A stretch of 64,000 nucleotides of DNA from Chrysomallon squamiferum (lineage: Eukaryota; Animalia; Mollusca), in NCBI GenBank assembly GCA_012295275.1, contig CM022667.1, positions 7,378,001-7,442,000 on the forward strand. The letters run 5' to 3'. This document shows positions 1-64,000 of this stretch, piece by piece. The position numbers and the translations under genes were made by a program. The notes below the pieces were generated by a model, which saw only the letters and a list, made by a program, of their open reading frames with translations, was not told where the DNA came from and ran no database searches. The first letter of the stretch is position 1, and each line of letters begins with the position of its first letter.

Positions 1-420
1 GTGATCTAACGATCAGCGCACCTCGTTAGAGGAATTACAGTACTGACAAATCCACGGATCAGACGTCGAAATGATCAAACACAACATGAGATTGGTGAGG
101 ATTACAAGTGACCAGTTATAGTTCCGTCTTTGATATATATTTATTTATCACGCACTTAAATCGCAAATTAAGTTAATGTGATATATTACAAGATGACAGT
201 AAATGTCATTTTCGTCAATACTCATTGGCCTCGTAATCGCTTAAATGTATTATTCACATTTATTTGTATGAACTAAATATAAATCAGAAATAAATTATCA
301 GTTCCACTCTGGTTTTCGTTTTATCCTCTGAACGAAAAGAGAAGGTTGCTGTTTGAAACAGTACGAAAATCTGACTGTATTGTAATATTTGTTCAAAGTG
401 ATCTTTAATATTAACAAAAT

Positions 421-423
<3 letters not shown>

Positions 424-490
<67 letters not shown>
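424..490. repeat. (GA)n microsatellite
   Basis: Direct reading. Confidence 0.95.
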
Positions 491-493
<3 letters not shown>

Positions 494-1500
494 AAACCAA
501 CAGGTGTTAAACCAAGATAAATGACATTATTATAGTATTATTTTATTTAGTAATGATATTCTGTGCCTTTCAATAAACATTTGTATATTAATGGCGGCTG
601 TGAATTATAGTAAATTTTTATATATATAGAAATTATTTAATCTTCCCACAAATGAGCTATATTATTAGCTATATTATGAAGAGTCGCGAAGAAATTTGTT
701 ATGGCTGACAATGATAACCAATGTTAATCTCATTAAATTATTACTAGAGAGAAAAATTAGGAAAAAGCACGATAAAATATTTACAAAATGTTATTATTAA
801 TTTAAAATGTCTATAAATTATTAGTATTTTTTCAAAAGATTAATTCGACATCTGTTACAATCCTTTTATTATTAGTAGTAGTAGTATTAGAATTTTATAT
901 ATAACGGTTTTTCGTAAAAAAATAAAACAGTGATACTTAAGAAATAAACAGTTTACGACACGGGAAATGTGTCACATACAGATGTGTGGACAGACGGCAG
1001 CACGTTTCTATCAGCGAGAATCACCGTCACTTTGAAGTCACCTGGCGGCGTCTTTGATGTTCCAGGTGTTGTCGATCACGCGTAGACCTGGCTCCAGGAA
1101 ATTCGTGAAACGTTTCAATATAGATCTGTTTCACAGGAGACAGCAGTATCAAACATAGCTCATCTTTGATGAAAAATTCCCTTGGAAGTGGAGGAATATG
1201 AATTCTTTGAAGCACTAATTAATTGGTTGCTTCCAACGTTATCATTCCAGGATAGCGGAAAATTACTTGTCATAAAAAGCAACAACATTTACACGAAATT
1301 GCAGACAGTTACTTTTACGTATTGCTTTTATACATTAAATAGTCATTACGTATATAACGCACACAAAGAGGATTTATAATTAAAGAGATAAGTAGTTCTT
1401 TAAAAAAAAAAAAATAAAAAACTCTTCTGAACGTAATAAACTGTTAAAAACGTAATGAAAATCATTATATTTTAGTGTTGTAACTAATAATACAGAGAGG

Positions 1501-1502
<2 letters not shown>

Positions 1503-1556
<54 letters not shown>

Positions 1557-1557
1557 G
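1503..1557. repeat. (GT)n(GA)n compound microsatellite
   Basis: Direct reading. Confidence 0.95.
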
Positions 1558-4500
1558 GGTTGCTTAATTAAAGTATAATATTAAGTAATACAGATTCCAC
1601 GTAGTAAGACATACAATTTGACCGCAAAAATAAGCGAATAAACAAAACTCTAGAAATTTAATCATCTATAGAGACAGAAAATAAAATATTTAACGAGAAC
1701 TTCATTTTAATAGGAATTCTAGTTCCACAAAATAAATATTCCTCAGACAACAAAATAGTATAAAAGGTAATGTACTAGCTTTAATACAAGCAGTATAATA
1801 ACGGTTATTATGTCATTCGGAATCTTTCGAATATCGATTGGGGAAGAAAACGGGAAATCGGTTAATATATCAATGTTTCTTTTTTGTTTTTGTTGTTTTC
1901 AAAAAGAAAATATTGCTACTAAACGTTCGGATAATAATCATTTTAAACGAGTTAAAACTGAACTTGTGACTAAGCAAAGCTATACGTAACTGTTTCAACA
2001 GAGATCCGTGTAATTTCACTCTGAAAACATTCTTCTAGGGAAACTCAAATGAGAGGTAATACTGATGTGAGAAAAAGGAAAGTGTTATTTGTGTAAAATC
2101 TGACTACAAAGATATTATGTTATTAAGGCTGTTGTTCTGTTGACAAGCGTTGTTAGAGCGTATCTTTCATAGCAAACTTCAGCCTTGATTGGCTCTAAGT
2201 ATTTACAAATAGTCTGCGGTGACGCGCATTGAAATCGAACACAGGGTAACTGTATACATATATCAAACGGTGAAGAAAGGAAATTGACAGAACAGCCCAA
2301 GGAGATTTTTTTTTTTTTTTTTCGATAACGTTTTAGTCCTTTGAGCAAAGAAGGATGACTAACCCCGTAGCAGACACAATAAAAAGGTCTCTTCTAATTA
2401 TTGGATAGATCATGCCAGTATTTGTTTGATGAAATAATTTTCATGTATCTATATATAAATGTAGACAGCGAAACGACTTGGGCAGAATTAAACTCACATA
2501 AATGTGCAAGCATAAACCCCTTTTGAACTTGATCGATTGAAGAAATGGACATTAAAAAGCTGCAAGATGAAAGAGAATGTGGTCTTTGATCATGAGTCTG
2601 GTTCAAAGAAAAAATCACCAAATTTACAAAGACTGTATAAAGACGAGATTTATTTCTGCTGGTAATTAATCAATCCATTGTGGTTCGCAGCGGTTCATTT
2701 CGGTCGATAGGTCCTGTCGTCAGTAAAACGCCCCCTGTGATGTCCCGTGTTTGAAACAAGGAGCGCGCGCGAAGCACGCGCTATTGTTTATCTTTGATCT
2801 TGTCGTCATGACTGTGTGTGTTTATCGTTGGTACTGCACGAGACCTCCGCGGCACCGATAGCATGGCAGACATTAACTAAGTTTGGGAAAGACGCAAACG
2901 AAATATTTTGATAAATTAACTGAATGTTGAACAAAGTCGAGCAAAAACACATCAGACGTTTAAAAGAATCATACTCGACTGTCTGTTTTGATTGTATTTT
3001 TTAAATTGTAATGTAATTTAACGACTAAAAAATGAAATCTAGTCATGTGAGTACTGTCTTAAATTTAATTTTACAACATACATTAAAATACATTCCCACT
3101 TAAATAAAATTATGAGCTTAGATTGTAAATATTGCATTAATTACTACTTTCTGTAGATGTAAATGTGATGGGGACGTGAATGAACAGACAAATTTAGTTT
3201 GTGATTATCACGTTGACAGACTTACCGTGACTAAAACATACTTCTGTCATCTAACACTTTGTAATTTGATTTAAATTTCACAAAGTAAAAACTGTCTGCG
3301 ACCGGAAGTCTTAAGTACGAGTGATACGTACTCTGCATACTTCAAAGCTTTGTTCTGTTAATTTTTATTTATTTATTTATTTATTTATTTTCTGTAGTTG
3401 TGTTTGTTGTTTTATTTTTTGTTTAAATCTTCATTAGTATCAAAGTATGAGAAAAACGAGTGCAGACTAAAAATATTATTTATTTATTTCTCTTTCACTC
3501 CGATGCCAGTCAATCCACGAATCCAGAACGACGGCGTTCAACCTTTTCTAACAGATTATTTTGTCAAACTTGTTTATAAACAAAACAATAATATAAAAAG
3601 TTTGAAGTAGAATCACGTTTATTCGAGCTATTTATATATACTGCCACACGTACACCAATCCTGTTAGCTTTTATTATAAAAATGATCATTTATTTGAGAA
3701 AGATTTTCTTTCAAGACCATTTTGCACAAGACTACTGAAATAAGGATTTGTGGTGTCTAAGTCCTGCATATCAAGACAATAATGTGAATAAAAACATTAA
3801 CAACGATGCTACATAATTAATGTCAAACCATAAACTTCCTTTCAGTGTGGCTGATGGAAGAAAACGGACATCAGGAAGCTTGAAGATGAAAGAAAAAAGT
3901 TCAATCAAAAAGAAAATAATGAATAAATAAAACATTCTTTAAATAAACTTGTTTTCTGATGTTTTTCTTATACAATCTTTATAAGAAAACTGGCTGTTTA
4001 CACACCAGAATTATGTCTTATTTTCAGTAATAATAATAATAATAAATAATAATAATAATAATAATAATAAAAGAGAAAAATCAAAGTGTCTATCAAAGCA
4101 ATTATATTTTCTTTTTTCAAACGGTGCCTTTCTACAAAACTTTCATAATTTTCTTCAGATATTTTTTCTTCTTCTTTTGATGGCTGCTTCAAACGTTTTC
4201 TCCGTCCATCATCATCCTTTGTGTAAAGCGCGGATAATATTTCACAGATCGCGAACGACAGATCTTATTCCGTTCAAACCCTTAAGAAGAACAACGTACG
4301 CTGCTTTTTAATCTTACGCTTAATTTCTCACAAAATCATATCAATAACATCACTATTCTGATAACATGACTGAACATTTTGACTTTCGCTTTTGTCTCTT
4401 TATCTACGGCACTCTTAACAAGAACAAATGTGTTTACAGCATTGATCTTTCGTGAAATAGCAAGCTCTTTAATAAGTGAGAGAGAAAAAACTTCACTCGT

Positions 4501-4629
4501 TGTCTCCCTTAGATATAAAGAGTGACGGGGGGGAAAAAAAAAAAAAGGTAAAAATGTTTTGTAAAAAAGAAAAAAGTCAGACAAAAGAAATAAAAAGTGA
4601 AAGTAAGATTTTAATCAGAAAAATGAGTT

Positions 4630-6766
4630 TGTGGAAACAACCTGTGTTTGGAGATAACGTGTGTTTGGAGATAACGTGTGTTTGGAAACAACCTGTGTTT
4701 GGAGATAACGTGTGTTTGGAGATAACGTGTGTTTGGAGATAACGTGTGTTTGGAAACAACCTGTGTTTGGAGATAACGTGTGTTTGGAAACAACCTGTGT
4801 TTGGAGATAACGTGTGTTTGGAGATAACCTGTGTTTGGAGATAACGTGTGTTTGGAGATAACCTGTGTTTGGAGATAACGTGTGTTTGGAGATAACGTGT
4901 GTTTGGAGATAACGTGTGTGTAGAGATAACGTGTGTGTAGAGATAACCTGTGTTTGGAGATAACGTGTGTTTGGAGATAACCTGTGTTTGGAGATAACAT
5001 GTGTTTGGAGATGTAGAGATGTTTGGAGATAACGTGTGTTTGGAGATAACGTGTGTGTGTGGAGATAACCTGTGTGTAGAGATAACGTGTGTGTAGAGAT
5101 AACGTGTGTTTGGAGATAACTGTGTGTTTGTGGAGATAACCTGTGTGTAGAGATAAGAGATAACCTGTGTTTGGAGATAACGTGTGTTTGGAGATAACCT
5201 GTGTGTAGAGATAACCTGTGTGTAGAGATAACGTGTGTGTGGAGATAACCTGTGTGTTTGGAGATAACCTGTGTGTGTAGAGATAACGTGTGTTTGGAGA
5301 TAACGTGTGTTTGGAGATAACGTGTGTGTAGAGATAACGTGTGTTTGGAGATAACGTGTGTTTGGAGATAACGTGTGTTTGGAGATAACGTGTGTGTAGA
5401 GATAACGTGTGTTTGGAGATAACGTGTGTTTGGAGATAACGTGTGTTTGGAGATAACTGTGTGTGTGTTTGGAGATAACGTGTGTTTGGAGATAACGTGT
5501 GTGTAGAGATAACGTGTGTTTGGAGATAACGTGTGTTTGGAGATAACGTGTGTTTGGAGATAACGTGTGTGTAGAGATAACCTGTGTTTGGAGATAACGT
5601 GTGTTTGGAGATAACGTGTGTTTGGAAACAACCTGTGTTTGGAGATAACGTGTGTTTGGAAACAACCTGTGTTTGGAGATAACGTGTGAGATTTGGAGAT
5701 AACCTGTGTGTGATTTTGAGAAAACGTGTGTTTGGAGATAACGTGTGTTTGGAGATAACGTGTGTGTAGAGATAACGTGTGTGTAGAGATAACGTGTGTG
5801 TAGAGATAACTGTGTGTAGAGATAACGTGTGTGTAGAGATAACCTGTGTTTAGAGATAACCTGTGTTTGGAGATAACCTGTGTGTAGAGATAACCTGTGT
5901 GTAGAGATAACCTGTGTGTAGAGATAACCTGTGTTTGGAGATAACGTGTGTTTGGAGATAACGTGTGTGTAGAGATAACCTGTGTGTAGAGATAACGTGT
6001 GTGTAGAGATAACGTGTGTGTAGAGATAACGTGTGTTTGGAGATAACGTGTGTGTTTGTGAGATAACCTGTGTTTGGAGATAACTGTGTTTTGGAGATGT
6101 GTTTGGAGATAACGTGTGTTTGGAGATAACGTGTGTGTAGAGATAACCTGTGTGTAGAGATAACGTGTGTGTAGAGATAACGTGTGTTTGGAGATAACCT
6201 GTGTGTAGAGATAACCTGTGTTTGGAGATAACGTGTGTTTGGAGATAACGTGTGTTTGGAGATAACGTGTGTGTAGAGATAACGTGTGTTTGGAGATAAC
6301 GTGTGTTTGGAGATAACGTGTGTGTAGAGATAACGTGTGTTTGGAGATAACATGTGTGTAGAGATAACCTGTGTGTAGAGATAACGTGTGTTTGGAGATA
6401 ACCTGTGTGTAGAGATAACGTGTGTGTAGAGATAACGTGTGTGTAGAGATAACCTGTGTGTAGAGATAACCTGTGTGTAGAGATAACGTGTGTTTGTAGA
6501 GATAACGTGTGTTTGGAGATAACGTGTGTGTAGAGATAACGTGTGTGTAGAGATAACCTGTGTGTAGAGATAACCTGTGTGTAGAGATAACGTGTGTGTA
6601 GAGATAACCTGTGTGTAGAGATAACGTGTGTGTAGAGATAACGTGTGTGTAGAGATAACGTGTGTTTGGAGATAACGTGTGTGTAGAGATAACCTGTGTG
6701 TAGAGATAACGTGTGTGTAGAGATAACGTGTGTGTAGAGATAACGTGTGTTTGGAGATAACCTGTA
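4630..6766. repeat. 17-bp minisatellite (GTGTTTGGAGATAACGT / GTGTGTAGAGATAACCT), roughly 125 copies
   Basis: Direct reading. It produces the spurious 750/368/338-aa ORFs. Confidence 0.97.
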
Positions 6767-7091
6767 TGTAGAGGAAAGGAGGTAGTGCGGGCAGAGAAAA
6801 AAGGGTAAAAAAAATACGAGTGCAGACATAAAATAATAATATTAATAATAAATAATAATAAATAAATAAAGCAGAAAGAAAGGAAAGAAAAAAGAAGAAG
6901 GATCTTTTAAACATATAATTAATTTTGAAAATATATTTAAGTTTGTAACAACCCAAAGTTCTCTAGAAATGTAGATGATATGAACTAAAAGTTGGTCGAG
7001 GACAAAACCGCAGCCACTTTCGGAAGCTCATGGAAACTGATTTGTTTTTGTGGCAAAGTGGTTACTTCGTTTGGCTGCTATTTAATTAAAG

Positions 7092-7129
<38 letters not shown>

Positions 7130-7554
7130 CCTTAGGTGTTGGATTATGATAACATAATCAGTTAAGTCCTGCTTACAAAAACAATTCATAACTGCACCTC
7201 TGTGTTGGGTGATGCCATGTATACTGTATTTTTAAATGTGATTATTGCAATATTAAACTCTGATTAATACTGTACTGTGTTAATCAAAACCAAGAGGTTG
7301 ATTGATGTTATATATGTATGTAGCAATATCGCATGAATAAACTGTATTTTCAAACGTATTTTTAAGGCTTTTTACTAACTATACACAAAAATTAATAAGG
7401 TGCCATTATTTCTCATGCCGGCGGATTAGTCGTCCAGCATAGTGTGAGGGCGAGTGACAGCAAAACTCAGTACAACTGTATCACGTGCCACATTCCAGCG
7501 TTATACCCGGTTCCACATTCAGTTTGCCCACACCTCGCCGTTACTGGCGTTAAC

Positions 7555-7644
7555 GTGTGTGTGTGTGTGTGTGTGTGTGCGTGTGTGTGTGTGTCTGTCT
7601 GTATGTGTGTGTGTGTGTGTGTGTGTGTGCGTGCGTGTGTGTGT

Positions 7645-7678
<34 letters not shown>
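7555..7678. repeat. Imperfect (GT)n microsatellite
   Basis: Direct reading. Confidence 0.95.
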
Positions 7679-7683
<5 letters not shown>

Positions 7684-8964
7684 GAATAAATTCATACTGT
7701 ATATAGAGTACATGCATTTGTGACAAATACAGACAGAGACCCAGAGAGAAATAAGTACTGACATATGAGACAGATAATGGATAAATGAAAGAAAACAAAG
7801 GGATCTGACTAATGAAAGTAGACAGGCTTTTTCTAATCAGAAAATTTACTTTTTCTGTTACGTGCAGTGTTGACAACTGCACGATGGAAAAAAAGCAAAA
7901 ATCGTCTTCTTGTAATTGTCTACAAATCACAACTCCATCTCTTAATTAACCACTTTTATTCGCTGCTTTTGTTTCGTTATCGCGACGAAATTTAAAGCTT
8001 CCTGTCTGCATTGATTGACATCCATCAAAGAACTAACTTCTTTTGATCCCTTTGATAAATATATACTTCAAAGGCTTTGTTAACGAACTTAGGAAATTAG
8101 TGTCGTTTTCAACTGAATTTACCCGTTTCAACACCATACAAGATAAAATGAACTGGGATCGTCTGATTTTCTATTTTTTATTTTACGACATATTGGAAAC
8201 TAATTTAAATGTCGCGTCTGTTTTATTTCAGTGTGTTTTGAGAGTGCGTGTCTGAACGTCTGTCTTACTGTGAGTATGTCACAGAAGGTCGAGATTAATT
8301 AAAATATATTAACTAGACAGTGAAACTAGTAATATTATTATTTGCGTTGTTCTACTTCATTTTTTTATTTATTATTATTATTTTTTTTTTTTTTTTTTTG
8401 AGAACCATAACTCACTACTCGATTTTTTGTTTTTATGTTTTTTTATTTATTCTCTTGTCTTTGTGATAAAACACATTGCTTAGTCTCGATAATGACTGCT
8501 TGTGACACAGGCATCCACGCCTACTTGCTTCTTTTAAAATAAAACTAACTCGGATATTAAAGCTGATTATCAAACACGTGTATACAACACAGACAATTAC
8601 TTAACAACGAAAGGCCTGCAGTGGTCATATTTTTTAACTCCTAAATTGATGACAATATGTTGTTGTTTCGTTTTATTTATTTATTTATATCTTTTAATGA
8701 TAATAAAATTAAAAAATTAAATTTTCTCATCTGATTGTTAGAAATGTTTTACTAGGAATGTTACCATTAGACAATATTTTAGTTGTAACTGTGTCCAACA
8801 GCAAAAGAAACAAAACAAACAACAACAAATAAATAAAGTAAGAAAGAAAAAGAAAATATTAAGAAAATAAAAGAAAAGAAACTAAAAGTTATAATTATCA
8901 TAATGCTTAAAATGCTTAAAATGGATATATAACACATACACTCACATAAATACTCACACACACA

Positions 8965-9021
8965 CAGAGTCACACACACACAGTCACACTGTTTCAGTCT
9001 GTGGATGTGACCTCACACACA

Positions 9022-9081
<60 letters not shown>

Positions 9082-9224
9082 CACACTGTTTCAGTCTGTG
9101 GATGTGACTTCACACACACACACACACACAGTCACACACACACACAGTCACACTGTTTCAGTCTGTGGATGTGACCTCACACACACACACACACACAGTC
9201 ACACTGTTTCAGTTTGTGGATGTG

Positions 9225-9270
<46 letters not shown>

Positions 9271-9295
9271 CACACTGTTTCAGTCTGTGGATGTG

Positions 9296-9347
<52 letters not shown>

Positions 9348-9615
9348 CACACTGTTTCAGTCTGTGGATGTGACCTCACACACACACACACACACAGTCA
9401 CACACACAGTCACACAGTAACACACACACACACACACAGTCACACTGTTTCAGTCTGTGGATGTGAGCTCACACACACACACACACTCACACACACAGTT
9501 GTTTGTTTCAGTCTGTGGATGTGACCTCACACACACACACACACACACACAGTCACACACACACACACTTCACACACACACACACAGTCACACTGTTTCA
9601 GTCTGTGGATGTGAC

Positions 9616-9649
<34 letters not shown>

Positions 9650-10043
9650 CAGTCACACACGTCACACACACACACAGTCACACTGTTTCAGTCTGTTGAT
9701 GTGACCTCACACACACACACACACACACAGTCACACAATACAGTCACACACACAGTCACACAGTCACACTGTTTCAGTCTGTTGATGTGACCTCACACAC
9801 ACACACACACACAGTCACACTGTTTCAGTCTGTGGATGTGACCTCACACACACACACACACACACACAGTTTCAGTCTGTTGATGTGACCTCACACACAC
9901 ACACACACACAGTCACACTGTTTCAGTCTGTTGATGTGACCACTGTTTCAGTTTGTGGATGTCACACACACACACACACACACACACACAGTCTGTGGAT
10001 GTGACACACACACACAGTCACACTGTTTCAGTCTGTGGATGTG

Positions 10044-10079
<36 letters not shown>

Positions 10080-10131
10080 CACACACACACAGTCACACTG
10101 TTTCAGTCTGTGGATGTGACCACTGTTTCAG

Positions 10132-10205
<74 letters not shown>

Positions 10206-10227
10206 TTTCAGTCTGTGGATGTGACCT

Positions 10228-10258
<31 letters not shown>

Positions 10259-10365
10259 ACACACACTCACACACACACAGTCACACAGTCACACTGTTTC
10301 AGTCTGTGGATGTGACACACACACACGCACACACACACAGTCACACTGTTTCAGTCTGTGGATGT

Positions 10366-10401
<36 letters not shown>

Positions 10402-10575
10402 CACACTGTTTCAGTCTGTGGATGTGACCTCACACAGTCACACACACACACACAGTCACACTTTCAGTCTGTGAATGTGACCTCACACACACACAGTCAC
10501 ACTTTCAGTCTGTGAATGTGATCTCACACACACACACACACACACACACAGTCACACTTTCAGTCTGTGGATGTG

Positions 10576-10616
<41 letters not shown>

Positions 10617-10772
10617 TCAGTCTGTGGATGTGACCTCACACACACAAACACAAACACACACACACAGTCACACACACACAGTCACACACACACACACACA
10701 CACACACAGTCACACTTTCAGTCTGTGGATGTGACCTCACACACACAAACACAAACACACACACAGTCACAG

Positions 10773-10819
<47 letters not shown>

Positions 10820-10855
10820 CACACTGTTTCAGTCTGTGGATGTGACCTCACACAA
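8965..10855. repeat. Compound satellite: CAGTCACACTGTTTCAGTCTGTGGATGTGACCT core separated by variable (CA)n
   Basis: About 30 cores visible with variable CA spacers. Confidence 0.95.
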
Positions 10856-10970
10856 CTGTGTCACTGTACAAGAGGAGAAACCAGCTGTCACCTGCAACAG
10901 ATGTTCTTTTATTTGTTCCAACCCGACTATTCAAACATTTTTATTTATTTTTAAAACTACTGTGGCAGTC

Positions 10971-11010
<40 letters not shown>

Positions 11011-14000
11011 TTAACAAAGGATTAATAATAATAAATAGAAAATTATGGAATTATTCTCTCTAAAAAAAACCCTCATGACATTGTGTTTAGAATGTTCTCA
11101 ATATTAAATTATGTGTAAAACAAGATTTAAAAAGTTGTTTAACTGGCAAGAAACTGACTTTGTGAAAGTAAGTTTATTTATCACTTTACTTCAGTAACAT
11201 TTTAACATTTGTATGCTCTGTACCACTCTGACATTTCAGTTTTAACAAATTATAACTTGTGATTAATATAAATTTTATTTCATATTTCTGCTAATTCAAC
11301 CATTATGGCATGCATGGGAAAAAAAATAAATAAAAATGTATGACCTTGAGAATGAAAATGAATTATTGCAAGAGTAAGCTAATAAAATGATTATCAAGGT
11401 GTGAGAAATTGTTTATTTTTTATTATCATGTACAAAACAGGTTTAAACTGATACAAGTGAAGTGTTTGTATTGTCTCTGTTGTGATTCATTACTCAAGTC
11501 TGCATCACGGATGTTGGTGTTTTAGTGGAGTCTGTTGTACTGTATAAAAATTACTCAGCTGTAATCATTATTAGTCATGTTGTAAATTTGGACAGATGTT
11601 CCTTCTCATGTGTGACATATAAAACTCAGTAATAGTTCTTACTTCTTATGACTCACAACTGACTTAAACGTTACTAAGTAATAAAAACAAACATTGATAG
11701 TGCTGGTCCCAGTTTTAAATCACTGATATCTACATACAGTTTTATTTACAAAAATACAAAAATCATACTAAACGTGAGACAAAGGTGAAAATATTTTGAC
11801 ATGGTTTGCTCATCTTGATATTTTTAACATTTTCAAAAATACATCTTTGTATTATAAGCAAACTACAAATTACTTCGTTATTATATCCACTACTTTGATA
11901 TTCTCTGTTTTAACTCGTCCACTAATTATAATAAACTGTATAGTATTATCTTACATCCAAACTACAGATTTACCACACTGAGCTGTTTATTTAAAACATA
12001 GTAAATCTGTGTAAACATTCATTTGTCTTTATCCAAAGATTTTTTGTTATTTACAGTTCTACATCTTTACTATAAACATGAAGATAATGTATAATTTAAA
12101 AGATAAACAAAACTTGTTTTTATTCACAGAACAGAAAAATTACTTAAGTTATTCTGTTTGTTAACTAAATTTATAAACTGTGTGAATTTTAGACTTGGTA
12201 AATACAAGTACATTCATTATTTTGAGTATATGTTTATAATGAATAAATCAATTAAAATGGGAAGAACTCTGTAGTAACAATAAACTGGTTAGCTGTCTCA
12301 GAGTGGTTACTGGTGTTGAAGAGATCTCACAATATACACAGCTTGTAAAAATACAAAAATAATAGAAGTTCAAACAATAAATATGACTTGTGATATACTG
12401 CTACATGATCTACTCTCTGTAAACACAGCTTTGCATAACTTTGTATTATAGCACTAATCATGGTCAATTGTTTCTTATACAGTAATATTAAAAAGGCAGC
12501 AGCTTGTGTGTTTTGTTAAGGCTTTCAAACTTTTGTCCAGCAAAATGTGACCAACTAAAATATTCTCACAAAATTTACAGATATATTTGTTTTAAACCAT
12601 ACATGAATATTTCATACAAACAAAAAAGTAATAATAATCAGAATATCAGTTTTCAACAGTTTGTCAAATCAGTTTTAAAATACTCTTCTTGTACTCGTTT
12701 TATAATTTATTTTTTATTCAAATAAGAAATTATTTACAAGTTAAAAAAAAAAAAAATCATAAATTTATGTTATGATGAGTGAAGATTTTTAGTTATCAAA
12801 CAGTCCATTTTCCCAGAAATAAAAAGCAAACATCAAAACTGAAAACACTATAAAAATCTATGTACATTTTGTTTTTTAACTTTTGGGAAGAACTTTACCA
12901 TATATAGATCTGATCTACCTGTCACTATAAACTGTAGATAACCAAATCTGGTAAGAAAGCTTGACTATGTATCGTACCAAGTTAAAAAAATTATCACATT
13001 TTAAATACAGATAGTGTTGTGATTTCTTAAATAAATAGTTCATATTTTAGAACCAGCAAAATAAAAAATAAATAAAATTTCTCATAAGATCTTTTTAAAA
13101 AGTGAAACTTCAGTGACATTTTGCATCAAATGAGAAATTATTAAACTTGGATTGAAAAAAAGTGGAAAAATTAACATCTTTGTTAGATATTAATTATGTA
13201 ATGAAGAAATACCCCAAATTTGTGTTTAACATTTCAGCTATGTTCAGGTACAATTTTTATTACACTTAACAAGTTCATGACCTTAAAGTAGGTTTGAAAA
13301 TTATTTTCTAAATATTATTTTTTTCTTTCATCCAGATAGCAACCACAGTATAAATTAACTTCTGTGAAATTTTCTATCCAATAAATTTTTCAATTTAATA
13401 TTTTCTGAACTAGATAATAACTGCATGGATGACTAATGTGAAACTGTCAATGAAATAATAATTTATAAATAATGTTTTTTAAATAATGTTTTTTTTTTTG
13501 TTGTTTTGTTTTGTGTAAAAAAAATGTTTTGGGGTTTTTTTTGTGGGTTTTTTCCAAAGAACTGAAAGGATATTCCGTAAGTTATTTCAACCCAAATTAA
13601 TTTATCTTTTTCTTGTTTTTTTGTTTTTGTTTTTGTAAATCATTCTAAAACTTTTATTAATTTGAAAATGGACTGCTTGCAATATAATTAACTTAGATAA
13701 TAACTAATAGTCATTCTACAGATTTGAAATTATCAATAAAATCAGTTTTTAAAATAATGTTGTTGCTTTTTTTCTCTTTAGAAAATCTGAAAGCTGATGT
13801 AATACATTACTTCATATACATTTTTTTATTATTTTCTTCTTTTTTTTAGAGTATTTTACTATTTTTTAATACATCCCCAAAATGGTTCTAATTAATTTGA
13901 AAAACTCAGAAACAAGGAAAATGAGGTAAAGTAGAAAGTAAATGACACAAATGATATGGTGTTTTTACAAAATATCTTGTCCTACACATCATTTTTTAAA

Positions 14001-15769
14001 AAGAAGCAAAAATTAATTATGTTTTTGAGCACCGTGGAACCTCCAGTCATACAAGTATGTGTTTCTTCTAACACTGAAAACCAGAAAATATCAGAATTAT
14101 TAGTGAGTTAAGCACAGCCACACAAAACACTGGCTGTACGTTAGTTTGTAAGATGTAACTGACAAAATTAAGTTAAATAGTAACAATTACTTTTTAATTC
14201 TGTAATCAACAAAACAAATTACAGAAGTTTAGAATTTTGAATTACTTGCAATTAGAAAAAAAACCCACTTGAATTAATAACAAACTAATATTTATTATTT
14301 TTAAAAAACTAGTCGAAATAAGTTCACTATTGTTTAATATAGAGACACATGTCTGATTCGTTTAATTTTAAATCACTAATATTTACTGATTTTCAGTATT
14401 CAGAATATACATATTTTTTTAATGAAATAATGCACTTGGGATCACAACCCACACATTGAGAGCACCACAGTGAGCATTACTCACTAAATCTATACACAGT
14501 GAGCATTACTCACTAAATCTACTTCATTCTTCATCAAGGCTTTGTGAGGCTGCCTGTACAGGTGATATCACAGAACTTCATCAGACAAATCTCATAAATC
14601 TGTGACAGTGTTTTGTGTAGTCTGATTGTAGAGAGAGAGAGTTCCCTTTGTGATACCAGAGATTTAAAAAACAGAAATACATACAGAGATATGAAAAGTA
14701 TTTGGATTAGAAAATAACAAATAAATAAATAAATAATAATAACAAAACTAACTGAAAGAGTGAAAAATGATTCTTAAATCAATATGAAGAAACATTCTTA
14801 ATTCATTACTTTAAATTCAATAAAATCAAATTATTTTTCAATGCCCAGCCATCTAATCATTATTAATCAATGTACATATAATTTTGTAGTTTCTTAATGA
14901 AAGTCTTCTAACTAACAGATTTACAATTTCTGGTTAAGCTGGTTTCTACATGGTACGAGATATGTGAAATGTTTAGACTCTCCCCGGTGGCATATTAACA
15001 GGAACATCATTAGCTTCACAAACTTGAACTCAGTCACTGTAGAGAGATTCTTAACAAGTTGGTAATATAACTTTATACTATAATAATTTGCTTAAAGTTG
15101 TTTTTAACCCTGTGTAACAAGTGAAAAGAAGAATTCTGATCAGATTTAACACTATAAAAATATGCTTTGTTTCAATAATGACATTATGCTTAGAGTAAAA
15201 ATTTGGTTTAAAACAATTACTTAGTTGGTTTTGTAACAAGTCACTGCTATATACAAATATACAGATCTAAAAGTAGAACTGAGGTATAAAAACTGATAAA
15301 AACACAAATTACTTTTTCCAGTGAATAAAATGGAAGATCTGTTAATAATATGGCATGTGAGTTAGAACTGGAATTTTTTTGAGCTTCATACATCAATGTA
15401 AGTCCATCTGACTTTAAAATGACTGACACCCTCCTATTGTGGCCCATTTATGAGAAGAAAAAAAAAAGGCCATCATTTTTAAGAGAATGTTTTTGTTCAT
15501 ATTACATGAAACTGGACAAAAATAATTCATAGTCCAATTTTGGCAGTTGAAAAAAAAAACTGTTTGTTATCTTAATCTTCACTTTATAATAATTTTTCAA
15601 AACATTTCCATTTAACAGGTGAATACAATGAGTCACACACTGATTACAAGACACTTTGAGCAACCAGTACCCAACACTTAATAAACAAGACAGATTTCCC
15701 AGAACTGAACAGAAACAAAGTGATTCTGACACACACGGCTTGAACACGTCCTAAGACCCAGACATGGAG

Positions 15770-16535
15770 TCACACGTTGTAGGCAAAGTTGTAGTTGCTT
15801 GGCTCAGCTGGTATGGGGGGTGGTTCTGTTGGAATTGTGATTCCTTCAGTTTCTAGCAGCCGAATTTTAATTTCCATACACAGCAGCATTTCTTCCTCCT
15901 GTTTCTTTTGTTCACTTGTCATCTGAAATTTAATTTATTTTTTTAAAATTTTTATCCTTTTTCATCTCAGTTACTGTTATATCAATTTCCAATAATTTTA
16001 ACTTCACATATTCTTCTACAAAATAATTCTCTGTAATTTACAAATTATAGGTGAACATTTACATTTTAAAACAGAAAGCCAATTCTTTTGAAGTTTTCCT
16101 TTTAAAAATGTTTTACAAGTCAAGATTTACAGAATTAAAAGAAAGTGTACCTGTCGATCAATAAGTATTAATCCTAAGAATCATAATAAAAAATAACCAA
16201 AAAAAACAAATTAATAAAATTAAATAAAATTTAATTAAAATTAAATCAAATCAAATAATATTAAATTTAATAAAATAAAAATTAAATGTGAATAGTACCG
16301 GTTTGTCTAAAAGTGCATTAATTCCATCAGTCCAGACGTTGAACTCGTGCTCATCAGACGCCACAAAACAAAAATGTTCCTCCGAGGTGTCAGGAACCAG
16401 AGAGAAGGCAAGATTCGATGTGATGGTCTAGAGAAGAAAAACACATTTTTAGTATTAATTAACAAATTCTATAAAATAACATATTCTAAAATAAGGAAGA
16501 GAAACTGTGAGGATGACACAGAAAGATAAAGAAAT

Positions 16536-16580
<45 letters not shown>

Positions 16581-16589
16581 TTAAGAAAA

Positions 16590-16659
<70 letters not shown>

Positions 16660-18080
16660 TACTAAGAATGAGAAACAAAGATTTTGAGATAAAATAATAG
16701 AAAAAAATTAAATTTCTGCTTTAACTGCAGGAGCTATTTTTAACTGAGAGTAAAATATGGCTTTCTAATGATGAGCAAGGTAAATCTTGCACTAGAACAA
16801 TGGAGGGGAGATAACTACTCAGGTTAAACTTACTTGCTTCTTTCCCTTGTTGTCTTTGATATGTAAACAATCCTTCCCAGTCTGCAGCATTTTTATGTCA
16901 ACAACTGACACTGGAAAATAAATTATAAATCATTGCATAATAACACAACAACTGACACTGGAAAAATAAGTTATAAAACATTGCATAATAACACAATAAC
17001 TGACACTGGAAAAATAAGTTTATTAAATCAATAATTGGAAAAATAGGTTATAAAACATTGCACAATAACACAACTGACACTGGAAAAATAAGTTATAAAT
17101 CACTGCATAATAACACAATAACTGACACTGGAAAAATAAGTTATAAAACATTGCATAATAACACAACAACTGACACTGGAAAAATAAGTTATAAATCACT
17201 GCATAATAACACAACTGACACTGGAAAAATAAGTTATAAAACATTGCATAATAACACAATAACTGACTGGAAAAAAAATAAAACATTATAAAATCACTGA
17301 CACTGGAAAAATAAGTTATAAAACATTGCATAATAACACAATAACTGACACTGGAAAAATAAGTTATAAAACATTGCACAATAACACAACTGACACTGGA
17401 AAAATAAGTTATAAAACATTGCATAATAACACAATAACTGACACTGGAAAAATAAGTTATAAAACATTGCACAATAACACAACAACTGACACTGGAAAAA
17501 TAAGTTATAAATCATTGCATAATAACACAACAACTGACACTGGAAAAATAAGTTATAAATCATTGCATAATAACACAACAACTGACACTGGAAAAATAAG
17601 TTATAAATCATTGCATAATAACACAACAACTCAAATAACATGCTTTCTTATCATTCTACTTATTTTTACCCAATGTTTCTTTATCAGCAGTGAGTAAATA
17701 ATTAATAAAAAATGTATCATTTTTACATTTCTCTGTCACAATATACAAAAAAGAAAACAGCACTACCATACTTTATTTTTAGTAAACATCAATACAAAAA
17801 ACTAGCAAGTTTACAGGATGTATTCAGACAAAGTAAAACTAGGTAAAGATGAAGAATGGTTTTATCTGCGTATAATCACTGAGATTTTCTCTTACATTTG
17901 TTAGGCAGTTGTTCCAGTGCTGGGGAATCACTGTCCACGCAGTCTCCGTAGTAAAAAGACTTGTAGTTTGGAGACAGTCGCCAGTACCAGTATTTAGCTA
18001 CAAGACAAATTTTAAAATATAAACAGTATTCATTTTATTATCTACACCAAAACAAGGGTGACTCAGTAACAAACGTGAAT

Positions 18081-18137
<57 letters not shown>

Positions 18138-21100
18138 CAGAATAACAGTCATACAAAACAGAGAGAAACAAAAACAAATCATCCAGGATAGTATGTTTTA
18201 TATTAAACTTTAACTTCATTTTTCATTTTCTAATGTCTGTTGCTGTTGTTATTATTATTATTATTAAGGCATTTTTGCTGTCTAAATACTTCAAGGAAAA
18301 AAATGAGTAGAAAGATGTACCTTTCATTTTCCCTCTGTTGTTGTACTTATGAAAGCGAGTACCTTCAACCATTTCATGAAACCTCTGTCGCTTGATAAGA
18401 TCAATAATTTCTGGAGTTATTTTTTCTCTCAATTCACTGAAAACACACAAAGATAACTTGAATATAAAAACTATAACAATAATTTCTGGTGTTATTTTTT
18501 ATTTTTCATTGAAACACTGAAGGATGAACTTAATTATAACCACTATGACATAACAAAGCATAAATCTGACTAGTGAAATAATACACAATTATATGTTCAG
18601 TTTTCTAAGATTACAGCCTAACATGGTACAAATTTAAATTTATATATATGGTGTCCATAATGTTAAACCACATAAATACAAATAACAAGATATTCGTAAA
18701 CTACCAACATTTTGAAAGTGAAATCTTACTTAGATCTGTCTTTTTTGTAACAACAACAAGTATGTCTGTTTTTCACCTTCTAACACCTAAATCCCCACAT
18801 TAACAAATACCTGTATGCTGCTTAATTATGTTAACTCGATTACTATATCATCAGTAAACTGAAGATTAACTATATTATTACAAAATTCCAAATTGCTATA
18901 TTATTAGAATGCTCTTGATTACTATATTATTAGAATGCTCTAGATTACTTTATTAGTAGCATACTGTAGATTACTATATTATTAGAATGCTCTTGATTAC
19001 TATATTAGTAGCATACTGTAGATTACTATATTATTAGAATGCTCTAGATTACTATATTATTAGAATGCTCTTGATTACTATATTATTAGAATGCTCTAGA
19101 TTACTATATTATTAGAATGCTCTTGATTACTATATTATTAGAATGCTCTAGATTACTTTATTAGTAGCATACTGTAGATTACTATATTATTAGAATGCTC
19201 TTGATTACTATATTATTAGAATGCTCTAGATTACTATATTATTAGAATGCTCTTGATTACTATATTATTAGAATGCTCTTGATTACTATATTATTACTAT
19301 GCTCTAGATTACTTTATTAGAATACTGTAGATTACTATATTATTAGAATGCTCTTGATTACTATATTATTAGAATGCTCTTGATTACTATATTATTACTA
19401 TGCTCTAGATCACTTTATTAGTAGTATACTATACATTATCTATATTATTACTATGCTCTAAATCACTTTATTAGTAGTATACTATACATTATCTATATTA
19501 TTACTATGCTCTAAATCACTTTATTATTAGAATGCTCTAGATTATTATTAGAATGCTCTTGATTACTATATTACTATGCTCTAGATCACTTTATTATTAG
19601 TATACTGTAGATTATCTATATTATTACTATGCTCTAGATACTTTATTAGTAGTATACTTTAGATTATTATGTTATCAGAATGCACTTGATGACTTTATTG
19701 TTAGCATACTGTAGATTAGCTATATTAGAATGCTCTAGATTACTTTATTAGTAGCATATTGTAGATTACTATATTATTAGAATACTCTAGATTACTTTAT
19801 TACTAGTAAACTGTAGATTAACTATATTATTAGTATGCAGTAGATTACTATATTATTAGAATACTCTAGATTACTTTATTACTAGTAAACTGTAGATTAA
19901 CTATATTATTAGTATGCAGTAGATTACTATATTATTAGAATGCTCTAGATTACTTTATTAGTAGTATTACTGTAGATTACTATATTATTAGAATGCTCTA
20001 GATTAGTTTATTAGTAGCATTCTGTAGATTACTATGTTATTAGAATGCCCTAGACTCTACTGTAGATTATCTATATTATTAGAATTCTCCAGATTACTTT
20101 ATTAATAGCATACTGTAGATTACAATGCTAGTATACTGTAGATAAATATTAGTGTACTGTAGATTAGTTAGTATACAGTAGATTACTGTTAGTATACTGT
20201 AGATTACTCACATTATAGGCTTTGCCTGAGACTCCCATTCTTCCTTGCTCTTCTGTTCTAACTCCCAGATTTTTAAGATTTCTGTATAGGTCAGCTGATT
20301 TAATCTACTTTTCAATGCCTCAAATGTTGATGGGTGAATTTCTAATGCTCTTGTTATCTGTTCTTTGACAACCCCCAGCACCTGAAAAATAAGACAAAGA
20401 AGGAAATATTGAAGTGTACAACTTTTTAAGACACGCACACATACACAAACAACCACATGAAAAATAGATGGAAAACAGTCACCATTGATACGGGTAGAGA
20501 GAAAAACTATTTGGAAATAACAGATGGAGAGATACTCATTTTTTTTTTAAATTTCAGTAGAGATAGTCACAGTTTAAAAATTAAAACAAAGACAGGCAAA
20601 CAGGCTAGGAACAAATGTTCAGAACAAACTTTTTGGAAGTCTTCAGAAGTGGCTTTCATTTCTCTCCAGGTTTTGTTAAGAAGCTGGATACAGGCACAGA
20701 AGAATTCTTCAAACGGTTTGTCATGACAGAAAAACATTGGGTAGAATGTCTGACCTTCCTCAGTTGCTGTGAGAAAATTTTAAAAATGAAATTCAAAAAC
20801 AATATTTATACATTTGTACCCAGATTTATTCATCCATATATATGTGTTTTTTGTTCCACCTTCCAGAATATGTGTGTAGCGTGTATGTGTCCTGTGTGAA
20901 ACAGAATCACGTGATCCATTGAAAAAAGCTACAAACTTTTGAAACAACCCTATATAAGCTTTTGATATGAATAAAACCAATAAACAAACAAAACACTTGT
21001 CTTTTTATATAGAAATCCTTCATAATATATTTCAATACAAATAAATAATTATGTCATTACATATTTACTTATAAGTGGAATGTTTACAACAAAATCAGAT

Positions 21101-24100
21101 CAGGTTGTACATACGTGGTTTTCCTATTTTCAGAGTCTCACACAGAATCTTTGTCAGATAAATGCTGGCTTGAACAAACGGACAGTCATGTTCATCAGCA
21201 CGACTAGAATTCTCCAAAACAACCTGAAATCACAGAATTACTCTGTACTGAAATCTTGTGTCAGCTTTATATTCAAATAAACACTGCACATAAACAATTC
21301 ACTTCAGGAAATAAAAATAAGAAGTTATAAGCATTCATACTGGCTGATTTTACTACTGCAAAGGAAACTACTGAAAATTTACATTCCAAAAGCATGAGAA
21401 ACATGTTTAGACTGACTTCAGGAATAAAAAGAACAAAATGGTTGTATGCACTGATATTGGCTGGTTTTATTTTTTTTATTACCAAAGGAAATTCTCTAAG
21501 ATCCCCCTGCCCCCCAAAGATATGTAATAATAATAATAATAGAAAAATATGAAAAACTCATTTGGAATTTTACAAATTCTAGAGCTTTTCATTTGTTCAA
21601 TTTAGACTTATGTTAAGTGAAAACGTTGACAGTATTAATGAAAACAATGAGTATTAATAAAAACAGTGTCAGTATTAGTGAAAACAGTGTCAGTATTAAT
21701 AAAAAGAGTGACAAATACCTTAACATAGTTCTCTCCGTGTGTTCTGGCGAAGTACAGCATCACGTCGAGTGCAAGTAAACCTGGAGGCGTCTTCGTGAAG
21801 TCTGCTGCCGGGTTGCTCTGATTCTGAAACAGTTGATAAAAACCTGAGTTAACCTGCTTACTGGATGAAAACAACTTAGTATAATTAAAACATTTATATT
21901 AACAATAACTGAGCAAGTATGTGTCACAGGTGTGATAACAATTTTTATGATGATTAATATAATAAGATTTGCATTTATGATGAGCTCGTTATTATTAATA
22001 AATAATTTTAAAAAGAGAACAATGATGTTATTACTAATAAATGGAATGATTATGTTTTTATTAATAAACACAAAATGAAGAACTTAGTACCTGGAATCCG
22101 AGTTTTCTGTAGTCTTTGGCGGAGCTGTGTGACTTCCTCACTGTGTTGATGTTCGGGTCCCCATCAACATCAAACGCTATCCTCCGAAGCTCTTCTATAT
22201 CTTTGGAAACACGCTGTAACACAAACCAGTTTCTAGACAGCTCTTTAACAAAGTTAAAACAAATGGCTTTTAATGTATCAGAGATTAAAGTATCTTTCAA
22301 ACAAACCTGGTCATGAGGGTCAACAGGCATTTTCATCTTTTCTTCATGTAGATTCATGAGAAGAACTTGCAAGACATAGAGCTGATGTGCCATCTCATTT
22401 CCCACACTGTGACTGCCTCGTATAACATGCTAAACATAGAAATTTTTTATTCTTTACATCAGCATAACATGCTGTATATAGAAAGTTTTTACTTTTATAT
22501 CAGTATGATGTGCTGTACATAGAAATATCAATTTTTGTTGTTGTTTATGATAATAAAAGGCTATACATAGAATTTTATACTTTTTATATCAAACAATTAA
22601 AGATTGTTACAAGTAACTTAAAGACAAACAAATTTACCCTGAATCAAGTTTGAATGCACAGTATGTTTAGAGCTCACATACAGTAAGCAGGCTAGGTTTT
22701 CAAACCACACAGCAGTTTTGTAGTTTAAAACTCAGGATATGAATGTTTAGAAACCAGACATTGCATCTATTTATAGAACATGACACTCTTGACATGTTTA
22801 ATGTTTATCAAATAACAATGAATTTATTATGTACTGATAAAATTAACAATTAGCGAATGAAAGCCATTATTAAAACAGTTAGCACATGAAAATACTGACA
22901 AAGGAAATTTAAAGATACTTATTAGCCTTATTATACCAGAAACATACATGTTGTAAACAAATCATGTAAACAATGTAAACAATCTGTGTAAACAGTTTTA
23001 AATACTCACACTTAGTATGACACTTCTCATGCTTTTGGAATGTAAATTTTCAGCAATTTTCTGAGAAAATAAAAATAAAACAAAACAGAAATAAAACATT
23101 TCTGCCCATGAAATAGAGTTTTGTTCTCTCATTCTAAACCATAATTAGTTTGTTTGGTCTGTTCATTTTCATCTAAACAGCTATATGTACTTTGAAAAAC
23201 ATGTCTAAAAATAATTATAGTTATTTGAAATTAGATACTCAAATAAAAATAAATAAATAATAATATTAACAATAACAATAGCAATAAAAATGATGATAAT
23301 AATCACAATAATTATAATAACAATTTTAAAACAATAATAATAACAAGAGTAATAATATTAAAACAAAAACAACAATAATAATAATAACAATAACAACAAT
23401 AATATTATTATTAAGATAACAATAAAATAACGATTGATCTCACCTTCTTTTTCTCGTGTTCTGCCTTCATGAAGAGTGCATTGATAAGTGCTATTGCGTT
23501 TTTCTGAATGCCAGATTTTTGGCTACAAGAAAAGTGTAAGTCGGGTTCGGATGCTTTTCTTATCTGCGTGTTGTTCACATAGCGACTGGTGTAAAGTGAA
23601 GAGCATTAGTAACGTGGCTGCACGTCATTTCTCACAAAGGCACGAAAATAATATTTTAAAATTAAATAAATGTCTATATATTTTTATCTCTTTTTTACCT
23701 TTTGTTTTTTTCTAAAAATAAATTTCTAAAATTATATTCTGTCAAAAATAAATATATTTCTTTTATTAGATAAAATTGTCCAAACAGGCAACATTTAAAA
23801 GTGATGTTTAATAAAAGTCATCAGTTATTTCAGTTAGTAATAACTTTCATATCAGTGAATATCCTGGAAACAAAACTTAGCTGTAATAAAATATTCAAAT
23901 TAATTTCATGCATTAAAAAGTGCCATAATCATTCAAACAATCCAAAACCACAGCAACAAAACATAATTCTTGAAAAACAATATAAAAATTAAAAAAAAAA
24001 AAAAACAGACAACTATTAATTGACAACAGTGCATTACTAACATATACTAATGATTGTCTGAAAAAATATATATAAAAAACACAAAATAAAATTAAAACAT

Positions 24101-27100
24101 AGACAGTAACATGCTCTGTACATTGTAAACATTTGTTTTAATTTGTGCCATTACCACATGCCTCTGTGAAACCTCTGAGCAAGCCACTGAAACTTTTCAG
24201 CATATTCACAATACACACAGCCACCAATATGTAATGTACAAATTATACTCATAGCATACATAAATATACTCACAGTAACACCATAACACACAATTATACT
24301 CACAGTAACACAGTATACATAAATATACTCACAGTAACACTGTAACAATTAAACTCACAGTAACACAGTATACATAAATATACTCACAGTAACACCATAT
24401 CACAATTATATTCACAGTAACACAGACTACATAAAAGCATTACAGACGAAACACCATAACTCCATTTATTTAATGTGCAAAATAACCTCACTTGAAAATC
24501 ATTAATTAAATATTAAATTCATTAATGACATTTATATAAATTATAGTACTGTATATCATAAATGAAACTGAAATAAAGACTATTTAAAAAATTATTATTT
24601 CAATTTGAGGAGACACTATAATTAAGCAAATAAAAATTTTAAGTATTAAAAATAATTAGAGACTAAAATTTAATTTTATATATTTAACTTAAAGAAAATT
24701 GTAACAAACTTTATAACAAAGAGAAATGTATTTGATAAAATCTATCTGACACCCCAGCACATGCAATGTTAAAAAACAACAACCAAAATGAACATGCATG
24801 TTTAATTATGAAACAAATGTGTTTTTTTCAAATCAGAAAATGAATTTTTCCAGTCTTTAAATGTTTCTGTTCATTGTATCTCTGTGAAGTGTACAAAAGC
24901 ACTAACAAGTACATGCAGACCTGGAAAAACAAAACTCACCTCTGTAGATGAGGAATAATGTTTGCTGGTGTTATCATCTGATCTACTAAATACTGCTTTG
25001 TAGAGCTGTTAATAACAATAACAATAACAATAACAATAACAATAACAATAACAATAACAACAACAACAACAACAGTAACAGTAACAATAAAAACAATTAA
25101 AAAACCCAATAACAATAATAATAACAACAATAACAATAACAACAATAACAATAACAGTAATAGGTTTTCAGTTTAAATATATCTAATTATAAATTAAGAA
25201 ATTAACAAGTTACTCTCATTTTTAAGACACAAATAAGAAAACAATATTTTCCACTGATGTCATATTTAGTTTTATATTGTGTGTAAATAACGACAAAAGC
25301 AGAAACCTGTGAAGAACTATTGACTCCATTATCTCTAGAGCTGACTGCAAGCACTGGCTGTCCAAATTTGGATTAACACAGTTCACACAGTCCGCTACCT
25401 GAAACACACAGATAAAACTTTAATTTACAGTTCACAGTCTGCTACCTGAAACACAGATAAAACTTTAATTTACTCAGTTCACACAGTCTGCTACCTGAAA
25501 CACACAGATAAAACTTTAATTTACAGTTCACAGTCTGCTACCTGAAACACACAGATAAAACTTTAATTTACTCAGTTCACACAGTCCGCTACCTGAAACA
25601 CACAGATAAAACTTTAATTTACTCAGTTCACACAGTCTGCTACCTGAAACACACAGATAAAACTTTAATTTACAGTTCACAGTCTGCTACCTGAAACACA
25701 CAGATAAAACTTTAATTTACAGTTCATAGTCCGCTACCTGAAACACACAGATAAAAGTTTAAACAGTTTAAGTCTTTACAGATAAAAGTTTAATTTACAG
25801 TTCAGTCTGCTTGAAACACACAGATAAAACTTTAATTTACACAGTTCACACAGTACGCTACCTGAAACACACAGATAAAACTTTAATTTACAGTTCACAA
25901 TCTGCTATCTGAAACACACAGATAAAACTTTAATTTACTCAGTTTACACAGTCCGCTACCTGAAACACAGAGATAAAACTTTAATTTACAGTTCACAGTC
26001 TGCTACCTGAAACACACAGATAAAACTTTAATTTACTCAGTTTACACAGTCCGCTACCTGAAACACACAGATAAAACTTTAATTTACAGTTCACAGTCTG
26101 CTACCTGAAACACACAGATAAAACTTTAATTTACAGTTACACAGTCCGCTACCTGAAACACACAGATAAAACTTTAATTTACACAGTTCACACAGTACGC
26201 TGCCTGAAACACAGATAAAACTTTAATTTACAGTTCACAGTCTGCTACCTGAAACACACAGATAAAACTTTAATTTACAGTTCACACAGTTGAAACACAC
26301 AGATAAAACTTTAATTTACAGTTCACAGTCTGCTATCTGAAACACACAGATAAAACTTTAATTTACTCAGTTCACACAGTCCGCTACCTGAAACACACAG
26401 ATAAAACTTTAATTTACAGTTCACAGTCTGCTACCTGAAACACAGATAAAACTTTAATTTACTCAGTTCACACAGTCTGCTACCTGAAACACACAGATAA
26501 AACTTTAATTTACAGTTCACAGTCTGTTGAAACACACAGTCAGTTCACACAGTCCGCTACCTGAAACACACAGATAAAACTTTAATTTACTCAGTTCACA
26601 CAGTCCGCTACCTGAAACACACAGATAAAACTTTAATTTACAGTTCACAGTCTGCTACCTGAAACACACAGATAAAACTTTAATTTACAGTTCATAGTCC
26701 GCTACCTGAAACACACAGATAAAAGTTTAATTTACAGTTCACAGTCTGCTACCTGAAACACAGATAAAAGTTTAATTTACAGTTCAGTCTGCTACCTGAA
26801 ACACACAGATAAAACTTTAATTTACACAGTTCACACAGTACGCTACCTGAAACACACAGATAAAACTTTAATTTACAGTTCACAATCTGCTATCTGAAAC
26901 ACACAGATAAAACTTTAATTTACTCAGTTTACACAGTCCGCTACCTGAAACACAGAGATAAAACTTTAATTTACAGTTCACAGTCTGCTACCTGAAACAC
27001 ACAGATAAAACTTTAATTTACTCAGTTTACACAGTCCGCTACCTGAAACACACAGATAAAACTTTAATTTACAGTTCACAGTCTGCTACCTGAAACACAC

Positions 27101-30100
27101 AGATAAAACTTTAATTTACAGTTACACAGTCCGCTACCTGAAACACACAGATAAAACTTTAATTTACACAGTTCACACAGTACGCTGCCTGAAACACAGA
27201 TAAAACTTTAATTTACAGTTCACAGTCTGCTACCTGAAACACACAGATAAAACTTTAATTTACTCAGTTCACACAGTCCGCTACCTGAAACACACAGATA
27301 AAACTTTAATTTACAGTTCACAGTCTGCTATCTGAAACACACAGATAAAACTTTAATTTACTCAGTTCACACAGTCCGCTACCTGAAACACACAGATAAA
27401 ACTTTAATTTACAGTTCACAGTCTGCTATCTGAAACACAGATAAAACTTTAATTTACTCAGTTCACACAGTCCGCTACCTGAAACACACAGATAAAACTT
27501 TAATTTACAGTTCATAGTCCGCTACCTGAAACACACAGATAAAAGTTTAATTTACAGTTCACAGTCTGCTACCTGAAACACACAGATAAAAGTTTAATTT
27601 ACAGTTCAGTCTGCTACCTGAAACACACAGATAAAACTTTAATTTACAGTTCACAGTCTGCTATCTGAAACACACAGATAAAACTTTAATTTACTCAGTT
27701 CACACAGTCTGCTACCTGAAACACACAGATGAAACTTTAATTTACAGTTCAGTCTGCTACCTGAAACACACAGATAAAACTTTAATTTACTCAGTTCACA
27801 CAGTCCGCTACCTGAAACACACAGATAAAACTTTAATTTACACAGTTCACACAGTACGCTACCTGAAACACACAGATAAAACTTTAATTTACAGTTCACA
27901 GTCTGTTACCTGAAACACACATATAAAACTTTAATTTACTCAGTTCACACAGTCCGCTACCTGAAACACACAGATAAAATTTTAATTTACAGTTCACAGT
28001 CTGCTACCTGAAACACACAGATAAAACTTTAATTTACAGTTCACAGTCTGCTACCTGAAACACACAGATAAAACTTTAATTTACAGTTCATAGTCCGCTA
28101 CCTGAAACACACAGATAAAAGTTTAATTTACAGTTCAGTCTGCTACATGAAACACACAGATAAAACTTTAATTTACACAGTTCAGTCTGCTATCTGAAAC
28201 ACACAGATAACAGTTTAATTTACAGTTCAGTCTGCTACATGAAACACACAGATAAAAGTTTAATTTACAGTTCAGTCTCCTACATGAAACACACAGATAA
28301 AAGTTTAATTTACAGTTCAGTCTGCTACATGAAACACACAGATAAAAGTTTAATTTACAGTTCAGTCTGCTACATGAAACACACAGATAAAAGATTAAAT
28401 TAAACAGTTCACACAATCTACTACACAAAACACAGAAAAAAGTTTAATTTACAACTCTAGTAAAGCACATTAATCCTTCAGAATAATTATGTTAATCATT
28501 CTAATCCTTTGAAGTGATTAACCAATAACTCTAATCCCAGAAAGTGATTAAGCAAATTGCTCTAATCTTGAGAAATGACTAAGTAAATAACTTTAATCCA
28601 GAGAAGTAATTAAGTATGTAACTCTAATAGTGATTAACAATTCTGTAAACTCACCCTCCTGATGAAGTCAGGCTCTAGAACATCCCATGAAATAATCCCA
28701 TGGTCCATCAGTGCCATAAATGACATGAGTGTCTTAGCAAGAGGCTCACCTTGACTACAGTCAGACACAAGAAAACATTCAACTGATGTTTTATTAAAGA
28801 AAAGCTACTGACATGTGACAATGGAAAGAATTTATACTGGTTAGGAATGAAATAAAATATAAAAATTATGGTCACAATGTGCTGATTTATTTTACTAAAA
28901 TTTTAATTGAAAATAGAATAAGAATATATTATTATCATACATTTGATTATTATTATTGTATATTTTATATTTATTACTATGGTTCTTGTTGTTATTGTTA
29001 TTATTTTATCTAAGCTAATATTTAACACATGACTTTTATTTAATTATCTATCTAAACTGTAATATTAACAATACCCAGAGATAACATAGGAAATAATCTG
29101 CCAGTTTCAAAAAACTGAAAAGCTTTAATGAAGATGAAATGAAAACATGGAGATATCAAATTTTTAAAGAAAATTATTTCAAAGGTGGCTGGTGTAATTC
29201 TAGTTATTTTCATCACTTACTACTTTCCTTCTGTTAAGAGTTTAATGATGAGGAAGTGGCCTCCCTTGTTAATGAACTCCTCTGCAAACGAGTGGTCGAG
29301 GGCAAGTTGTGCCAACTGCTGAAGAGCTTCGAACTCAACTTGTTTCTTTCCTGACTTCAAGTGTTCATGTATAGTTTGAGCCTTCTGCGTCTGAAATTCA
29401 AATTTTACTTCTTAAATAACTAACATCTGAAAATTAGTTTTAACTTTTCAATATTTAATTATTTCCCCCCATTTATATTAAAGAATAAACAGCTAATTCT
29501 GTATCGAGATTTGTGACTTGTAAAATTTAAATATAACATTTTTATCAGGACTGTTCAAAAGTAGTCTGCCTACACAAGGGTATTTTCTAAATGAAAAAAA
29601 AAAGTCTTGTTTCATATTTATAAATTTGGAGATTTATTTTATCAGTTCTGTTTAGCATAGAAGTAAATGACAGCTCACATTTTGTAAACAAAAGTGAATA
29701 TTTTGATGTACTGAGAAGAAAAATTTCTTTATATAACCACAAAAATAAGAACCTGAGACTTGTTTGTTTACAAAACAAATATATAAAACTGAAACAAAAT
29801 AAACATGAGCAAAAAAATACAGTACTTTTTAAAAAAACTGAGTGTAAATTAAAGCCGAATTTATTCTAAAATTTCTTGCATGCCTGACACATGGGAAACT
29901 GATTAAGATTTTTCAGAATGAATCAAGTTGCTGTGGGTGATAAAAAAAACTCACTGGAGACTCTGTAAGCTGCAGAACATTGCCATTCTGAATTTCATGT
30001 CGATTCTGAAATTACAAATACTGAAAAAATTTATCTAGCTAAACATTTTTTTTACTATTTTTATTATCCCAAACAAACATGAAAAACAAACACTGGTAAC

Positions 30101-33100
30101 ATTGCTAAATTCTCATAACAAAAACATAAAAAATATTTGAAACATCTGTTAAACACAAATGAAGGTTTCTAAAACTATAAAACACTTAAATGTAGTTTTC
30201 CTGCAGAAGAACAAAAGAGACACTCCTAATTATTTTTATCACAAAATATCCTCATTGTGAAACTGGGCTGAGAAAGAAAAACAGATGTTAGAATATTTTC
30301 ACTTTCATGCTAATCATTCAAACAAGTGGGTCACCAAGGTCATGTTACACAAAATTACACTAAAAATAATATATATTTATGTATACTCTCTCTCTCACAC
30401 CCACAAAACTTATACTCTTAACACAGTAACACAGTAGGTGCAACACACATATTATATAAAATAAAATAAAAGTATTTGTTTATATAATATTTAGTTTTTA
30501 ACTAAGGACAAATTATTTTTAAAATATCTCATTTCATTACCTAGCTATATTGTATTGTTATAATTATCTATATATCACACCATTACAGATTCTAATTATT
30601 TGAGTCATATTATTACACAAGTTGTTACATGACAATATTATACTGATTTAAATGCTATTATCTAAATAATAAAATATCATTTACTTTATATCTTATTAAA
30701 TAATAATTGTATGGTCAGTGTTTTTACAAATAAATAAAAAAACTATTTTTTTTAAAATATAAGCAAACCCACCCCACCAAAAAAATGAAGAAGCAAAGAC
30801 ATTGTGATGAATGGATGTTTAACAACACAAAACACTTATTGGCTGTTGGTGTCAAACTGCAGGTAATAGAAGAAAGAGAAGAGAATATTTTTAATTATTA
30901 TAATTCAGATTAACATCATCAAGTGTTTTACTTACAGATTCTTAAGTGTCACCACACAGTGACTAAAACAGAAATGTGTGTACATTTTTTTACCTTGACT
31001 AAATCAGAAAAATGTGTAAATAATTTTACCTTAACAAAACCAGAAATTTCTGTAAATAATTTTATCCTGACAAAAATAGAAATGTATGTAAATATTTTTA
31101 CCCTAAGTAACAAAAATAGAAATGTATGTAAATATTTTTACCCAGACAAATTAACAAAAATAGAAATATATATAAATAATTTAATCCTGACAAAGTAACA
31201 AAAACAGAAATGTATGTAATTAATGTTATCAGTTCAAAGTAACAAAAATAGAAGTGTTTAGTTTTACTTGCTGCTGTTGTTCCCCATTTGGACGGCTGAA
31301 AACACTGATGACTTTCAACATGACGCCCTGTGCTCTACATATCTACATCTATTTCCTAATCCAAGTTGTGAAACATGAACATCCTGTAACCAAGTCTCTC
31401 ACTCAGTGGTCACCAAGTACAGTAAAATAACTAATATTTACATCTGTCTCTATCACAGAATATCAAAACAACTAATATTTACATGTCTCCATCACAGAAT
31501 ATCGAAACAACTAATATTTACATGTGTGTCTATCACAGAATATCAAACCTGTTTAAGTTTACATTTTAAAAAACTCTTTTGGTTTCAGAGAAAACATAAT
31601 CTGCTTTTAATTTGTATTATAAAATAACTTTTGTTTTTACATCAGTCACAGAAACACCCTATCACAGAGAGTAGACCTGTTTTAAATTCACGTGTTAAAA
31701 TAACTGTTTTTACTTTTGTCTTTCATAAAAAAGAGAATCTATTTTTATTTTGTATTTTGAAATAAATATTTTTTTTACTGTCATCAATGTTTCTGTCACA
31801 GAATATCAAACCAGCTTTAGCTGATATTTTAAAATACCTAATCCTTAACTTCATTTTTCAAACATTGTAGCTTGTAGAAATTACTTTCACTTTGTTCTGC
31901 ATTGTAACGATGGCTTTTTTTCATCTAAAGAACAGTTATCACATATTAAATGGTTTATTTTTAGGTCTTAAAATATTTAAAAATAATAACAAGTTTATGT
32001 TCATTTTATGGTTCAGGCTTTAATTTTATTAGAAAATTATTTCTCAGAAAACATAACAACATTAAAACTAGCTTTCAGTTTAGTTTACATTTTAAAGTAA
32101 GTAATCTGAAAATTATTTTTAAAACTTAATTTTATTAAAGAAATCATCATCATAAAGATAACAATATATCCTGCTTTGAATACAGTTTACATAATAATAA
32201 ATTTTAAGTTGATTTCATAAGACGTGACTTAATTGTATCAAAGAAATTACCCATAAGAAAAATGTGTGTTTAGTCTGCTTTAGTTTGTACATACACAGTA
32301 CAGTAGGGAGCAGGGAACAGTGCTATAAGAATCAATTTAAATTAACCATATTTTAATATTAGCCATTGACTGCTATTAGAAGACAGACTAAATCAGTTTG
32401 GCACAATACAAAGTTTTGAAGCTGGTATCTGATACTACCAGGTTGTTGTAATTAGCTGACTGCATGTTAGTACTGGTAAACTGCCAAATGATAGTCTTGT
32501 GAGGTGACATAATTAAAATAAACATATTGTTTTTTACTTCCTAAGACAAAATGGACAAGCACTGGTGTACTTTTGGAGTGAGTACTGAGGTTTGCATATA
32601 TTCATTATACCATGCAACTTATAGCAGCAAAATCGACTGAGGATACATTATACCATTTCAGTCAAGCCAGAGTCACTGGTTAGAATGGGATTTTACATTA
32701 TTATTGTTACCATGAGCCTTCATTTCTAGAAATATCCACATAAACATTATGAAAATTAAACATTCAGTTTATTAATCTCTTAGAAAACTATCAGTAACAT
32801 TATTTTGTGTTATTTTATATATAACTTATGTTAATATATATATATAAGTAAAATTAATAATAATAATAATAATAATAATAATTTATAAACAATATTAACA
32901 ACAAAGAAACAAAAAATGTTACTGATCTCAATTAGAAGAACTAATTAACTGTATGAACTGACCATTAAAATCTGTTTATTTTTTTTACTGATCCAAATTT
33001 AAAAGATTTACAGCATCAAGTTTAAGTATGTGAGGAAACCGAATAAATTACTTCCTTTATAAAGAAGGAACAAATGAAAAACACTATGAAGTTAAGTATT

Positions 33101-36043
33101 ATGATTTTTACTCTAACATGTATTTAATACAACATTAGGACATCATATGAATACTCTGACATTTAAGATGGTTAGTACTGTACTCATAGAACAAATAACA
33201 CCTGTACCAACTACAGTTAAATAAATAAAGAATAAAAAGCTTCATCTTTCCTTTAGAAAAATATTGTTATACTTTTTCTGATATTCTGAAATTACATTTC
33301 AGTTAATTTGTGTGTAGGCTGTAAGATGAATTTTGTACCAAATTTTAAACAAAATTCTGATGAGTTGTATGATATGAAAACAAAAAAAAATTACAAATCT
33401 AACTTTGGCTGTACTTGTATAATAACTGACAACAATAGCTAGGGTGTGATTGTTTGGTTTTTAAAATATAATACACTAATAACATGTAATAAAAAAAACA
33501 GCTGTAAAGTGTTAAACATAAACACTGTTATAAAACAACTTCTAGATTATTGATATTAAAATCAAAACAGTAATTGAAAAAGAAGCTATCTTCTATAAAA
33601 GAATTTAATTAATAAATCCAAATAAAAAACTAACACATTATAAAACTTGAAGTGAAAAATGTTGATTGAAATATAATGTTGCTTCATGTTAACAACAGAG
33701 AATTTAAATACCTACTTGGTTGAAATCCACACTGTCTACATAGAACTGTGACATACTGCCAGTGTATTTACTTCAGTAAAATATATTAATTTATATTATA
33801 TATAGGTAACTTACTTATTGCATGTAATCATATAAAATTAGTCTATCACATGATCAGCTGAGCTTATCTGTATTTACTCGGCCAGGAATGCAGTAATACT
33901 GACAGGTTTATACTTGTCTTACATTATCTACCACGTACTCCTACTGTAAACATTATAGTGTTTCACTAATTCATCAAAACACTAAAATAAAACTTAAGTT
34001 TTCTTTCTTTAAACCTTTTCTTTTTTTAACAGATTTACTTTTATGAAATTAAATGATAAATTACATGTGTCCAATAAGAACTTTTATTACCTAATTAACT
34101 GAATATTATCTCTTTATTCAGATGTATTTATTCTATTCACTTTCTTAAAATTTTAAAAGCTTAATAAAACCGAAATATTAAAACAGAAAAATTTACTAAT
34201 AAAGAATGTTAATAATAAACAAATAAAACAGTAATAATGTAATCTATGTTTATCAGCTGACAACAATATAAAAATATTACTGTTTACTATATAAAAATAC
34301 TAATGTTTACAATACCAACAGTGATTTCTGACTGTTCAACATGAGATTACTTCCTGAAAGTTTGTCAAAGTTCAAGATTTAATCTCTATTCACTGCCATG
34401 TACAATGACCATAATGATATTCTTTATCCTCATATACTTTTAATATAATTTGAAACACAGATACCTGGATATTGTTATTTGTTTTATGAAATAATGCAGA
34501 TTTACCTGTATGATAGTGTAATCTAGCAGTCTGATCATGCTGTGTTTTTCACTCCTGTTTGAAAACATCACCTGCCCCAAGCTCACTGACACCCAATTAA
34601 CACAGGAAAGGTCAGCTAGCCAACCCATCACCAATTAAGGTCAGTAAATACGTAGATATTTTTTTAAATTATTGATTTATCCCTTCACTTATTACATTTT
34701 ATAGTTTTAAACAGTGTTTGTGTATAATAGTAAAAAATAAATAAAAAATGAACAAAAAATATTTTGAAACAAATTAAAATAATTAATTTGCTAAAAACAT
34801 GTATATGTAGATATTTTGTGAAAATGTAACACTGATAGAAGGAATGACTGAATGTTTTCTGAATGACACATCAAAAATATTTATTATGTTAATTAGATAG
34901 CACACATCAACCCATGTATAACAATCACAGATGATAAACAACACAAGGCCTTTATTTGTTTGTTTTACTGTTTAACAGCAAAGACTATATTACATATTTT
35001 TAAATCATAAACAACAGCCTTTCCGTATCAAGCCATCAAGTTAGAATGGGTAACTGTGAGGTGAAGAGCATTTCTGCACAGGGCTGGTTTGTCACTCAGG
35101 TGTACACTGGATTAAAACTGGATTATAACTAAAAGGTATGGTTTCATTTTTACTTTTGATTATTATAGTCATAATAAGTTCTGTATTTATTTAGAATGAA
35201 ATCAGTGTAGGCAAACACAAAAATTCTGCAAATAAGTTTGTCACTATACTTTTATTTTTATTTTTCATTTTTTTAAATTCAGGAAAAGAATTGAACAATA
35301 ATAGTTTCTTCATTTTCTGCTTTACTCAAATCCTGGATTACTGAATGAACACATAAAACTCTAATATGCTAACTAGTGAACCAGTCTGAAGTCAGGAAAA
35401 CATTAATTTTAAAATTTTATAATGTGACATTAACATTAAGCAGCAGTTTTCTCATATGATGTTTCTGTTTTAAGTAATTTTATTAATGATTTAAATGTTG
35501 TGATTTACATTAAGAAACATTAAAATAAAAAGTTTAATTTTCTTCCTTGTAGCTTCCTTGTTTTTATCCACAGATATATGACCAGGATGTAAGACCTTTA
35601 AAAGAAGCTCAGTAACTACAGACTATTTGTTTACTTGACAGTATTCTAATTTTAGGTGGGTTTTTTAAATTCATGAAAGTGCTTTTTTAATTAGTCATGA
35701 CAATAATTTTTATTTTTCCTTATTTTTACATTAAAACACAAATATTATATATATACACACACATACTTACAGTCATTAACAGTTTACTGTGAGTGTATAA
35801 TACAAAATTGCAACAGAACATATACTTCCATTTATTAACATTATTAACATTTAACAAGTTTTCTGAAAAAGAAAATACCTTTAAGCCATTAAGAGAGATT
35901 TTATCTACATTTGTAATGTCACATTTTTCCTAGTTGGTTATCTCTGAAGTGATCAGAATGACATTTATCTATTAAATACTGAATGATATTAGCTGTCATT
36001 GAAGTTTGTATTTCTTAATGTATATCTAGCTTGTGACCTCAAA

Positions 36044-36090
<47 letters not shown>

Positions 36091-39000
36091 ACAAACAAAT
36101 AAATAAATAACTGAATAGTATATATCCAATTAATAAACTGAAAGTCAGATGCAATTAACATCATACATGTTAGAACAATTAAATTTCCTGTTTACATTTG
36201 TTAAACATCATAGATTATTTCATGCAGGATATTGTTACATATTAAAGAAGGGGAAAAGAGTAAATATATTCAAAAGCATTTTGTATATAAATATAAATGT
36301 AAATAGATATGTTATTGTGTGTGTGTGTGCACAGATGCATTAGTGTGCAGGAATAGGAGGATGGTCTGCCTTTGTGCCCAAAATTCAGAAAATGTGCAGA
36401 AATTTCTCAATAAAACATGCTGATAATTACTTCAGTACTGTCTAAATTATTGCTGTCTAAAGGCATCAATTTGTCAAGCAAATGACAGTTTTAGTGTCAA
36501 TAAACAAATACAAATTGCACTTTTTATCACTAAATTAAACTACAAGACTTTGTCATTTCTGTCCTTCTGAAGACAGGTAACATGAACAAAATGCTCCTTT
36601 TTCTACCTGCACCCTGCCCTTTTTTCAGTCTGGAGGAAACACTAGATGTGTGCTTGTTGTGTTGTACACACAAACATATCCACCAGTATATTACTGATAA
36701 ATAAAAACTGATTATATGTAAATTTAACTCACAGCCTCTGTAATGTACATCTGTCTGTTAGGTTCAGAAAACCGAAGACTGTAATTATCCGGAACAGACA
36801 GTTTCCACCTTAAATTAAAAATAAAAAAAAATTTTAACATTAACAACTACAACAAAAATAAGAGAAGTTACTGTCAAAAACAGACAATCTGTATTTGTGA
36901 GATAAATTGAAAAATTATAAAGCTTTCACAGATATCAACACAGAACAAACATAATGATGTGTAATAAAACAAGTTATAACACAAGTGAAAATTGTAAATA
37001 ACAAAAATAGATGCTAACAAAAATAGATGCTTACTCTGCACATATATCTTGTATAATTTGAGCCAAAGGTTGTTTCTGAAATACAAAAAAGTACAAAATA
37101 ATAATTACATTATCACAGTTAAATAGCTGGCATAGTAAACATTTATTTTCAAAAAGGTTTTTTTTATTTAATTTTTTATTTAATTAAATTTAATGTTCAG
37201 TATTAACTAATGATATAATTATTACTATTTGATTCAATTAAAAATAGCAATAATTAGAAAATAAATTTCAAACTGTAAATGCATAATTCATGTTACAAAA
37301 TTTAATTCTTAAATATATTCTGATTTATTTCATTAAATTTTACTAAGATTAACTATAAAAAACTGGTCTCAAGAATCTAAAGTACCTCCTCTATTTATTT
37401 CATAAACAAAATAAAAATTAAGGCTAAACATATATTAACATTATAAAAACTAATTCATAATATCAGAAGATTTTTGAATAATTAACAAGCTATGGGTCAT
37501 TCCGTGTCAAATCACCCAATGGTTTAAACCCGACTGTCTCAGATTTTTATGAAACTTGGTATACTTGTTGACTGGGATCCCACAGCACCAAATCTGACAT
37601 TTTAGCTCAATCAGACCAGTGGTGTGGGAGATACGGCCCACGGAATTTTGAGATTTTTGCCAAAAATGGGTGTGACCACCAACCTTAGAACCCTCATATC
37701 TCAGGAACTACTGGGCCAATCTTCATAAAATTGGTATTGTCAGAAAGGCAAAATGACAAGGATACCAAATCTGCCATTTTTGTTTAGTTTGGAAAATATT
37801 GAAGTACCTTGACCTTTTGACCTTTGCTATGACCTTGAAATTGACCGTGTGGATCACGTGATCTTGAGATGACCTTTATTGAAATTTAATCTCCCACATG
37901 TTAACTAAAACATATAAAAGTTTCCTGGGTGTAATATTTTTTGTTTAGCCACAATATAGATTTAAAAAATGCACATACATGAAAATAACACGTTTACAGC
38001 CATTAACATCTGATTGACTAAAACCTGAATGATCAATTCTGGATGCTAGGAATCACCATCTCTCTTGATCATCGAGTAAGACATTGTAGGCCTACATGTA
38101 TGCATAAAGTTCACATATAAAAGTTTCCTGGGTATAATATTTTTTGTTTAGCCTTAATAGAGATTTAAAAAAATGCATACCTGCATGGATGATTGATACA
38201 ATGCATTACAATGTACATTTTCTCTGAGACTAAAAACTCATCTTTGGAGTTAAAACCCACCTGACATGTCTGAAGGAATGCCTGCAGGATATGAAAAGAT
38301 GCCAAATGGCACGACATGTTCTACACAATCAGGCTCAAAGGGTTAACAGGAAGTAATGCTTCAGGCAGGTCAGGAACTCCTTTAGATTCCCTGGTGCAAT
38401 CCCCATTGAGCACATGGCAATTTGAAGTTTAAGACAAAGAAGTTTCTTCATCTGTATTTCTTTGACAATCTGAAGCTTTTTAAGTTGGACACAATGTCAG
38501 ATGTTGATATATAAACAATATTTTTATTTCATAAAACCTATTAAGTAATTTTATCATGTCATGTGGGCCTTGCCATTGGTTTTGAACAAGGCTTCAGTCA
38601 ACAACAGTACAACCCAGTCTGAAATCAGACGTCATCAAGTGATGTACTGCATAATGTATTTGTACACCCAGTCTTCGGCACAGAGTATGAACAAGGTCTA
38701 CTTCACCTTAATAAACTGTGATTTATACTTGAGAAGATTGACATAAATGCCCAAGACTTGTGGGCCTTTGGCAATAACACATGTACTCTGCTGCCATTTT
38801 ATGACCTGCTTAACTTTACTGAAAGGGTTTCAGGATTTGATTTAATATTTAGGAAAGCACTGACTTTGAATTGAAGGTGCAGGCCAATACTGAAAATCCT
38901 TATTTCTTCCAGGGCTAACTGCAGCTTTAACTCTCCTGAAAATGTGTGTTATCAACACCATCATATCAAAAAGGAGTTGTTGCAAAGTGTAACGGAAAAC

Positions 39001-41263
39001 TGAGGAAATCGAACTCCTCACTCTTTGAAGTGGGATCAAAACACGGGACATCAAGAGTATCATGAACAAGAACGTTTCATCAAATTTTCAACATCGCAGA
39101 AAAACTGTTGTGATCCCCTTAATCGCCACCCTGAGCAAGCACGCACTAGATCTTTAAGAATTGTTAGCATGGGCACTTACAAATGCTTAGTAAATCCTCC
39201 AAAGACACTAGTGCCAGGAGACAAGTTGTGCTGTGACTGTCTGATTACCCTTCAGAAATCAAAGGTCCTGCAGAGGATGGCTTTAGTATGGGTGGTACTA
39301 CAATGGGAGAATTTGGTGATAACTTGCCAGACAAACCGCTGGTTGTTGTTTCCCCAGAAAAGGACTTTGATTTGAATTCTATTCTGTTGAGTTTAGGCTG
39401 AAACACCTGTCAAACTCCATTCACTAGCACATTCCAGTAAATGAATGAAAGGACAAAAAAAACTAGCATCAGCTACAGTAACATTAAAATGACATCTTAA
39501 TGTCTGAATCCTACCCAGAGTGTGTGCAAATCTTGATTTTGTCACCCTTTACCATTGAAAGGACAATGAATTGAAGGAGGAAATAATCCAATTTTATGAA
39601 AGTGATGAGAACAGTAGAATGTGTCTGGGAATGAAGGATACAGTGAGCATTTGAAACAAACATAGTGAGAAGGTTAAGCATCAGAAACACCTAGTTCTCT
39701 CAAATTTATGTGAACTTTATGCATACATGTAGGCCTACAATGTCTTACTGGATGATCAAGAAAGATGGTGATCCCTAGCATCCAGAATTGATCATTCAGG
39801 GTTTTAGTTAATCAGATGTTAATGGCTGTAAACGTGTTATTTTCATGTATGTGCATTTTTTAAATCTATATTGTGGCTAAACAAAAAATATTACACCCAG
39901 GAAACTTTTATATGTTTTAGTTAACATGTGGGAGATTAAATTTCAATAAAGGTCATCTCAAGATCACGTGATCCACACGGTCAATTTCAAGGTCATAGCA
40001 AAGGTCAAAAGGTCAAGGTACTTCAATATTTTCCAAACTAAACAAAAATGGCAGATTTGGTATCCTTGTCATTTTGCCTTTCTGACAATACCAATTTTAT
40101 GAAGATTGGCCCAGTAGTTCCTGAGATATGAGGGTTCTAAGGTTGGTGGTCACACCCATTTTTGGCAAAAATCTCAAAATTCCGTGGGCCGTATCTCCCA
40201 CACCACTGGTCTGATTGAGCTAAAATGTCAGATTTGGTGCTGTGGGATCCCAGTCAACAAGTATACCAAGTTTTATAAAAATCTGAGACGGTCGGGTTTA
40301 AATTTCTTTTTTTTTTGGGTGATTTGACACGGAATGACCCCTATATATTACTAAGTTGGAGGTATACAATGGTTTAATTAATCTATTAATAATTGTGAAA
40401 AAAAATTCCTAAATAGTTTGATAAATCCTAAAAGACTGATGATAATCAACAATATTATAATACTCATGAAATTTGTTATGCTATATCCTGTATCCATAAT
40501 TCTAATCCTAACATTATATTATGTTGAAATGAAAACTATTTTTAAAAGCTTTGTTAAGAGAAAGGCAGCTGGATATAATAGTATCTACAGGCATTTTCTC
40601 ATATTTGTTATTTTAATATACTTTATTAATAGTAAAGATTATTAGTAATAAATGAATATATATATATATGAACTTCATCTGTATAGATGCATGTATATTT
40701 ATAACTGAACCTCCACATACACTTTACATTTAATGTAACTGCTAAATGTTCACTCATTATATTCATGTACTGCAGTAAAACTATACATACAAATAACCAC
40801 AACCGTAACTGCTGTAACATTTAAAAATAATTTGGAAGTCACCTTTCCACTGAGTCTTAACTTTTTAAATGTTCAACTACATCAAAATCTTGTTGATATA
40901 TATCCTAATAATTACACTGATTACAGATCTTTCAAGCTAAAAAGGACCAAAAGTAAATCATATCAAATCTGAAAGTCCAAGGTCTTGATCAGTTGTTGAA
41001 TATCATATTCAGTATAATAGTTCTATTAATCCAATAACTGATAATGAATTACTGAACATTTGAACTTTTTTTTTTTTTTAAACATTGCCAGGGTTGTTAT
41101 CTGTAATACAATGAGTATAAAAAGTAACGGAGTAAATTACCTGATCCAGTTCCTTGAACTGTGTTTGCTGTCCCTCTTTGGTGATAGCAACTTTCTTTAT
41201 ATTATCCATATTACCTCGCGATGTTCTTATTGGAACTGAACCCCTTCCTGGTTCCCCCGCCAT
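15770..41263 (-). CDS. ELMO: Engulfment and cell motility protein (ELMO/CED-12 family), 21 coding exons, 730 aa
   Basis: Exons in transcription order: 41141-41263, 37035-37075, 36733-36808, 29955-30005, 29221-29390, 28655-28754, 25307-25398, 24940-25005, 23444-23522, 23010-23060, 22307-22429, 22091-22213, 21719-21823, 21115-21223, 20630-20766, 20212-20381, 18321-18436, 17896-17997, 16834-16910, 16299-16427, 15770-15922. All introns GT-AG, phases consistent, total 2193 nt including TGA. ELMO hallmarks: [21 protein letters not shown] (RBD), [66 protein letters not shown] (ELMO domain), WRLSPN and WTDGINALL (PH), [15 protein letters not shown] (PxxP tail). Confidence 0.96.
16536..16656. repeat. 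Interrupted (GA)n microsatellite
   Basis: Direct reading. Confidence 0.9.
16902..17632. repeat. 45/48-bp minisatellite made of the ELMO exon 19 acceptor junction, about 15 copies
   Basis: Unit CAACTGACACTGGAAAAATAAGTTATAAAACATTGCATAATAACACAA; the terminal copy overlaps the exon start at 16910. Confidence 0.93.
18840..20208. repeat. About 24-26-bp minisatellite (TAGATTACTATATTATTAGAATGCTC) abutting the ELMO exon 16 donor
   Basis: Direct reading; degenerates toward both ends. Confidence 0.9.
24240..24430. repeat. Short degenerate tandem repeat (TATACTCACAGTAACAC core)
   Basis: About 6 cores in ELMO intron 8. Confidence 0.75.
25010..25160. repeat. (AACAAT)n microsatellite directly at the ELMO exon 8 acceptor
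   Basis: Sense strand reads (ATTGTT)n-attaacag|CTCTACAAAG. Confidence 0.9.
25381..28430. repeat. About 45-51-bp minisatellite made of the ELMO exon 7 acceptor junction, about 60 copies
   Basis: Unit GTTCACACAGTCCGCTACCTGAAACACACAGATAAAACTTTAATTTACA; the terminal copy overlaps exon bases 25381-25398. Confidence 0.96.
30960..31260. repeat. Degenerate about 35-40-bp tandem repeat (AACAAAAATAGAAATGTATGTAAATATTTTTACCC)
   Basis: About 8 diverged copies. Confidence 0.75.
31268..31321 (-). CDS. Candidate alternative first coding exon of ELMO ([18 protein letters not shown])
   Basis: gcgtcATG start, 18 open codons, then CAA|gtaaaa donor in phase 0, matching phase-0 exon 4. Retains CpGs in a CpG-poor intron. 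No transcript evidence. Confidence 0.4.
31425..31550. repeat. About 40-bp tandem repeat x3 (AACTAATATTTACATGTCTCTATCACAGAATATC)
   Basis: Direct reading. Confidence 0.75.
37494..40340 (+). mobile_element. Sola2-like DNA transposon relic (non-autonomous) in ELMO intron 1
   Basis: Termini GGGTCATTCCGTGTCAAATCACCCAA ... TTGGGTGATTTGACACGGAATGACCC with 4-bp TSD CTAT on both sides. About 620-bp inverted repeats (37494-38117 vs 39707-40340). Interrupted transposase-like remnants CCDPLNRH and [23 protein letters not shown]...[13 protein letters not shown] at about 39100-39730. GRG termini, 4-bp TSD and long TIRs fit Sola2. Confidence 0.85.
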
Positions 41264-41700
41264 GATTATTTATTACGAAAATAGCCAACTGGCGAAATTC
41301 AAATCAAATCATAATGATAATTTTTAAGAAATTTAATAGGTTTTTGTTTTCTATGTTGTATGATTTAAGGTTATATTAAATATAGTAAATAATAAAGATA
41401 CATATTTCGGCCTACAACAGAGTGAGTGTCAAAACTGATACGATGACCAAACCTCTTCCGGATAAGAGTTTCAGAATGGTACACGAGAGGGCGCTACTTC
41501 CGGTGCACTTAACTCTACCATTGTAACGTTTGGTTTTTGAAGTTTGTGTTTGTGCTGTTCATTATTCATTTATGACTTAAATTTATTAATTAATTATTTT
41601 GTAAGCTAGATGATGCCTATATAATAGTTTAATTTACGATAAACGGTGTGTCTTAATGCGTCATGTCAAGTAAAACAACCTTTAACAGGTACCGATATCT
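41264..41700. promoter_or_regulatory. Putative bidirectional promoter between ELMO and the TMEM70-like gene
   Basis: CpG-containing stretch between head-to-head genes. Two ETS/GABP-type CTTCCGG sites (about 41455 and 41497) and an adjacent AGAGGGCGCTA motif. Confidence 0.55.
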
Positions 41701-42438
41701 TTGACTTTCTCACGATTCGGTTCGCCTACACGTGATAACACTGATACAGTTAAGATCACAGTCACGTTACATTTCTTAATAAAGATTATTTTATTTTCTT
41801 TAGTAATTTGCATTCAGTTCACTAATTAATTGTTTGTATATAAATATAATTTTGAATTGTAATAAATACTTTGTTTTGTGTATTAATCGCAATATTTAAC
41901 CACGTTTCCTCAAAGTTACCTATCAACTTTTTAAAAGTATTTTCCATAGGCAATCACACCGAAGATAATGTGATATTTTTCTGTTTCAATGCCAGAGAGG
42001 CAATACATAACATAAACAAAATTCCTTTAATTTAAAATAAGCATTCACAACTATTAATTTTGAAATAAAGCTTTATATTTAAAGATTCAGGACAATATAT
42101 ATATTAGTGATTTCTTGTCTAAGATAACATGTATGAATTTTCCTGTTTAATAAATACCAGAGGTCTGATGAACAAAAACCAGAGATAGAAAATTAAATAG
42201 ATGTCCATTACTATTATTATCACAAAAGAAACTTTAATTTTGCTTGTTTTTACAAATTCTTAATTGATATATATATATATATATATTTACATTTTAACAG
42301 TAATATTTTAAGTATTATGAAAATAGATGTCTGGTTGTTACATAATTAACATTCAGTTTTATTAATTTTACAGAGAGTATTTGGAAATGAACTGGTGAAG
42401 ATTTAATGTACTAAGAACCAATAAAAAAACACTGGAAA

Positions 42439-43358
42439 ATGTTGTTACTTACCAGGGGTGCTATTTGTTGTCCACAGTTTCTTCATATTTGTTGTCAGGT
42501 ATTTCTTTTAATTTGTTACATAACACTGCCTAGAATTTACAGCTTTAAGTGTAATTTTAAATTTAACAGTAATTTACTCGTGAAGATTATTTTATTAGCA
42601 AGTTAAGATTTCAAAAAGCATTCCTCATTATCTTTTTTTTTTAAATACATTTATTTTTGTTGTTAGAAATGAATTCAGTATTTGTTGTTTTTCAGAAGAG
42701 TCACTTGCTACAAAACGTGAGGCCTGAGCTGAGTCAGTTGTTGTGCAGAACAAAAGTTATCATATCTCAGCGACCTCAGAGATTCCGCCCACAGCATGAA
42801 AATGACAAAGTCAACAAGGACTATTCAATAATCTACATAAACAGTCTGGCAAATACAAGTTTCTATGCCCAGCTGTTCATTTATTCTATGTCAGTACCAA
42901 CAATGGCTTTCTCAGCATACCAGTGTTATCTGCATTATGAAGATATACCATATAACCTGTCATCAACTAGCCCAGCCTTTGGAGGACTCATCTACTTCTT
43001 GTTTAGTGGTTTTCTTGTGTTAGGTCTCAACACTATCTGTCGTAGATCTATATACCGCATGTATCACAACCCAGACACTGACCACTTTATAGCTATTGTA
43101 CAAAACTGGTACATGGCTAAAAGTCATCTGCCATTTACTGCTGAACAAGCCAGGCGCAGAAAGCCATCTTTGAAAAATGGATTTCTGGGAAATTTAGAAA
43201 TTAAAGGACGTCAGTTTTTCATTGTTGGAACAGATTTCAAAATACCTGCATATTACAATCGGCTTATGGGTTTTGACCTAGACACCCCACTTGAACAGAT
43301 AGATGACATTGATATTAAAGATCTAATTAAAAAAATGAAAAAGAAACCTCAGAAATAA
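42439..43358 (+). CDS. TMEM70-like mitochondrial inner-membrane protein (TMEM70/186/223 family), about 240 aa
   Basis: Coding exons 42439-42498 (MLLLTRGAICCPQFLHICCQ, donor CAG|gtattt) and 42696-43358 (acceptor ttttcag). Presequence-like N-terminus and two hydrophobic segments. C-terminal RMYHNPDTDHF...YNRLMGFD resembles TMEM70 RLYH..TDTY...YIHLMGYD as I recall it. Exact family member uncertain. Confidence 0.68.
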
Positions 43359-44796
43359 AGAATATATATATATATATATATATTAATAAACCAGATGGTT
43401 CCAATTTGTTTTCTTTAAACTGCTAAAAACAAGATTTCTATTGTTGAAGTAACTAGAACAGTTTTAATCAAAATTTCTAAAAATTTAAATAATAATAATT
43501 ATACCCACATCCAGTGTGCAGTAGGGCTTGTATGAATTGTAAATGTGGCTATGTTACACTTCATGCATCCATTACCAAATTTTGTAACATGCCATCACAT
43601 CATACATTTTCGGACAAACCATGGTCAAATGAATTTTTGTTTGCAGTCAGTGCTAAGAAAACTTTTATGTTTGTTTCAGATTTCCAACTTGCACCTTTAT
43701 CTGCCTTTAGTCTCATGATTACAGACATTTTATTGCCCCTAGTCAGCACCTGCAACACCTTTCTGGAGTGAACTGAGCTTTAGCCTTTTTAAGTAACACT
43801 TCATTGCAGCATCTTTTTAACTTGTACCACTAAATATTTAAAATACGTAAGACTGAAAAATCAAGGTACACATGTAAAGAGTTATGCTGTGCTATAGTTT
43901 TATACACATACCATTTTTTAATTTTTATAAAGTGACATTTTAATGACCTTAAAATGCAATAATATGACTTAAAATACTTTTAAAAATGAACTAAAGTTGA
44001 AACAAATGATGTGAAAATAAAATGTAAAATAAATAAATCAAAATTTAATTTAAAAGGAAGATCTGCTACGCGTTAAAGTAAAAAAAAAAAATTGATAAAT
44101 GCTAATTCTCACTGCTGAAATATTTAAAGTTCTATGAAGTAGTTAAAAAAAATTTCAGTGGGTAACATTTTATATGTCAGTTTTACTTGGGGCCCACTAT
44201 AAAATGGCAACAATTATTTTAGTTTTTATTTTGTGAGAATAGGAATGACTATCTGAGAATACCCGAGCACTTTATATCAATGGCAATCTTTTTCATACGG
44301 AATCATATAGACGTTTGAGGCCTTGTTAACTGACTTAGGCTTTGTGCAGGAAAATACAGGTTTGGTAGAGTCATTTTGCTTTGGAACAGAATCTTTCATT
44401 TACTGATCAAAACAATTTTTTTTTTTAATCAACAAATAACTGAAGTCACTAGTCAGGTTTCCCAATTCACTGATCAATAATTTCAATGAAAAAATATTAA
44501 AGGACATCCATGGCAGAACAATCTAAATCTACTAATTTACTGTTCATAAAGTATGATTATAAAATACCAGTTATTGAGAATAACAAGTCTGTTATTTCAT
44601 GTCAAACTGAAGATATTTAAGTATTTTCAAAAACACAGTTTTGTAAAAAAAACTAAATTTCTTTAATGCTTCTTCTACACAACTAATCAGCTTATATCGA
44701 TACTTTCATCTCCACTGTCATTTTAGGAAATCAACAAAACACAGATTATTTTGTCCATTTACTGATTTTAATGGCAGAATGAAATGTACAATACAC

Positions 44797-46634
44797 TTAT
44801 TTCTCTTTCTCTTCTGCTTCCCGCTTCTTCTTCTCTCTAAGGCCTCGTAGTCTAACATGTGCTCTGGCCTGTCTCTGGGCAATGAAAGGACTGAATATTT
44901 TCATTTCTTTAGTGATGGCACGTGGTTTCTCGTGTCTCGTGCTCTGTCTGATCACCATGAATGGAGCCTTCAGCTGAGTGGCAGTCTTAATCTGTTCCTC
45001 CTGCAAATAAACATTTGTATATCATTATACAGCAAGAGATATTCTAATAAAAAAAACAAAAAAATGAAACTTTATTCTCATATATCCAAACCAGAACTGT
45101 TAAAAACATTCAAGTTAATTTACTTCTACTCGCAAACAGATTAAACGTGTTATGAAAATAGAATCTGAAACATGGCTAATACAATAAACAATTTTACAGT
45201 TTGTAGACAATTATTGTTAAAAATTTACCCAAATGAGAAACTGGAGTGTCATGTTTACTGATAATGAGAGTTGCACCAATTTAAACCTTGTCATATTTGT
45301 GCCATATGACACTTCCCAGTTGGGAAAGCATGGTGCCAACCACCAAGTTACAGAAATTATAAATTGCACAATAAAATCTCATCATGTAACAATAATTTTG
45401 TTTTATATTGACTGGCTATGAAATTGTTATGAAAATGCTTCTACAGGATGTCTCAAAAGTCACTACGCATCTTGGTGACATTGGATTTTTTTTTTTCATC
45501 AACTGTAATGACACAATGAAGATGTGCATTTTTTAGTGAAATTTTGTGTTTTTATAAATGAAAAATATTCATGTCTTAAACCAGTTTCTTGGAATTCAAA
45601 ATATTTTTCAAAATAATGACTTTTGAGACACTCTGTACAATGAGATAAAAATCTTAAAATAAATTAAAAAGAAGGAAGAAAAATAAATTATTTCATATAT
45701 CTGCAATAGGTGACATTGCAAGAAGGAAGAGACTAAGTACTTCACATGGAAGCTGTTGAAAATGAGTAATTTTGTCTTACCGTGGCATCACCCTTCTTGG
45801 GTTTGCTGGCTTTTCTTGGAAACAAGATCAGTTTTGATCTGTATTCCTTTAATCTCTGCACATTCTGCTGCAAGGACTCCATGGATCGGTTCATCCGTCT
45901 GTGATCAACAGCAATTCCAATACTTCGAGCCATCTTTTTGTTGATACCTGCTTGCTGCAAACAGACAAAATACTAAATTTTCACTGCATTCAGTTTAATG
46001 CGCAATATTTCTTACTAAAATTAAAAACATTCAAGCCACTATTCTTGCAAACTTAGAAAATTATATGTAATCCAGAAACTGCTGTTTAAAAAGTGTTGTC
46101 AACATTTTCTGGTGCAATTAAAAGTATTGAACTTAATTGCAATGTTTTTATAATGTAATCCAAACTAACTTTGAAAACAGCACAGTACAGGTTTTTTTTA
46201 CTGCATTAAGTAATCAATTTTGAACATTTTGCAAAAACTAAATTAGTAATCAAGTCTTTGTAAATATAAAAAATGATAATGTCTTTGTATTGCAAAGAGC
46301 AATGAAATGTTTCATTTTCTGACTTTTGTTTAATTACAATTCAAATAAAAGATCAAAATGTGCAGTTGAAAAATTAGAAAAGTCATACCTTGAGCTCTCT
46401 GAGTGTAAATCCTCTGCCAGCTCTCACTTTTGTGTTGTATTTAAATGTTGGACAACGACATATTGGTCTTAAAGGGCCAGCGACAGGACGAGGGGCAATC
46501 TTCAAAGCTTTCTTCAGTCTGCTTTTCCTCCTCCTCTGTTTTCTCATGGGTTGATTGAACCATGTTCTCACCATCCGCTGCCAATCCTTATGGAAATGGC
46601 CATTAGGTATGATATTATTTCTTTTGGGAGCCAT
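44797..46634 (-). CDS. RPL13: 60S ribosomal protein L13 (eL13), 207 aa
   Basis: Coding exons 46389-46634, 45781-45954, 44797-45000, all phase 0 GT-AG. Motifs [58 protein letters not shown]. Confidence 0.98.
45444..45635. mobile_element. Mariner-type MITE in RPL13 intron 3
   Basis: TA|CAGGATGTCTCAAAAGTCA ... TGACTTTTGAGACACTCTG|TA. Confidence 0.72.
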
Positions 46635-46683
46635 CTTGCTGTGGGACAAAAAAAGAAAAACATAAAAGAAATGTTCAGATATA

Positions 46684-47038
46684 AAGTGGTACCTTGACTA
46701 GCACGTTTTTGCTTCGAGTTGCAAGGCAAAATCCATGTCGTCGAAAACATATAATGGGTTCTATATCCTTAGTTGGCCCAACAAACAGCACAACATCTGC
46801 CCACCATCCTGTGTCTCACTCATTTACTTTACATGGTTACCTCACCGTGGAAGCATCTCTGGCTGTAACTCCAACCAAAGTTGTTAAAATAATGTGAGAT
46901 CTTCAAGATAAATACATTTAAAAAACCAATTTATTTCTTTACCTTCTTTTATTTTGTTTTTAGACAATATTTGTCATTTATAAATACATAATTGCTCGGT
47001 TGCAAAACGAATTAAACTCCCAAGTCAAGGTACCACTG
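46684..47038. mobile_element. Tigger/pogo-like MITE in RPL13 intron 1
   Basis: TA|aAGTGGTACCTTGACT ... AGTCAAGGTACCACTG|TA inverted termini, related to the 59322 element. Confidence 0.72.
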
Positions 47039-47783
47039 TATTTTTATCATCTTGCATTTTTGTAGTTTACAAAATTTTGTGACTATATGCCATATTAACA
47101 AATCTTCCTGAATATTTTGCTACAGTTGTTGTTTTGTTAGTACTAACAGAATCACTGTAAATTGGTGACAAGGACGCAAATCAACTTTTGCTAAAACCTC
47201 TGTTGACACGGTCATGGTGTCAGTTAGGTAACGACATATCTAAATTGGCTCAAGTGCAAGATTCTCAAATTTTCAGTTACGAAGATTCATTTTGTTTAAT
47301 TACTAAATGAAGCATTACCGAATGTCAGGAACCTGGGCAGTACAGCATTACGACATGACTATTGTCAAATCAAAGGACCCAAGATCAAGATGAAGATAAG
47401 ATCATAAATATCATAATATCATAAATATGGTTATTTGAAACTAGATAATAGATTCGGAAACCAATTCCTCGCATAGTATAAACATTTAATGTCTCCGGTT
47501 TTCCACATTTCTGAAATCTGTTATTTTACTGCAATACTTCCCATCGAAAATATGTAAAGGGTTCTATATCTTTAGCTAAACAAGATTCGAATAGGTTACT
47601 GGGAATACTAATCGTATTTACGGCATTTTAAAACAGATGTTTTATTCGATGTCGATAAAAAATACATAATTGTTTGGTTTAACAAAACTATTAAAAAATA
47701 ATATTGTATATAATACGACATCAAAACAGCTTTATTATAGACAGATGCAAACAAATTATAATATAACCAAATAATACACACAC

Positions 47784-47814
47784 CTCGCCAAAATCTATAA
47801 ACCGGAAAAGGAAG
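47784..47814 (-). promoter_or_regulatory. RPL13: RPL13 non-coding first exon with TCT initiator / 5'TOP tract
   Basis: Minus strand reads CTTCCTTTTCCGGTTTATAGATTTTGGCGAG|gtgtgt. The polypyrimidine start is typical of ribosomal protein genes; it would splice to acceptor cccacag|CAAGATG at 46638. Confidence 0.8.
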
Positions 47815-48953
47815 TGTAGGTTTTCGATGATTCCTATCGTAAATCGCTTCTTATATATTGAGAACTGATAGTTTAGCCACAGCAAAAAATCAGCAAAAAG
47901 TTAAAAGTAAATTCTGTTTTCATTGTGCAAGTTGCCAGATATACATAAAAAAGAAAGAATAAAGGAAGGAAACAAACAAACTCAGAAAGTAAATGAAATA
48001 AAAGAATAGAGAATGAAACGTTAAAAGAATAGAGAATGAAACGTTGAAAGATAGGGACTCCTTTAACATTGAAATCAACAGGTATTAAAATGTTTTAGAC
48101 AATATTATTATAAATACAGGGTCTGTTTATTTTATTTTATTTTATTTCATTTATTTATTTATTTATTTATTAAGTTAATTATTTATTTACTTATTTATTG
48201 TTGTTGTTATAGTAATATTTTATAATACTAAGTGTAGTAGAAGTAGTAGTACACCTGGAATAGTTGTTGCTGGTGTTCCGATCTGATGCTGATAATTGTA
48301 TTTGTTGTTGTAGTAGTGGTAATAATAGCAGCAGCAGCAGTAGTAGTAGTAGCAGTAGTAGTTGTTGTTGTTATTGTTATGGAATGGCTGTAGTAAACGT
48401 CATCGCGTCCAATCTTCTGTTGTTGTCATACAACATCAGTCAACCATTATTCAAATCGTAAAGGTGTAAAATAGGAAATAGTAAAACAATGAAATAATTT
48501 TATCTGACTATTTATTCGACATAAACACCTTAACTGTTATTAATATTACTAACAGGACTGAGAGATCCTGTGAAAAAACTTTCTTAGTTTAGATAAACTT
48601 ACTTTCGTTTTTAATAAAAGTGAGAAACATTTTTTATTTTTGTTAAGTAGCGACATAATATAACAATTATGAATTCTGAAATGACACAAACAATGTGAAA
48701 AGTTAAACAAATTACTATAATTTCCAACGTAAGGTCTCGCTATCATGTCTAGAGAAGTTGGCGTTTAGAACCCAATGACATTTTAAGTTCTGACGATGTC
48801 GTTTGTGTTATTTATTTATTTACAAACACATTTTGAAAAAGTACGTTTAACTTCAATCCCAACAGATGTGTGAGAACTAATCGATACTATTTAACTTATA
48901 ACTGGAAATCTGGCTTTAAAATATCTCACATTCTTGTGCCTTTCAACTTTATA

Positions 48954-48974
48954 AATAATAACAATAACAATAAC

Positions 48975-49026
<52 letters not shown>

Positions 49027-49160
49027 TATCTCATGATCCATTCCTTGATGCGAAGAGCTACACATGCAGGTGTAATAGCAACTGGAAGGGATTCCCAGGC
49101 TGTATTGGTCAATGGGTAGATTCTAGACTAATAACGACCAGTGCCGAAGACGGAAGAGTT
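48954..49160 (-). mobile_element. Possible 3' end of a non-LTR retroelement/SINE with an (ATT)n tail
   Basis: GC-richer block of about 130 bp followed, on the minus strand, by a long (ATT)n tract. Family not recognised. Confidence 0.3.
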
Positions 49161-52100
49161 ATATGCTTCATGGGATTTTCGAAGACATTGGAAATAATAT
49201 TACTGTACTTGAAGGCTTTGGAACATGCTGCGACTGCGTGGTTATAATAAATATTAAATTTTACATAACGGATGCGTTGTTTTGTTCAGGAACCGTATTA
49301 AAAGAGGCGTTAGCTTATAGAATAAGCAGAAACTGTTCTTCATTCTCTTTTATATTAGTCACGATAGCCAGAAAACTTACTGTCTGTTATCAAAATGAGA
49401 TTGGTTTTAACCATTTTAAATTGTTATTTGTGTTGGCATCTTAAAATCTTAAATGTTATAATTAATTTAATTTATAATGTTTTTTTTTTTATTACTGTAG
49501 TTAATTAATTAAACTAAAGGTCTAATAACACATCGTCCTTTCTTGCTTCCTTTCTTTTTTTCTTTTTTTTTTATTATTATTATTATTAAAACACACTGAT
49601 AAATATTTTTGTCAGACTGTAATCTTAAAGCAACGATTCGCAAACGTTTTAAACCATCGACTCTTCGTTGAATCCTTTATTTCTCACCAAGCCCCAGTAA
49701 TGAAAAATGTAATAAATATCAATAATAAATTTATCTAAAGGTAATAATCTCTTAGCCTTTTTCCTTAATTTCCTTACTGATTCTTGATTAGTTTCATTTC
49801 ACGTCTGCGTTGGGTAATTCTTCTTAATTCCACCGACTGACGGGGATCAATACACAGCAGTTTGCCGACCCTTGTCTGACATAACAATCCCCCCCAAAAA
49901 AAATAAAAAATAAATAAAAAATAAATAAATAAATTATTTTCAGTTTTTTGTTAATTTTTGTTTCTTTTGTTTGATCGTGCGATGATAGTTTAAAAGTACT
50001 AACAAAAGCTGGATTTTTCTAAACGATCCAGATGGCCACTAAACAGCAAAGGTTTCAGTTTGAGTTAGATGTATTGCAGGCATTTTAAATATGTTTTCTG
50101 AAAGGGTGCAGATTCATATTATCTTTATTTTGTCGGTTAAATTTTAATTTATGTTATTTTTGTTCTTTTTACGCTTAAAAAAGCAGCATAAAAAACATAT
50201 TATTATCAGTTTCTTCTGACAAAATTTTGTTATCTATCTTTAGCGACATTGTACAAGTTTCATTTCTCTGGCTGTGTTCAAATCTGAACAAACCTCGGCT
50301 GAAGGTGATAAGTATATGTGAAAAGATGAAAATGAGAAAATGTGAAGACAAAGAAACAAAAATTCATTTATTTCGTATTTGTTTGCTGGGACATTTTAAA
50401 GTGTCATGGACGAATTGAAATATATATATATTGTTTAGGTTTCATTAACCTATCTGTTATTTTATAGACATTAAATATAAAAAAATATTTTCCTTTTTTT
50501 TTTTAAATTTCAGTTATTGTTGTTTTCCATAGTAAAATCATCAGTAATAAAAATGCAACTCCAGATTAAATGAAACAATTTCAAAATTTCTGCATTAATA
50601 ATAAAAATGCACAAGCGATTCATACACCATCACAAAAGAGTTAATGATGTCATGCCCTGCTTGTTACTTTCCCCACGTTCACTCGACGAAGTGTACTGTA
50701 GGTCTTTATCATTTTTGTGTGTTCACTAATCTGAATGTTGCAGCGTCAGCCTCGGATATTCTCGTTTACTCTTTTTGGCCAGACATAAAAATAAATTCAG
50801 GTTAAAAAAGAAGAAGAAAGAAGAAATAAAAGAAGGGAAAACAAAATCAGAGTGATATAAATTATAAAAACAAAAGAAAACATTATTTCTTAGTTAACGC
50901 GTCTTTCAGTTACATTTGAGGACTGCGAAGGTAAAGGTCGTATAAATACAGCCTCTCGCTTTTTACAATACAAAATAGTAATCTATTGCGGGATACCAGT
51001 CCACGAAGATGTTGAATCTATATTAATCCTAACACACTTTTTGTTTATGGGAAATATGAACGTAAGATATATACTACATTGCTAAGTATATTTTATAGCT
51101 AATAGATAGTTAATTTCGCACGTTTTGTTTAAACATATTTTAAGTGAAATGAAACAAACTATTTTCCATCACACACACCCACACACACCCACACGCACAC
51201 GCACACACACACGGACATAAATAAAATCAGTCACTAAGTAAGTAATTATTTTTCTATGGGAAATATCACCAAACACATAATATGTATATATGAATACATA
51301 ATAAATTCTATATGTATTGTAATTATAAATACCAGCATCCTGGCTCACTGCTAAATGTTCCCTTACACAGTTTAATTAGTTTTCTTTAAAAATTATTATT
51401 ATTATTACTCTTATTATTATCAAAAGAGTAGATTTTCAATTGTAAATAATATATAGTTTTGTTTATTTTGATGAAATGTCAGAGGGAAATATATTTATGC
51501 ATTTTTGCAAAATAGTCACAGTCTGTGTTAAGAATTGAGTATGAAAAGTATATGTTGTTTGAAAATTTATTTTATATCTGTAGCTATTTATTTTCTTTCA
51601 AATGAAGCTGATGATTAAAAAGATTTATTTTCTCGTATAAATAGAGAGAAAAGAACAAAAGGAACTATTTTTAAACATATTCAATAAATTATATATTTTT
51701 TTATAAATACACGTGTGTTTATGTGATATTTATCAGGCTAATATTAACCATATTTTATCAGTTACAATCTGAAATACAACAAAAGACATTTTGAAGTTCA
51801 TGAGTCATCTATTAACCAGTAAATCATAATCAGATGCATATCTATTTTTACAGTTTTCTCTCAGTATTCTGAGTGCACCAGAAAGAAGATATTCTGTGCA
51901 GTCTTGTTATGTGTAAATGTATGCTGTGGCAATAAAAATAAATGACAGCTAGGAATTTATACTCTAAATGTTGTTTTTGGATGGTTTTATTTACAATCTT
52001 CAAACAATAAAATTTAAAAGATATTTCTTTATATGGATCTGCAGTATCATACATTGTTGTCTGAATATTACATTACTTTCATTTGGTAAATATTGAAAAT

Positions 52101-52360
52101 GCATAGAATTAAATACGCTAGTTGTCAACACTAAACATTGTTTTAATTAATATACATAAATTAACTTCAGTAATTAATTATCACATTAAAGGTTAATTTG
52201 CACTTGGAGTTAATACTTGCATTTTAGTTGTTGTTTTTTTCAGAAATATTTGTTAAACATTACTTTCTAATCAGTAATGTCTTCTGTTTTACATAGGAGC
52301 AATACTGAACATGAAAAAAGCTAGGGAGGTAGACATTTTAAGACCAGAGGCAAGTTTAGG

Positions 52361-55300
52361 ATGTCATCAGTTTTAATACTTCACTTCAATGATGTGTACA
52401 ACATCGAGCCTCAGAAAGAGGAGCCTGTTGGAGGAGCCAGTAGATTTGCAGGATACATTCATTCTTGTGAGAGTGAAAATCCCCTTGTACTCTTTAGTGG
52501 AGATGTTCTCAACCCATCTCTCAGTATGTTTTACTTTAAAACAAAAGCATCCATTAGACAATGTCAAACCATTTTTCAACATTCATCATTTAAAAAAAAA
52601 AAAAAAAAAACATTCATTAGACAATGTCAAACCATTTTTCAGCATTCATAATTTTTGAACAAATTAAAAACAGTTTATAATGTAAATAAAAAATATAAAA
52701 TAAAAATAAAGTCCTTGCTTGCTGTTGATTTTAAAAAGTAACAGCTGTTAGAAAATAGAATTGTTTTTTCTGTTAAATAAATAATTTTCACAAGGAATTG
52801 TAACCATATAGCTTAACAAGAAGTAAACAGTTTTATCTTTTTAATTTTTTTTTTTTTAAATATTATTTTCAGTGAGCATTTTCATGAAAGGGGAACAAAT
52901 GATTCCAGTACTGAATAACATTGCAGTGAAGTGTGCTGTTTATGGCAACCATGACTTTGGTAAGATTAAATATTGAAAACATAAAGAATATCTTAATTTT
53001 ATTGTAAAAAATTATTCATATGTATTTAGATGTATATATATCAGTTGTTTATATCTTTATCTGTAACTCGTACATAATGTGAAACATTATTATTATTATT
53101 ATTATTATTATTAACAATCAGCATCAGTTCTAAAAATAAATAATTTATTTTTATAACACTAATACTGTATTTTAAGAGTTGCTTCTTGATTTAAGCAGTG
53201 ATATTAAAGAACTACTATTTGTATAATGTGTCAACTTAATCAGATAATTATAATTGCTTAAGAATAAAAAATAAATTATAGCAAAATAAATAAATTAATA
53301 AAATAATGAATACACAGTAATGACAGATACATTGGCTACTGGATGTGAAGGTATTTTTGTTTGCTATTTCTAATTTAATAAAACTTAATTAGTTTTCATG
53401 TTTTACCCAATAGATGTGAATATTTTGATATTATTAAAAAAAAAAAAAGCATTTTAAATTATCACACATAAATATTACAAATATTACAAAATAATAAACA
53501 TTATTTCAGATTTTGGTGTTGATCATTTACAAGAAATAGCTAAAATGACCAAGTTTCCATGGTTACTAAGCAATGTGATTGACAATCTCAGTGGCAAGCA
53601 GCTGGGACAGGGAGGAGTTACTCACATGTTGGACTGGAATGGAATCAAGGTGAAAATATTTTATTGTGTCTTAGTAAGGAGACAGGAATATTCTCATTAT
53701 ATTGCTGAAGCTGATACAGAACTTGTAACACAGAATTTACAACTGAAAATAGAAATTAATCTGTGAAAACAACAGTCATACAACCTGGCTGTTAAACAAC
53801 ATCGTGTATTAGTTTGTGAGAATTGTGTTTAGTTTTGTAACACTGATTCATACCAAGCATACTGCTTATTAAATGTTACAAAAAGACAAAAAAAACCTTA
53901 ATATTTTCCAGAGTCAAGGTGGAATAAATAATGATATTCAATGTCAAATATTTTATCACCTATCTATAGTAATACAATATAATATTGTTGTATGAGACAA
54001 TATTATTATTCCCACAAAAATTAATTAAAATATGTAAAGTAACTCATCAAGCTTACCTAATGATAAAATGTGATATTTATGTATATTTTCCTGTTAAAGT
54101 AACAACACTGATTTTATTGTAATACACTTCAGTGATAACTAATGAAAATAAAAATAAAAAGGCAATGAGGTTAAAACAGTAAGTCTGTCAAATATTTTCA
54201 CATTACTGTGTATGAAGCATTGTTGTCAACTCAACTAGTAAAAATTTGTGTGTGTCAGAACCAAATAAACAAGTTCCAGTAACTTAATCCATTTGTCCAT
54301 CCACCAGATACACTTAATACTATATGACTGAACTTGTAATCATGTTGAAGTACCTGTGACTATGACATGATTCACAAACTAGTATAATCTCTAAATGTAA
54401 ATTGTTGACTTGAACATTCAAGATGACAGTTTGTATGATTCACAAACCAATATAACCTCTAAATGTAAATAGTTGACTTGAATATGTCAAGATAACAGTT
54501 TATATGATTCACAAACCAATATAATCCATAAATGTAAATAGTTGACTTGAATATTTCAAGATAACAGTTTATATGATTCACAAACCAATATAATCCATAA
54601 ATGTAAATAGTTGACTTGAATATTTCAAGATAACAGTTTGTCTAAACAGTAGTTTCCTGTCTTTCAAGTTATTTTTTTTTATCACGTAGTTTTAGCTAAT
54701 AATTCTAAATAAGTCATCATAGAAACATTATTTTCAGTTTACACAGATAGAGATAAAATTTAGAAACTAGAAGAATATAGAAACTAAAACCTCAAAATTT
54801 TAATTTTTAATTTATTATTTATTTATTTTTGACAGTTCAGTAAATTTCCTTTCATGCTGTATTTACACTAAATCTGCTGTTATATCTAACTTGACAAAAT
54901 CAGATTTTGATAATTTTTGGTGTGATTTGTTGTTTGTAACAGACATGTTTTCTTTATCATCACCACTGTTACAACTAGTAGATGCCATATTGTCAATCTC
55001 CTGCTTTCATAATTACCTCCTTGAGTAAATATTATTATTAAGTTAAAATAAAATATTTGTTAATTGTTAGTAATTATAAAAGTTTCATAATTACCTCCTT
55101 CAGTAAATCTTGTTACAAATTGTTAAAATAAAATATTTGTAAACTGCTAGTTACTTAATTATCCTCTTCATTCATAAAGGGAGAAAAGGCACCAACAACA
55201 TTTTTGACAGGTTTGTGTCTTTCTTAGTTGTTATTTTGAATTCTTTTTAGCCCCTTTATTGTGTCAAAGCTACCAGGCATGAAAAGTTTGAAAAAAATCA

Positions 55301-58300
55301 CTAGTGAATTATTTCAGATTGGTCTGATGGGGCTGGTTGAAGAAGAATGGATTGAAACTCTGGGGACTATTGATCCAGAAGATGTTACATATTTGGATTA
55401 TGTAGAGGAAGGAAAAAGACTTGCAAACATTTTAAGAAACCAGGTAATTTTTGCCATATTTTTAATCATTGAGGAAACATTTTTACTCATGATTAAGAAA
55501 TGAGGTAATATTATTGTGTCAGTTTTTGTATCCTTGATTAATGAAAAATAAACATTTGTTTAATTTATATTTGATTTGTGGTTTTGTTCAGGGAGCTGAA
55601 GTAGTGATTGCACTGACTCACATGCGCTGGCCTAATGATATTCGACTGGCTGAGAGTGTTGATGATATTGACCTTATTCTAGGAGGTCATGACCACGACT
55701 ATGATGTCAGAATTGTATGTTTTTTTCATTTATTTTTCTTACTAAATGCATAAAAATATTCATGGAAAATTAATATTTAATTGTGGTCTGATAAGAGTGT
55801 TTTTTTATATCTACATTGTTCTCAACTCACACAGTAGTAAGTTTAATATGTAATTGTGGTGTGATAAGAGTGTTTTTTATATCTACATTGTTCTCAACTC
55901 ACACAGTAGTAAGTTTAATATGTAATTGTGGTCTGATAAGAGTGTTTTTTTATATCTGCATTGTTCTCAACTCACACAGTAGTAAGTTTAATATGTAATT
56001 GACTTTGATGCACAAACATGAGTCGTTCAGCTAACAAATGACTACTTCAAAATATTTGTAAACTGCTAGTTACTTCAATATTTGGAATATTTCCAGTATA
56101 ATGTTCTTCCTTTTTATGAAAATGTGTATATGTTGAAGTCATTAAATAAACATTGTATTTATGTATAAAACACTTATTTGTATATATAAAGTTATAAATA
56201 CATTATTACATGCTAAAAACAGATACTTGTATTATTAATTGTTAAAAAACAGATACTTGTATTATTAATTGTTAAAAAACAGATATTTGTATATTACAGT
56301 TAAACAATAAATATATTAGTTGTATATTAGAGGTAAATGATAAAAATATATTAGTGTATATTATAGGTAAATGATAAATATATTATTACAGGTTAAATGA
56401 TAAATATATTAGGTATATATTACAGGTAAATGATAAATATATTATTACAGGTAAATAATAATATATTATTACAGGTAAATGATAATATATTATTACAGGT
56501 AAATGATAAATACATAGTAAAAAGTGGAACTGATTTTCGCAATCTGAGTCGTGTAGTTTTAAACCGAGGCAGAAACAAATGGAATGCAGAAATTGAAAGA
56601 GTGGACATTGATTCCAGGATCCCGGAGGATCCCGATATTAAAAATATTGTTAAAGAGAAGATAGGTAAATAGTTACTTACCATGTACAAAAATCATCTAA
56701 GAACTAAAAAATATTAATAACACTAAAATGTTAAACAATGGAGGTCATATTTCTCTCTCTTTAGAATATTCAAATTGTGAAACTTTAGCTATTGCTAAAT
56801 TTAATGTTTTTCATTTCTGATGAATAACAGATTTTTTGCTTCTTACATTTGAAGTTCAGATAAGTGTTCAACTTGTCTTCTAAATGATTGTAATATAAAT
56901 GTTTAAAGATATATTATTGATTGACAATGTTGTTTCTGTTACAGGACAAATAGATTCTAAAATGGACACGTACCTAGGAGACATGGGTGTAGAGTTAGAA
57001 GGAAGGTTTTCTCACATCAGAAGTCAGGAAACCAACCTAGGTTAATTATCACATTCTTACTTGAGTTCTCTCTACAACATCTGAAACAAACATTTTTGCT
57101 TGAGTTCTCTCTATAACATCTGAAACAAACATTTTTGCTTGAGTTCTCTCTATAACATCTGAAACAGATAACTTTTACTTGAGTTCTCTCTATTACATCT
57201 GAAACAAACAACTTTTACTTGAGTTCTCTCTATAACATCTGAAACAAACATTTTTACTTGAGTTCTCTCTACAACATCTGAAACAAACATTTTTGCTTGA
57301 GTTCTCTCTATAACATCTGAAACAAACATTTTTGCTTGAGTTCTCTCTATAACATCTGAAACAGATAACTTTTACTTGAGTTCTCTCTACAACATCTGAA
57401 ACAAACATTTTTACTTGAGTTCTCTCTATAACATCTGAAACAGATAACTTTTAATGATTGTTTGATTTTGTTAACACAGGTAACTTTGTAACTGACATCA
57501 TGCTGACTGCTACAAAAGCACAAATTGCTCTTCTCAACTCTGGAACATTCCGCTCTGACCGGCTTCACCCAAAAGGCAGATTCACAATCCGAGATCTGCT
57601 CACTATTTTACCTATGGTTGATCCAATTGTTGTCATAAAAGTAACAGGTGAGCTAATGATGAAGTCTGTGACTACAAATTCAAACACAGATACTAAGATA
57701 GTGTAACCATTGAAGAAAGATTTTAAGAAACATTTTTCTTATTTTATTTTCATATTTGCTGTTTATATTTTGATGAGCCACTGACAGGAAAATCATTGAT
57801 TAGTGATTTGATTAGTGACTCTTAATCCACACATTTAAAATGTTCTGTTTGAGAATATAAAAACAGTCTGTGTTACAAAACTATTTAATTATTTGCAGGT
57901 CATGTACTTTTACAAGCATTAGAAAATGGTGTGTCGCAGTATCCTGTCCTGGAAGGTCGATTCCCTCAAGTTGCAGGAGTTGTGTTTGGTTTTGATCCAA
58001 GTGAACCTCCAGGACAGAGGGTCATTCCAGAACTGGTCAAAGTTCAAGACCAGTATTTAAACTTGGATCAGGTATTAAACAATTCCTACTGGAATTTATT
58101 TTCATTGGTTCTTGCTATATCTAATGTGATACTACTAATTTAAATCATAATTTTTGGATAATATTAAATGTTCTCATGATAAAGTATTTTTCTCACTTCT
58201 GGCATAGAATATAAATTTTGTTCTGATACTCATTAACTTTAAATAATAAAATGTCTTGAAGTGAGTTTGACACTGATGTCTAAGAAAATAAACAGAGGCA

Positions 58301-60974
58301 GCCATTTTCTTTTTTTAATTACGACACTTTCTGTACAGAAACAATATGGAGATTAGATTGACAAAGTACATTACTTGGTAGAAAGTTTACATATAGTAGT
58401 CCATTTTTGTTTTATTTTCCTGTTCATGTAATGGTTGTGAAAGAACAAATGACATGAGCTTATTAAAATCATGATGTTAACAAAGAGCAAATATGATTAT
58501 AAAATGTTGAGGATTATTTTCACACCTTTATAGGTATTTATTTTTAAAATGTTATATCTAATACACTGATATGTTCAAAAAAAACTTACTGTGCCAAGGC
58601 CAGTAGACTCTGTCGATGACCTGATTTGCATGGTAACTGAAGAATGTGTTTTTGGAATTATCTTTTTTAACTTCATGTTTATCCTTCTTGATATTCATTT
58701 TTACATTTATAGGAATATACTTTGTGTACAAAAGAATATATGTACTTTGGAAAAGATGGTTATGGAGTTCTCAGTGACTGTGAAGTTGTGGTGAGTAAAT
58801 TTATTAAGTTACTTCTTTTTTTCCAGAAAGTTAAATAAATAAACATCTCTGGTTAGTTTATCTGTTTTTCTTATTTTTTCATTGTGCAATCAAGTATTTT
58901 AAAAACAGTATGAAGTGACAAGTATTATTTTCATGCTAGAAATATTTTATCTTATTTAATATATGATATTATTTGAAATTATTTGGTTTAATTAAATTTA
59001 AAAAAAGGTTTATGATTATGGTATATAATCATTTATATAATAAAATATTCTGTTTCAGGTTAGTTCAGAGCAGTGTCAAGCTCTGACAACTACAGTTCAG
59101 AATCATTTTGAGTCGGTGAAGATTCATCTCGGACAGTTACCATGCAAATCAGGTCATCGACAGAGTCTACTGGCCTTGGCACAGTAAGTTTTCTTTGAAC
59201 ATATGTTATATTATTCTTCTCTAGTCATAGAGTGCTGGTTAGATTGGGAAATATCCATAATAGTGTCCATTTATTTTTTACTGAGTTTCAATTTTCTTTC
59301 AAAAAAAAAAGAAGATATATACAGTGGTATCTTGACTTATGAGTTTAATTTGTTTTGTGACTGAGCTCATAACTCAATTTGCTCATATATCAAATCAGTT
59401 TTCCCAACTGAAATTAACTGAGATACCATTAATCTGTTCTAGCCACTAAAAACTACCCCATTTTTTTGTAACATATTTTTAAATAAGAAAAATCTATTTA
59501 TAAATGACTAATATTGTATAAAAACAAAATAAAAGAGAATGTAAAGAAATAAATTGGTTTTGTAAAGTGTATTTATCTTGGAGATCAGACCAATTCTTTT
59601 AATGCCTTTGACTGGAGTTATAGCCTTTACTGACTCCTTCAGCATTAGTATGGTACATGTTGTAGAAGTACTACACTTCCACTGCCTAACCAAGATGACT
59701 ACGAACACACCTAGCTTGTTTTTCTATGATTTCATGCTTTATTTCAATGGACATCGTCTGCTTCTTCTTCTCAGCGCTTTGCACTCATTTTCTTATAATC
59801 CATGATCAGAAAAAAGAAATTTGACAAAATACTGCACAAAACGCAAGTACAAAACAACGATAAACATGTGAAGTAAATGATTAGACGTGGGATGCTGGGC
59901 AGATGTTGTGTTGTTTGTTGCACCAACTAGCAGTGGTGTATCTGAAGCTCGCTCATAACTCAAAGCAAAAAATTGACCGGGCAACTGCTTGTAACTCGGA
60001 AAACCTGCAAGTTGGAGCACTCATAAGTCGAGGTACTACTGTATACACACACACACATACATGAAGTACTAGTATGTGAATTTATAGGTGCCTCATTAAC
60101 TGTTGTTTCTTTCAAAAGTTGTTAACAAAAGTTAAGAAAATTATTTGAACCAGCATCACAAATTATTTCCATATTTAAATTTACAAATACTGTTGTTAAC
60201 AGCGAAAATGTTTATTTTAATTTTTATCCTAATTTCAGTTTTTGTTTCAAAACATCACAATCAGGCATTCACAGTATATTATCTTGCTGGCTTGGTATTC
60301 TGTATAGTTTAATAATAATAAATTAATATTTTTCAATCACTTTTATTTATAAAACAAAACTGTCCTGATGTTTCTTTACAACAAAAAAATACAACAAGAA
60401 CAGTAGTCTTTAAATTTATATATCTGAATCAAAGTGGATTTAATTTAATTTACATTAATATTTGTGCAGGAAAGATAGCATAGTAATCCGAGCTAGTATG
60501 AAGAAAAGTAATAAGCCATGGCCACTTGTCCGACAGAACAGCATCCATGCTGCAGAAGTAGAACAGTGTTATCTTTGTCCAAAAGTGGAAGGAAGAATCT
60601 TCCTTGTTGACAAAGAGGTTATTATTATTATATTTTTAAAATTATTATTCCTAAAACATGAACACTATATTGTAACAAGACTTGGAATCCAGTTATGAAG
60701 ATTTTTATTTTTATTTTTTGGGTGGATGAAGGGAAAATCTGTAATGTGTCTGGATGTGTGTGCATCTCTGTGTGTGTGCCATTTCGTTGAGAAGCCAAGT
60801 GAATTTTTCACTTTTTTTAAAACATAACAGAATTGATAAATTATTTGGATACATTTACAGAAAAAAGAGATAATGCTGAGTCTGAAGCCATCATTTTCTC
60901 CTCAGCTGAGTACCATGAGTGAGGAGTTTCAGAGTCAGAGTACAGACAGCACGAACAGTGAGATCAGCAGCTAG
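52361..60974 (+). CDS. 5'-nucleotidase/UshA-family calcineurin-like metallophosphoesterase (CG11883-like), 13 coding exons, 568 aa, no signal peptide
   Basis: Exons 52361-52523, 52873-52959, 53510-53649, 55318-55443, 55592-55714, 56499-56664, 56945-57040, 57480-57647, 57899-58071, 58713-58790, 59059-59183, 60470-60617, 60861-60974. All GT-AG, total 1707 nt including TAG. Motifs LHFNDVY, FSGD, GNHDFD, ALTHM, GGHDH, KSGTDF, RSQETNLGNFVTD, LNSGTFR, ALENGVS..GRFPQV, GKDGY. Confidence 0.93.
54368..54640. repeat. About 68-bp tandem repeat x4 in nucleotidase intron 3
   Basis: ATGATTCACAAACCAATATAATCCATAAATGTAAATAGTTGACTTGAA... repeated. Confidence 0.88.
55778..56000. repeat. 72-73-bp tandem repeat x3 in nucleotidase intron 5
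   Basis: TAATTGTGGTCTGATAAGAGTG... at 55778, 55851, 55923. Confidence 0.9.
56290..56510. repeat. 24-34-bp repeat of the nucleotidase exon 6 acceptor junction, about 8 copies
   Basis: ATATTATTACAG|GTAAATGATAA repeated; the last copy is the exon start at 56499. Confidence 0.88.
57053..57452. repeat. About 39-bp minisatellite x10 filling nucleotidase intron 7
   Basis: CTTGAGTTCTCTCTATAACATCTGAAACAAACATTTTTG units. Confidence 0.93.
59322..60041. mobile_element. Tc1/mariner-pogo (Tigger-like) non-autonomous element
   Basis: TA|CAGTGGTATCTTGACTTATGAGT ... ACTCATAAGTCGAGGTACTACTG|TA: about 23-bp imperfect TIRs and TA TSD, in nucleotidase intron 11. Confidence 0.82.
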
Positions 60975-61210
60975 TGAGACACAGGTTGTAAATAGTGAGA
61001 TGTACAGACAGCACGAACAGTGAGATCAGCAGCTAGTGAGATTTACAGACAGCATGAACAGTGAAATCAGCAGCTAGTGAGACACAGATTGTAAATAGTG
61101 AGATGTACAGACAGCATGAACAGTGAGATCAGCAGCTAGTGAGACAGATTGTAAATAGTGAGATGTACAGACAGCACGAACAGTGAGATCAGCAGCTAGT
61201 GAGACATATT
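60940..61210. repeat. About 60-bp repeat x5 containing the nucleotidase last codons and stop
   Basis: GTACAGACAGCACGAACAGTGAGATCAGCAGCTAGTGAGA at about 60940, 61002, 61043, 61105, 61165. Confidence 0.9.
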
Positions 61211-64000
61211 GTAAAAAGTAAATATAGAGAGATATACAGAAACATGAAAGCACACTTCGTGACTAGTGAGATGCAGATTGTAAACAGTTAAAGTATAGTG
61301 CAATGTATAGACATGACTAGTGAGACTGAACTGCCAGGGAGATAAACTGATAGTGATAGCTGTTTTTCAGTTTTAGAATATCCATTATGATTTAGATAAC
61401 TTAGGATTGGCTGCTGATTTACTTGCACATAGTATTTTTACATTTAGTTTTTCATTTCTGACACTGCTTATTGTTATTCATACAAAAACCTACAAATATC
61501 TGCCGTTTTTACATACAGTCATCAACTAAATAAATAGTTTTTTATATTGTTATATTTGTGAAATAAACCGATATTTGCCATCCATAGAAATATGTGATAC
61601 CTTTTGTGATAACCTCTATGACTTAACACATGTTTATAAATGGTATGAAAAATTGTACATGTTGAATTAGGTAATATTTGTTTTTACATTGGAGGAAAAA
61701 TTTACTTTTCTGAAAATAAACACACCCTGCTGGTGGTTTAAACGAAAAGTCTAATCACATTTTAGATGTTGTTCACAACCTTCACAGTTACACTGATTTT
61801 GAGAAGATGACACCAAAACACAGATCACTGCATATAAAAGGAAATTGTAGTTGTGAACAACACAACTACTGTTACTTTGATAAATCTTTTCTGTCAAACT
61901 GGGACCATATTATTTTCTTTAAGGGAAAAAACTTGCTGTGATCCAGTTCATTATTTTTATATTAGATATCAGCTATTTATTATTTTGGAAAATCTTTAAA
62001 TTATTATTGTTTCAGGGAAAATTTTTTATTTTAAAGAGACAGAAATTCATGATGTCTGCATATTTTCAAAGTCATTCATAATTTTATTGACACCTATGTT
62101 TTGTAATGTTATTTTACATATATATATATATAACTCTTTATTTTTTTAATTATTATTTTCAAATTTATTTGTTCAGCACTTTTAAACATTTACAGCAAAT
62201 CGTTTTTTCTGCATAGCATTAATCACTTTTATAACTTTCATCTTATAATCTTGTACCAGCATTTAGCATCTGCATTTAACAGTAAACCAAAGAATAATTT
62301 TCCATAGGCCTGTTTCCTGATCAGGTGTCCAAAATACTATACAGTCACTTTAAATACAGGTTACATTTTGTACTCATTAATGTCTGATAGCAATACACGT
62401 ATAATGTAACCTTTTTGTAATCATTTTTAATTTCTTGCAATTTTTAAAAGATTTAATAAAAAAGCTAACACATTTCTTGTTTTGTGTAAGAATGCTTCGT
62501 TTTAAGTCATATTCCAAAAATATGTAATCTGATACATATTTAGCTTCCATCTTGTTATATTTTTACCAGTGTACCCTTTTTGATATATATGTATATATCA
62601 TATATTTTGCTTTATTATATTTTTAACTGTTACTAGTTTGTATATATATATTTTTTATATTTTGCAAATCTGATAACATATTAAGAAAAAAACAACACAA
62701 TGACATTTCAGATGTTTTCAGAAAAGCAAAGAAAACATATTTGATGAGTGAAGAATATAGAAATATATAAACACAAACATATCTGATTTTGAAAGAAAGA
62801 ATAGCTGTTAAGTGTCTGTTTTGAGAACTGTTTTTTTTTAACTAACAGCAGAATTGTACATTTCTTGTTTTAAAAAGTAAAAAAAAGAACTGATTTGATT
62901 TACCTTCTTTGTTTTTCCTAATTCTTCACATTTGAATATATTTATACATAAATATACAAGTAATTTAAATAATGATAATTTTAATCTTAAAAAGTGGCAT
63001 TATTTATTAATAATGTTTGAAGATATTTTTAAAATAATATTAGTAAGTTTCTATCAAATATTGATGCTGGTATAAATTCACAAGCTTTATCAATTTCTTG
63101 ACAAAATGGTACATTCTTTGATTTTTAAAAAAATGTGTTACCTGTTATTTTATTAGCTTCATGCTTTTATTTATAAGCAATAAAACAGTTTTACTATTCA
63201 TTGTTTTTGTTTTCGTTTTTTTTTTATTAACAGGAGTGTGTTAACTCTTGGTTTCATTATTGTCTGTTTTCACTTTAGATTTTAATAAAATGAAGAAAAC
63301 AACATAGATATGTTAGCATTCCAGCAGGAACATATAACTGTATGTGAATTGAAATGTACTTTGCATGTTAAGTATGCAGACATGGTAAATTTATTTCATG
63401 TTTCATTCCAGTTAAGACAAATTAATATTTTATCTATACCAATAAAAATAGCGTACACCTACAGAACGCAGATGTGGACATTATTATTATTATTATTATT
63501 ATTTAATGAATCTACTTCTAACACCCGCGTCTTAGGGGACTCTGGAGGTCGAAAAGATGGTTTCAAACAAAGTATTTTGTAAAACATAAATATACCTTAT
63601 GCATATTATGAGTTTTATGATGTGCAAAATATGTTTTATTTACATCTATGAAGGAATTCCGTGTGTTTGCAATTGTGTTTTAACAAAGAGCCGTGACACT
63701 GATAGTGCCAATGGGTTCTGTTGACTGTTGTGGTGGATGTTCAAAAAAATTGTCTGTGATGTAAGAACACTTCTGTTCCGCCCCACAGGTGTCCGTCCCT
63801 ATAAGACAGGAACCACTGAACCCTATATTCCGCGACCAGGCAATACAAATTATTCTGATTTGTTTGGCTAAGCTTTGTATTTGACACGTAAGGGGAGATA
63901 ACTATATTCCGGAAATAAAATGTAATGACAATTGAATTCGAGAAACATATATTATTTTTAGGTGTTTTGCCATCAGGATATTCCAGTAACAGCAAATATG

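What the first reader, a model, noticed from the sequence alone, without database searches (positions are those of the whole stretch)
16902..61210. Recurrent splice-junction minisatellites: tandem amplification of the genes' own intron/exon boundaries
Seen: at least five unrelated repeats each consist of the intron end, the AG and the first 9-35 nt of the exon. They occur at ELMO exon 7 (about 60 copies), exon 19 (about 15), exon 11 (3-4), exon 17 (2) and nucleotidase exon 6 (about 8). The homology-supported exon start is always the 3'-most copy. Other arrays begin at donors (ELMO exons 6, 13, 16), and one repeats a stop-codon region. Each unit derives from local sequence, so the shared feature is position, not sequence. 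Inference: either a mutational process nucleates tandem duplication at exon boundaries (nucleosome edges, spliceosome/R-loop pausing), or decoy splice-site arrays tune splicing and NMD. Caveat: only intron-side expansions survive selection, and this genome is generally repeat-rich.
Basis: partly seen in the sequence, partly recalled or inferred. Interest (0 to 1): 0.9.

Follow-up and report, generated by a model that had tools for sequence, protein, structure and literature searches.

The report
Splice-site "mirage" minisatellites in snail genes
In two genes of a likely snail, short pieces of DNA that straddle an intron-exon border have been copied head-to-tail up to about 60 times inside the intron; assembled RNA uses only the true, last copy at the three borders checked, and this repeat type is already known from lancelets as a "mirage" and is most likely harmless clutter.

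Summary
Five unrelated repeats copy an intron end, AG and 8-35 nt of exon: ELMO exons 7 (62 upstream copies), 19 (15), 11 (3), 17 (1, diverged) and 5'-nucleotidase exon 6 (8). Homology puts the real exon start at the 3'-most copy in all five; RNA contigs confirm it for exons 7, 11 and 17 and show no decoy joint. DNA contigs of two studies hold the arrays in the stretch laid. These are "mirage" minisatellites, described in amphioxus (PMC3087553, PMC3902484), with a human donor-side case in F7 (PMC1557585). This scan's unchecked notes report them in annelids, urchins, a clam and an octopod. Arrays do cluster at junctions here: 4 of 21 span an acceptor (0.8-1.5 expected) and 6 start within 30 nt of a donor (1.0-1.8 expected). 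But the window was picked for this, and the acceptor excess is borderline under the stricter null (P 0.05-0.07). Most likely a non-adaptive by-product of tandem duplication in a repeat-rich genome. A junction-biased birth process is not excluded; nothing supports regulatory decoys.

The parts
15770..41263 (-). ELMO/CED-12 gene, 21 coding exons, 730 aa
   Evidence: Open spliced frame; 39-50% identity to 6 full-length homologs; Pfam PF04727 on exon 15; RNA joints for exons 6-17 in part
25372..28453 (-). Acceptor mirage of ELMO exon 7: 62 upstream copies of a 45-51-nt unit, 54 with AG, 45 with AG|GT; real acceptor at 25398
   Evidence: RNA loose ends at 25399 continue into exon 6 in X8 and X9
16899..17631 (-). 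Acceptor mirage of ELMO exon 19: 15 upstream copies of a 48-nt unit, 14 with AG; real acceptor at 16910
   Evidence: homology only for the acceptor
22422..22600 (-). Acceptor mirage of ELMO exon 11: 3 upstream copies, 41-48 nt; real acceptor at 22429
   Evidence: RNA joint 22429-23010 in X8 and X9; single DNA contigs in X1 and X4 span it
18400..18540 (-). Diverged two-copy acceptor duplication of ELMO exon 17, 80 nt apart; real acceptor at 18436
   Evidence: RNA loose end at 20212 reads into the start of the real exon 17 in X8 and X9
56270..56519 (+). Acceptor mirage of 5'-nucleotidase exon 6: 8 upstream copies, most CAG|GTAAAT (also a strong donor motif); real acceptor at 56499
   Evidence: gap-free homology to P0004 and 5 others across the junction; no RNA check
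52297..60973 (+). 5'-nucleotidase gene (PF00149 + PF02872 in its homolog), 13 exons
18838..20217 (-). 26-nt-unit array beginning at the donor of ELMO exon 16 (about 47 copies); copies lack the GT
   Evidence: donor confirmed by RNA; exon tail not significantly copied (26 of 33 control donors score as high)
28512..28628 (-). 31-nt-unit array 26 nt after the donor of ELMO exon 6
21613..21710 (-). 21-nt-unit array 8 nt after the donor of ELMO exon 13
   Evidence: inside single DNA contigs of X1 and X4
36999..37031 (-). 16-nt duplication in register with the donor GT of ELMO exon 2 (GTAAG copied as GTTAG)
22952..22994 (-). Short array 15 nt after the donor of ELMO exon 10
52508..52670 (+). Donor-side duplication of nucleotidase exon 1 end (two further copies, GT changed)
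   Evidence: 1 of 33 control donors scores as high
55432..55520 (+). Diverged two-copy donor duplication of nucleotidase exon 4, second copy keeps GTAAT
   Evidence: 0 of 33 control donors score as high
57051..57453 (+). 39-40-nt-unit array (10 copies) filling nucleotidase intron 7, 10 nt from the donor and 26 nt from the acceptor
60941..61219 (+). Tandem copies of the last coding 30-odd nt plus stop codon of the nucleotidase, in the 3' flank

Best explanation
These are 'mirage' minisatellites: each is a local tandem duplication that includes a splice junction and was likely amplified as a non-adaptive by-product of repeat instability, and the gene stays intact because the last copy runs on into the whole exon and is the one spliced at the three junctions checked in RNA. 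Steps: (1) birth of a doublet by slippage or microhomology-mediated duplication (inferred); (2) expansion and homogenisation by unequal exchange (inferred from higher-order periods and blocks of like units); (3) purifying selection removes arrays inside coding sequence, so extra copies lie on the intron side (pattern shown, cause inferred); (4) the spliceosome picks the copy attached to the full exon and its donor, as in exon definition (outcome shown for 3 of 5, mechanism inferred); (5) rare use of an ELMO decoy would give a premature stop and likely NMD (reading-frame result computed, decay inferred). The excess near junctions in this window is probably a mix of window selection, short ancestral introns and longer survival of arrays next to exons, where deletions are constrained (inferred).
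For: Units match their own junction and differ between loci. 0 arrays lie wholly inside 5,254 coding bases while minisatellites cover 11,434 of 64,000 bases; 10 of 21 intronic arrays and the large arrays in 1-13000 have no tie to a junction. RNA contigs of X8 and X9 join only to the 3'-most copy at exons 7, 11 and 17. 0 of 72 AG-intact ELMO decoys give an in-frame, stop-free insert. The same anatomy and normal splicing are reported for amphioxus mirages (PMC3087553, passages; PMC3902484, passages) and human F7 (PMC1557585, abstract). Exon-centric site choice: PMC9225289 (passages). Neutral microhomology-mediated duplication depleted from coding regions: PMC13167724 (abstract and opening text). 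An unrelated animal has a junction-spanning array in ELMO (L008/L009).
Against: A selective filter can only deplete, yet acceptor-spanning (4 against 0.8-1.5) and donor-adjacent arrays (6 against 1.0-1.8) are in excess in both null models, and the excess is one-sided: 1 donor-spanning and 1 acceptor-adjacent, as chance gives. The survival-near-exons argument is untested and would predict symmetry. 43 of 54 exon-7 decoys score within 1 bit of the real acceptor or higher, so site strength does not explain the choice. Contigs drop rare isoforms; both RNA runs are from one study; exon 19 and nucleotidase exon 6 have no RNA check.
Confidence: 0.66

Rival explanations
1. Tandem duplications are born preferentially at exon edges, with transcript polarity (across acceptors, just after donors), through a transcription-, splicing- or chromatin-linked lesion such as polymerase pausing, R-loops or nucleosome edges, or through low-complexity splice signals acting as microhomologies.
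For: 11 of 21 arrays have an end within 30 nt of a junction against 3.6 (pooled) or 6.4 (within-intron) expected, P=0.0002 and 0.008; the excess holds in ELMO alone and at stricter TRF settings. 6 of 34 acceptors and 4 of 34 donors match their own intron better than all 33 control junctions, against about 1 expected each. TRs are reported enriched towards intron ends in plants and algae (PMC3887541, passages).
Against: One window chosen for the pattern, categories set afterwards, 21 arrays. Within-intron acceptor P rises to 0.06-0.075 at lower TRF thresholds, and 'near' P to 0.2-0.3 with a 50-nt cut-off; the nucleotidase alone is not significant for acceptors or for 'near'. Birth bias and survival bias cannot be told apart here.
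Confidence: 0.23
2. The arrays are kept by selection as decoy splice sites that tune splicing efficiency, NMD or recursive splicing, with copy number as a dial.
For: Many decoys keep a full acceptor consensus; nucleotidase exon 6 copies are also strong donors (8.9 bits against a median of 6.6 for true donors), and the two nearest would add 8 or 16 residues in frame.
Against: No decoy joint among the RNA joints listed. The exon 6-7 contig runs unbranched 129 nt in X8; its 27-nt overhang in X9 fits a branch to unspliced RNA, not to a decoy (my inference from contig geometry). High identity of copies is expected from recent amplification. The ELMO loci L001-L004 show no TRF array across an acceptor.
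Confidence: 0.08
3. The arrays are assembly artefacts.
Against: Single DNA contigs in X1 and X4 (two studies) span 20190-23235 with 6-7 substitutions and one 1-nt gap, covering the exon 11, donor 10 and donor 13 arrays. Summed depth on the exon 7 unit is 7,886 against 131-161 beside it in X4 and 403 against 10-12 in X1 (the tool warns this is no copy number). Units carry many distinct variants.
Confidence: 0.03

Closest known systems
'Mirage' minisatellites of amphioxus: Adh3 (Canestro et al. 2002, not held, known through PMC3087553), globins BflGb6 and BflGb9 (PMC3087553), troponin C and PGBD5 (PMC3902484)
   Same: Tandem units span an intron/exon boundary and duplicate splice signals; unit sizes overlap (10-72 and 150-160 bp there, 24-80 here); normal splicing is kept; several per gene region.
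   Different: Here in a gastropod-like genome; up to 62 extra copies against 2-7 units in the globin and PGBD5 passages read; a within-window position test suggests an acceptor-spanning and donor-adjacent excess that those passages do not quantify; copy-number variation not shown here.
Human F7 intron 7 37-bp VNTR (PMC1557585, abstract)
   Same: The element at the exon end spans the boundary; identical pseudo-sites are silent although functional.
   Different: Donor side, with a 5'-to-3' scanning rule tested by experiment; here the intact decoys are acceptors lying upstream of the real site, which a first-come rule would not skip.
Microhomology-mediated tandem duplication (PMC13167724, abstract and opening text; Haber and Louis model as cited there)
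   Same: Local single-copy DNA becomes a doublet and then an array, largely neutral, depleted from coding regions.
   Different: Edge microhomologies here (for example 8 nt at exon 19) cannot be told from decayed outer copies.
Intron gain by tandem duplication of AG/GT proto-splice sites (Rogers model, as cited in PMC3087553) and recursive AG|GT sites (recalled)
   Same: ELMO exon 7 and nucleotidase exon 6 units contain AG|GT.
   Different: No new intron is made: the junctions before exons 17 and 19 fall at about the same residues in other animals' ELMO loci; three of five mirages have no AG|GT; the introns are short.

Membership tests
Mirage minisatellites | Tandem repeat whose unit spans an exon-intron boundary | tested here: met
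   4 TRF arrays run 8-27 nt into the exon; exon 17 is a diverged doublet
Mirage minisatellites | Copies duplicate the splice signal (cryptic sites) | tested here: met
   AG intact in 54 of 62, 14 of 15, 3 of 3, 1 of 1 and 8 of 8 copies
Mirage minisatellites | Normal splicing is kept, no aberrant mRNA seen | tested here: met
   RNA contigs use the 3'-most copy at 3 of 5 sites (ELMO exons 7, 11, 17); the other two by homology only; contigs drop rare forms
Mirage minisatellites | Copy-number variation between haplotypes or somatic cells | tested here: inconclusive
   The exon 11 array has the same length in X1 and X4; depth ratios on the exon 7 unit differ between runs but are no copy number
Mirage minisatellites | Locus-specific unit, not a dispersed family | tested here: met
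   For 4 of 5 sites the own junction outscores all 33 control junctions against the own intron; units differ by inspection; no genome was held for a genome-wide check
Recursive (AG|GT ratchet) splice sites | Acceptor followed at once by a strong donor motif | tested here: inconclusive
   Met for nucleotidase exon 6 (8.9 bits), weak for ELMO exon 7 (-1.8 to 2.0 bits), absent for exons 11, 17 and 19
Recursive (AG|GT ratchet) splice sites | Intermediate junctions or lariats in nascent RNA | not testable with these tools
   Only contigs of RNA runs were offered
Intron gain by tandem duplication | The intron position is new and the intron consists of duplicated exon sequence | tested here: not met
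   Exon-like blocks in L002-L004 break at about the same residues (539/540 and 611/612) (rough tblastn edges; exon 7 not resolved); the arrays sit inside introns that have their own donors

The most novel reading that the evidence does not exclude
In this snail lineage, and perhaps across marine invertebrates, tandem duplications are born at exon edges with transcript polarity (across the 3' splice site and just downstream of the 5' splice site), which would reveal a splicing- or transcription-coupled mutational process that grows introns from their ends and gives natural titration series of up to 60 near-identical competing acceptors.
Probability: 0.23. Interest if true: 0.65.

Novelty: new member of a known kind. 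Interest (0 to 1): 0.3.

Why it matters
As it stands it extends a lancelet curiosity to a gastropod and shows that up to 54 intact upstream acceptors can be skipped, a natural test of 3' splice-site choice and a trap for gene annotation and exon-primed PCR. If the junction bias holds genome-wide for young duplications, it would point to a mutational link between splicing or chromatin and intron growth, and would make the unexplained origin of mirages (called unclear in PMC3087553) directly testable.

Tried and rejected
No whole genome was held, so the genome-wide test was not run. A homolog search with ELMO exon 5 found nothing; exon 16 in the representatives library gave 128 proteins. My idea that donor-side arrays are junction-spanning units whose decoy GT was purged: by eye the copies at ELMO donors 2, 13 and 16 and nucleotidase donor 1 have lost or weakened the GT, but of 8 donor-side cases only nucleotidase donors 1 and 4 copy the exon tail better than controls (1 and 0 of 33), ELMO donor 10 is borderline (2 of 33) and five fail (4-26 of 33). 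Nucleotidase donor 4 keeps its GT, and L008/L009 carry 9 downstream donor copies, 7 with GT and 4 identical to the real site. Rejected as a general rule. Weak junction-like matches at nucleotidase acceptors 8 and 10 and ELMO donors 1, 15 and 17 were not counted as mirages. Edge microhomology was inconclusive. The ten metagenome ELMO loci (L008 and L009 nearly identical) are too few for statistics. No coding gene was evident beside the arrays in 1-13000 (ORF list only). RNA and DNA for the nucleotidase and for ELMO exon 19 were not examined, so decoy use there is open. Canestro et al. 2002 was not held. Ten paper searches listed no report of mirages in molluscs; that library lacks most subscription journals. 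PMC7736800 (passages) and PMC6905558 (passages) mention snail tandem repeats without a junction link. No supplements were read.
Full report
Setting. The window is AT-rich animal DNA (GC 24-38% per 2 kb). Its TMEM70-family ORF (42645-43358) has two hits, at 66% and 68%, the second from Gigantopelta aegis, and the spliced nucleotidase is 80% identical to a G. aegis protein. I infer a gastropod related to that snail. No whole genome was held. I built gene models from the sequence: ELMO (21 exons, minus strand, open 730 aa), a 5'-nucleotidase (13 exons, plus strand) and RPL13 (Pfam). That gives 34 introns, 31,422 bases in all.

Observation. TRF finds 31 merged minisatellite arrays (period 10 or more), 21 of them in those introns. 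Four run into the next exon: ELMO exon 7 (25372-28453), exon 19 (16899-17631), exon 11 (22422-22525) and nucleotidase exon 6 (to 56519). ELMO exon 17 has one diverged copy 80 nt upstream (P=0.006). Upstream copies and intact AGs are 62/54, 15/14, 3/3, 8/8 and 1/1. Six arrays start 3-26 nt after a donor and one 6 nt before it. The nucleotidase stop region is repeated at 60941-61219.

Which copy is real. Alignment with six ELMO and six nucleotidase homologs shows no missing or extra block at any of the five junctions when the 3'-most copy is used. RNA contigs of X8 and X9 (one study) were laid on 20190-25500. They join exon 10 to 22429, run from 25398 into exon 6, and run from the exon 16 donor into the true start of exon 17. 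None of the listed joints or loose ends goes to a decoy, but 69 loose ends were not shown and contigs drop rare forms. Exon 19 and nucleotidase exon 6 rest on homology alone.

Real DNA. Single contigs in DNA runs X1 and X4 (two studies) span 20190-23235 with 6-7 substitutions and one 1-nt gap. Summed depth on the exon 7 unit is tens of times that of the flanks (7,886 against 131-161 in X4; 403 against 10-12 in X1), which the tool says is no copy number. An artefact is unlikely for what was laid.

More than chance? I collapsed each array to one unit and placed it at random, either over all introns or within its own intron. Acceptor-spanning: 4 observed, 0.77 or 1.50 expected (P 0.006, 0.046). 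Donor-adjacent within 30 nt: 6 against 1.00 or 1.78 (P 0.0003, 0.006). Donor-spanning and acceptor-adjacent: 1 each, as expected. Any end near a junction: 11 of 21 against 3.55 or 6.36. The excess holds at stricter TRF settings and in ELMO alone. It weakens at looser ones (within-intron acceptor P 0.06-0.075; 'near' P up to 0.32 with a 50-nt cut-off), and the nucleotidase alone is not significant for acceptors. The window was selected for the pattern, so these P values are optimistic. The background is heavy: minisatellites cover 11,434 of 64,000 bases, none wholly inside 5,254 coding bases.

What decoy use would do. With weight matrices from the window's own 34 junctions, 43 of 54 exon 7 decoys and 13 of 14 exon 19 decoys score within 1 bit of the real site or higher, so site strength does not explain the choice. 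None of the 72 AG-intact ELMO decoys gives an in-frame, stop-free insert. The two nearest nucleotidase decoys would add 24 or 48 nt in frame, and their CAG|GTAAAT is also a strong donor. This last site is the best candidate for any functional effect and is unchecked in RNA.

Donor side. Several donor-side copies look as if the GT was lost. A control against the other 33 donors supports copying of the exon tail only at nucleotidase donors 1 and 4, of 8 tested. An unrelated animal's ELMO (L008/L009) has a 32-nt array across the donor of the exon matching exon 16, with 7 of 9 downstream copies keeping GT. So intact decoy donors can persist, and I drop 'donor decoys are purged' as a rule.

Mechanism. 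Most likely a local duplication arises by slippage or microhomology (inferred; general support in PMC13167724, abstract and opening text) and expands by unequal exchange (inferred from higher-order periods of 98 and 145 nt). It survives only if the extra copies fall on the intron side. The spliceosome uses the copy that continues into the whole exon, in line with exon-centric choice (PMC9225289, passages; its human data still show an upstream preference among competing acceptors, reduced under exon definition, so exon-body enhancers probably matter too, inferred). Selection alone cannot create an excess at junctions. I put that down to window choice, short introns and protection from deletion near exons, but a birth bias is a fair rival (0.23), mainly because the excess is one-sided.

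Comparison with what is known. [quoted passage not shown] Troponin C and PGBD5 are further cases (PMC3902484, passages). The human F7 intron 7 VNTR is a donor-side case studied by experiment (PMC1557585, abstract). TRs are enriched towards intron ends in plants and algae (PMC3887541, passages). The original Adh3 paper was not held. My ten searches listed no mollusc report. This scan's earlier, unchecked notes describe mirages in annelids, sea urchins, a clam and an octopod, one with an acceptor bias; I had reached the mirage reading before reading them, and I do not count them as evidence.

Verdict. A real, dense cluster of mirage minisatellites in a gastropod-like genome: a new member of a known kind, interest 0.3. 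The open point worth a genome-wide test is whether such duplications are born at exon edges with transcript polarity.

Noticed in passing
window 37523-40302: Element in ELMO intron 1 with about 600-bp terminal inverted repeats (37523-38117 and 39707-40302, 96-99% complementary), likely a recent non-autonomous DNA transposon.
   Followed up: partly
window 23585: Alternative acceptor of ELMO exon 9, 63 nt upstream of 23522, seen as an RNA joint in X8 (depth 44.6 against 85.5) but not X9; by my reading it adds 21 residues in frame. It is not part of a repeat.
   Followed up: partly
window 4639-6765 and 8932-10817: Large arrays away from the modelled genes: a 17-nt unit, about 123 copies, and a CA-rich composite satellite; no coding gene evident nearby.
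   Followed up: partly
L008:1788-2114 and L009:2135-2461: Donor-spanning 32-nt mirage (about 10 units) in another animal's ELMO, at the exon matching window exon 16, whose donor also abuts an array in the window.
   Followed up: partly
window 42645-43358 (+) and 44797-46638 (-): TMEM70/186/223-family gene and ribosomal protein L13 gene lie tail to tail between ELMO and the nucleotidase; the two modelled RPL13 introns hold no minisatellite.
   Followed up: partly
window 57051-57479: The array filling nucleotidase intron 7 has unit variants resembling the exon 8 acceptor (own junction outscores all 33 controls; local alignment P=0.064); it may be an old, decayed acceptor mirage.
   Followed up: partly
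ELMO donors 1, 15 and 17; nucleotidase acceptor 10: Weak junction-like matches in the adjacent intron without a TRF array; decayed doublets or chance.
   Followed up: no
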